In this document: positions 1 to 64,000 of the stretch, piece after piece | How positions within the stretch are numbered: position 1 is the stretch's first letter | Layout of the letters: each line of letters opens with the position of its first letter | Assembly: GCA_023515725.1 (NCBI GenBank) | Contig: JALDTO010000251.1 | Span: forward strand, 682,001 to 746,000 | From: Amoeboaphelidium protococcarum X5 | Lineage: Eukaryota; Fungi; Aphelidiomycota | Length of the DNA stretch: 64,000 bases | Direction: 5' to 3' | Translations under genes and position numbers: made by a program | Notes under the pieces: generated by a model | What the model was told of the DNA's origin: nothing | Databases searched by the model: none | What the model saw: only the letters and a program-made list of their open reading frames with translations

Positions 1-250
1 TCCATTGAGTGTTTGGTACATTTACACTCTCCACAATCTTTTCCTCCCTGCGCAATCGAGATAATTCTTACTCAATCTCTACAATCTCCTAAGGCTTTTC
101 ATTACGCGTCTACTTTGTCAGATGATTGTAATAATAATAGACTCCATCACCGCCGGGTAATGCTGATGTAGAATAAGTAGTGGCAGATCTCTCTTCAGTC
201 CAATAATTAATCTTTGGAATCTTGTCAAAGTACTGATGCGTTCTCTCCAT
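1..250 (-). CDS. WW-domain pre-mRNA splicing factor, TCERG1/Urn1/Dre4-like (5' part; runs off window start)
   Basis: ATG at 250. With TAG=Gln it reads ...WTEERS...GVYYYYNHLTKQTRNEKP (WW domain), then EKIVESVNVPNTQW, which resembles the lead-in to the next WW domain in Urn1/TCERG1. Confidence 0.6.
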
Positions 251-520
251 TTTTGTTGTTGGTAATACACTGCGATTAACGGTAAGTGAAAGAGGATAAA
301 GCAGATTTGCGAGCAAAACTAAGAATTAAACTTTCGAACGTGAACTGGTGTAAAATTTCGTCTATTATCATACGAAGCAGTATAAACGGGAAAAGTTGGT
401 CATTATTGAGAAATTTAGTAATGATCAAGCCATTGTCGGATGTGTCTTTTATAGATAAGCTAAGAATGAGAGAACGCATAATGAGGTGAGGCGTCATCGC
501 TGAAACAGATCTGAGTACAG

Positions 521-752
521 ATAGAGATAAAGAAAGAGAGAGCGAGAGAATCCCTCTTCAAACGAGATGTACGACGCGACGCCACATATCTTTCTTATTC
601 TCTTCTCTTCTCATTCTCTCTTCAACGCGGAACGACAAGAATTACTGTGTTTCGCTCTTAGAAGTATCGACAATTACCGTAACCTTTTATATCCATTGTC
701 TACTTGACAGAATTGTTAAATTCTATTTATTAATTCTCTATCTCTCTCTCTC
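521..752. promoter_or_regulatory. Putative bidirectional promoter with opposed GA-rich and CT-rich tracts
   Basis: GA-rich 521-550 faces the minus-strand gene and CT-rich 591-623/736-755 faces SLBP. Sense-strand pyrimidine tracts recur upstream of TLK, WDR48, GGT, TFIP11, DPM3, SAPS and P450. Confidence 0.45.
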
Positions 753-761
753 CTTTACGTT

Positions 762-2654
762 ATGACTAAATTCTAGTTGAATTCTCTTGGTGCTCAGGCT
801 GTCGGTGCTGCTGATGTGTCTCGTGGTGAATAAGTGGACAGTGCTGCCAAATTGGCTGCTTAGTAGTTGCACAGTGCTTCCACTCTCGAGAAGAAGTAGA
901 GTAATAATGTGTCCCAAAATTCTGCGTCTGGTGTCCTTACTCCTTCAGATTCTAGAAATTCTATTAGTAGTGGTCATCAGGATGAATTTCCTAGTCAGAA
1001 GCGCTAGTTGAGTCCACAAAAAGTGTAGGTGTCTTAGAAGTAGATACTGCTGTAGAATGGTGGCAACACTGTGGCTACTGTGAAGAGAGTCCGTCCCATT
1101 TAGGTTGCACCTCCTCCCGGTCTGCTGAAGCATACATCCAATGTCCAGAATCACCAATAGCATGGTGGTGCTGCTAATTTGCCTGGGTCATACGTTCAGG
1201 TGGATGCTCCGTAGCAGCACATAGACTCCAACTACCAAAAGTTCATCAAGTTACGTGCTGTGAGTGGTGCTCTGGCTTCAGACTGGTCAGTTGGACGTGC
1301 TTTGCCTGAGGTTCCGAGGTATTTGAGTGCCGAGTTGGCCAGTGCTTCCATGTCTATGCAGTAAATGGTTGGTGTTCATGCCCAGTATCGACAACTGTGT
1401 CAGTAATAATAGTTATAATAACAAGGTGGTTCTTAGTAGTAGTAGTAGCAGTAGTAGTAGTAGTAGCAGTAGTAGTAGTCTGCGCATTTGAACTAGGTGT
1501 CCGTATAGTCCTCAGTTAATGTATCTGAGAATGTCACCTTGTAGCCACAGTAATTGGCTAAACCCGTGGATTCTGTGTATATTCCTCCTCCTCTACGTTC
1601 AAAGATTGAAGCTAGACTTACTGAGCCTTTGGGTCAAAGTGCTGCTGGTGCATTTAAAGTTTCTCAGTTGAAAGATTCGTACGCTCCTCCTATTATTAAG
1701 GATTCTTCTATAGCTGATCAGTCTTCATCTGCAAGCGTTAATCAGAGTAGTGGCAATAATAAGCGGAGATTGGCTCCTACAAAGGTGACTGCCTAGTAAA
1801 TGTTCTCTTTGAATGCTCCTGCTAAGTTTTAGCAGCACCCGCTTAGGTAATAATAGTAACAGCAGCAAGTTGACTCTGGTCTGTCTTATTCATCCATGGT
1901 CAGTAGAAATGTTTAAGCTCCTACTATCACTCCTCCCCTTGTTGTTGAAAAGTAGAAAGTTGATCTTCCAGCTGTTGTTGAATCTGAGGCAAGTAACAAG
2001 CCAGTGGTTGGTAAGGTGGCATCTAATTTGACTCTACAACTCAAGTCCCTGTCTGTGAGCACTTAAAATGTAGCTGATATTGCTACTGGTGTGTCTTCTC
2101 AACAAGAAGTTGCTAAGACTGAGGAGCCTCTGGACATTGGCCAGAGTGATTCTGCTCCATCTAAAGAGCCAGTGAGAGTCGACGATGTTGATATTGGGAT
2201 ATTGGAAGATGCCATGGTTTTAGATCAGATGGAGGACATTCAAGAGACTGTTTCTCCACTGAAAGAGGGAGATTAAGTTGTTCAGTAGGAACGTCCAAAG
2301 ATCCCGCCTCCGCCACCGTCTGACCCTGAGCGTCGTCTTGCTCAGCGTCAGAAGCAGATTGATATTGGTAAGAATACTCCAGAGTATAGAAACTATATCA
2401 GTATCAAGCCGAATAAGAACAGACGTGGAAGATATGATCCGTAGACTCCTGATAAGCACCAGGATATCAGTAAGCGTAACTGGGAGGGCTAGATGAAAGT
2501 ATGGCGTCGCAAGTTGCACATGTTCGATAACATTGATGCGGTGAAGGGCAGTGCTGGAAATGTGTCTGCAAATGTGAATAACTTTAAAAGATTTGAGAGA
2601 AATGCCAGTAAGAAGAGTGAGGACAAGGAGAACATCATCGTTGGTCGATAGTGA
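762..2654 (+). CDS. SLBP: Histone mRNA stem-loop binding protein (SLBP) with long low-complexity N-terminus, 630 aa
   Basis: Single frame ATG762-TGA2654 under UAR=Gln. C-terminal RLAQRQKQIDIGKNTPEYRNY...PQTPDKHQDISKRNWEGQMKVWRRKLHMFD is the SLBP RNA-binding domain. Confidence 0.9.
1434..1478 (+). repeat. Poly-Gln codon tract (TAG)5 CAG (TAG)5 CAG (TAG)3 inside SLBP
   Basis: 15 in-frame codons with TAG and CAG intermixed. Confidence 0.9.
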
Positions 2655-2796
2655 AAAGGTGAATGGTCGGTGATAATGTATATTGTACAGATAACATGAT
2701 ATTGAACCCGAAAATCAGTGTATTAAAATTGATCCATTCATGTATTCTCATTCATCTCATTCAATTATTGCCATTAACGATAGTAACCAAAATTTT

Positions 2797-5370
2797 TCAT
2801 TTCATAGATGTCTTGTTCGTGTTAACATGTGCACCATTGACAACAGAGTTATTCACAGGAATCACCTAAATTCTTTTTGGTGGATTGAGATACGGATCGC
2901 AGCAGATAGTGAGGACATCAGGCCGTAACTCCTAACGGTATTCTAAGCATCGCTTAATAAAGTTCTAGGCTTCAATGGAGATATTTGGTTTAGCAGGAAA
3001 TGTGACATTGTAGGCTTTCATTATAGTATTCTCGGCCAAGATGGTATTCTGCGACTGATCTTAACCAAAAGGTTTGACGCCAAACAGCAACTGGTAAAAT
3101 ATAACACCTGCACTCCACACATCAACCTTGGACGATATTCTCACACCACCACCACCATTTTCTCCCGACACATTTCCTTGATAGAAACACTCTGGCGGCA
3201 GATAATAATAGGTACCTGCAAACTGGCTGGTCAGCTCAATGTCACCATCACCACAGTCGTTCTCTATAATCTTGGACAATCCGAAATCTGTCAATTTTAT
3301 CCCATCATCAAACATGAGAATATTAGCAGGCTTAAGATCATAATGGATAACAGGTGGATTGATCGAGTTTAGATACTTTAACGCATTAAATACCTGCAGT
3401 ATAACCGCCTTGGCCTCCTTCTCAGGTAAGCATCGATTACTGCTTAAAGGCAGAGACTTGCAATACATATCTAGATCCATATTAGGACAATACTCCAATA
3501 CAATGGCAAATGAATTGTCATCAATCTCAAACATTTCATACAGATGGACAATTCTCTAATGGTTTAAAGACTTGTGGATTTTAAGCTCTCTAATAACATG
3601 CTTGATATAGTTTTGTCTCTTTTAATAACTCCATTGCTAATTCTACACATATGATATGAGCATTATAGGTTAATACGATTGGTTTAAACAAACTATAAGT
3701 CTTACCAAAGTCTGAATCTTGCATGCAACTTCTCTGAAAGTTTGCAGATCAAAAGCTTTATACACCTCGGAGAATCCACCTTTACCAACCAGTTTTGTCA
3801 GCAGATAGCGACTATCGAACAAGGGAAAATCTTTAAACTTGGAGCAGTCTTCATCCCGGATGCGTCGCAGCTCTATGGCGTGCAGCTCCTTCTAATGATG
3901 AATTTTCTCTCTTTCCAACATCAGTTCACCCTCTTCCTTCTTTAGATTCCCCAACTTCCACTTCAAAGCCTCGTCTTACTCATAAAGCTCAAAGTCTTGA
4001 TTTTAAATTGAGTCAATATTATCAGATATCTTAGAGTGCTTCCTTTTAAGAGTTAACTGCTTTCTCTACTTTTCAATATCTTCCTTCATCTGCTAAATTC
4101 TTTTCACTTTCTCATCCATATCCATCAATAGCTGACCATCTGACAATATCTCTCTATATCCATGACCGTGCTGTTCAGTCATAAGAGAACCAAGCTAAAG
4201 AGAATTAAGAGCTGCACTCCGACGGCATTCCAGACGTTCAGCTTTGGCATTATCCAAAATCAGTAACTTGAGAGCATTCTGAGCAGATTTTGCTTGATGA
4301 TCATATTTCTCACTCAAATCAGATAATTTATCTTCATAGAATGTAATAGTCTGATGCTTCTCATTGTGTAGACTCTTGATAGATTACTCTTTTTACATAA
4401 TATCATCTTGAAGCGAAGATATCTTACTAGACAACTCCCTTTGCACTCGCAAATGTTCATCATATAGAATCATGTTAGCATTCTCCTTCTGCGACACCTA
4501 CTATTCAGGTTTAAAGTAATCATCAATACGCAGTTTACGGGGAGTCTAAGCAATATCATGTTCGGCGGTATTCATCTTAATTGATGGCGACTATACGCAA
4601 CTGGATGATGCTGCATTCCTCTAAGGAGTACTAGAATTAGATATGCGATGAGGAGTAGATGTTTAAGCAGCATCTTGTTGTCTAACTCCGGGCACATTCA
4701 GAGCCGCACTCTCTATATTACCACCTCTTTTAGCCTGACTCAGCAAAAGTCTCTCAAAACGCGCTTTAACTTACTTAGGGGTGCGCTTCAACTTTGCCCA
4801 TTGTACAATTTATGGCCAATCATGACCAAACTTGAATATTCCATCTTCAATCAAGCGATCTTCGTCAGATGTAAAGCGAACATGAGCGGTCTTTTTCAGA
4901 GCACTGTGTTAATCATCGACAGCACCAGTTGTAGAATTAGCCATGCCATCAGCAGCTTTGTCCCCAGTCCAGACAATCTATGAGTCTTTAGCCAATTCAT
5001 GAAAGTTGGGATAGCAGTCAGGTGTGGAGGCATCATCGCGTTTCAACGGCGAAAACTGGAGTGGATCCTTCCCAGGGCCAACAGAGAGACGCTTATTCAA
5101 CAATAATTGGGATGTGAAGTCCTAGTCCTCAAAGTCATCCAGAATTGAATCTTCAGCAAGAGTGTCAATCATGGGATAATTTCGAGTTGGACCTTAATGA
5201 GGAGAGGATTGGTGTAAATTGAATTTTGCGCAGTGAGACTTGTCCGGCAATGCTAAGGTATCCAATATATCCGAATACGGGAATTGTTTCAACTTTTTAT
5301 TAGGATACTAGACATTTCCGACATATAGCTGCTATTCATTTTCTTTATCTACAGTGAGTTCTAACGTCAT
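2797..5370 (-). CDS. TLK: Tousled-like Ser/Thr kinase, about 836 aa, one intron (3643-3705)
   Basis: [23 protein letters not shown]|[77 protein letters not shown] are TLK signatures. A coiled-coil region lies upstream. TGA at 2797. Confidence 0.92.
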
Positions 5371-5632
5371 CCCTGTGAACTAGGTGACTTTAATTTCTCA
5401 AATATTATCAAGATACGGAGGATCGAGCAAGAGAAGGAGAAACGTCTGAGGAGAAACAAGAAAGGAAATCCGCATTGGGGTTGGGGGAAAGTTTTCGACG
5501 CGACGCGAAGTGAAACGAAATCGAATTTCAATCGAATCAAACAACATTTGATGATGATGGACGTTGTTACTTTGATAAAAGGGAAGAATGATTCTAGTAC
5601 GTAAAAATATTTCACACAAACAACAATCAATA

Positions 5633-8021
5633 TCATTGCAGCTCTTGCTAATCTGCGTAATGAAGAATCAATTCACTACCGCTGAATCGCTTGTACTTTA
5701 TAGTCGCCAAAGTCAGTTGATGATCCAAAATCTACAAAGACGCGTAATAATAACAATAATGTATCTCATCGTCATACAATTCAATGTCCTACCTGATCAT
5801 TGAGCAAAATTATAAGAGACTTTTTGAAATCCTTGTTACTGTATAGAGTCTTGTGACTTTGGCTTAAATCTTCAGCGATAAAGTCTACGATTTTAGCCAA
5901 TTAAATCATTCTATTAGTAACCAGTTTATCTTTTCTACACAAAATGTTTATCAGAATATAACTTGATGGATAAAGTAGAGCATACGATTAAGATAGACGA
6001 GGTAGAGCACTCTTAGAATGTGGCAATACGGTAAACGATATCTTCACAATATCTTTTTAAATTGGAACATCCTACAAAGCTAAATGCGAAACATTGCAAT
6101 ATACCACAAGATAAGCATACAGTACCTTTATAATGTAGGTGTCAATCCAATTAGGAAGATATTTGTTCAATGACTGGAAATTCTACTTCACATTACCCAG
6201 TTTGCATGAAAATATCTAAACAGGAACACATGCCTCGTTATGATCCATCTAAAACATAAGATTCGTATCAGGTAAGAACTTTACAAAAAACTTTTTCTCT
6301 TATCCTTCAAGTTTGGCCGTTCCATCAGAGCTTTGCGTCATCTACTTCTAATCTATAAAAGTTTTAAGCAATGAAGATAGTACAAGCTTGCCAACTATCA
6401 CTCGCATATCTTGACCATCGGCAGTAGAAGATGAAGACTTTCTGATAGCACTCTCGTACAATTCACCATCGAAAGCTTTCACCTCATTCAGAATGACTCT
6501 TAAGAGTCCATTGACACACTCAACGTTGCACCATTGCGCGCACCAATCGCTGGATTAGTTAAGTCTGTTGTACAATGCTTCGAAATCTTTATTGTTCATT
6601 TTTTCGAACTACTAAACAACTTGGCCATGAAGAATATTTACCAATTAGATATTTCCAGATATGGACATGGTCAACACGGATATGCGATCGTCCAACATGA
6701 GCTGTTTATGAATACCGTCTTGACACTAACTTTAAGCTATGGGCTCTATAGCTGGGATAAGAAGATCATCATCACCGCTCAAATCCACAGAACTATCCCA
6801 CAGCTCAACTGTTGGCTAATCTGTTCCACACACCAAGTAATTACGATGCGGAAGCCAGCACAGAGCAGTGATAGGCCGCTCATTCAACGCCACCACATGA
6901 TCGATGTATTCTTGAGAACCATCTCGGCGACGTTTAAAATGCCACATAGAGCCATCACGACACCCAGCGTAAAATTGAGACAAATCCGAATCGGCATTAT
7001 CGTGGCAGGATTGTGAAGATAACTCAAAGACTGAATCCTCAAAGTCACTAATTGTTTAGAGGCATCGCATCATACGCAGGGACCATATCTTGACAGTTTT
7101 GTCTGAACTGGCAGAAATTAAAGTTTATCCATCTGCAGAACTTAATAAACTCCTTACAGTGGCGCCATGAGCTTTAAGAGAATGTGCGGCGTGTTCCAAT
7201 CTTGGATCAATGATACTAACCATCTACAAAGTGCAAGAAACACTGAAAGTTATCACACTGTAATGATTATTACAAAATAAGAATAAATTACCCCTTTAAA
7301 ACTTCCAGCACATACAATATTACCGTCCCAAGATGTTGATAATGAGTAATTAGACTCAAGAGTACCCAAATGCCCACGAACCAGATCTACACCACAGTCA
7401 TCAAAAGCAAAGGTATTGATAAATACAAAGCAGTGTTCACAAATTTACCTACAGCACCGCCATTTTCTACATTCAGATCCCATTTAATAACTCTACCATC
7501 AAGTCCGGTAGAAAATAATTAATGTCCTTGATTAAAAGGAACAGCAAGTTTCTTCACAAAGTCAACGTGTCCCGATAGCACTGTAGAGTATTAAATGTCA
7601 CTCTTACGCAAGTCAGAAAGATTCCAGCATTTAATCGTAGCATCAGAACTAGCAGATACCACTACATGTATGTAAACACATAATGTTCATTCAAGAACTT
7701 TCACAAAATCTAAATAATTACGCGTTTATGCTTGATTAGCTAATTATAAGTCATTGATCCAATAATGATGTGCTTGCCATGCATCTTGTAATTAAATACT
7801 CAACTACATTGAACTTATAAAGATACTTTTAGCTTGTGAATTATTAAAGAATAACGTACATTGGTAGATTTATTATGTTCTAGAGACCAGCGTATAATTT
7901 AACCATCTTTCCCACCAGAGTACACCAAATCGTCTAATGACACGATACTATTCACACCAAGACGATGCCCCACTCCCTATTCATTCAATGGCAATTCATA
8001 AGCTAAACTGACTTTACTCAT
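5633..8021 (-). CDS. WDR48: WD40 deubiquitinase cofactor WDR48/UAF1 (Duf1/Bun107-like), 7 introns
   Basis: GHRLGVNSI..VYSGGKDGQIIRW, AHHYWINDL, LVSASSDATIKCW, and C-terminal KISFTVLP..ILDHQLTLATIK..ELILHY. Introns at 7804-7859, 7662-7721, 7387-7448, 7224-7291, 6072-6125, 5935-5985 and 5732-5792. Confidence 0.85.
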
Positions 8022-8305
8022 TCTATATACACATACAGAGAGCTATTTAGATAAATAAGGCAGCGTAATCTCTACTTCTGACAAGGAAGTAAAACAGGGA
8101 CAGGACGAGAACGTGAAGAAAGAGCGAATGAGAGAGAGAGAGTGAATAATGGAGAGAAAGAGTTGTTTCATCGTTCCATTGACTGAAGGAAGGATCAGGC
8201 GGAGACAACAATCTCCACGTCAGTATTTTTTATCGTTTCTCGCTCCCTGAATTTCATTTCAGTCTACGTAGTGGTCAATTTGAAACAAGTATCTTATAAT
8301 ATAAA

Positions 8306-10039
8306 ATGAATAGGGCAGGGACTATGTTACGTTATATATCGCTTATGTTTGCTATAGTTTATACGTTTGGCTTAGTTGGTGCTGTTCCCTATCCGAACAG
8401 ATTATCATCGGATCGTCATCATAGTGATCGTCATCATGACCATGGTTAAGTTCAGCGGAATAATGATGATAGAAATGTATCGCATCTCTTGATAACTAGC
8501 GGTATTAATTCTTCGTCAGCTTAGTCTGCTATTCCTGTCGGTAGCTTGGCATTCTATTGGAGATTGGGCGCCATTTTGTTGTTACTTCTGCTGGCCGCTG
8601 TGGTATCTGGCCTTACGCTTGGCTACATGTCTCTGGATGAGAACTCGCTGCGTATTATAAGGAGAAGTGGTACAGAGTAGTAGAAGCGTTACGCTGCTCT
8701 AGTGGAGCCGCTCAGGAAGAAGGGGCATTTATTACTGTGCACTTTGCTAATAGCCAACATGCTCGCTAATGAGACACTTCCCATACTGTTTGACGATCTG
8801 ATAGCTGGTGGTGGTCTGTACGCTGTGATAATCTCTACAGCTCTTATTGTTCTGTTTGCGGAGATTATACCGCAGGCAGTATGTAGCCGTCACGGCTTGG
8901 TCATTGGTGCGCGAATGGCTTGGCTTGTTCGCATATTGATGTTCATCCTTTATCCCATAGCATGGCCTATCGCTAGATTACTAACACTTGTCCTTGGCAC
9001 TCACAAAGGTGTGGTGTACAGGCGCGCAGAACTGAAAGAGCTTGTAGATATGCATAGTAAGACTTAGTTGGGTGATTTGTCCCAAGACGAGGTTCGCGTG
9101 ATAAAAAGCGTCCTCGATGTGAAGTCCATGCAGATTTAATAGTTAATGACTCCCTTGGATAAAGCATTTGTTCTTGATATAGACACGGTACTTGATGATG
9201 ATGCTCTGAAAGTGATAAATGCCCTTGGGTATAGTAGAATACCAGTGTTCAAGACTAATCGATCTAACATTATTGGTAATTTGCTTGTAAAGAGATTGAT
9301 ATGTAGTCGCTTCGAAGGAAGTATTACTGATAAAGCGCATAGCTGTCGTATTAGAGATGTAAAGAGTCATGCAGTAGTACACTGTTTACATCTACCCGGT
9401 CATATGGAGGCATTTGATGCACTTCGCAAGATGAGAGAGGCGAGATGTCATCTAGCAATCATTATTGAAAAAACTAAAGGCTGTATTGATCATTCTGCTA
9501 TTGGAATAATCACTATGGAGGACATCATAGAGCGGATGATTGGTTCTGACATCTTGGATGAGACAGACATGATACCACCTACTGATACTTAGTAGATGCC
9601 AGAATGTCTTGATAGGAATTAAATCAGCGTGTAATAGAAACAGATCAACAACTTTGACCACGGTTTGAAGCATAAAGTTCAGGGAAAAGCTATCAGAATT
9701 AGACGCAAATCTACAGTGAGGAATAGAATGAGAAGAGAAGTGTATTTGAATAAAGACGAATATGAGCACTTGATGGATAATGAAAATCGTGTCAATTAGC
9801 TAGAGAAGCAGGGGATGATGAGTGGCGATAATATTATAACTAGCGATGAAAGTTCAAGTAGCCTTGGATCGAGAACTATTGCCTCTTAAAGCAGTTCTAA
9901 TCACTAGTAGAGTGCTCCATATTAAATTGAAAGTTTTGCCTCATAAATTCTGAGTGGCGATACTCTAAACAGTGGTAGTAATATGGAAGATTAACCGGAT
10001 AATGACGAATCTGAACATCTCTTGAATCAAGAGCTTTGA
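8306..10039 (+). CDS. CNNM/Mam3 family metal-homeostasis protein (signal peptide, DUF21 TM domain, CBS pair), 577 aa
   Basis: SGLTLGYMSLD, HLLLCTLLIANMLANETLPILFD, LIVLFAEIIPQAVCSRHGL, GYSRIPV, GIITMEDIIERMIGSDILDETD. Confidence 0.93.
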
Positions 10040-10456
10040 AACAACTTTGACTATCCGTTGTGTGAACGTATGAGATGATGATTCCGTTTGTTGTATTAAA
10101 CTTCAATAATTCTGCTTTTATACTTAATGCTTTAGAATAATAAATGGTCATCACTATCAAAAGGAAATGAATATGGACGCCAAGATCCTATGCCCAAATG
10201 ACGTGATGTCGCCTCTATCTCTCGCCACCGCATCTTTTCAAGGGAGCTTTCGCCGCTGCTAAAAAGATCTCTCCTTCGCTTCTTCTTCTTCTTCTTTCGG
10301 CTACTGTACGTCAATCCTGATTTGATCTCATCGGCTATCACGTAGTGCCTGCCCCTTTGAGATACACCGCTATTTATATCATCATCCATTGCATCAGCTA
10401 AAAATTTTCAAGTATCATAAAAAGCGAATTTGCATTTAATAAGCGATCAAAATAAG

Positions 10457-12313
10457 ATGAAGTTTTTTGGGAGGAAAAGCAGAGATTTGGAATTGTAGGA
10501 TAATTCATCATCGTAAGCAAGACCATTGCTTGCGTCATTCGCCGTGGATAATACATAGAGAAATCGACACAGACGAAAGATTGTGGGTGCTATTCTATTA
10601 TCATTACTAGCTCTGGGAATATTTGCCGGTATTATTATCGGTGTAATTGTGAAGTGGCAACTCAATAATCGGTCTGATTACTAATATCCCAAGGAGAATC
10701 ACATTGGTGCGAATGGTGCTGTAGCCACTGAGCATCCTCGCTGTAGTGAGGTTGGGTTGAATATCCTGAAAAGTGGTGGGAATGCAATTGATGCAGCTAT
10801 TGCAGCTGCTCTGTGTATCGGCACCATTAATTCATTTAGCTCTGGTATCGGCGGTGGTGGATTCATGATGATACGATTGAATAATTCCCAGTCTACATTT
10901 ATAGATTTCAGAGAAACTGCCCCTGCTCTATCTAATCACACAATGTATCAAGGCCGGCCTGAGGCTAGCGAAGTTGGTGGACTCGCTGTTGCTGTGCCTG
11001 GTGAGCTGCGTGGATTCGAGATGGCACACAAGAAGTATGGTCGACTGTCGTGGTCAAGTCTTGTAGCTCCGTCTATAGAGATTGCTCGTGATGGATTCGT
11101 TGTATCTCAGCTCTTAGAGCGCCGCCTTAAGGAAGATGAGTAGTACATTATGGCTGATGCTGGTCTGCGAGAGGTTTACACCCGTAATGGTAATCTGTTG
11201 AAAGAGGGACATTAGGTACAGCGAATCAAATTTGCTGATACTTTGTAAAAGATTGCTGATAATGGAGCTGATGCTTTTTACAATGGTGATATTGCTTAGT
11301 AACTTGTGTCTTTTATTCAAGAAAATGGCGGAATCATATCTTTGGAAGATTTAGAGAATTATAAGGCTGAAGAGAAACCGCCAATGGAAGGATGGTATCA
11401 CGGCAAAAGAATTGTCACGTCGCCATTGCCCACTTCAGGTCCGATATTGCTTGAGATTTTGAATATTTTAGAGGGATATGAAATGGAAGGATCCTCATTT
11501 TACCCAAGCGCGTTGAGAGTCCATCGAATAATTGAGGCTATGAAATTTGGTTATGCCGCTCGCACAGAGTTGGGTGATGAAAAGTATCTGCCTTCAAATT
11601 TTAGTGCTCGAGTTTAGGAAATTGTGAGCAAGAGTTATGCATCTAAGGTGCGTGCTAAAATCACAGATGATAAGACGCACGATTGGCAGTATTATAATCC
11701 TCAATTTGATTCTGTTGAGAGTCCAGGTACTACCCATATATCGGTGGTTGATAACGAAAGTGGCACAGCAGTTAGTATGACATCGACAATCAATCTGAGT
11801 TTTGGCAGCAAGTTGATGTGCCCTCAGACTGGTATAATTCTCAATAATGAGATGGATGATTTCTCTCTCCCTAATAAGACGAATGCTTTCGGACTGCGTC
11901 CATCCAAGAATAACTTTATCCACCCGGGTAAGCGTCCGCTATCTAGCTCTGTTCCCACCTTTGTGGAATAAAATGGGAATCTCACCATGGTCGTTGGTGC
12001 AAGTGGTGGATCTAAAATTATTACTGCCACGCTGCAGACTATTCTGAATCTTCTAAATGGTTATTCTGCCGCTCAGTACGCTATCGACGCACCAAGGTAC
12101 CATCATCAGTTGCTTCCTAACCATCTGCAGGTGGAAAGTACATTTTACTATGCTGATGTTCTTAATAGTCTAAGGTATAAGAATCACACCATTGTTCAGC
12201 TGAAGTAAGGCTACGGATTAGGTGATGTTTAATGTGTGCAGCGTAATGTGAAGACTGGCTGGCTTGACGCTGGCTCTGATAAAAGAAAGGGTGGTAAGGC
12301 TCTGGCTTATTGA
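10457..12313 (+). CDS. GGT: Gamma-glutamyltranspeptidase, type II membrane, 618 aa
   Basis: N-terminal TM segment, GGNAIDAAIAAALCIG, SSGIGGGGFM, DFRETAP, GTTHISVVD (catalytic Thr), LNNEMDDFS, GKRPLSS, GASGGSKI, SDKRKGG. TGA at 12311-12313. Confidence 0.96.
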
Positions 12314-12478
12314 TTATGGTGTCGGATAGCTTCTTCTTTCTTTGAGGTATAACAGTACCGTATGTAATTTCGTTTGTCTCTCTATAAGTAAGTTTTTTGG
12401 ACTTGGTATTATTTCATTTTATTGCACTAGTCTTTAAGATGGGTGTATTTATTTTGCTTTCACGATACCCCAATTGAA

Positions 12479-13606
12479 TCAAATCACGTATCCAAAGACA
12501 TGTTTAATCTTGTCAAAGTACATTGCACTCCAGTTCTACTTGATCTGCTCCTCTTCCACGAATGGCACATTATCGTGCTGTACATGGATAGTGGTGGAAT
12601 CTGAGCCTTGATCAAAGGTGAGCGTTACTTTAGAAGGTTCATAGCCAGCGGACTCCCATGAACTCAACGACCAGGAGAGTACAACTTTATCAACACTGTC
12701 ATAATCAACAGAGTTTGAAGTGTCCTGATTCTAAGGAATCACATCCAGAATCTAACCATTGATTCCATTGCCATAAATACGCCACTGTAGTCCTTTTTAC
12801 AATCCAATAACAGCTGAAGAATCACCGGTCCAAACTTTGACGCGTTGAGGTTAGAACAAACTGGCCACCAAATCAGCTTTACTACACTTGAACTCTGTCT
12901 TGGTGCTAAATTGGCTCTTTTTGTATTTACTACCATTAGACTGCTAAGATTATGCAGAGGCTTGAGAGGATGCTACCGTGCCGCACTTAAATTCTTAAGC
13001 AACTTTCTACTACTAGCTCTTGGAATCACCACTATCCGATCCTTTAGACTAAGATTATTGTTATGAAGAGGCGGGAGAAGCGGCACTTTTAACAAGCAAA
13101 GTCTCACCATGTTCATCCACCAAAGCCTTGGGGAATTTCTCAACCAGCGTCTCATGAACCTGCGGTATCAACAAAGATTTGATAATCTTCTTCACATCAG
13201 CAGCATTGCGACCATCCTTCAAATCCTTGACGGTTATGTCCAGCAGATAATCATCCAGTTCAGAATCGTGGAAGGCTTCGCTAATCTCAACCTCGGCACT
13301 GCCAACCTGATCGCCACTGCCAGCCTCCTAAACATGAACATTCAATTTCACCTGCAAATCAAAGATGTAAATCACCTTCCCTTTGCGTACATTTAAATCC
13401 ACGTCGCCCTTCACAGAATCAACAGACGCAACCGACAACTTGGTATTAGACTTGGTATCAGTGCACGTCAATCCGGTCAAGTGGGTGCGAAGATAATCTA
13501 CAGACCACGGCAGACAGTCCTTACTCACCCAGTGCCAATTGTTGATATTCTTCCAATTGCTACCAGTGTTGATTGAAGTTTCGCTAGTTGTCTACTACTA
13601 AGTCAT
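12479..13606 (-). CDS. AHA1: Hsp90 co-chaperone Aha1, 375 aa
   Basis: WKNINNWHWVSKDCLPWS, VKGDVDLNVRKGKVIYIFD, and a C-terminal AHSA1 domain ending YFDKIKHVFGY. Confidence 0.93.
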
Positions 13607-14046
13607 AATGTTTTCAGTATTGTGAAGAAGAGTCCAACCCGGAAGGTAAAGTAAGATGATTTACTAGGTGTATAATCAAATCCTAATCAATCGCGATTTA
13701 CAGCGAAGACGATCAGCGAAAAGAGAAGATGATCGAATTCAACCGAATTCACCGCCTCAAGAACGTGTGTCCATTCGCTGTTATGTAGAAGCAGAATAAG
13801 TTTTATCTACAAGGTTTTTTGTGTTAGAGCGATTCTGAAAGCGAATTCTTTGCTATTGTGGACTTGAAGGTTTACAGCTCACTTTATCTATTATAGGCGC
13901 TTCTTATCTCTATGCAATTCTCAACGTCTTTCTTCTCTTCCCCTTCTTCACCTATCATTTACTCTTTATACGCGTTAACTAAATTGTAGTTTCCCTCTTT
14001 ATATTGTAGAAATTTAATTATTTCAACTGACTCCATATCTTCATAT

Positions 14047-16524
14047 ATGGCAAGTAAGAGAAAGTAATAGCATATTTATGGAGAGTCTGATGTGGAAGAA
14101 GAAGATGCGCAGAATGGTGGCGGAATACTATTTGATCCCTTCAAGCCAGTGAGTTTCGTTCCCACCACTTAAATGGATGATACCGTCAAGTCTGATGATA
14201 TGGATACTATAGATAATTAAGAAGGTGCTGAGGATTAGAGTTCATCATCTTCAGAAGATGATCACTCTGGTATAAATGCTGATAATAATGGTCAATAGTT
14301 TCAGTAGTATTAGTTACCGTTGCAGTTTGGTTCTAGCAAGTTAATGCTAGATTAGTCGGCATAATAGTAGTAGTAATTTGCAATGAAGGATGATGATTAA
14401 ATACAATATGAAGCCGCATTTAATACATAGAATGATATTGGAAGTTGGGAGAAGCGAACGAAAGGTATTGGAAGTAAATTGCTGTAGAAGATGGGATGGA
14501 AAGTGGGCAGTGGGATTGGTGCTAGTGATGATCGTAAAGGTATAGTCAATCCAGTTGAGGTGGAGCTGAGATAACGCGGTAAAGGTATTGGATTTGGTTA
14601 ATCTTAATCAAATTTTTAGTAATAATAACCGAGGTAATCGTAAAAGCAATAGTCTTCCAAGACTCAGAAAAAGTAAAAGATCGTATCAGATGATAATGAT
14701 GATGATGAAAGCATGTATGATAAGTCCTATGTTAGAAAGAGTGTTTAAAGTAAGTAATAGAAACGTAAAGTTCATTTCAAGACTGATTAGGGTGGTGGAG
14801 ATGTGTTGAAGATTTATGATTATACGGGACAAGATGTTGTTGAGCATACCAGCTTTCATGATATAAATCTTGGAGGTGATTCTGTATCCGGATTAGAGGA
14901 TAATGATGATGGTATGCAGCATGATGATCTGGGTAGATTGACTGAAATTGAAAAGATTGAAAGGAGATTAGATAATGCTGAACTAGTTTTAAAGTAATTA
15001 TAAGACTAGAAAGGTCGAGTACTGGATCAAATCGAGTATGCATAAGAGTAGCTATCTATTTTGTATTTGAGGTAATATAGTTATTCGTTAGTATAGTAGT
15101 TATTAGAAGAGTTTAGAGTCGCTTTTAATTCGCAAGATTAAGAGTAAAGGTTAATGGTGTCATAATATGATGAAATCTTTAATTAAATCTAAAATAATGA
15201 TGGTGACAAGCATTTGATTAGTGAGTGTCTGGTTGGAATAGTCTTGCCCGATTTCAAGAGAATGTTCTAGTAGTAGTCACCTCTTGTAGAGCAAGATTTA
15301 TCTCATTCGATTGAAAAGGAACTAATTGATACTGTATCATCGTGGACGTCTTTATTGAGAGTCGATAGTGAAGAAGTGGTTGAACATGAAGAGATTCAAG
15401 AGAGATAAATGACATCTTATGAGCATTTGATGTTTACCTGCTGGCTTCCGGTCGTTCGCCGTTATGCGATTAATCACCTAGATATTAAAGAGCCATAATT
15501 TTTGACTGATTTATTTATTAGATGGCAACAGATGGTACCTTAGGCTATAATGGATGATTTATTAGAGACCATAGTTTAGCCGATGATTATGGAAGAGCTC
15601 GAATTATTATAGGTCCAAGATGTTATGGGCTGGCTATTTTAATGGCTACCTTTTCTGGGGTAGAATCAACTGGAAGAAATTACAGAGTTTGTCGTTGGTG
15701 AACTTTAGAAATCGCTGCAGTAGGATGACATCTTTTTGGATTGTGGATTTGAGATTCTGGAGCCTTGGTTGGATGTTTTACATGGTGATACCATCGACAG
15801 ACTGGTTGATAATGTTGTCATCTCGAAACTAAGGCTATCATTGGTACATATAGACTTTGATACATTTGACTTACAGTTCTAAATACTGTTTAAATGGTTT
15901 CCGCTGCTAAGATCATCTGCTATTTTAAGTCTGATGAAGTAGTATTTTTATCCATAGTTAATGCATCATTGTTACAAACTGCTCAAAGATGGAGGGGATC
16001 ATAATGATGATGATAATAGTTTAGCTATAGATAAAGTACTCTAATAAAAGTCCAACATTCAGGCCTTATTCGCAGAGTATAAGCTCCTTATGCCGGAGAT
16101 TGAGTAGATGCTCAATGATGTCGTTGAAATGGTGAATTATAAATTACGTACAGGCTCGGTTGTGGGATTTATGGATGACCGCTTCTCCAAGCCATATCAA
16201 TAATAACATTCTGGCAGTATTAAATCATCATCATCATCTTAATCTAACAATAGAAGAAAGTTGATTAACGCACATCCTACACGTCTAAGCATGAAGGAAA
16301 CGTTGCGGTATCTGGCTGATAAGAATGGGATTCTCTTCTATCCTACAGGCTAGTTGGATCCTAGTGGCCGCGTTCTGTATAATTTTGGTGGTTAAATTAT
16401 ATTTACTGATGGTGATGTCATATATATACAAAAAGTGTCCAAGGATTCCAAGTCTGACTTTGAGCCCATATCATTCGATCAGCTGCTCTCAATCTCCTCA
16501 TCCCCTTTTAATTCCTCTACTTGA
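14047..16524 (+). CDS. TFIP11: Tuftelin-interacting protein 11 / Ntr1-Spp382 (G-patch + GCFC), 825 aa
   Basis: [34 protein letters not shown] G-patch, MTSYEHLMFTCWLPVVRR, and C-terminal ADKNGILFYP..GRVLYNFG. Confidence 0.88.
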
Positions 16525-16788
16525 TAAATCGCCTCGCTATTAATGTTACAACGAACAGTTTAAATATAAATATAAATAAATTTTTTATTTGTAGCTATGT
16601 CACAAGACTGATTGTCCGTCTGAGTACTCTGGGTGAGCTCCCATCAGCCGCCCTTGCAGGAAGAAGCATCTAAAGATCTTCTTGATTAAATCAGTAAGCA
16701 CAATCCACTTTCGCGAACCGGAACCTGGATAGCTCTCTTTCGCATCCAACTTGCTTCATACAAACAGTTTGAATAGAGTATAACTATC

Positions 16789-18148
16789 ATGATAAAACTA
16801 ATATTAACTTTTTTATTATTGTGTTCAACTTTTTTTGCTGCTGAGGAACAACAAATTTTAGATGATGACTTGGAAATGGGTTTGGGTGAGGAAACTGTGG
16901 AGTCTATACTTTCTAGTTATGATCAAATTAGTGTCAATGCTGAGAATAGACTGTTAACTAAACATGTGAAAGTTCTTGCGTACGTCACCCCATGGAACTC
17001 TCACGGCTATGATGTTGCTGTAAAGTTTAGATCAAAGTTTGACTTTATTAGTCCGGTATGGTTCCAGATTAGACCGCGGTAAATATGAATGAAACAGTTT
17101 TGTAAAGAGGTGTTCTCAGTTGTGATTGGATTGTGTTAGTGTAGGGATGGTGGTGGATATGATATAAATGGTGAACATGACGTTGATGCTCAATGGATTT
17201 AGCGAGTGAAACATGGTAATAATGAATCTTCCCAACAGTCCAGCATTGACGGTAGCCATATAGTTTAAATTATGCCCAGGTTTAGATTCGAGTTGCAGAG
17301 TTAGACTGACGCCATAAATATGCTAAAGGCAACCGATAATCCGTAGTTGGTCAAGTAATTAGTGAAGTCAATTGTAAAACTATGCTAAAAGAACAACTTT
17401 GATGGCATAGTTTTGGAAGTTGACTTGCCGTAATACTTTGTGGGTGTCATTTAGCTCATTTCAAAGCATCTGCGTAAAGATGGACTCGAATTGATTCTGG
17501 TAATTCCACCATCGACGCGTTTCAAGTCCTCACCTGGGTAGTAATCATAACAGATTATGCCATTCTCCTCTGTACACTTTTCACAATTATTCAATGATGT
17601 CAGCTACTTCTCCCTAATGACTTATGATTATTCGGGCAATGAATTACCTGGACCGAATGCTCCACTGAGTTGGATCTCTGATGAAGTTGATTTGCTTTGC
17701 GGTGAGCTCTCCGAATCCACTACCTAGAATGCTTGTGACAAAATTTTAGTGGGTATGAACATGTACGGGTACATATTTGATTCCAGTTCATCTGAAAAGT
17801 AAAGAGCAATCATTGGAACGCAATTCATTGATGAGTTGAAAACTTCTTCATAATACGCAGCTCACTGGGATGAGAATAATGAGGAATATAGATTTGAAAA
17901 TTCTATTCAAGGCACTGTGATATATTATCCAACTAAAAAGGTATATTTTTATTGTTATTCTATAGTTGTGTACTCCTACTCGTGTTCATTATGTAGTCTA
18001 TCAGGAAGCGCTTAGAATTCGTGTCGCGTTCCAAAACGGGTGTTTCTCTGTGGGAGATTGGTAAGTGTGGTATTGAAGCATCACAGTTTCGTTACAACTC
18101 TATTTTGGTGTAGGATAAGGATTGGACTATTTTTATGATATGTTTTGA
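16789..18148 (+). CDS. CHID1: Chitinase domain-containing protein 1 (GH18 SI-CLP type), 3 introns
   Basis: Signal peptide, [69 protein letters not shown]. Introns at 17079-17144, 17941-17996 and 18061-18113. Confidence 0.93.
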
Positions 18149-18575
18149 CTTCCGTGGTTAAAAATATAAGGAAAGCATTCATAAAATTATTTGGCTGTAT
18201 GGCTCGTTCATAATCACTATCGAAAGCGGTTGGCCTAAATGTTTACACCAACTCGCAACAGCATAACAAATTGAATTGTACAGTATTAGTTAATTTTCAT
18301 TGTTTTTAGTACAGGAATAATGAACTTTATTCACATATTACACTTTTGACACCTTCAGTTGTAGTGCTTTACCGAAGACCATCAAGACGATATTCGTAAA
18401 AATGGTTGTTGCGTAGTAACGCGCTAACAATTGCTAGATGAGCATCGATAGAGAGTGTACGAGCCTAACTATAGTAACAGCATGAAACAAACATGACCTT
18501 TGATCAAAAAGTACGTAGTTCTGAGATCCAATTATTATTGAGTTAATTAATATTCTAAAGCTATAATTTAATAAA

Positions 18576-21500
18576 ATGTCTTCATTGGGAACTGAGGGCA
18601 CTGAGAGTGGGAATGTATAGGTGATGAAGCAGAAATCTGAGCATTCAATGCTTGGTGAGTTGAAACTTGATGCCACCAAAATTGGCAAGTGCTTGAAACC
18701 TCAATCAAGCGATAGATTTGTGGTGAAGAAAACGTCATCTATCATTTATGGAACCATACCTGGTGTTGATCAAGGGAATGACAGTAGTGGAAATCAAGTC
18801 GCGCAATCTATAGTAACTGCATCCAGCGAGTCCATTGGCAATTCTGATAATGCTCAAGTTACTTCTTCACTTCTTTATAAGCAGGCATCAAATGCATCGG
18901 AAGCCTATGCACCAAGGAGACAGTCTTCGTTTGCTGATCGTTTGTTGTCACTATGGCAAACTAATGGTAAGCGGCCATCTAACGATTACTAAAATTCTGG
19001 TGATGAAGATTAGAAGTACGGGACCGCGCGTCGACGCAGTAAAACTTCAACTATTGATAGATTAAGTAAAGAATCAAGTCAGTGCTCCGATATTGATGTT
19101 AGACGTAAGCGAAGCTCCACGGGCGCCTCTGAATCAAGATAGATATTCATGAATACTAGCATCTTCAAGCAAGAGGGGTCGAATGATATACCGTGCAGTA
19201 TACCGATTATAACTCATGAGGTTAGTTTTGGTGATGATGGACTCATGGTTGCCGGTTTGAATGATCAAGAATTTACATCAAATGCTTTCTCATCTGGGAA
19301 ACCTCATATGCGATCCATTACTATTGTGTCGCCTGACGATTATAAACGTAACTCTCAAGATGCGTCTGGTGATTATGCAATGCGAGCACGGTCAAGTTCA
19401 TATGGTCATCAAAAGAGCAGATAGCCAAGTGCAGTTGATACTTGGATCAATGCAAACACGGTGAATAACTCTGATCGCCTCCGACACTCCAGTCTGGCAA
19501 CTTTCATCACAAAGAGTGAGAGCTGTGATGTTTATAAGCAGAAGACCAGGTACTCACTGGATTCTCTACGTGTACCTAGAAGATGGATGTCATTGAGAAA
19601 TGTCATTAGCGTATTTAATGTCATCATTTTGCTGATCGCTATACTGACCGTCACCCTGGTCAGCTTTTACTCTGGATCTGCATCTACTGCACTCGCCATA
19701 TCCTCAATGTCAAATACTACCATAAATAACGTGATGTTGAAGTTGGACGGGGCGTTCAGTGGCGCAGAGAGAATCAATATTTTCACAGAGTCCATCTACA
19801 GCTCGCCAGAGTATCCTATACACAATACTATGAGGGGATTGAGGCATTTGTATGCTCTGATGACATTTGGCACTTAAGATTACGATCAGATTTACGTCAT
19901 CGGACCTGATAATATGTTTGCCGGCGTCGCACTGGATTAGGACTATTCTACCGGTGAAATTGACTCCAAGCACATCTTGGTCAAGTATTTGAACAGGACC
20001 ACACGTCCAAACAGGTGGGTGGTACGCATTTAGAGCAATTGTATTTAGAATGACACCTCTTGCGTGCTGGATGCATTTTCGCCGTCTAATCCTCCACTGC
20101 AAGTAGCTAACTACTCTGCAATGAGTAGGCCCTTCTTTCGGTAGGCGATAGCTGCTGCACGTCCAGGCTATAGTTCTGTGTACACGTACGCTTAAGGTAT
20201 CACGTTTGGAATCACCGCAGTCCGGCCAGTATACTTTTAGTCGCGTTTACAGTTTGTCAGCGCTGTGGATATATCACTTGCTACGTTGGCCAAGTACTTT
20301 CAGGATGCGGCTGTATCACTCACTGGCGATACATCTTAGATACCACTATTTTTTGCTATAGAGAGACGCACAGGATATCTCGTGGCCACTTCATCAATAG
20401 ATATTCCCAATATGGGACCCACTGGTGACCGCATCTACGCAGAGTTGAGCACTTCCGAGTAGGTAAGATCAACAATTAGAAAGCTCAAGCAGATGTCTAA
20501 TGGATCCTTGCGGCAAATTGTATGGCCTGATAGTGGTGGTCCCATAGTGTTCGATGAAGCCAACTCTCATGTCATTGTGCAGCATTATTATCGAGGACAG
20601 GGAGATATTGACTGGGTGATGGTTGCTTATATCCCATACTCTGCATACAATGGCGATATACAGACAGCCCATTACGTTCTAATACCAATGGTGTCAGTGT
20701 TGGTATTCTTCTTATCTCTAATAGTGTCAGTTCTTGTCACTCGGGCAATTGGTAAGCCGTTGAAGCGAATCGCTCTTGAAATGCTCTCAGTTGCCGATCT
20801 CAACTTTGAGGACTTTGACAACACTGGAGATGCTTCAACTCATGGTGGTACAAATTAACAGTCATCATAAAAGTAGTAGTAATATAGCAGTCAAAAGGGC
20901 CTTCTTCCAATCAGCAGAAGGATATCCATGATGAGGAAGAGTCCGCTATTCAATTTTGATATCTATCTGAAAGAAGTCCAGTACCTTAGATCGGCCATGA
21001 GTGCAATGAAAACTGGTTTAAAGTCGTTTAGTAAATACGTCCCTCTGGATGTTGTCACCTTGCTAGTGAAGATGAAGAGAGAAGCGGTGCTGGGTGTGGA
21101 TGAAATGGAAATCACAGTCCTATTCTCTGACATTGTCAACTTTACATCTATTGCCGAGAAATTAGAGCCTAAAGTTCTCGTGTAAATGATGAAAGAATAT
21201 CTATCTGCCATGTCCGATATCTATATCCAGAATCAGGGACTGGTGGATAAGTATGTTGGAGATGCGATTGTAGCATTCTGGAATGCACCCCTTTCTGTGA
21301 AGGATCACGCCTCAATCTGCTGTAGTGCTGCATTGAAAAGTCGCCAGAGACTCATAGAGTTGTAATAAGAATGGGCAGCCAGAGGTCTACCAGACTTGAA
21401 CATGCGAATTGGAATTAATACTGGTAAAGCTCTGGTCGGAAACGTTGGCTCATCAACGCGACTTAATTACACCTGCCTCGGCGATAATGTCAACTTGGCA

Positions 21501-21887
21501 TCTCGCTGCGAATCTCTCAACAAACGATACGGCACTACGATTATGATCACTGAGTATACCAAGAACAAGTTGCATCAGAATTACTTTGTGACGCGTCCAC
21601 TTGATATCGTGATGGTTAGAGGTAAATCCACTCCAGTCAAGGTGTACGAACTCGTTGGATTCCGCAAGTTGATGAAAGACTCTACGCTGCAGGCTTACAA
21701 CGCGTATGAGCTAGCATTTGATGCCTTCACCAATGGACAGTTTAAAGAGGCATTGTATGGATTTGAGATGTTTAGCAATTATATCCCAAAAGATCAAGTC
21801 GTCCTGTAAAAAATTGAGACTTGTCGCAACTTTATCTCACGGCGGCCATCCTCCTGGAATCCCATTGTGCATATCGAAAGCAAGTGA
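18576..21887 (+). CDS. Membrane receptor-type class III adenylate cyclase (disordered N-terminus, TM, Cache-like sensor, TM, HAMP, cyclase), about 1103 aa, intronless
   Basis: LKSFSKYVP, ITVLFSDIVNFTSIAE, LVDKYVGDAIVAFWNAP, MRIGINTG..VGNVGS..RLNYTCLGDNVNLASRCESLNKRYGT. Two hydrophobic segments near 19600-19670 and 20675-20740. The start codon is less certain. Confidence 0.9.
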
Positions 21888-22246
21888 CCGTTGTTGATTG
21901 ATGTTAATAAGAATTTGATTCGCTTTCTTTTAAGGTTCCTACGTTTATTAAGCTGGTTGATTTAATACTATTGATGTATCTAATTGCCTTCCCTTATTTC
22001 ATTTTAATTCTGTCCAAGTTCACTAAACACAAATAGTAGTGAGATTTCAGCGAGCGTTTTGGCTTTGATTTCGTCTTCGGCCATTCTGCTCTTCTCTCTT
22101 TAAGCGATTATCCTTATCGCTCTGAGGTAGACGACTCTGTTACAATCTGTTATAGTCTTCAGATTTTCATATTTAAAGATTTGCATATTCTCATTATCAT
22201 TATCAGTTATAAATACCTTCTAATAAAGAGATAAAAGTGAATAATA

Positions 22247-24598
22247 ATGCAGACTTCAAGTGATCCAGCTGATTCTATTACGCTGGCCCAGCTCAAGTAG
22301 ATGGTAAAGAATATTCCGAGAAAGAAGGCTTCTCAGATTTAATTTAAATATGCTCCTGACAATGATAGTGATAGCATAGACACTATATTGAATGAATTCT
22401 TTACTATGGCAGATTTGATTGATATCAGGGAAGGTGAACGACTGTCAGAGTAGAATGTAGTGTGTTCCCGGGAGTTTAGTTCTCAAGATGAGAGTCGTAT
22501 CCAGTCGTGCATTGAATACTTGTTAGATGACTGTGTAGAGAAATTTGATTTCTGTTAAATACTGTTATGGTGGATAATACTAGGTAATTGTTCCGATGGC
22601 ATAGTAAGTAAATCAACTTTGTAGAACGCTTGTTCCTATGTCTCTGTTGACAGAGTTTAGACTATTGTGGAGTAACTCTTTGCCAACAACTCTGCTTAAT
22701 CTCCTAAATCGACTTACATTGACGTGATGATATCCATATACTATCTGCTTATATGCTTCCAATAATAACATTAATAGAAGTAGGAATCTGGTAGAGATAA
22801 ATCCTTTGAGGTGCAGTTAAAGTTTTATATGGTGTAACTTGGACGTGCACTGAAGGAGAGTTACGATTAGTTTCCACTCAAGAAAGTACTCCTCATTGTA
22901 CGCAAATTATTGCGCTTATCACTCGGCTAGTTTAAAGATATTAACAAGACTAAGAATATCATTCGTCAAGAGAATGGCTTATAGGAGTTTGATTTTGATA
23001 ATGAGCGCCGCACTAAGTTATACCCGTATGATTATTAGAAGGCTGTTAATGGGATGATTGAAAGATACGCCGCCCTGGATGGATTTCAAATTATGCAAAA
23101 TAGAGATGACAGACTTACCACTGTACTTAATCATGATCCATTTAAAGAGTTCACCGGAAGAGGAGTGCAATTGTAATCTACTGTCACCCCTCAATAGTAG
23201 TAGTAATAGACTCCATTGTCTCCACAATCTTCATAGTATGGAAGTCAGTCTCTATCAGCAGCAGGTAATGGCAATGAAAATGTTGCTACTCCATTAGATC
23301 CTGCGCCAGTTCTATTTACGAAAGTACCCAAGTCTATTGAAGAGGCTCTATAAGTGTAGTAGAAGAATTTATACATCCCATTATCACAATATCAGTAAAG
23401 CTAGGAGTGCAAGTTGGCAAAATCAATGGGTATCAGTTTTAGTGATCGCAGTATGTTTGCCGAGTAGTTATCCAGTGTACCGTACCTAATGAGTCTGCGT
23501 TAATATGGTGATCAAAGTCAAGGTAAGAGTAATTTGTTTTCATGCCAGTCACCTCAGTTGTCTAAAGTTAATCAGTTCTTTCATCAGAATTTATCATTGG
23601 TGGAAGAGTGTCTGGTGTCGTGCCTCAAGATTCTGCTCTCTTTGAATGGTTTACCCAATTAGAAGAATCTTGGAGCTGCTCTATAGAAGGTGGTGTAATT
23701 GTTTAAAGTTGATATAGCTGACGGTTAGTAGAAGAGTCAATCTGCACAGGCTCGTAATGCAGTTGAATTTTAGAGATAGAAGGAGATTGGCGCCAAAGTT
23801 GTCACATTTATAATCTTGCTGATTCTCAAGCACTCTAAAACTGTTCATAGTTGTCTCTTTGAACATTTGAGCTGTGTCTTGGTGGATTCTAATGCTATGA
23901 TTCTTATGTTATCAGTTTTGAATCAGAATATGACCACGTATCTGCTCAAGGAGGAAGAGTTTGATTTCCAAAAGTTCTTACTGTACATTCGGATTGATTT
24001 CAACGTGGACAATATCGATGGTGGAAATGGTGGTAGTGGAGACACGCTGAGTCTTGCACAGCCTGATACGGATAATGCCGGTGATGGTGATGAGGCGAGA
24101 GACAGTTTTGATGTGTTTGGCAAGTCGGCGATTGATAAATAGTCTGCCCAGTCTGCGCAGTAAATACAGTTTTGCAGTAGAAATTTTTACACTGTGATCA
24201 ATATTCTGAGAATAATGTAAAAGCTGGTGAAGAATAAGCAGGTGAGAACTGGTATGCTCATTTAGTATAAAACTCCATTGATTCTGAAAAAGATTGGCAA
24301 GATTGAGTAGTATGATTTGGACCGAATGTGTTATAAGTTATCGAAGAATATGGTTGGCGTACTTGGTAAGAAGTGGCGACAAAGTAACATGAAGACTGTC
24401 ACGGGGATATACACTCATACCCGCCCAGATATGAAAGATTACTGGACGCGTGATGTTGAAGGGGAATCGATGACGGAGGAGATGAAGATGAAGGACGCCA
24501 TTATGCGCAATATGTGCAAGTTTTATCTCGCTCGCTTCACCTCTAATTAAATTGATCCATCCACCGTCGATTCATCTCAGCTTTATATTGGAAATTGA
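22247..24598 (+). CDS. FAR11: STRIPAK subunit Far11/STRIP (N1221 + DUF3402), 783 aa
   Basis: DSITLAQLKQMV, FPLKKVLLIVRK, VPKSIEEA, RNFYTVINILRIMQKLVKNK, GKKWRQSNMKTVTGIY..RPDMKDYW. Confidence 0.88.
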
Positions 24599-24703
24599 AG
24601 TTAGTTTATATATATATTATTTTGTGTTTGCGTATTATCTTCACCATTGCATTTTTTGATTGCATCTTTTCTTTTGATCGAAAAGCGACCATTCAGCTAG
24701 AAT

Positions 24704-26121
24704 ATGTCAACTTTTTTATTGAGCAAACGAATGAGTGTAAGATATTTATCAATTTAATTGTTATGAAAATTAGAATTATGCTATTTTATTTTAGAATGTA
24801 GAGTGTTCTGGCATAGCGAAATGGATCGCTGTAGACAGTCACGCTGAATAGACCAAAGGCTTTGAATGCATTGAATGTGGAAATGATTGGCGCTCTGAGA
24901 GTAGAGTTGGAACATTTTTAGAATAATCGCGCAGCGTAGTGTCTACTGCTCAAGGGAGAAGGTAGAGCTTTCTGTGCTGGAGGTGATGTCAAGGCTGTGG
25001 TCACAGCTGCAGTTAACAAGATGCCTAATGCTAATCAGTTCTTCGCTAGGGAGTATTACGTGAATCATATGATTGGCACCCAGTCTAAGCCCATTGTGGC
25101 TCTACTGAATGGAATCACCATGGGAGGTGGTGTCGGACTGTCTGTACACGCGCCCATTAGAGTTGCCACTGAGAACTCAGTGTTTGCAATGCCAGAGACT
25201 GCAATTGGACTATTTCCCGATGTTGGTGGATCCTTCTTTTTACCACGACTCGATGGTAAGTTGGGGCTGTATTTGGCTTTGACTGGTGCTAGATTAAAAG
25301 CGCAAGATTTGGTATGGGCGGGTATTGCTACTCACTATGTGCCTTCTGTGAATTTGCCACTATTAGAAGAACGTCTACAACACCTGAACAGCGATAATCC
25401 TGAGGTGATATCAGATGCAATTGAGGAGTTCAGTGGCGAGTTGTCTTATGGTCAGTATTCTCTATAGAAGAATCAAGCACTGAGCGTTATCGATAAATGC
25501 TTCTCTTATGAGAGTATCTTTGATACTGTTGAGAATTTGTAGAAGGATGGCTCAGAATTCGCGCAGTAAACTCTTCAGACAATGATGAAGATGTCTCCAA
25601 TGAGTCTGCACATAACCACAAGATAGATGCGCGAAGGTAAGGAGTTGGATTTTCTATCCTGCTTTGAAATGGAGTACACTCTGGCTTCCAGAACTTTACT
25701 AGCTTTGCAGGGTGGTGATAAATGTCGAGATTTTTATGAAGGTGTACGTGCTCTATTGATTGATAAAGACAACAAGCCGCAATGGAATCCTAAATCTTTG
25801 CAAGACATCAAGCCAGAGGATGTCGATTGGTTCTTCAAGGAATTGGGTAATGATGATGGTAGTGAACTCTAAACTAGTTCCGAAGCTACTTTTGACGCGT
25901 ACCCATTCAACTTTGGTCTACCATCTGAATTCCAGATTGAATTGCAATTTGATGAACTCCCCACCGCGTCAAAGAAGAAGATTACCAGTTTAGAGGATTT
26001 GGTTGAAGAATTCAAACTGCGATTCCCCGTTTACAAGAGAAAGCATGGTGCAGTTGCCAAGTTGAAGCATGTCCTTGCCATGAAGATGAGTGCGACTAAA
26101 GGCATCTCTAGTAAAATGTGA
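24704..26121 (+). CDS. HIBCH: 3-hydroxyisobutyryl-CoA hydrolase, mitochondrial, one intron (24737-24801)
   Basis: TLNRPKALNAL, RAFCAGGDV, FFAREY, GITMGGGVGLSVH, FAMPETAIGLFPDVGGSFFLPRL, DFYEGVRALLIDKDNKPQW. Confidence 0.95.
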
Positions 26122-26250
26122 TAACTTCAAATTATAATATCTCATAAATATTTTACCTTTAACTTAAATATGTAGCTTTGCGTATTCTTTTAATTGGAAT
26201 CGTTGATCTCCTGAATTCTTCCATCACAAACAGGATAATCTTTGATCAAG

Positions 26251-26877
26251 ATGAAATACGAGTTCAAGATTGATAATGATGAGGTTGGTCGCGTGTAAAT
26301 ATCATCGTTGAGTGGTATTAAGAGCCCACTTTAGCTAAAGAAAGATGTAATGTCTGGAAAGGTGTCTGCAGCTTTAATCAAACGGTAGATGGTATACAAT
26401 GACACCATACTCAAATTGGCGATATATAATGCATTGGAGTCGCGTCATAGAAACACTCTCAAAGCCAACACCGTCTATGGCGAAATTATTTACAATCTAT
26501 CACCTGCGATGCATGTAAACTATAATTGTTTTGTTAATCAGCACATATGTAAAGTTTAAAATACGTATATGTAGGTGTCGGAAGCTTTTAAATACTTTGG
26601 CTTTGATGAGAAGGATGATGATTTGTTGGCGGTGGAAATACTCCCTATAGATGGAACAGAATCAGAGGTACATCATATTGATCAAATATAAATTTTATTC
26701 TAATTGATGTAATATCGAATGTAGTGGACAACTTAATACGCCAATTCTGTGTTTGATAGTGTCGAGTTCAGTCCTGACGTGTAAAAGCTAAAGCAAGTAT
26801 TTCGAATTCCTTCAGATACTGACAACAAAAAACTTGACAGATTCATAATTAGCTCGCTGGCCACAAAACATACATGA
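26251..26877 (+). CDS. CGI121: EKC/KEOPS subunit Cgi121/TPRKB, 2 introns (26515-26574, 26668-26724)
   Basis: LKANTVYGEIIYNLSPAMH|VSEAFKYFG, DVQKLKQVFRI, C-terminal IISSLATK. Absent from the standard-code ORF track. Confidence 0.85.
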
Positions 26878-26895
26878 TAATATCCTCTCTTTACA

Positions 26896-27231
26896 TCATT
26901 CTTTCTTTTATTACTAATTCAATTATTATTATTATTCTTCTTCTTCTCTGTCTTCCATAATCTTTATGCGTTCCCAACTGTCAGCTAGACTTTAAAACTT
27001 GCCAGGATCGCGTCTCAGTAACCGCTCCACTGCGTCATCAATGTCCATTCGCTCCTGCAGACGTTTCCTACTCTCACTCACTCGTATGTGTTCATCTACA
27101 TGATTTAATACATTTTATTGCAATATATCACTACTTGTATATATATAAAACTTACAAAAGTTGAATCTAATCAACAAGTATTCCATTGCAGATCCAGCTA
27201 GAAAGCCGCCAACTGCATAAGGCCAATACAT
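26896..27231 (-). CDS. Small single-TM protein, SMIM4/UQCC5-like, one intron (27096-27155)
   Basis: MYWPYAVGGFLAGSAMEYLLIRFNF|YEHIRVSESRKR.. The F..G..ME...I...FY pattern resembles SMIM4. The family call is from memory of the motif only. Confidence 0.6.
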
Positions 27232-27727
27232 TCTCGATTGCGCGTTTTGATTTCAGAAATAGTTATTAGGAGTCACTCCATGTTTAGTTGTCGAACAGTC
27301 AGGCGAAAAGATTCAAGAAAGTCATAAAAATGTTAATATCGTCAACTGCAAGTATTTAAACGAACATTTTTTCTTGAACATATTTTTGAGGACACGGATT
27401 CACTTTATCATACCATCAAATAATTAAACTCGTTCCGGAAAGCTGTATTATAATCAAATTGTGAAGCAGTGAAACTCGTTTGAAAAACTGACGCGTTTGC
27501 ATCAATGTCATAAAGTATCTTTGACCTGTCCTCAAAAGTACATTGTATCATTGCTCATTCCATTAAGCGCGTATCACTCAAATTTTCTCTCATATTACTC
27601 AATTTTATTCTGCTAAGCGGTATAATTCTACATGTGGGATACATTCCGTTGCCAAATGATACAATAAAAGCTTAAACCACGAAAACCAGAGTTCTATGTA
27701 TTGTACAGTCATAATATATTCAACAAT

Positions 27728-28149
27728 TCAATTCATATCAACACCGCGATTTTATAAGTACTATTTAGCTTCAATAATTTCCTACCAACACTCATATGTA
27801 TCTTACAACTTTTGTGTGAATAGAAATGTATAATAAAGCACTTACCCGTTGCAACTCTTGATAAGCTTCAGGACAGTCGTTGATTGTCAAAACGTTGTAT
27901 ATCAATGTCAGTGCGCAATATGCACCAAATAATATTAATAGAATCAATGGAAGCTACACTAGAGATACATCACTATATTAAAGCCACTCTAGATACAAAA
28001 GATAATAAACTTACAAATGGCAAGACAGTTTTCGAGGTACTAGACAATCCAAGTACAGACTAAGACTGGAATAAATCAAACAAAACCACACCATAAAGTG
28101 ACATGAATGCAAAACTAGGCGAGAACAAGCGCATCAATAATTTGCCCAT
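27728..28149 (-). CDS. DPM3: Dolichol-phosphate mannosyltransferase subunit 3, 2 introns (27954-28014, 27782-27845)
   Basis: LPLILLILFGAYCALTLIYNVLTINDCPEAYQELQR|EIIEAKQYLQNRGVDMN matches the DPM3 signature. Confidence 0.9.
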
Positions 28150-28497
28150 AATGTCTTAAATGATTCTGACTGATATTATATCTACAGGTGATGCACAATA
28201 TATCAGAGAACAGTCAATGCAACACAAGTATAATGCTCTCTGTTGTTCAAAGAGAAACGGAGAAAAGAAACGAAACGCGTCGCGAAAAGTCTCTGAAGCG
28301 CAGAAAGTCTCTGCAGAAACTGGTGATTGTGCTTGTCGGCTGTATAAGGCAATAAAGAATATAAAGAAAAAGATATCTGAAGAAGCTCAATATGCAAATA
28401 TCATTATTTTGGGGAGAAACAGATTTTCATGCAAACTAGATCAACCATTGAGAATATGGGAACTGAAGAAAAGGAATGGATATACGGACCAATTTGC

Positions 28498-29436
28498 TCA
28501 CTACGCACCAGCGTTCAAACTCTTCTAAGCCGCCGGAACAATAACGAGAATGATGACAACAACGAGCACTGCCACTAGAATAATACAAGACACTGCCAAA
28601 CACCACTTGCGTCTACGGACAGAGTGAGCAGTTTTAATAGCGCGAGTCATTTCAGCATTACTAGCCTCAGTGTAAACCTTGGCACCTTCAATGTGCTGAC
28701 TGATAGACTCAATCTGAGCATTTTGCATATTTACAAGTTCATCCAAATCTGTAAATAGCGTGGCCAATTCTTCAATCTACTCAGCCAGCTAAGTCAAATC
28801 ATGCTATCTACTCTTCACATCCTTCAACAGACTCTTGGCCTCTTCATTATACGTACTACGAAGGATGTGATTGGCAAACACTTGTTCATTACTAAAGTCA
28901 GTCTTGTTGTTAATAATCTCTTCAATCTCGTACTGAGTAGCAGCAGGATTCACAATTTTATACTCACGCTCAAATCTGGCGCGCTATCGGCGCTACTGCT
29001 CCTCTTAATTTCTCTGATACGAGATGATAATGTCCCGCATTTTGGTGGCATGGGCAGTGTATTGAGTATTGGCCATTCTGTAATCAGCACTTCCGGGTAA
29101 CAATTCGCTCTTAATGATATTCTAAATCTCTTTTAATCTATTGCGAATCTTGAGTGCGAGAGAGTTGGCATCGCGATTCATAGCCTCGATTTCCTGTCTA
29201 GTCTCTATCAGAGTATCCGTATTGTTCTACTCAAATACGCGCTATGCTTTGCGCTACTTACCCTCCACCTGATCTATCAAGGATTGCAAGTCAGAGATCT
29301 ACTTTGACACAGAGTCCAGACAGGCCAAGATGTCATTCAGCGAGTGACCAGAGGATGTGCGGATAGAAGTCAATTCCATAGACTCGCCATTATTGCGGCT
29401 GGTAGTACTCAAAAAATCACCCGTTCGATCTCGCAT
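28498..29436 (-). CDS. Plasma-membrane type syntaxin (Qa-SNARE, Sso1/STX1-like), 312 aa
   Basis: MRDRTGDF N-peptide, Habc region, IVNPAATQYEIE, SNARE motif LATLFTDLDELVNMQNAQIESI, RRRKW followed by a C-terminal TM. Confidence 0.92.
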
Positions 29437-29840
29437 ATTCACTTGATACATAATTGACAGTATTTAAATTTAATATAGATTTGATATAAAACTAGAGAGA
29501 TTGCAATATGTAATAACCAGCGAGAAAGCTTCTTTGTGTCACAAAAAGGATAAGAAGAGATTTCCTACTGAATATCAACGCGCCGCTATTATGGAGAAAT
29601 TGAAAAACAAAACAGGGACGCGTCGGACGGGGAGTGATTCAGCGACCGCCAACGTGTCAAGGGGAAATACATTGCGCACTGACAAGCTAATCTACTGTAC
29701 TCTCTGGTCTCACATTGAGGCATTGATATTAGACATACAGATAAAAAAATAGTAATTTATAGTTATGACACTCAAATATAACAATGACATCAGCATAATC
29801 AACCGAATATAACATCAGTGGTCTCTGGACAGCCATAATT

Positions 29841-31133
29841 TCATTCAAGCATCTTTTAAAGTTTTCGGAGAGAATCAAGTTTCAACTGCGCGATTTTAGC
29901 ACACATCTAACAATCTTGAGATGGCATCTGAGTTATATTCATTATTCTCTAATATCCGGGGGATCGTTGATGAAAAGGGACCTGCCGCCATTTCTACCTC
30001 CGATTGTATTCATCATCATCACGTAATACGAGTTGGATATCTTTTACGGCATCTTGAAAGGATCTGCTTTAGTATTGAGAATCTACGCGGCCATCAACCT
30101 GAAGAAAATTCAGATCCTTGCGCGGAGGCATCAATATTGCACTATCGTTTGAGGGCATAAAATCAGACACAACATTTGGAGCGCCTAGATATATAGGCAC
30201 ACAACCCCATCGATAAGAATCCCACAGCTTTTCAGATACATAGTCGCGAGCATTACTGTTCTCAATAGCTACACATACCCTATAATGCTTGGCTAGCAGT
30301 TCTTTATTTACTCCACCTTTAAAGACATTCGCAGTCCAAGACTTATCATTGCCAATAGTCATAACTTTATCCTGATTATGCAAGCAAGTTCCATACGCAT
30401 GAATAGGTACACCGGCCTCCATGAGATCGCGCACAATATCTTCACGGCCATTCCGGGGATCACAGTTCTTCTGCACGTACAACACCGCAGGATATCGATG
30501 ATCAAGCCCAATGGCAGGGGGAGAGTAATACTCGGAAGCGTTACTAAAGTATCTAAGCACGACATCAGAATCTAATCTATAAGTCATGAGGAGATCAAAT
30601 TTGCTCATATACTCGACATCATTCATTCGTGCATAATATCCTGACGATTCGTATGAGAAGCCAATACTCCAACTTGTCTGAACGCCATTCTGCATCCTCA
30701 CCGGTTCCTATTAGCCAAAGTGAGTGGGAATATGATACCATAAGGCGTCAATGTAATCTTAGTTGACATCTTCTGTTCGTTTGAACATGTGACATTTAAT
30801 CGTCTCATTTCCCAGCCGACATCTTTTAATCTCGCCACCAAAATCATTACCCAGATAGTGTTTATTCTAAATCTTGATATTAACCTCGAGATGTCTTCGC
30901 TCACTATAGGACGATTACTGAGTGGAAGACGAATTTGGATGTAAAAGGGAGGATCTATTATATTCAGATGTTATTGGTGATGACTTTGCAGGAGAGTCAG
31001 GCTTTCTGCCTCTACTACCGTACCATTAATCAGAGTTGAAGAGCTTGTATTTGAACGCCACGAATAAGTTTAACACCACAATTAATTAAACTACCGCTGG
31101 AATTATAAACCGCCGACTCCATACAGACTTCAT
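29841..31133 (-). CDS. Alpha-1,3/4-fucosyltransferase (CAZy GT10), type II membrane, 430 aa
   Basis: N-terminal TM, FDLLMTYRLDSDV, and the GT10 motif YRVCVAIENSNARDYVSEKLWDSYRWGCVPIYLG. Confidence 0.9.
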
Positions 31134-31565
31134 CTCTGACAATAAGCAATTTAAAACAAGAAACCAAATCCCCGAGACTATACAACTGCTGTAATAATAG
31201 TAGATGAACGAATGAATTCTACTGAGAGGTTGAAACGAAAATTTTACCGAGAACGGTATGGCTACACTCGCTTCCCTGCCTGCTCGCCTAAGTGGCAGCA
31301 CTGAGAGGGAACGCGTCATCGTGTTTCAAATTCACTTTATTTCTCCACGACGCATCTCTATTGAATGATCGCGTTCTCTGCTCATCATTATAGCCCAGAG
31401 AGTTAGTTAGTTAGACAGACGGCTCGTTTGTTTCATTCCGCTTCGTCTCTCTCTTCTTTCCTTCTATCTAGCTATTCCTCCTTTTGCTTGTATATTTTAT
31501 CAAGCCAGTTCGAAAAGTCATAGTCGACAAATTCAATAGTTTTACTTTAATAGAGTTATTAAATT

Positions 31566-34214
31566 ATGTTTTGGAGATTCGGATTCCAGTAGACGTCATC
31601 TAATATTGAGAATCTTTTGGATAGAGAGGGCGGATGTACATTGTATGAGTTGTTCCGAGAGGATGAACTACTGCAAGAAGTCAAGACTTAGAACAACAAG
31701 GTTATTGAATTGTAAGAACTACTTTTCACCATTGAAATATAATTTTGAATTAATGATAATGCCAGTTGTAGTCTTTGTCAAGAGAACAACCTCAAGTAAA
31801 TTATTACTTGGTTGTGTGGTATTCCAGAGACTGAAGTGGAGTAGAATGAATTATTGGCGGATGAGCGCTTCAAGTTTCCATTTGTGGCTTCAGAGATTTT
31901 GTGCTGTGAGACTAATGCTTTCATTAATGAACTTGTGGATAGTCACATGGAGTTTATGGATATTTTATACTCTATTATCGACACTGAACAAGATATCAAT
32001 CCGGTTAATGCGGGGTATTTCAATAAAGTTGTCGGAACTCTGTTGGTGAAGCGAACGCATGAAACTTTGCAGTACCTGAGGTAGAAGTAGAATTGCGTCC
32101 AATAACTTCTTCGTCATGCTTGCACTTTTGCTATTGGTGATGTCATCCTTAAAATTATAGCGTGCGATACTTATGAAGAAGGACATGATATTACCGGGTG
32201 GCTCTCGGAGGCGGCGTTAATTGATAAAATGTTTGATATGTTCAATCCCGCACTTGATTATCAGTGGCATTCCACAGCTCAGTTGTTACTCGTGGACATA
32301 ATTTCTGTCTATTCATAATCCCAGATTGTGGACTCTGATCTATTGAGTTGTAATGCGTTAGTACAGTAAATAAAAGGAAAGTAGAATGTGGAGAAGTTGA
32401 TTTCGTTCATTACGCGGCCACCAGGTGATAATATTCAGTAGTAGTCATCTTGTATCGTTTATGGTGTAAAGTTGCTGACTGAATTGATCAAACATTATAC
32501 TCAGAGTGATGAAGATGATATGGCATCTCAGATGAGTGAAGGTGGTGGCGGCGGTGAGTTCGGAGCTATGACAGCGCCTGCACCTATCATTAAGAGAGAT
32601 CCGCTGAATATTGATGAGCTGATTGATGTGGTTTGCAGTAACGATACCGTGGTTTAACTGAAGAATATTCTGTAGAAGCCGGTTGGTAAATTAGTGCCCA
32701 GGGATTTAAGCACAGGAATACTTATACCTTTTGGTGGTGAGAGACTTGCGGTGGTTGAATTCTTTGTCAATTTATTGGAGGCTGCTAGTGGTAAGGTGCA
32801 CTCCAATCTAGGTACTCTGGCCAACTTGGCATCTTTATAATCTATGGATAGTCAGTAGCATGAAAATACCAAGCCTGCAGTGTTTAAGCTTCTTCTTGAT
32901 AATGGCATTCTATCTATAATCATGGGGTATTTCTTTCAATTCACTTGGAATAATCTGCTGCATAATTTGGTGATTTAACTTTTGGATAATCTATTTAATG
33001 CACCGCTGTAGTATTCAGAACAGTTAATCATATCCTTATTTAAGGATGCTGAATTGTGTAAATAGATTTGTAAAGCCAACAAGTAGAATCAGGTTAGTGT
33101 AGCACAGCCAAAATCGTTGAGACTTGGCAATATGGGACACATCACTCTGATGACTGAAAAAATACTGCGCTTCATCTCCAGACACAGCGGTGGTAGCAGT
33201 AGCGATGATGGTGATGGAAAAGAACCTGCTTAAAGTGAATTGTAATTGCATGTTATTGCGCCGTTGACCAATGATGAGGAGTGGTAGGAATACGTCAATG
33301 GGTGGTATAAAGATGCAGAATTGAAGAATAACAGGTAATTTGCGGGTGGAAAGCCTGTATTTATACCGTCTCCACTCAGCGCTGGAATGAATGGATTAAC
33401 ACTGTCCACTCCTGGGAATGGCAGTGCCTAGAATACTCAACTATCATCTGGTGAGATTGATCAGTAGTAGGCGTAAAGTTTATCGTACTTTGACATGTCA
33501 TCGGATTAAATGGCTAGATTTATGATCCAGTAGGTGATTTCAGATTTCCCAAATCGTTATGGGTCCACCTCTGCCGGATCTGCGGATGATGACGATGATG
33601 CTGGTGGTTGGGTGGATTATCAGAGTTTTGGTTTATAAAATAATAATCCAAGTTCCTTGCCTAGGAACAACGATGATGGTAATAAGAATCAAGTTGATTA
33701 AACGAGAATTTCCATTGGTGAAGAGGATGAAACTGCTGACAATGATGATGATGGTGATGATAGTCCTGGTGCCACTAACGGTCAAGGCAAGCGATAAATG
33801 AAGTAGAATCCTGCTTCATCTGACGCGTCTAATTTGTAAGGGAAAGCATTTTTAGATCAACTGTTTGGTGCTCCTGTTTTATAAACTGATCTGTTTGCTG
33901 CTATTGAGACTTCACATAATACCACCGAAATATCTGTAGATCATATTACATCCATTGGTACGGCAACTTCACAAAACGGGAATGATTCTGCTGATTCTAC
34001 AACAAAGGACGTGGTGTAAGAGTCTAATGATATTGCTGACTAAGTTGTTGGTCAAGTCAAAGATGTGAAATTGCACGATTAGGAAGATGATCGACTAAAT
34101 GAAGGTGCAATACAATAGGAAAGTGACTCCGTCGTATCTCAAAAACAGGATGATGGCAAGCAGTCTTCGGAGTCTAACGCGTAAGACTAGAGTAGCAATA
34201 TCAAGGGAGAATGA
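31566..34214 (+). CDS. SIT4/PP6 phosphatase-associated protein (SAPS family), one intron (31712-31771)
   Basis: MFWRFG, EDELLQEVKTQNNKVIEF|L, RFKFPFVASEILCCE, YFFQFTWNNLLH, RLGNMGHITLM, then an acidic disordered tail. Confidence 0.93.
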
Positions 34215-34364
34215 AATTGAGTTTTGTATTGTATTATTAACTACCAGTTATAACTAAAATTGCTATAATTTGTCATTTTTCAATAGTATTTTATTCGATC
34301 ATAGTATAATACATTCATAATATTTCTAGCAAGATTAAATCCATAATAATTCAAATTCGAGGTT

Positions 34365-35930
34365 TCAATTTCTCTTTTAAACCGTGACTTTGAGTCCATT
34401 CTTCATTAGCAATGTAAGCCCAATGGCATGCTGAATCTCCTCCTCAGGCATAGCAAGCTTAAAATCAAACTGATCCAACACGAGTACCAGAGCAGTGATA
34501 GCCTCCAAGTATGCCATCTATTGACCAAGACAAAGTCGTGGACCAGCATTAAACGCGAGAAACTTATAAGGGGAATGATTTTGGTCTATAAAGCGCTCTG
34601 GTTTAAACTCCAAAACATCTTCGCCCCATATACTCTCCAGTCTGCCCATGACATAGGATGAAAATACAAACACCTCCCCCTTCTTCAAGTGAACTCCATT
34701 AGGCAATGTTACATCTTCTAATGCTCCCTTGGATTGACGCGGAACTGCAGGGTGCAATCTTAAAGTTTCATAGAACACAGCTTTAGCGTACGACAACTTG
34801 ATCACTTCATCATAACTCGGTCTAGACAAGTCGTCAATACTGAAGTCTGTAATTTGACTTTAAAATTCATTGCGAATCTTCTCAATCACTTCCGGATGCT
34901 TGAACAACTCAGTGAAAGCCCAACTCAATGTCTGTGCAGTTGTATCTCTACCGGCAATTATCAAGTTCATGATAGTGTCCCGCAGTTCCTGATCACTATA
35001 CAATTCACCAGTCTCTTCATCGCGTAAACGCATAAATCTACTAAGCAAATCATCTTTATTATCTTTATCTGGATCCTGACGACGCTCTTCAATGCACTGA
35101 GATGAAAATTCATTAATCGTTTTCACACAATCTCTCATAATCTGCGCGGATCCATCAAAATACTCTGTAATTGGCCAGATGGAAGACATTGTACGAAGAG
35201 CAGTGATATGCTGAGCCTTATCAAAAGCCGCAGCAAATGCAACAGGACCCTGATCGCCATCTAAATAAGACTGTAAGCAATGTAATTACTTACCAAAACC
35301 AATAAGGCTGAAAGAATCCAACGTGAATCGATGAAATAAATCATACAAATCCACGACCGTTCCCTCAGACGCAGCCTTATCTAGAATCTTTATCAGCAAA
35401 TCAGTCCCTTCCCGGAATACAGTCATAAAATATTCCCTAAAGTTCTTCACATGAAATATCTAACTGGTAGCCTTACGCTAAGCCAACCAACGAGGTCCAT
35501 CCGATGCGAATATCCCTTTACCAAGAAGCTGCGAGAGTAAATGCTTCAATTCGGGCGACTTTTCAAACAATTCAAATTTCGTCTTGAGCGCAAACTCGAC
35601 ACACTCAGGATCGGTAGTGACAAAGTGCCGCGGAATGAAGGGCAGATTAACCATCCAAGTTTTGGGCTTACCTACATATTTCACCGCACCATCCTTAGAG
35701 TACACCTTGTCATGAAATTTCAATGTATACTCCACCAGCGAGTCAAAGCTTTGCCCCAGTGTCACTATGCACTCTATTAAGTTATCCAACAGGGGAACAA
35801 TTACCGGACCCGGAACGCCTCTTCTGACACTTTTCCCCTTGTACACTTCATATAGAAATTGCATAACGAAGAATGCCGCCGCACTATATACAAAGTACCA
35901 CAACACATCCATAAAGTTTAAAGTAAACAT
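34365..35930 (-). CDS. Cytochrome P450, fatty-acid omega-hydroxylase-like (CYP86/CYP704/CYP52-type clans), 521 aa
   Basis: LLGKGIFASDGPRWLAQRK, NLIIAGRDTTAQTLSW, ETLRLHP, FKPERF, and heme motif FNAGPRLCLGQQMA. Confidence 0.95.
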
Positions 35931-36847
35931 TATATCGAAAAGAGACAAACTGGTGGATGAGATATAAAGAGGCGAGAGACAAAGAATTTCAAAACAGCGC
36001 TAGTGTTTGGTGGAAAGATAATGGTGGGAAGGGGGCCAGGTGGCTTTGAGACGGACGGAGCAACTGTTTCGCAAACAGTCAGTAAATTAACGTTTCCCAC
36101 TCGTCTGACTCAAGTTATCGCCGCAGTTCAAACAACCGCAAGGCATTTCTTGACGCGTCCAAGCAATTCAGATATTCTAAGATCTACCATGGCAGAAAAA
36201 AGGAACGAGATTATACAAGATTGAACTTTGGCGTCTTAATACACTAAATGTACATGTCGATAATATATTCTCAGTCTGGTGGTGGTTCTTTGAAATATAT
36301 TAAACTTTTGCCTCTTAACGCATTTAAAGTGAAATAGAATATGCACTACACCATTTGCGTCTGACTGCAAGTACTTTGCGCTAAACATCATATAAACTGG
36401 ATGCATGCAGCGACGAGGACTTCTTCACGGTTATTGGCTGGACGTATAGTATTTTGTTCTGTTGTGAACTAGGAATCGATTAGTCACATCATACAACAAA
36501 GATACAGACAATTTGACCTCAGTGAACTAAGAGCTGCAAATTGAAAGTACGCTCTATATCTAAGAGAACTATACCCCTTCTCGATCGCGATTCATGGGGA
36601 GTTTCTAACGGCGATAAAATCCGCGTGTTCTAACGTCATTTTGGCGAACGACTTTCTCATCAAAGAAGAACAAGCAATATAAAACAATTTAAGGCAGTGA
36701 CGATCTCTTTAACTTTGCTGCTATCACATTCTCACTCATCTACCATCTCATCAATAAAATATTTATTGTATAAAGTTGGTATTATTCGATTTGAATTTTA
36801 TATTTCAGATCAATTTATTGTGATTACGATAATAAACTAGAAAGTGA

Positions 36848-38497
36848 ATGAGTAATACACTACGATAGAGTGGTTGTGATCGACAATCTGGGAGTAGTAG
36901 TGCACTGTAGACTGTCTTCAATACGGCTAATGTGATTTTGGGTGTATCGCTCCTTTGTCTCCCGTCTGCATTCTCCAAGTGCGGCTGGCTGTGTGCAATC
37001 TTATTGCTGATGCTATGTGGATATGTGTCTGCTTACTGCGGCAAGATTTTAGGGGCATGTCAGTACAAGTGGCTCAAGATGAAATGGTTAGGCGGCGATT
37101 ATTAGTCATAGATTGCGTCAGATTCTGCAGTTAAATAACAATAGCGGCGATTGTCTAGTTAGCTAGAATCCAAGGAGTCCATGTTATCTATGAAGAAGGA
37201 TGCTCTTGTTACTTACGGTGATATCGGCGAGGCTGCTTTTGGCCTTAAGGGGAGAATGTTTATCCAGATTATGTTCATTTGTGAGTTATTCGCTGGCTCT
37301 GTGGCGATGCTGCTACTTGCCTCTCATTCAGTGGTATTAACTTTGGATCTTTCGCAGTATGAATTGTATGTTAAACTGGTTGCATGGTCGTTAATGACAG
37401 TTTGCACGTGGCCCAAGAGTTTGTCTAATCTATCATATGTCAGTCTGCTCGGTATCGTTTGTATTATAAATCTTACGGCAGTGGTACTATTTGATGGGTT
37501 TTATAAACCAGATGCTATTGGGTCTTTGCGTTCAGTCAGTAACACGTATCTCCTTCCTGAGAAGTGGACATCTGTGCCTGCAGCTTTCGGTTTATTCATG
37601 GCCGGATTCTCTGCTGCCCCATGTTTCCCCGGCTTCTATGCTTCCATGAAGTAGCCGCAAAAGTTTGCTCGTAGTGTAAATGTAGCGTTTGGTTCAGCAT
37701 TCGTCTTGTACATGATTGTGGGCAGCTGCGGTTATTTAATGTTTGGCGATCGAGCGTAGAGTGTAATTACTGAGAATTTACGCGATCCTGCCTATCCTCG
37801 TGTCATTTACTTTATAACCATGGCATTGGTCATTATAAATCCATTTACAAAGTTTCCATTGCTTATATTTCCCATAGTGTTAGAGATTGAGAATTTTCTG
37901 TTTTCGAAAGTTAATGCTGGTGATGATGAATCGATCTTGATTCCTCCGTCTGTATAGAATTCAAAGAGTCATGTAGTGGATACTGATCCTTCTCAATGTG
38001 ACAAAGACGACGACGACGACGATGATGAATAGTCTTAACTTCTTCCTAAAAGTTAAAATGATAGAGAAGGAGAGAATATGTACAAAGGGTATAGTTCGCT
38101 ATGGCTTTATTTAAGAACAACTCTGGTAAAGACATCTATATGTGTGCTTGTCTTGGTAGTGGCTATCATATTTCCACACTTTGACCGCGTACTTGCTCTA
38201 CTTGGTAGTCTGTTTTGTACTATTAACTCCATATTGTTTCCCGTATTATGCTGGCTTGTATTTTCTAGTAGGTAAGGATTTGATGATGGCGAAATCGATT
38301 CTGCTGCACCTCTTGCCGCAGGCTCTGTTTTAAAATCTTATTAACAATAGCTATGTATCTTTGAAGACAAAGACTCTGATAGAATGTTAAAATCAACATT
38401 GCTTAAGCGTATTGTGGCTGTCTGTGTACTATCCCTCTTTTTCGCACTGGCTGTGATGGGAACAGTGTTTTGTATTTATGAGCAGATTTATCATTGA
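36848..38497 (+). CDS. AAAP family amino acid transporter, Avt1-like, 549 aa
   Basis: SSALQTVFNTANVILGVSLLCLPSAF..GW, TYGDIGEAAFG, AFGLFMAGFSAAPCFPGFYASMKQPQKF, GYLMFG, NPFTKFPL, PHFDRVLALLGS. Confidence 0.92.
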
Positions 38498-38670
38498 TGC
38501 ATAAGCTTAGTGTGTACGTACAATAAATGATTAGAACATCAATTACGCGTTTATTTACTTCCTTTTTACGACCATAGTAGTTTTATTATAAAAGTTATAG
38601 TCTTTGCGTGCACTTTTATAGTTTCAATTCGCCGTGATCTGCTTTAACGTTTTGTATTTAATGTCATAGA

Positions 38671-39576
38671 ATGAACGAAGATTAGTAATAAGAGATTGAA
38701 GTCTTGTAGTCAATATACGCGCCGGAAGAGCTACAAGTCGCTGAGGATAATCGGATTATATATCGACTTCATTTGAACGCGCAGTAATAAGATGGTAGTG
38801 TCGCCGTGTTAATCGAGATTGAAATGCCTCAGGATTATCCATCAGAAAGTGCTCCGAAGATCACAATTAGGGAGTCATTCAATTGCCCGGTAAAATGGCT
38901 GACTTCTGATAAGGACTTCATGTAACGCGTTAACAATGATCTTCAGTAGCGATACACTGATACTAAATCTTCCATTATATATGACTGGATCGAGTACTTG
39001 CGCGAACAATTATAGTCGCGTCTCGATTTAGAGCTGTCATAGCAAGATGGAGATTTAAGGTAGTGGCTTGATCGGCGATAAACCCAATCTTCTTAAAATT
39101 AAGTATCTGCAGCTACTGGCGTTCTTAATAACGATCATTCATTGCACAAAGGTGATGAGGCTATGAAGGCTATTAACTATATTGACTCTGAAGCTCAAAA
39201 GAGATAAACTTCGATCAAGATTGTGTCGTCAGAAGAACCCATAGTGGACAGAAAGTCAATTTTTGTGGCACATATGGCAAGGATTAGTAATAAAGATTAG
39301 ATTGCACAAGTCTTGGATACTCTTCTTCAGAACAGCAAAATTCGGAAAGCAAGTCATAATATCGTCGCGTATCGAATTGATAACGTTGATTATGGTTATG
39401 ATGACGATGGCGAAGGAGGTGCCGGTATTCGATTGCTGAGTATGCTTGAGAGCGGTGGCTACGTTAAGGTTGTTGTTATTGTGTCGCGCTGGTTTGGTGG
39501 AACTCATTTAGGCAGTGATAGATTTAAGCACATTTCAAACAGTGCAAAGTAGTTGCTTCAAAAAGAGTACAAGTGA
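38671..39576 (+). CDS. IMPACT: IMPACT/Yih1 (RWD + UPF0029), 301 aa
   Basis: QEIEVLQSIY, MPQDYPS..P, IVDRKSIFVAH, KASHNIVAYRI, DDDGEGGAG.RLL, VSRWFGGTHLGSDRFKHI. Confidence 0.95.
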
Positions 39577-39669
39577 ATTGATTAATCCTAAACATCAATT
39601 ATTTATTCATTTTGTTAACATCAGAATACGCAATATCAGTGTACTAATAAAATCCATACATTATCATCA

Positions 39670-40860
39670 TCACACGGTGCTAACCTGATTAGTTTTAGCC
39701 ATCTCAGGGCTGTTGACAATGCCATCCTGCTCAACGACAGATCGCTTTGCCAACTCGCCGTCGCTCTTCTGGACGCGATCGAGATTCTCCTGTTTACGCT
39801 GCGATGGATCGACATCTCGGATTCCAGCAGAGGCAACTTCAGCAAGCTCCTTCTCGATTGCCTCAATATTTGACTTTCTGATACGGAAGACGAATCCGGT
39901 GTCATAATCCTTTTTATTCACCAATTCAAACAGCACCGCTGGAATTATGGGTGGAAAGGCGAGGCAGATTGCAATTCTCAGAGACTTGGAACATCCCTCA
40001 CCAAAGAACATTCCCTTGTACGCCTTTGGAATGTGCTCGACAAATTCATCGTTAGTTATGCGCACGCTCAGATGATCAAACTCGTCACCAAATTTGTCTT
40101 TTATTGACTGGCAGACAGCCTTCAACTTGCTGGATGCCACGTACTTGTAGATGTTCAGTGACTTGTGCTTATGTCTCATATCCAGATGATAGTTACCAAT
40201 TGACTCGGGATTATAGATCAGATAGTCAGTATCAATGAACTTGGAGATATCGACGCGCAGATCCATAACCTTCTTTCGCTTCTGGCTAGCCTTGTTGTTG
40301 GTGCTATTTTCATCATGAGACATCACTGACATATCAGCCTGCGTTGGTGCAGCCTCGCCATCTCTCGAGTAACGGAACCCAATTATACGGATGTACAGCT
40401 TGGGAGGAGTCACATATATTTGAGAATCAATAATAGCCTGCTTAATTGACAGCAGCTCAGGAGTAGTGTCCAGTTGGCGATTAGTCACAATGTTAGTGTT
40501 AGGTGTGCGGAATACGCTAGGTGCAGTGGGAGGGAAAGCTGGCCTGGCCTTGAGCATATCTTCAATATTCGCCGTGTGATCAGACTTGGAAGCTCTTGTG
40601 TACTCATCACTATTGAAACGAATCTTGGGCGAAGCTGGTTTTAGCTCAGCATCTGGAGTGGAAGCAGCTGTATCAGAAGCTTTATCTCCCAAAGCATTGG
40701 ATTTAGGGATAAACGGACTATCGGATGATGCAGTATTCACAGAAGGGGAAACGTTATTACTCGGCATACCATTAGACATCTTAAGGTCACGCATCGCTGC
40801 GCTATCAGAGGATATGTCAATGGCAGGTGGCAGCGGCAATTCGTCAATATGAAGCTTCAT
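39670..40860 (-). CDS. Hypothetical protein, 396 aa (disordered N-terminus, one late hydrophobic segment)
   Basis: ATG to TGA and open even in the standard code. No family recognised with confidence. Confidence 0.8.
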   Translation of the reverse strand: MKLHIDELPLPPAIDISSDSAAMRDLKMSNGMPSNNVSPSVNTASSDSPFIPKSNALGDKASDTAASTPDAELKPASPKIRFNSDEYTRASKSDHTANIEDMLKARPAFPPTAPSVFRTPNTNIVTNRQLDTTPELLSIKQAIIDSQIYVTPPKLYIRIIGFRYSRDGEAAPTQADMSVMSHDENSTNNKASQKRKKVMDLRVDISKFIDTDYLIYNPESIGNYHLDMRHKHKSLNIYKYVASSKLKAVCQSIKDKFGDEFDHLSVRITNDEFVEHIPKAYKGMFFGEGCSKSLRIAICLAFPPIIPAVLFELVNKKDYDTGFVFRIRKSNIEAIEKELAEVASAGIRDVDPSQRKQENLDRVQKSDGELAKRSVVEQDGIVNSPEMAKTNQVSTV

Positions 40861-41327
40861 AGTGTGCGATTGGTCAAATGTGCAGAGATATTACCGAGAA
40901 TTCTCACAGTTAAGATTATCTGTAAGCTAAAGAATGTGCAAGCAGTAATAGGCGGTTGACAAGGAGAGCTAAATAATGTGGGAATAAAGCATGACAATAG
41001 CCTTTCATGCCTTTGTTGTCTGGCTGATTTTGGCCCAGATCCGACAAAGTCTAAAAATAGCCTTTTATGCCAACTGAGTTTAGATCGCTAAGTCTCTGTG
41101 AATCTGCACTTGTCAACCAGTATTTCAGGGATTGTCAAAACAATCTGGATTCTACTGTTTGGTAACTGGTATCAAATTTTTGACGGAAATTAGTCCAAGC
41201 GACTAATACCACAACATTTGTAATAGATATACAATTTCCGGCACCAAAAACGGCATCAGACGACTATTCAAGGGGTGTCAAGTGTAATAACGTATAATAA
41301 ACTTACGTCACGAAACTATCGATATAT

Positions 41328-44171
41328 TCATTACTACAATACGTTCTTAATTACTAAATATCTCTCATGATGCTGCATAAGTAATTGTTTGAGCTTTTAA
41401 GCCCCATTTTGCTCGCCATTCTTCTGTGCCTCATCCAGTTATTACTTCAGCTCCACAATCTTCTTCTTCACTTCATGCTTCTCAGCCTTGAGATCTTCAA
41501 CGTTGACTTGCACTGCTCTTTTCACTTTTGCCTGTTCTTTCAACGATAAAGTATCATTATACTTTTGCATCAACGGATTTCTCTTACGCTCAATCGTTTG
41601 GAAAGGAGTAAGCGGAGAGCTGAGCTCATCGACTTGGTATTAAAGTTGATCGCGGTAATTCAACTACTACTGTCTCTGCTATTTGCTTAGGAACGCTTTC
41701 AGCGACCGGTACTAATAGAGCAATGCCTTAAATTTTCCCAACTCTTCAGCGTAGTACTATCGCCTGAGATCATGCTCATTAGATGTAAGCTATTGATCAA
41801 CTAGTTGTAGTGCATCCTTGATGAGCCGCAAATACCGCTAGTACTTTGCCAATACTGGTCGCGCAATGTCGAGACGTTCCTAATACAATTACAAATCACG
41901 TTATGTAAAATGAGCGGAGTACTTTAAGCTTGGCAATTTCTCCACCAAATCAATAACTTCCTCAAAATCTTCGTCCTTAATCATTTGCTCTTTACCAACA
42001 CCAGGCGTTGATGGACTAAACAAAGCATTTCTCTCACCACCTTAGCTCTGCTTCCTTCTGCTTAAAGTAGCTGATCTCGGTCTATCGCCCGACTCTCCAC
42101 CAAATACTTCAGCAGATTTAGAGTTCTGACGCGCTTTAGATTCAGAGGAGCGAGGGAACGATTAAGTTGAGTAATTATCCAATATATCATCATACTCTGA
42201 TGGACGAGCTGCAGATTAAATCGGGCTTCTCAGCGTCTTAACAGTAGCCTACTGCTACGGCCTCTAATCTTCCTAAAAAGACGATTATTTATATCTACTA
42301 TTGTTAAGACTATCTGTTGCCTGCACATTACGCTAATCTCTCATTGGACTCTACTGCTTGATTAAACTATCTAGCTCCCGAAGCTTTTTCATCTTCTCAT
42401 TCAATTGAGTTTTCACTTGTAGGACTTGCCTGGATGAGCTGTCGGTCCTAGATTACAATTCCTCGTCCCATTTATCTTATTCCACCGACTAAATAGCATC
42501 GGCATCATCACTAGATTCATATAATGGATCGGACGCTGCTACTGTGGACCTTATCTCTTGCTTGTCCTGGCTAAATCTGACAGATTTACCAGCAGGCTTT
42601 GTCGTTAATATACTGCTAGTATTTTCAGTAGAGCCCTGATTTTTGGAAGGTCTCTTCAAGTAACTTTGACTTTCAATAACTACGCGCTCTTCCGCTTAAT
42701 TCTAAGCACCGATACTAGGAGCACGACGACGTTGAGGTCCTTTCACACGAGACTTGGTCACTGACGATAATATGCCGGTATCTTTCAAGTCTTTTACTTT
42801 CCCCTTTCCTCCATCTTGGACCAATAAATCTTGCAAATCCAAATTCGACTTGGACTGCGATATAGCGTTGAGACCGACCTTGGCCAGCACGTCATCCCTT
42901 TGTTCAGTACCAGCGACAGCACTCTTTTACGTCAACAAAGCCTTCTACATCGTCTTCTTAAATCCCTTATTAAACTTGACGGATTAGAACTTTTCCGTTA
43001 GTTCCGACTCATCCTAAGGAGATAGCATCATCTGACTTTAAACTTTATTCACGTCATCAGCTTTGTTATAACTCTTCTTCTGGTCAAGCTGCATTTGCAT
43101 ATCATTCTGCGACTCATTAAAATCATCAACACGTTTAATACTATTGTTATTACTAACAACAGATTTGCTATTAGAAGACTTTGCCGGATTTACAGAGCTA
43201 CTGATAAGAGCAGAAAAGTTGTCACCATGAAATAGATTAATCTCCTACGGTGTTAGATCGACTTCAAATACGCGATCACCCTCGTCATCAGAATTTGCTC
43301 TACCAAACAGCGATTCAAAGTGCAGTACCAAAGTATTCAGAACTTGACTCAGTTTAACAAAATCCATCATTGCGCCAGAACTTTCGCCCGTTGTCGATAG
43401 TTTGCTTTAATTAGCCAGTAGATTGTCATTAAGAGATTCATTAGAACCACCAAATTACGAAGCAATCGCAGTCTTTGATTACTCAAACAAATTCGGAGAG
43501 AATAGCAATATTAAGTTGGCAATCGCCATCTTACTAAAGACTGAGAATGAAGACATCCTCTTCATAAAGATGATAATATACCGCAGACAGTCCTTACTCT
43601 ACAAAGGCATAGCATTCAAAACTGATCGAACAGAGGTTAGCGCCCGCTAAAGATCTGAAGTTTTAGGAGTAGAAGCTTTAGAGGGTTGTTGTACAGAAAT
43701 AAGCTACTGACATGATTCAAATAGTTTAGACTAAAATTCAATAGCCACCACACCGCCTCTGATCTCTCGCAAAAAGTGTTTCAGCACTGTGGCGACAACG
43801 TGCGGATCAGCGAATTCATTGTTTGAGACTTGCAGAGCTTTCTAAAGGGAGAGAATGTTCACTGGGGAATGGAGATATGCATCCACAATCTTGGATTTTA
43901 AATTATTCACATCTTATGAGCCGCCAGATATTCGCAGAATGCCCTCAGTCTTGGCAACATCTTTTCTACTTAAATGTTCACACAGGGCAATCAGAATAAT
44001 AGGAACATCGTAATGGTTATGTTTTGCCTTATCCATGAATATATACTCTTCCAGCGAGAGGCCAAACACCTCTTTATATCTTGAAGATTCGGACGCATTA
44101 GATTTACTAGAAGATGATCCTTTCGAGCCTTTGACCCATTTGGACACCATACTCAGCTATTTTGATGACAT
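41328..44171 (-). CDS. RhoGAP domain protein with long disordered/coiled-coil C-terminus, about 947 aa
   Basis: VFGLSLEE, VPIILIALCEHL, KTEGILRISG, DPHVVATVLKHFLREI, NLNIAILSEF-region near 43500-43560. The frame is consistent to TGA at 41328. Confidence 0.85.
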
Positions 44172-44371
44172 TTTCTATCTCTATATTTTTTTGAAATTAC
44201 AATCAGTTAAAACAATTATTTGAGCTGATTTTGATCCTCTTTGCAAAATTCTTCAATTCAGAAAAGATCAAAATCTCCATCTTGTCCTTGTTAGTTGTTC
44301 ACCTAATACCAAACCGTCCTTAGCAACCGCGAATTAATCCGTTCTACAGTAGCTTTAGACAGACAATTGAG

Positions 44372-44920
44372 ATGATGACTGTGAATGCAGAGAGAATATC
44401 CCACTTTGATGAGGAATCTAATGGACAGGCAGTAGATGATTAGTATGCTCATCTGTCGAGCGACGAGCGGACTTTAGCTAGAATGTTGCCTGCGGTGAAT
44501 TGGGTCGATGTTCTCTAAGAGTATAAGAAACGATAATCTTTACGTGATGGTAATATGGATAGTAGAGGATAGTCTGTAAATTACTCCAAAAAGATGCCTC
44601 ATGCAGTTCTTTCTCAGTTATCGCAGTAGCTGATGTAAATGTACGCGCAAGTTGAATCGCTGTAGTAATTGATGCGCATTCTAGTCAGAACTGATGTTGA
44701 TGCAATTCAAAAGTAGATACCTCTCGGAGAATGTATAAATGATGGACCGCACTACATTAGATTAGTGCAAATTCAAGAGTAGAAAGATAAATAGTAAGAT
44801 GCAGAGAGTCGCTAGCTCTCACATTTAACCGTGGTCGGTGATGCATTCGTAGAAGCTTCGGAGAGATTAAAAGAAGCCGCCCAATCGCTTCGATAGTCTG
44901 CCGTTTCATCATCCTAGTGA
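44372..44920 (+). CDS. Hypothetical helical/coiled-coil protein, 182 aa
   Basis: Open ATG44372-TGA44920 only under UAR=Gln: MMTVNAERISHF..LSQLSQQLMQMYAQVESLQQLMRILV..AFVEASERLKEAAQSLRQ. Invisible in the supplied ORF track. Confidence 0.7.
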
Positions 44921-45211
44921 TATGCTTGTATATATATGATAGCTGATTATAGTCAACTTATTTTTCATTATGAGTCAATTAGATACATAATACTACAAAA
45001 TTGAAATTTTTGAGCTTTTTGTAACATAGTCAGTCACTAAGCCAATAAAAGAACAAAATTCGTAAAGATCGCCCGTCATCTGGAAAAGATCAAAGATCGA
45101 TCAAACGAGCGCCCACAGCAACAGCACTGAAAGTATGACCATTTTCAACCGCTTGCTTTATCGGCGATAAAAACTGAAAAATCATATAGCGTGACGTAGA
45201 ACACATCCATA

Positions 45212-46082
45212 ATGGTAAGACTCTTAAAATGAACGATTTTAATATATATTTTAAATGTGTTTAATATCCATGTAGCAATAAAGTCTAGATTTATACAACC
45301 CAGAAGGATTGAGGATCGATGGAAGGCGGGGAGATGAGTTGAGAAATTGCTCCCTTCGGATGGGAGTTCATCAGCATTGTGATGGGTCTGCACTGATAGA
45401 AATGGGAAACACGAAGTTATTTTCTATAGTACGTGGACCTTAGGAATCCAGTGCCAAAGATACTGGTGATCGATGCAGAATCGTGTGTGATATCAAACTG
45501 GCTCCATTCTCCAGTACGGCCATGGAACGCAAAAGATAGATGAAATTCGATAAACGCCTGGAAGAGATTGCATCTACAGTATCACTGTGCTTCTCTGAAG
45601 TTGTTCATACACAGTTGTTCCCAAGATCTGATATTGTGATTGAGATACAGGTAGTCTCTGCTGATGGTGGTCTCTTATCTGCTGCTATCAACGCCACTTC
45701 AATGGCTCTGATTGATGCCGGTATCGCAATGACAGATTACATCTGTTCCACGGTGGCGGGCATTGTTCGCGACTAGCCTATAGTGGATCTTAATAATTAT
45801 GAGGAGTCGGCGAGTTATGATGTACCGCGTCTCACCGTTGCCATCTTGCCGCATAAGATTGAGCGTGGATCTGGTATGCCGCGCGTCGTTCTGCTGACGG
45901 CCGAGTCGCGAATCCACATCAACAAGTTTCGTCAGATCAATCAGCTCGCCATTGAAGGTGCGATGAAAATGAGGCCCTTGATGGATCACATTGTAAAAAA
46001 GAGAGTACTGGAGCGTTTTAATAGTAGCAGTGGTGATATTAGACGTGAAGATTCGCCGTCCATGGAAGTTGATTCTTCCTGA
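45212..46082 (+). CDS. RRP41: Exosome subunit Rrp41/Ski6 (EXOSC4). The first coding exon is the ATG alone (intron 45215-45275).
   Basis: PEGLRIDGRRGDELR, DGSALIEMGNTK, APFSST..ERK, LFPRSDIVIEIQVVSADGG..AAINATSMALIDAGIAM, DLNNYEE. Confidence 0.93.
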
Positions 46083-46356
46083 GTGTCATGTGGCTATTGA
46101 ATAGATATTTCGAATCTTTGAATTCACTTTCTGTTTACTATTTCTATATTTTGTCTTCATTTTAATTATCTTTGAGTTAACGAGTTCCCAATTTTTAATC
46201 TATAATATACACGCGTAAATGGGAAGTGTGGCGGGATTTACTGCGCTTTTGGCTGAGCCGTTGTCGGTTTAGAATTTCGGTGTTTCAAGCTTTCGGGCCG
46301 TTCAGATAATCGATTGAGAGACTATAAAGCAGCGTTTGTATAGCCTTTTAATTATT

Positions 46357-47772
46357 ATGCTACAAAGTGCTCGGCAGAGATTTTGGATTAGTTAGCGCAG
46401 TGTTAGGCGGGTCTTGGTGCTAATTGCATTCTTATACAGTATCCACCTACTATTGTCAATGCGAAGAGACTACAAGATGAGGAATGCAAAGTATCTTAGT
46501 GTACTGGATCCTCGTGCTATTAAAAGTATAAATAGAGTAAATTTGGACTTTTCATCTGGTGCTTACAGCGAGTATACCTCAGAGGACAGACGAGAAATTG
46601 GGCATTAGTTGGAATTGTCTGAACACTGTCGCTTCGGTTGTTCATACTTTAATCCAACCGTAATTAGATACGCTAAAGATATTTGGCTTGTCGCTGTAAG
46701 AGAATCCCAGGATTCTAATTGTGGTGGTCCCATAGGAACGTGGTTGTCTATGGCAAAGAAGGCGCGGAGTAAAGTGAGCTCAGTCGTTGTTGGCCAAGTA
46801 ATTGGATCAGTGCCTGAATTTAACAGAGGATCTCTTGAAAGTGGACGAGATTAACACATCAAAGTGCGGCCATTAGCGAGATTATAAGAGGCTGATCGAA
46901 GGACGTGGTAGACTAAATATTTTGGCCATGAAGATCCTCGATGGGTAGTCGATTAGGGATTCTAAGAAGATGGGTGGCTGAATACATTTATAATTTCTCC
47001 ATTTGAGAAATACGGAGAGGCTCGGATGCATCTCACCAAGATTGATGTAATTCAGAGGGATTAAACAGGCGACAACAATGTCGATAACTCTTAAAAAAGT
47101 GTAATATTGAAATCAAGAGAGCCGCTTCTGTTGTGGCCATTTGAAGGGGAACCAATGAAATAGAAGAATTGGCTTCACATGCCCGTCCATAATCTCAAGT
47201 GGGAAAATGTTTGCTGGAACTGGAGATTTAAAGATGTTGCACGCGATAAGAATCTTCTCTTTGTGTATAGTCTTGCCCCATTGGTACTCATGTGGGTGGA
47301 TACCATAACCGGCAACTCGACAATGATGTTCCGCAACCACCTGCTGTATCATGACTTGGGCTTAGGCGATCGACTGTTGGGATCCTCAGCGCTAATTCCA
47401 CTCCAAGCTGATGATGACATTTACCGCTAGGATGGCGAAGTTGCCTCCTGGTTGGCCATGGCTCATTGGCATCTGCTCACACAAAAGAGCCTAGTCTATG
47501 TCTCTCACTTTGTAAGAATATCAATGTATACCCAAATTAACGCGGAAGACGGGACGACAGATTACAACTGGCGTCTCAGCCATATGTCGCGGCACTTCAC
47601 TTTACCGTATGGTAGCGACAGCCGTCTATCTCACTCAATCTCGTACCCAACCACGCTTCAAGATGGTGGGGACGTATTCTATATAAGCGTCGGCGACTCT
47701 GATTGTGAATCTTTGCTATTCACTATGGATAAACGATATGTGATGAATATGCTGTATAAAGTTTAAATTTGA
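46357..47772 (+). CDS. Type II membrane five-bladed beta-propeller glyco-enzyme (GT91 Bmt / GH130-like), paralog A, 471 aa
   Basis: N-terminal TM, YFNPTVI..WLVAVRES, GHEDPRW, QKNW, FVYSLAPL, LLGSSALI, ISYPTTL..YISVGDSDC. Confidence 0.7.
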
Positions 47773-47914
47773 CTTCATTTTTGTAACGAGTAATGCGTTT
47801 TGTAATCTCTTTAATTGTTGTTGAAACTCTTCTTCTTCGTCTCTTTACTTACAATATCTTTTGAACTTAACAATTATTAACGTAGTTCCTTATTAAAATT
47901 CCATCAATAAATTG

Positions 47915-49441
47915 ATGATTCTGAGGCGTGTTATGCGGTTACTTCGAAATAAAAGACATCCGTGTAATCTAATATTGCTCATAGTCTTTGCAGTTTCCGT
48001 ATATGCTCTGAGTTTTGTGTATCATCTGTATGCAGCGTTCAACCTCTAATTATTCATCAAGGATGACAAGTTTTTGTAAAGTATTCATTCTATACAAGAG
48101 TTACAGTTTAGCTATCCAGCAGATTATGAAGTGGATTTAGATTTATAGACTGCCAAATCTTATTGTAAAAGTGCATGCACCTATTGGAATCCAACGATAA
48201 CGCACTGGAATGGCCTCTGGTTAATCGCGGTGAGAGAATCGTCGCGTTCTCAGTGCGGCGGCGTTATTGGCACAGTGTCGAGCCTGATGAAAATGCTCCG
48301 ACCTGCCGAGTCTTCTATAGTCATTGGTTTTATAAATGCATCTTAGATGAAAGAGCGATAGTTATAATAATAGTAGAAGACGTTGTATTATGAGATATAG
48401 ATTATGTATAGATTGCCAGATTTTGAAATTCCAGATCTTGGTGCGTATCACACTGGGTAGGAGGATCCGCGATGGATTGTAGCTCATCCGCACATTAAAG
48501 ATGTCAGCACTGGTACTAAGAATTAAAATGCAAGAGATGGTAGTGCTATCTCTTAGAAGAGATTATTTCTTTTGTCTAGCAGTGAACGATGGGGAAAACC
48601 GCGATTGTTTTTACGATAAATCCAGGTTGGAAATTTAACAGCTAGATCAGATTATGCCTCTCAAAAGACGGGTGATGATGACATATCGTCTTCCGATTAC
48701 TTTAAAGGAGTAGAATTAAGATTTTTGGGCACCAGCTAATTGAGTCCACGGTGGAAAGATGCGCCTTATAAGTAAAAGAATTGGATGTATGTTCCGATTG
48801 ATATGTCCACCGCGTCCAATAGAGAGTACTTTCGAATAGCTGAAGGACTGGATGGACTTGTGTTTCTGTACTTGGTTCATCCTCTCAAGTTAGTTTTCGT
48901 CGATACTTTTAGCGGTAATAGCTTTGCACTCGAATATGAAGATGATCACATCCATATGAGGTAATTACCGCCAATAATACAGTTGAGGTCCGGCTCTCTC
49001 GACTTGTCAACTCTTCGAGGATCTTCTGCCTTTATAGACCTCCGTGATGTGCCCAAATTCGCGTCTTTTCGTGAATCTCCTACAGAGTAATCTTATCTGG
49101 CTATCGTTCACTCTGTCGCTCAGCACTAATCATCTCTAGATGCTCTCCATGTGGGCGTTTATCAGAACTACTTTATACGCCTCTGCTTTGACCGTTATCG
49201 TCTTAAAGATGGTCGTGGTCAGTTTTGGATATCTCATATATCTGATAGTTTTACCATGCCGCAGTCAGAATAGTATCCAACCGTGTCTCCGCGAATAAAT
49301 TATCCTACATCGCTGGTGTATGATATTGAAGAGGATGTGTTTATAATTCCTTATGGTGTGATGGATTGTCAGTCTCTGGTATTAAAGCTAAAGTCTGACT
49401 TTGTACTATAGTCTTTACAACACATTGATTACAGTTCATGA
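47915..49441 (+). CDS. Type II membrane five-bladed beta-propeller glyco-enzyme (GT91 Bmt / GH130-like), paralog B, 508 aa
   Basis: N-terminal TM, YWNPTI..WLIAVRES..CGG.IGT, GQEDPRW, KQKNW, FLYLVHPL, LRGSSAFI, INYPTSL..IPYGVMDC. Colinear with paralog A. Confidence 0.7.
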
Positions 49442-49590
49442 TAATAACTGAAGCTGATTATTTTGTGAGAATCAATTTTGTTGTGATATTTACTGAATGA
49501 ATTACATAATTTAACGTCTACTTTCGTCTATATTGTCATCATTGTTATCAAGTTTACTTCTTCGGTATGTAGTTCTACTAAGTGCATCAA

Positions 49591-51045
49591 TCAAATGACC
49601 AGTTGGTGTAAGTTTTCGTAACTTCTGTTGGATGGAGTGGTATCAGGGGAGGATCCAAATCCACTAGTGGCCATTGATGATTGTGATTATCTACGGTGCA
49701 CATCTTGTTAACCGCTTGCAAGAGTATTATCCACATCAACAAATTGTGCATTACTCCTCTCAGCGTTCAATCCCTCCATAACTTCAGGTAGAAGATCCAC
49801 TTCTTCTCCGGTCAGTTCGCGTGGAATAGAAAGAGCTTGCTTTGCATTCTACTAAATCCATGGATGATTCAATGCCTCATCTGCGGTCATTCGAGTATCC
49901 GGGTCCAAAGTTAGACATTTCATTAGGAAATCCTGAGCTTCTGGCGCCAAACGCTTCCACACGCCATCTTTGAAGTCTAGCGGATTGTTCAAGATTGCTT
50001 GCAACTCGGAAGAGTATGAACCATTTCCACGCCAAGGCATTTGACCACACAGCAGGATGTAAGTGATAGTGGCAATACTCCAAATGTCGGCCGGCTTACC
50101 GTACGGTCTCTCCATTAGCACTTCTACCGCCATGTACCCGGGACTTCCCACCACAGTCTATAGGAACCGCTTACTATCGGAAAGGATTGCAGATATTCCG
50201 AAGTCTCCAACGACAAGACTCTCAAAATCCTGATGCTCCGGATCGCGCAAAAATATATTCTCTGGTTTTATATCGCGATGAACAATGTCATGATCATGCA
50301 GGCACTTGATAGCATCCAGAATAGCAAAAGTGATCGTCGCGGCATCATACTCATAGAATTAACGACGCTGGATGATCACATCAAACAGCTCCCCACCAGA
50401 TGCCAACTCAGTCACAATGTACACGCGAGATTACCCAAATCCCCAGTCCAACAGAGCCAATAAATTCAAATGCCTCGCCTTCATCAGAATTTGCAACTCA
50501 TTGCGCAGTCTCGCTTCTCTGTTGCGAACCTTGTCTTTGGGAATCAACTTGATTGCGACGTGAGTATCCGTGGCCAAGTGAATCGCCTCCTTTACACTAC
50601 CGTACGTGCCTTGACCGAGTGACTTTACAAACTTATACTGATCCTTCCGGAATGCATTCTCGGTATCTTCTGCACCGCTATTTATAATCTGGTCCTTAAA
50701 CGTTCCCAACTCTGGCAGATCTGCCATATCAGGACGCAGCACAGGGCTTTATGGACGTTGATACGACGGCGCTCCTTGTTTCGGCTGATTTAGAGATTTT
50801 GCAGATGATGATGATGCTTTGGATGAAGACAGTGATTTAGCAGAAGACTTGGCTGATTTTTAATCCCCATTATTTTTAGTACCACGTGTACTATGAGGCT
50901 TAAGAGATGCTGTGGATTAAACTGCAGTTGTTTGACTTCCACTATTATTACCATTTTAACCAGACACAGCACTTTCCTGATGCAATTACTTTTGCTGCTC
51001 AACATTTCCACCAACACCGAAAATCTGTTTCAATGCCTTTTTCAT
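49591..51045 (-). CDS. CaMK-group Ser/Thr kinase (fungal Cmk/CaMKI-like), 484 aa
   Basis: LGQGTYGSVK, VAIKLIPK, ELASGGELFD, IVHRDIKPENI, GDFG, VGSPGYMAVE, YGKPADIWS, RMTADEALNHPWI. Confidence 0.93.
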
Positions 51046-51729
51046 AACGCTTCTAAAGTATAATTTTTCGAGAGACACTATGAAGATTATATAACTTGGT
51101 TGTGAAATCGTAGCTTAATTTATTTGAATATCGAGAGTACCAAGTCTATCTAAATGTAAACTGATAGCAAGCACATCAAATTTATTATTAGCACAATGAG
51201 CTTCATTGATTTACAGACTGATTGACTAACGACTACTCGAAGCGCGTTTCCAAGCAATCTACTTATCATTATTATAGATAGACATTGGCAGCGATCATTT
51301 CATTATGTCCCATAAATGTTCGATTCAATTTTGCAGATTTAATATATAGTAGTACGTGTAAGTATGCTTAATAAAATTTTAATCGAGACTCGTTCTATAC
51401 CTTCGTTCTGATACTAAACGCGATTTTTCATCACATAATACAGCAGACAATTCGCAAAGATTAATAGAACATTAGCGGAATGTAAAGCTGACAGTATAAA
51501 ATCTATGTTGGACATAAAATGTAAACTTTACAGACTTGTTTACTCTAGTGTATGATCTGATCACAATCCGAGTTGCTGATCATCAACCTTTTCGTTTCAA
51601 CTTTTCTGTTTCATCAATTTTGTTCCAATTGCTAAACCAACATCACTCACTCACCCATTTTATCATCCCAGTCACAAATATAAAGTCATTTATCGATTGA
51701 GACTTTAGATTTTAAAAAATAGTATAATC

Positions 51730-54700
51730 ATGAGTTATGAGCCGGTGCCTGAAAAGTATTTGAAACAGCTTGCTTTAATCATTGAGAAGGACGTTCAACC
51801 TCGATTGGAATAGCTTGAGAATGGTGGTTTGAGTTTCTCTGATTTTATTACTGAAGATGCGTTCTATAAATGGTTGGATAGAGCAGAGTAAAAGAGATAG
51901 AGTCCAAGCTTTGCACCGATTGTGGTGGAATATCTTAGACTCTGGGACAGTAGATATCCTCTCTTATATGAAGAACCGGATGAATCCAAGAATTAAAACT
52001 CCCGTCAGATGAACAATAAAAGGAAACCAGGTGCCGCAACAGAGGTTAATGTTGTGATGCGCCTTGTGCAAGCCCAGGGTCTTCTACCTGATCATAAAGG
52101 ACGGCCACGGAATTGTTTTGCAGTTATTGAATTTTGTGATCATCACGGCTAGTAGTAAAGATATTAGACAGAGCCTGTCCATGATTCTTTATCTCCTAGA
52201 TGGAATTAACAAGTTTCCCTAACAGTCAATGATATATCGTAATCTGTGCTTATCTCTGTTTATAATCACAAGGAGAAGGATAATATTATCACAGGTTAGG
52301 AGGTGAAAGAGGAATTTATGGGTGCTGTAAGGCTGTAATACTCACAAGTGATGAGGGATTGTGCTAAATCTGGATTTTATAGTCAACAGCTCCAGCTTAA
52401 TTCTCAAGATGCTCCTAAAGATAAGTGGAAGTAGCGAGAGGTTAGTGGAAGTATTTTAGTTGAAGTTGAGATGACTGGATTCGCGGATGATCGAGCTTCT
52501 ATTATTCAGCTGACAACTCCTCAATCTTAATAATAATATGAATAAATTTAGAATCAGTCATCATCTGGTCAAGCTAGTAGTAGCAGTGCTAGTAGAGAAC
52601 TTGCTCGTTTGAAATAATTATAACATAAACTGATTAGTGGAAAGATTAATCTCCAATCAATGTATAAGATTGTGCTTGAAGCTTCGATTATAAGAGATCT
52701 CTGCGTGGGTAAAGATAAGCACATATTCGAGTATCCTATTAAGCAGGTTGCCTGGACTTTATCGAAGAAATCACAGGCTGTTCTTGATGAATTTGCCCGA
52801 GTTTGGTTGGTGCCTGCAATATCGCGATTGACCATCTACCTATCTATAGTGTTCTCCTATTACCAAGATTAACGAGTTCACGCTAGAGCACTGTTCCATG
52901 CTTATCATCAATTTTACGAGAGTGTATACAAAAAGGGCAGCACCTGGCTGCCTGAACATGAGAAGCCGATAGTTCTAGAAATGCTGAAGAAGATGGAGGT
53001 TTATACGACTGATCAGATTAAAAATTTTAAGCTATACTTTCCTATAAGTAAGCGAACTAAAGCCTATGATTAGAATACAGTGGAGCATATCCAGGTGTCT
53101 ATAGATTGTATTGTATTACTTACTCGAATGTTGGACAAGAATGAGTTGATATAATCTGACATTAATAGTTCTCCGCAGGTGCAATCTTCTTCTCATAAAA
53201 GAATGGCCGAATATGATTTGAATAGTGGTGACTTTTAAACTATGGACTATGCTAACAATGATAATGATGATCCTTTCGCTAAATTGCGAAAACCGAATCG
53301 TGTCAAGAACGAGTTTAAGTAAGACTAAGTGGAGCTGGCTGCTGCTATATCGGAGCATGATTTCAAAAATGGCAAGTTTCGGTTTACTGAAAAGTTATAT
53401 GGGCTGATCCGCTCAAGCGCTGCAGGAAGATTTCATTAACTGGCTGAGATGGCCATACCGCCATTGACAGGCTCCGAGAATCAGTTGGAGATTGCATTGT
53501 TGAAGGCGCGCGAACTTGCATATCTTCTACTTGACGAGATTGATGAAGATATCCACGTTTACAGTAAGGGATTCAATAATGAGGATAATTTTGATCTAGT
53601 TTCAGTCAATCTGGAGACGTACGTCAAGTTCTTCGTTCTGGAGATGGAGAATCTGAGATCGACTGCAGAAGAGTAGATTAAGCGCCTCGGATAGTTGTCA
53701 CACTTGGCACCATCTGACAGGATAGTTAGTATGGCAAGCGATATGTCTTTGGATGCTCGTCCCGCTTCAGTGTCCACGTAGACATTAAATAATGAGGAGG
53801 AAGTTGTTCAGGTTGGCTTGGAGTTGATGAAATTGATTTCCACAATGTCCAAGTCGTGGCGTAGATTCATGAAAAATAACAAGAGTTTAGAAAAGTCAGC
53901 TTCCGGGTGGTTCGTGATATTTCTGGAACGATATTTAGTTACTGTTGGTCGTTAGATGAACCAGTGGATAGATAATGCTATTGGCGCCGACGATTTTGCC
54001 ACTACGCAGCAGTCAACAGCTGGTCATCATAGTTAAAGTGCACTGGATATTATGACTGCCTTGACTTAGTCTATAACATCAGTGAAGGAGTCCCTGCATT
54101 TGCTCCGCGAAACTGATAGAGTATATGAAGCATAGATACTATCTCGGCTGGCACAAGTTGTATTATAAGGTTTGCAGTATTTTTGTTAAAAACAACTGCA
54201 GAAACTCTAAGCCATGCCATCTGCGTCAGCTTAAGGTTTATCTTCTGTTGTGTGGGATCTATTAGGTAGTAGTAAGAAGGGATCCTCTGACTCCTTGAAT
54301 AGGAGTTAAAAGAAGGAATAGCCGGACAAGTTGTTTGCTTTCATTGTTGGTCTTGCTAATATCGATTACTTGGTCAGAAATCTCAAGACTTTGTATGATT
54401 TATTGGATGGATCCAAGGTGACTGGTATTGTTTCCTATTGGCGTAAAGATAAAGCCAGCAAATCTAGGTCTACCAGTGATGGTCTTAGTGGATTACTACG
54501 AATAGAACTACTATCTCTTAATGATATCAAGCCTCGATCTGGATTGTATGGTACCAGAACCAATCCAGTGGTACTTATTAAAAGTGGAAGCTCTGTTATT
54601 GCATAAACTCAAACTATTCAGAGTGGTAATAATGTCAGATTTACAACTGCCCACCCTCGAAATTTACAAGTCGATAATAGCATCTTTATGCATGGTGGAG

Positions 54701-55404
54701 ATTTTAATTGTCTAATAGCTTAGTGTCCCGCGATAAATTTTTCTGTTTGTCATATGGCTGAGGCTTCAGTGCTTTCCAATGCATCAGAGATTGAACTTGG
54801 ACGTGGCGTTCTTCCTCTCACCTCTGCATTTAAACGCAAGAGGTAACACGCAATTGAAATTAAGCTCGAGCCTTAAGGAAGTATTCTACTTAATGCCTAT
54901 TTGAAAGCTGAGGGAGTTCCATCTGAAGGAGTAAATGCACGATTCGGCGTGGCAGGACTCGATGATTTAGAGTGTCAGTTCTCCACAATGAAGACGGTGT
55001 TGAGTAATAGTAGGTATATGTTGTCCGTCAATTTGTGTCAAGATGTATCGTTACAGCTGTGGCCAAAGATTGTAAAGTCATTTTCTGATCTTGACTTGCT
55101 AGCGGATGCACTGGAATTTTTAAACTCCATCTTTGCACAGCTGTCACAGTATCTACCTGATTAGTCGACTCAGATGATAATTTACGCGATATGGCAGAGG
55201 TGTATTCAGTATCCATTGCTAAGTCATGTTGAGCAGAAAGGTGTTAGTGAGAATGTACAATACGCAGCAGATCAGTTGATGTAATTCGTGCACGCTGATG
55301 GAGAAGGACTCGGTATTCCAAAGAATATTCTCCTTGATTGCTCTTCTTATGACCTGAATGAAGCTGCTAAAGGTGTCAACTTGGGCAGGAAATTGTTTCA
55401 ATGA
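51730..55404 (+). CDS. Munc13/BAIAP3-like protein (C2 - MUN/MHD - C2), about 1224 aa
   Basis: First C2 (VMRLVQAQGLLP..DSLSPRWNQQV), MHD1-like QWIDNAIGADDF..HSQSALDIMTAL, and a second C2-like region near 54490-54900. Confidence 0.7.
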
Positions 55405-55654
55405 TTATTATTACGTGAATTTTTAACATGATTTTGTTATTTCCCTATATCGTCAATGCTTCTCATTTTGATTTTTCTGTATCTAGTACTGAGGAGATAT
55501 CCCCGTTCATTCGTAAGCGTGTTTCTGTTTTGATCTCGACTTGGCTCGCTTTGATCTTTATCTTCACCATTACCACATCGCTATTGTCTTCTCTATACAT
55601 TTATCACCTATAAATAATAATTTAAACTAATTTAGTACTGTCTCAACTCTAATA

Positions 55655-56764
55655 ATGTCCGCTAGATAACAGCGAGAGTTGAGCCTCACCACTTCCATGC
55701 TCATTTAGGTGACATGCCTCTGCCATGGAGTGATTGATTCTGTGAACATATTTAGCTTGTCGCGAATTCTGGTATTACCCATCGTTTAGCATATGGCTAT
55801 GGTTGACTCTAATTAGTTATAGCCGCAAACAGAAGACGGACTGCGGCAACGTTATAAAGTTTGTGTGGAAGTTTGGCGAATTCTTGGCAAGATGTCTATG
55901 GTGAATTTTGCATTCTTTATGGGAAGTGTAATGTTCATGCGAATGACCAACGTGGCAGTGATGAGTCCCGTTGCTCATTAATTGTTCATGTTGGCGTGGG
56001 TGTATCCTTTCTGCTTACTGTCTATGCAATTGAATACGGCCAAATGTCAAGATATCGCCAAGCTTTTACCGGAGTTACATCCACCAGAAGCTGTTAATAC
56101 TAGTCAATAGTCTTCATCAAACTCTGTTAATATAAAGCGCGTCATTTAGAATCAAGTTTAGCGTTTGGTATTTCTCATAGTATCCTTGATCTAGATACAA
56201 GTGTTCTTTTATCTTCCTCGATGGCCCTTTTAATCGCTGCCTCTATTTTAAATTGTATCATTCATCTAGAGTTGCATGTTGTATTCTATGTATGCATTTG
56301 AGCCGTTCTTACCGCAGAAAGTATCATTTGAAGTTGGTAGTACCTAGTCCATCTCTTTTACTCAGATCGTCCGATACTTGGAGTAAAAGTATGCCTACTT
56401 TATTGGATACTCATTCATTCTTACTCTGTTTGTATATCTAAATCTTGATGTCTTGACTGCATATGCTGGATATTGTCTGTTGTAACCATTCTGTCTGATT
56501 TTAGCCTATGCTAGTTAACCGCTGCCTGTCAAATTTGATTTTCCCTCCGCGGACGATAATAATGGGCGTTTATCTGCATTTTATCCACAAACTTGGTCTC
56601 TTGATTCTGAAGGAGACGTTACAGATTGTTAAGCATAGGATACCAAGAGTTATAAGTTGCATTCTTTAGTGTAATATTCTTTACCTGTATTCTACCTCTC
56701 TGAATCTGTTACGAGTCGCGTTATTAACCTCTTATCATCATATCTACGTACAAAGTCTCAGTGA
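55655..56764 (+). CDS. EI24: EI24/EPG-4 family multi-pass membrane protein, 369 aa
   Basis: AWVYPFCLLSMQLNTAKCQDIAK, CMLYSMYAFE and YLEQKYAYFIGYS parallel the EI24 motifs WVLP..LS..VN..WFQDIAD, LYSLYCFEY and IE.NWPYYFGFG. Divergent. Confidence 0.7.
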
Positions 56765-56892
56765 ATAATAAAGCATACTTGACATTAAGACTAAGATCCG
56801 GACTCTGCTTGCATTATGATTGAGTGTAGATTGACTTATTTATAGATCTATTTTTGATATTGATATCTCAGTGAAAACAGTAATAGCTGTGA

Positions 56893-56894
<2 letters not shown>

Positions 56895-56922
<28 letters not shown>
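56895..56922. repeat. (AT)14 microsatellite ending 1 nt before the DUSP start codon
   Basis: Direct reading of the sequence. Confidence 0.95.
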
Positions 56923-56923
<1 letters not shown>

Positions 56924-56925
<2 letters not shown>

Positions 56926-57619
56926 GCCAAAGGTTGAATTAAGATAGTAGCTGTTGGACGCAGCAGCTAAACTCAAAATGAATGAATAAGGCACGGTGGT
57001 CACTGCGATTGATGGATCCCGTCGCGTTGAGGTCAAGTTGCCTGGCACTGGAGAATTTTCATCTAAACAAGTCTTGAATTCAATCGCTGGTAGTAATAAT
57101 AATTCTATCAGTGATGATTAAAGAGAGTAGAAAGATGTCTGGTTCATAGAAGATACAAGCGATGACTCAAGGCCCGCATAGATTCTAGATCATTTGTATG
57201 TTGGATCTGTGGACGCTGCTTTTAATTTGCCATTGTTAGTCAGGCTAAACATTAGACATATAATCAGCGCTATACCGCTCAAGTAGAGTCCATAACATGA
57301 GGATAATGGAATTACTATTACTACAATCAGGATGGATGACGTTGTCGAGCAGTAGTTGAAACACGAGTATATTCAAAAATGTAACGAGATAATATTCGCT
57401 GCGTAAAAGTCTGGCTGCGCAGTGCTTGTGAATTGTTATGCAGGCGTATCGCGCAGTGTAAGTCTTGTGATTGCGCATTTGATTACTGTTCATGATATGG
57501 ACTATGATGGTGCATTAACGCTGGTGAGATCAAAGAGAAAATAGGCCTTACCGAACACTGGATTCTAATTGCAACTGCGATTGCTAAGGTAAACGTTTAG
57601 AGCATCGGATTGTAAATGA
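56924..57619 (+). CDS. Atypical dual-specificity phosphatase, DUSP19-like, 231 aa
   Basis: PAQILDHLYVGSVDAA, VLVNCYAGVSRS, ALTLVRSKRKQALPNTGFQLQL. Confidence 0.9.
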
Positions 57620-57890
57620 AAATTTTACTTTCCATCGATTATACTAGTTTCAATTGCTTTAACTTGATTCCGATTCAATGCGACTTGAATACAGTAATCT
57701 ATAAACTTCATGATAAAATGTTCATTATATAACCGTGTCAAAATCTTCCCATCGCTCGATGCTGGTGATGATGATCGTGACGGTTCATAGGTGGTACTGA
57801 GAATCAAAAACTTTTATCCATTACTTATTCATTAATCACAAATCGAAGTCGCGGTAAGGTTAACTAATTATTTTTTTTAATCCAAGTGCA

Positions 57891-58700
57891 ATGCCCAAAA
57901 TCTTGGATGAATTGTGTAAAGATCCATAAGAAAGGGTCAAATTTGACGCATTAGCCGAGTATTTCCACGAGTTGGATGTCGTGGACTTGATTGAAATTGA
58001 CGACCCTGATGACATGGTTGGTGATGTGCTGCCCTGTCATCGTTTGCTGATGCGAGTCTTTATTAAAAAGTACTTAATTCCGCTGCACCAGCGCTCGACG
58101 TAACCTTTAATACAAAGTAAAGTCGTTACTGTCAATGAGGATGGTATCGTACGTGTCTGTGGTTAGCTAGTTCCAACATTTCTGGCAAGTGCTAGTCAAA
58201 AGCGCATGACAGTACCCAGATTCCATAATTGGCTGGTGGAAGGTAATGATATACCTAAATCCAAACTGAGATTTATCGATATGTCAATGAACAATCTGAT
58301 GTCTTCCGATATGAAGTACATATCTGCTATGGTTGAAGAATTGAGCACTCGTAATTTGATTAATCCATCTGGACTGATTTTGGATTTGTCGTCCAACCGC
58401 GTTCATGGAATTGCACAGTATCGAGAGGAGGTGGATGGAGCCGTTAAGACTATATTAAGTTGTCCCTCTGTGGCATTTCTAGATTTGAGGTCAAATCCAT
58501 TCTCATCTGTAGATCGCAGAGACTATTTCCAAAGCATAACGACAACTTCTCCCGTAGCTTCTAAATTGATCTGGGTTCATGATATTCATCTGCCTACCCA
58601 TGGCTGGCGCGGTCTGGTGCCTGATGACGTGGTCAACGTGGTATTGGAGTCCCACAGTAAGTATTTTGCCTGGAGAAAAGAGAACCATTTATTGAACTGA
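57891..58700 (+). CDS. Hypothetical protein with degenerate leucine-rich repeats, 269 aa
   Basis: LRFIDMSMNNL, LILDLSSNRV, VAFLDLRSNPF. The frame extends upstream from ORF 58206 to ATG 57891 through TAA/TAG. Confidence 0.75.
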
Positions 58701-59394
58701 AACTCCAGTTGTCTGAATAGATCAGCAATCGTATGTATCATTGATCTTTTTTAAATCTTTTTGTTTTCGAACCGGCTATATATCATCTATCTTCACGCTC
58801 ATATACACGCTTTCAGTCCGGTATCTTGTTGGCTATTTATATGTTTTCGCCTTAATGAATTGTCACTGTTCTAACTTCTTTGGGAAATTTTCAACAACTC
58901 AAATAAGCTGAACTTTTGCTTGAGATATCGAGCGCCATCACTTTGGTCAGTATCTATATCCAAAGCAGTGACTTGCTCAAGACAAGGATGAGCTGGGAAC
59001 GCAACTAAATGGTGCAAAGAGGAAACTTTCTGAATACGCAATTATCATTAAAGTAGATGTGGATTGGTCACTGGGCGTTAATACTGTAATCATATCGGCG
59101 CCTCTAAGTCATAATACACTATCGCCGCCCATACATACCTGTTTCAACTATCGCGATCTCAACGCCGCGTCCGTCGTGTCCGTCGTTATGTTGTTTCATA
59201 TCAAACTGAGTGAAGAAAGTAAACGCGCGTCTTCTGTTCCAACATTTCTATTTCACCCTCATACCGCGGTTTATATACTTGCACTTACCTCTGTGTCTCG
59301 CTCCTATTCTGCAATAGCTTGTTATTTTATAACTTGAGATCATATTTCCGTACAACTTACCGCTGTTTTGAATCGCAGAGATTTACAAGTTAGT

Positions 59395-60272
59395 ATGGTT
59401 ACAACTAGGCGTTCCTCCATGATGAGAAAGAACAGTCAGTCTACCGCTGATCGTAATAGTGGTGGCATTGAAGTAGGAAATAGAGAAAATGAAAGCAGAT
59501 AACGTAATATAAAAGCTGTGGATGCGGTTGTTAATTAGGCCAAGAACGAACGGCGAGTCTCTAGAGGAAAGAGGAAAAAGTCTACTCAGAATGACACTAG
59601 TAAAGGCTCTACTCACACTACCGCTGTTGAATAGTAAATTGATGATAATGACTATGATGCTGAAAGTTACAAAAATAAAAAGTGCAAAGGTGATTCTGAT
59701 TAAGCTGAACATGAAGAATAGTAACAATAGGCTGAAGTTGTGAAATAAGGTATTTACTCTTGTCCGACTTCATTGATAGGTTGATGATAATCCTAACCAT
59801 ACGCGTTTGTAGTTGTACCTATACCACCAGCTGATTTTTTGGTGTATGCGGACGTGGATGAGAATATCATTGATCTTATTAGCAAGATCTACTACTCTAA
59901 CAAATATTACTGCGGCGAAGAAGAGTTTCGGTAAGGTTAAATCTATAATATGAGCGTGTTACTTACTCACCCACTTTACTTGATGATACATGACGCCTGT
60001 TCAAGTGTGTAGACACGTGATTATGCCTAAAGAGCTGTATGAGATCATTCCAGATGAGTACAGAGATCGTCTACTGGCAGATGATGAATGGTACCGTCTT
60101 GGTATTCGAATGTCTCCTGGTTGGTAAGAATTATATCACCTCTTTTTTCACATATAGAATATGGGACTTTCATGTTCTCTCACGGCTTTATTTCCATATA
60201 TGTAGGCATCATTATGAATTGCATGAACCAGAACCTCACATATTTCTGTTCCGAAGGCAGCGGACTGGTTGA
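59395..60272 (+). CDS. CKS1: Cyclin-dependent kinase regulatory subunit Cks1/Suc1 with long N-terminal extension, 216 aa, 3 introns
   Basis: IYYSNKY..EFR|HVIMPK..EWYRLGIRMSPGW|HHYELHEPEPHIFLFRR. Introns at 59750-59812, 59931-60012 and 60124-60205. Confidence 0.88.
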
Positions 60273-60440
60273 TCTGTAAAGTTGCTTAATGAAATGAGAT
60301 GCATTGATCAACTCATTTATGATCAATAATAGTGTTTGTCTCGTTGATACTACCATGATGAAAGATAAATATATCCAATTCCATTAAGTTAATTTTTATT
60401 ATTGTCAGCATATTCAACAATATCTAATCTAAACAGCAAT

Positions 60441-63400
60441 TCACTCAGTTTATTCACGACAAAGCAGCATAGTGAGTAATGATAAGCAGCTGATGAGGTC
60501 CGCGACACCTTGTTATCCAGCATCAACTGCACCGTGACTTACTAAAGATCCTAATATGCCACTGTCCATTGCCACACTCAAAGTTGACGCAATCAACTCA
60601 ATTCTCCTAATAAAGCTCTCTAGCAGATGGGGAGGTATATTCTTTAAATCTTCGTGATTATACTCATGGAGAGACGGGGTGAATGACATTTGAGTGGTCG
60701 ATATTTTGAGAGCCGGAATATTGATCAGCTACCTTACTACAGCCAAAGCAGGTTAGTCCATCACTGACTCTCTACCATTCAATTGAGAGTTGTATATGGA
60801 AACTTGTTGCCGGAGAACACGAATCACAGCGTATTCGAGGCGGCAGCATAAGTCATCCAGCTGCTGCCTGAGAACAGTTTCATCTGCAGATACAAACTTT
60901 GGTTCTCCAGGAGCTTAGACAATAGATGAGCCATTCTTATTAAGCTTTTAATTGCTTTCCTCATCGCGATAAAACGATGAAGATCTCTACCTACCAGTTT
61001 TTCTTACACTCCTTGCAGTATTAATCACAGAATTCGGCTCAGTGTCAATGCCTCGATAATGACTTTCGCCGTCATGTTCGCTACCACTTTTCACACTAAT
61101 GTCGACACCATCATCGGCACCACCATCACTAACATGCAACGCGCCTTGTTCATCTTTCTCTTCCACCTCAACAATCTTACCCAGATCCGGAGACTGTGGC
61201 AATTGTGGTTATTCGTTTCCAGAGGGCGGAGGTGGTATACGATGACGAGCCACAATCAGCTTTGGATACACCGACACTAAAGTCTCCGCATTCTCAAATC
61301 CCTTCAGCTTCTTCTCACCAAGAGTTATGAACACAGGATCTAAAGCGGAAACTTGATTCTTTTCTGCAAAACTGGCCCTCAGCTTTATCTGCGCATTGTT
61401 CTCTATCTAATTCTTAGGCATAGAATTCCTAAATTTGCGCCAGGCTTTCTCAACATCAGTACTAACGATAATTTGACCTCCCTCGGCAGCACCACAAATT
61501 CTAGCAGTCTTATTCACCACAGGACCAAAATAATCCATTCTCCTAGTGATAGGATCCAGCTCACAGACAGGTGCACCACAATGTACACCCATCCTTATAC
61601 TCAAACCACGATATAAAAGAGTGTTATTAGCTTCGGGCGCAGAGTTCGACTCAAGATTACCCGGACCAAATAGCTCCTTACCATCATTGCCCTCCAAAAT
61701 ATCCTGTGGCCAATCTGCCTCTAACAACTATAACTGGATGGCAATACACCACTTGAGGGCATCTTATACGTTCTTAAAACTAACCATAAAAGCATCTCCT
61801 TCCGTCTTCACTTCATACCCATTGTAGTAGCGAAGGTTTCTTCTCATGATGTTGTTATGCTCTCGAATCGCCACTCTCATCGCAATAGGTCTCTTCTCCC
61901 AAAGGTAAGTAGAATTCCTAACGTCAGTAAACACAAGAGTCACATTTCCAGTCGGAGGCTCAACTTCGGGAGCGAGACGAGCTATAGCAGAATCGACAGT
62001 CTCATCTTTACGCCGTTTGACTTTCTGGAATACTTTTTTCTATTTACCGCCCAAGTGATCTCTCAGATTAACGACAATCACTGTAAATGGGTCTGTCTTG
62101 CGGTACCTCACCGGCCCTGTAAGACATCCAGTCTCTTCTCTAACACGACGAATGCGCCTCTTCTCATCCGGATACTCAGTATCATCATCCACGACATAAT
62201 TCGCCTCAGTACTATGGGCAAGAGCAAAGTCACGGAGAACCATAGCAGCCTCAAGAGCATCATCTGCTTTCAGTCTAGCGATATCTATAGCAGTCTGAAA
62301 TGATATGGTGTTCCAGAACTCACTAGATGCAATAATCATAAACTCGTCAGCATCATTGAGTTCGGTTGTAGATACATATGGCTAGGCATTAACATGAGGC
62401 AATTGCTCGAACTGACCAAAAGACCGAGTGAGAGTGGCAGAATTCTCAACAACACCATCAGAGGAGACGAAGCCACCGGTCTAGCGAACTCTATGTAACT
62501 CCTTCTTGGACTAAGATGAGAATTTCTACTCAATCTTAGACTGCTGAGCGTCTTGAGCAGCTACATTATCAACCGAGGATTTCGATGCTGAGGTATGAGG
62601 CAAAGTGCCGACCAATTTAGCATAGGAACTCTTATCGGACTTCTCCAACTGAGTACTGCTAATTTCGCCACCAACTTTGATTTTAATGGCCGCTTAAGCA
62701 TTCTGCATCGATACCAGATGGTGCTTCGTAGACAATGGTACCGCATTTCCATTTCTACTCAATACAGCCATTGCATCTCCACAGTTAGCTACAAACAACG
62801 TTGATCCTACCAGATACGCAATCAGGCCAGATATTCCATGCTTAATCAATTTCAAATATGCTTCCTCGCTCAACTCTTCTTCGACACCTGCAGCATCGTC
62901 ATCCATAAACTTGGCCCAATATTCAGACTACTGATCTAATCCATTAGGATTAATAGAAAAGTGACTGACGGCTTTCGCGATATCATCAGCCATAAGGGAG
63001 TTTTCAGAGGACTCGTCGATCGCGCCAATATTACTGTTATTGTTGTCCACTTTAAGTCTATTGCTACCTCCATTATTATTACTAAACGCGTCTATACCAC
63101 TCATCTTGCGTCTAAACTCTTTCAAACTTAACAATCTATTATATCCACCGCCACTACTAGGCTCTCCATGACCATGATCATGAGATTCTGAATGTTTCTT
63201 ACCAGACTTGGACTTTATAGGAATAGGGGCATCGAACGTTACACTAGCCTTCCTACCTCTGGACTTACTAGCGTTCAAATCCTCAGATGTATCTGTTGAC
63301 ACAAGACGCTACTTCTCTTTAGTGTCAACTTTATTCTCGACCGAGTAAGCTAGTCCGCCAAGATGTTTATTAATCAGCAAGAAAGTACGTCTCAAAGCAT

Positions 63401-64000
63401 TCTAGATTAACTAATTATCACTTGCTTGGACCAAAACAGCATCAGAATCTGCAGTTTACTCCTTACTTGAATCTTTATTATTAGCCTTCAACCGCTTTGC
63501 ATGACGTTCTTTAAAAATCTTCTTCAGCTCTGACGAGAACTTACTAACAAAGAAATCACTCAGCCATTTAGAACACCAGCTAGAAGTGCTGCTGCCGCCA
63601 TCGAAAAGCGCAAATATATCCTCATTACTAGACGCCACTTTGAGCTTTTTCAGCTAAAACAACTTATCCTTGGAATGACTATCATCAACGTAGTCCTTAA
63701 TATCATCTTTAGCAGACTGCAATATCTTTCCGTCAAGCAGAACCAAGTCCCATATGTTCGACTAATCATGAGCATTAAGAGAATCGGAAATACCGTAAGA
63801 AACTATAGGTACAACATTGAGCTAATCATTAGTTGCATTTTATATAGTTCCCACCATCTAAGTATTGACATTCAATCCAGGAGAAAGAACTACACTATTG
63901 CCTGAGGGCGATGTTAGTGACTACTGATCAAGACCTGAGTCGGCTCCAATCTACTTTCGCCAATGCTGACTAGCACCACCAGAGGCATATACTCTAATAC
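60441..64000 (-). CDS. CYR1: Fungal-type adenylate cyclase Cyr1 (PP2C-like + cyclase domains; 5' part lies beyond the window)
   Basis: PP2C-like [39 protein letters not shown]. Cyclase [71 protein letters not shown]. Confidence 0.95.

Follow-up and report, generated by a model that had tools for sequence, protein, structure and literature searches.

In eukaryotes, the usual 3′ splice-site signal is a loose pyrimidine-AG. The plant acceptor consensus is UGCAG/G, at the end of U/A-rich introns; its −5 and −4 letters are statistical preferences, and C is preferred at −3. Among 50 eukaryotes surveyed, there were five exceptions to plain YAG (PMC2483917); they include Giardia, Trichomonas, and Yarrowia, in which the branch site is joined to the AG at constant spacing (ACTAAC-ACAC-AG, CTAAC-AC-AG). 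According to the same survey, most fungi lack a polypyrimidine tract (PMC2483917). The C. elegans acceptor UUUUCAG/R is read by both U2AF subunits, as stated in PMC2483917 and PMC4484395 (Zorio and Blumenthal 1999 cited there). None of the five survey exceptions resembles the TGTAG acceptor considered here, and near-invariant extended acceptor words are rare. A literature search, which did not reach the Amoeboaphelidium genome paper, found no published description of a TGTAG consensus.

Introns of the window

Amoeboaphelidium is an aphelid, a fungal relative that parasitises algae. The window, the whole stretch of 64,000 nucleotides that was analysed, is Amoeboaphelidium nuclear DNA in which TGA is the sole stop and TAA and TAG are read as sense. 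The 22 introns of a preliminary description were re-derived at the same span (window positions 3643–60205). The assembly carries a second, homeologous copy that is 86–89% identical; ca. 26 kb were aligned to it on contig C179, and 19 introns were found conserved in place. Transcript contigs assembled from four public runs were compared with window positions 24600–30599 (6 kb). The introns are as follows.

3643–3705, minus strand: TLK-like protein-kinase gene, 63 nt, GTAAGA...GTGTAG; ends conserved in the homeolog, 1-nt internal indel; Pkinase Pfam match on the adjoining exon piece.
5732–5792, minus strand: probable last intron of a WD40 (WDR48-like) gene, 61 nt, GTAGGA...TTTGTAG; the homeolog keeps both ends, 6-nt internal indel; plausible from the open frame past the acceptor, the alternative being a stop directly after the donor.
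5935–5985, minus strand: WDR48-like gene, 51 nt, GTATGC...GTGTAG; conserved ends, 2-nt internal indel.
6072–6125, minus strand: WDR48-like gene, 54 nt, GTACTG...TTTGTAG; interior ca. 57% identical in the homeolog, TGTAG kept; donor moved from its earlier placement to 6125 (GTACTG), because GT at 6120 reads AT in the homeolog, which conserves the GTA at 6125.
7224–7273, minus strand: WDR48-like gene, 50 nt, GTAATA...TTTGTAG; conserved ends; against the homeolog, the 18 nt upstream show three synonymous third-position changes only and are therefore exon, with the donor at 7273.
7387–7448, minus strand: WDR48-like gene, 62 nt, GTAAAT...GGTGTAG; ends conserved, internal indels of 1, 1, and 4 nt.
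7662–7721, minus strand: WDR48-like gene, 60 nt, GTAATT...CATGTAG; conserved ends, interior 63% identical, 1-nt indel.
7804–7859, minus strand: first intron of the WD40 gene, 56 nt, GTACGT...AATGTAG; ends conserved in the homeolog, support weaker because there is no internal indel.
17079–17144, plus strand: CHID1/GH18-like gene, 66 nt, GTAAAT...TTAGTGTAG; conserved ends, 2-nt internal indel; skips TTAG 5 nt upstream, where the homeolog has TAAG with TGTAG retained.
17941–17996, plus strand: CHID1/GH18-like gene, 56 nt, GTATAT...TATGTAG; conserved ends, internal indels of 1 and 6 nt.
18061–18113, plus strand: CHID1/GH18-like gene, 53 nt, GTAAGT...GGTGTAG; conserved ends, 8-nt internal indel.
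24737–24801, plus strand: HIBCH (ECH_2) gene, 65 nt, GTAAGA...TTTTAGAATGTAG; RNA joint, conserved in the homeolog, ECH_2 Pfam match; skips TTTTAG.
26515–26574, plus strand: CGI-121 gene (CGI-121 Pfam match), 60 nt, GTAAAC...TATGTAG; RNA joint in runs X2, X3, and X4; homeolog TTTGTAG, indels inside.
26668–26724, plus strand: CGI-121 gene, 57 nt, GTACAT...AATGTAG; RNA joint in X2, X3, and X4; homeolog AGTGTAG, indels inside.
27096–27155, minus strand: small ORF (previously noted as SMIM4-like), 60 nt, GTAAGT...CATGTAG; RNA joint in X2 and X3; conserved ends in the homeolog, indels of 3, 8, and 5 nt.
27782–27845, minus strand: DPM3 gene, whose middle exon is spanned end to end by the DPM3 Pfam match, 64 nt, GTAAGT...TTGGTAG, the sole GGTAG exception; RNA joint in X2 and X4; homeolog likewise GGTAG, 3′-terminal 27 nt identical.
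27954–28014, minus strand: DPM3 gene, 61 nt, GTAAGT...CTCTAGTGTAG; RNA joint in 4/4 runs; skips CTCTAG; the homeolog reads CTCTACTGTAG, with the upstream AG gone (CTCTAG to CTCTAC) and TGTAG retained.
31712–31771, plus strand: SAPS gene (named so in the preliminary description), 60 nt, GTAAGA...CCAGTTGTAG; placed by frame and motif only; skips CCAG; holds an in-frame TGA, and its excision fuses open frames of 115 and 813 codons.
45215–45275, plus strand: RNase PH (Rrp41-like) gene, 61 nt, GTAAGA...CCATGTAG, right behind an ATG; placed by motif, frame, and position only; RNase_PH Pfam match downstream.
59750–59812, plus strand: Cks1 gene, 63 nt, GTATTT...GTTTGTAG; ends conserved, homeolog GAGTGTAG.
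59931–60012, plus strand: Cks1 gene, 82 nt, GTAAGG...GTGTGTAG; conserved ends, indels of 3, 10, and 1 nt in the homeolog; the following exon fits the CKS model end to end.
60124–60205, plus strand: Cks1 gene, 82 nt, GTAAGA...TATGTAG; conserved ends, 1-nt indel; the junction gives ...SPGW/HHYELHEPEPH, continuous with the CKS family pattern.

A further candidate added in this analysis, 5349–5416, was dropped, as its donor is deleted in the homeolog.

The preliminary description had all introns but one ending in TGTAG, none in CAG, and every one starting with GTA. On re-derivation, the same 21 of 22 ended in TGTAG, CAG was the acceptor in 0/22, and GTA was the start in 22/22; the GGTAG exception, reported at 27782, corresponds to 27782–27845 on the minus strand, and its RNA joint was seen. 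U occupies −3 in 21/21 introns, and the trinucleotide GUA is common to donor and acceptor. Besides the donor of the 6072 intron, two of the earlier statements had to be changed. Positions +4 to +6, said to be degenerate, instead follow a weak GTAAGT (A in 15/21, G in 12/21, T in 11/21), the donors being GTA, then A, T, or C, then mostly G; and the shortest intron, given as 51 nt, is a WDR48 intron of 50 nt. Lengths range from 50 to 82 nt, with a median near 60. The introns are A/T-rich, with a GC content of 0.29 vs 0.38 in flanking exons. All 22 are GT..AG, as in U2-type introns, and six of them are also joints in transcript contigs. They do not have the U12-type donor RTATCCTT and branch TCCTTAAC, ATCC being present at +3 to +6 in no donor.

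Ten of 21 introns are a multiple of three in length; in-frame TGA is absent from about half of these ten, which therefore could not be placed by frame alone. A motif-blind codon-score intron finder (GT..AG, flanking coding score, forced frame restoration) left true and false candidates inseparable, the exons being short and the frame continuing through many of the introns.

RNA joints and homeolog conservation

RNA joints were found at 24737–24801, 26515–26574, 26668–26724, 27096–27155, 27782–27845, and 27954–28014, and no other was seen within the 6 kb, the RNA sample being assembled contigs, from which assembly drops rare isoforms. All six (five TGTAG, one GGTAG) lie where the preliminary description had predicted introns. 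At HIBCH, position 24736 is joined to 24802 in run X1, and a contig of run X2 starts at 24802, preceded by letters of the upstream exon. Skipping of an upstream YAG, previously proposed from the DNA, is confirmed by the joints for TTTTAG (HIBCH) and CTCTAG (DPM3). The pentamer is used in RNA and is chosen over an AG or YAG a few nucleotides upstream. At least two GTA...TGTAG decoys were left unspliced in the RNA contigs.

In the 19 homeolog intron pairs, there is identity at −5 to −1 in 95/95 cells (38/38 for −5 and −4 alone) and at +1 to +3 in 57/57, while −6 matches in 12 pairs and intron interiors in ca. 15/19 (about 78%). Because the homeologs are identical at exactly GTA and (T/G)GTAG, and −6 and the interiors have diverged, the comparison shows purifying selection, as judged from conservation, on the five acceptor positions plus the 5′ GUA. 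Within gene bodies of the ca. 26 kb alignment, all non-3n indels but one lie inside these introns. The skipped upstream AGs diverge in the homeolog (CTCTAG to CTCTAC, TTAG to TAAG), and the adjoining TGTAG is kept.

A 20-kb self-search found only one dispersed repeat and one simple repeat. Young mobile insertions that carry target duplications occur in the genome.

Sufficiency of the pentamer and other splicing signals

Under intron composition, the probability of TG at −5 and −4 is 0.058, and its occurrence in at least 18 of 19 introns has P of about 1e-21. In 264 kb, TGTAG was the sole AG-ending pentamer enriched 50–85 nt past GTAAG (29 vs 13.9 expected), donor-like hexamers were enriched upstream of TGTAG only, and a donor-anchored k-mer test detected no second acceptor word. 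With wide windows or GTA-only anchors, background swamped the signal of this test; the narrower GTAAG window worked. Genome-wide, GTAAG-N(45-75)-TGTAG has 2490 matches vs 2773 for a reversed-pattern control, a comparison that is uninformative because the word frequencies of the control differ; the excess is roughly 1400 over a word-frequency expectation of ca. 1080 (scaled from 264 kb), in agreement with the local estimate.

Depletion of TGTAG from exons, suggested earlier as a check, was barely detectable: in 153 kb of long ORFs, 159 sense-strand occurrences were counted vs 184 ± 13 expected, and GTA-N(45-85)-TGTAG pairs on the sense strand numbered 110 vs 119 ± 14 expected. Of the original proposal of a 5-nt acceptor word, the constraint on the word stands, given the RNA joints, the 5-nt homeolog identity, and the AG bypass; sufficiency of the word alone does not, given exonic decoys at chance level. 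The TGTAG pentamer is necessary-like but not sufficient. The donor, the narrow range of lengths, and the A/U-rich interior must therefore contribute to intron definition as well.

Other acceptor-proximal signals were also looked for. AG occurs within the last 20 nt in 9/19 validated introns, and YAG in 5/19; AG frequency is 3.2–4.1% near the acceptor vs 3.7–3.8% elsewhere in the intron. AG is thus not depleted, and no AG-exclusion zone was found ahead of the acceptor. Pyrimidine bias is absent at −30 to −6, and no branch-point consensus is enriched (YTRAY in 41/63 introns vs 35.6 ± 4 in shuffles), which bears out the earlier remark that a CTAAC branch point and a polypyrimidine tract are absent. 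Nor is a branch point anchored to the AG, −6 and beyond being variable within and between homeologs. A missing tract and branch motif are compatible with U2-type membership, because the same is true of many fungi (PMC2483917).

Possible readers of the pentamer and comparison with known acceptors

One U2 snRNA gene was found (114 bits), with canonical GUAGUA branch-site recognition (...AAGUGUAGUAUCUGUU...), and SF1 (SF1-HH) is present in two homeologous copies. The U2AF large subunit (L035:1501–3060, minus strand) matches TIGR01642, with RRM1, RRM2, and UHM kept; the small-subunit-binding peptide is kept too, matching (E 7e-9) that of S. pombe U2AF59, which was crystallised together with the small subunit. 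A CCCH search for the U2AF small subunit listed matches, of which a pair at C141:18374–18880 is one candidate. Neither Rfam nor a search with a conserved-core pattern found U6 snRNA.

These are ordinary U2-type GT-AG spliceosomal introns with an extended pentamer acceptor, U(−5)G(−4)U(−3)A(−2)G(−1), and we see about an even chance that it is read early by U2AF. The U2AF heterodimer would read the pentamer when the 3′ splice site is defined, with the small subunit reading UAG, like in other eukaryotes, and RRM1 of the large subunit or an altered small subunit reading the adjacent UG. Reading of UGUAG would replace polypyrimidine-tract binding, as nematode U2AF reads UUUUCAG.

The UG at −5 and −4 might instead be read late, at 3′ splice-site docking for exon ligation, by the catalytic core (Prp8, Slu7, Prp18, Prp22-type proofreading) or by U5/U6 pairing. 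This would fit the skipping of upstream AGs though an AG-exclusion zone is absent, and the GUA common to donor and acceptor could mean one shared reader in the core. Solved C* and P complex structures, which are not known to have specific contacts beyond −3 to −1, count against late reading, as does U2, the only snRNA read, which shows no complement to UGUAG. The core is favoured by a finding in C. elegans, where second-step helicases are also needed if proximal sites are to be skipped (PMC10946429). On balance, late reading seems unlikely to us. Quite improbable is a lineage-specific RNA-binding protein other than U2AF that would read UGUA(G) and recruit or position the 3′ splice-site machinery. 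UGUA is a frequent protein-binding word elsewhere (PUF and CFIm25 sites), and in the absence of a pyrimidine tract U2AF65 is without its usual ligand; however, retention of RRM1, RRM2, UHM, and the small-subunit peptide in the large subunit is an argument for continued use of the standard heterodimer.

Two further explanations deny the pentamer a role or a reality. TGTAG could be a historical or mutational residue of intron origin (e.g., a target containing GTA into which they inserted or which was duplicated), with no recognition role beyond AG; GTA at both intron ends and the young mobile insertions with target duplications would agree with this. No sequence is common to the introns, however, −5 and −4 are conserved in 38/38 vs ca. 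78% for neighbouring positions, and upstream AGs are skipped in RNA, so that a residue is very improbable and close to refuted. Finally, the earlier reader, who delimited introns by eye, could have recognised only those that fit the pattern, an error for which the 10/21 introns of 3n length, about half of them without in-frame TGA, leave room. Such an artefact is already refuted for the regions tested, and almost certainly wrong, given RNA joints at 6/6 introns and at no others, the placement of indels, and the lack of a second acceptor word after donors.

More broadly, Amoeboaphelidium may have re-specified its 3′ splice-site recognition, such that the polypyrimidine tract and first-AG rules have given way entirely to UGUAG, a purine-containing word whose reader would be either a modified U2AF or a novel factor. 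A stringent signal may be favoured because, with UGA as the sole stop, retained short introns would largely escape nonsense-mediated decay. We offer this tentatively and consider it rather doubtful; about a quarter of introns are 3n without in-frame TGA, close to chance expectation. A possible link between the TGTAG acceptor and TAG reassignment is weakly motivated. TAG does not outnumber CAG in the window (1877 vs 1927), and NTG-TAG codon pairs alone generate 61 exonic TGTAG. A metagenome contig (L022) that carries a 36% homolog is in the standard code; it shows no synteny and a single weak GTA...TGTAG candidate.

With G at −4 and U at −5 invariant, and with neither a tract nor an AG-exclusion zone, these introns offer a clean natural setting for two questions: what component picks the AG, and how U2AF or another factor can change specificity. 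The homeolog pairs of this hybrid genome are a built-in comparative test, extendable to every intron. Frame-based intron calling fails here, because TGA is the sole stop and about half of the 3n introns keep the frame open; the TGTAG signal should be built in when genes are predicted in aphelid genomes and metagenome bins.

The TGTAG introns have what marks an extended acceptor, conservation beyond YAG and preference over nearby AGs. They share short length, a GTAAGT-like donor, and the lack of a polypyrimidine tract with typical fungi, whose acceptors, however, leave −4 and −5 free and use CAG besides TAG. Like Giardia, Trichomonas, and Yarrowia, they have a long conserved 3′ motif and no polypyrimidine tract; unlike in those organisms, nothing is conserved upstream of −5 (−6 in 12/19) and no branch motif is anchored. 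The register of the plant acceptor (U at −5, G at −4, Y at −3, AG) and reliance on an A/U-rich interior recur here, but all five positions are essentially invariant, with U at −3 in 21/21. The closest parallel is the nematode TTTTCAG acceptor: both systems have an acceptor word beyond YAG, short introns, a weak or absent branch consensus, and nearby AGs that go unused. The nematode word consists of CAG preceded by a compressed pyrimidine tract, whereas the Amoeboaphelidium word has an invariant purine G at −4, always U at −3, and no pyrimidine run; recognition by U2AF has been demonstrated for the former, and we infer it for the latter.

Intron boundaries and their RNA joints

Re-derivation of the introns within 3643-60205 yielded 22, all running from GTA to GTAG, with TGTAG ending 21 of them and GGTAG the remaining one, the same counts and the same uniform donors as in the preliminary description. 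The gene names proposed there were backed exon by exon when exons were searched singly against family models, with no joined gene model used as query (Pkinase, ECH_2 (HIBCH), CGI-121, DPM3, RNase_PH, and CKS); the WDR48-type gene (WD40) and CHID1 (GH18) gave weak family-model matches only. The middle exons of DPM3 and CKS matched their models end to end, and their junctions are thus pinned. Introns were 50–82 nt long (median 60), with a GC content of 0.29 vs 0.38 in the flanks. The donor was G/GTA followed by A (15/21), G (12/21), and T (11/21), a weak GTAAGT preference instead of the degeneracy at +4 to +6 originally described.

The RNA data came from four public runs: one was a metatranscriptome, and the other three came from a single organism, with contigs that covered genes but not intergenic bins. 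Transcript contigs were 95–99% identical to the window stretch 24600-30599, where they skipped 24737-24801, 26515-26574, 26668-26724, 27096-27155, 27782-27845, and 27954-28014, and no other intervals. These six joints are exactly the six introns predicted in the stretch. The proposed bypass of upstream YAGs was seen directly in two genes: the joint in HIBCH is at TGTAG and not at TTTTAG five bases before, and that in DPM3 is at TGTAG and not at CTCTAG. The GGTAG exception (27782-27845) is a genuine intron end. Two sense-strand GTA...TGTAG pairs, 25455-25542 and 27628-27706, were covered by contigs without a joint.

Conservation between homeologs

The assembly (23.6 Mb, 346 contigs) contains a collinear second copy of the window on the minus strand of contig C179, at about 59–128 kb, with 86–89% nucleotide identity. 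It thus behaves like a hybrid in which homeologs are paired, and a two-subgenome or hybrid genome would agree with this sequence arrangement. Transcript contigs from the three single-organism runs were nearer to the window copy (95–99%) than to the homeolog.

Approximately 26 kb of the window was aligned with the homeolog, and the 19 introns shared in position by the two copies were compared. Their interiors were ~78% identical, with indels of any length, while identity was complete at −5 to −1 (95/95 cells) and at +1 to +3 (57/57 cells). Identity was 12/19 pairs at −6, and 16/19 at each of +4 to +6. The sole GGTAG acceptor was likewise GGTAG in the homeolog. Bypassed upstream AGs were unprotected (CTCTAG became CTCTAC, and TTAG became TAAG), and the adjoining TGTAG was unaltered. 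Given a probability of 0.058 for TG at −5 and −4 from intron composition, its occurrence in at least 18 of 19 introns has P near 1e-21.

Across the gene bodies of this alignment, all indels that were not multiples of three fell within these introns except one at 58525, where the copies differ by 1 nt in the length of a T-run shortly before the end of the otherwise open 299-codon ORF 57801-58697. No conserved splice sites were seen around it in the homeolog alignment, and it could be a C-terminal frameshift of one copy or an assembly error. The GGTAG intron stands out in that its last 27 nt (27782-27808) did not differ between homeologs, a degree of identity far above that of other introns; this block may compensate for the weaker acceptor, or be identical by chance.

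Just upstream of the CHID1-like gene lies a dispersed repeat of ~200 nt (16563-16771), with at least 11 further genome copies at 73–99% identity and no tRNA or Rfam match found. A direct repeat (ACAGTTT + A/G) borders it on both sides, and one of its ends carries an A/T-rich tail. It is missing from the homeologous locus and is thus a young insertion.

Generality and sufficiency of the acceptor word

Generality was assessed in 264 kb, the window joined to 200 kb upstream. Among pentamers ending in AG, TGTAG alone was enriched 50–85 nt after GTAAG (29 vs 13.9 expected), and GGTAAG, GTAAGA, and AGGTAT were enriched upstream of TGTAG only, not of GGTAG, AGTAG, TTTAG, or TTCAG. A whole-genome count of GTAAG...TGTAG gave 2490 matches, ~1400 over the word-frequency expectation scaled from the 264 kb.

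Within long ORFs, TGTAG was only mildly rarer on the sense strand than expected (159 vs 184 ± 13; 61 of the 159 come from NTG-TAG codon pairs), and GTA-N(45–85)-TGTAG pairs were near chance (110 vs 119 ± 14), most being frame-breaking if spliced. Thus, of the claim that a five-nucleotide word defines acceptors, the fixity of all five positions stands, and TGTAG looks necessary for acceptor use; alone, however, it is insufficient. Since exonic pairs occur near chance, part of the specificity must come from the donor, the restricted range of intron lengths, and the A/U-rich interior.

As first described, there was no consistent branch point or polypyrimidine tract: pyrimidine bias was not seen at −30 to −6, and no branch motif was enriched (YTRAY occurred in 41/63 motif-selected introns vs 35.6 ± 4 in shuffles). 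C was absent at −6. AG was as frequent in the last 20 nt before the acceptor as in the rest of the intron, with AG in 9/19 validated introns and YAG in 5/19, so that no AG-exclusion zone exists.

Recognition of the acceptor and comparison with known systems

U2 snRNA is canonical, including GUAGUA, and SF1 is present in two copies. The U2AF large subunit is a 520-codon ORF whose RRM2 and UHM match TIGR01642 but none of its sister families, and whose RRM1 is recognisable by eye. Its N-terminus has no RS repeats; a peptide within it matches (E 7e-9) the part of S. pombe U2AF59 that was co-crystallised with the small subunit (7C06, 4YH8). The evidence best supports a standard U2-type system in which an extended acceptor word stands in for a polypyrimidine tract and first-AG choice. 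We infer that the UG of this word is read by U2AF; it may instead be recognised at the second splicing step, or by another protein.

Under the standard code the 64 kb held 2 ORFs of ≥600 nt vs 63 with TGA as sole stop, TAA and TAG were commoner than CAA and CAG in long ORFs, and a 406-residue stop-free ORF was 95% identical to an Amoeboaphelidium protococcarum protein. UAR-to-Gln reassignment is a known trait of the lineage (PMC5304391). Within the long ORF 708-2651, a run of TAG/CAG triplets at 1385-1480 encodes a poly-glutamine tract, mostly by reassigned TAG; such runs occur at many genome sites. The proposed co-evolution of the acceptor word with TAG reassignment is weakly motivated, because TAG is not commoner than CAG in the window (1877 vs 1927), organisms rich in CAG codons use YAG, and reassignment itself makes exonic TGTAG. 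The standard-code contig L022, from a JGI metagenome, carries a 36% homolog of the window ORF 39673-40890 and has one weak 62-nt GTA...TTTGTAG candidate (6514-6575) between two minus-strand ORFs, too weak to tell whether a standard-code relative has the TGTAG acceptor. A possible alternative rationale for the acceptor word, that UGA-only termination would hide many retained introns from nonsense-mediated decay, fits the data loosely. Ten of 21 introns were multiples of three, about half of these without in-frame TGA, for example:

3643-3705, intron, multiple of three, no in-frame TGA
26515-26574, intron, multiple of three, no in-frame TGA
26668-26724, intron, multiple of three, no in-frame TGA
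27096-27155, intron, multiple of three, no in-frame TGA

The frequency of such introns is close to what chance predicts (about 0.23), and the window thus gives no hint of the shortage described for ciliates with short introns. No prior account of the TGTAG acceptor was found in the full-text literature covered, that on aphelid or Amoeboaphelidium introns and splicing included; the genome paper lies outside this scope, and an earlier description may exist. The public annotation must hold the pattern implicitly. The closest functional parallel is the nematode UUUUCAG, a word read by both U2AF subunits. Plants prefer UGCAG/G acceptors and have A/U-rich introns; the register is the same as that of UGUAG here, but the plant form is much weaker.
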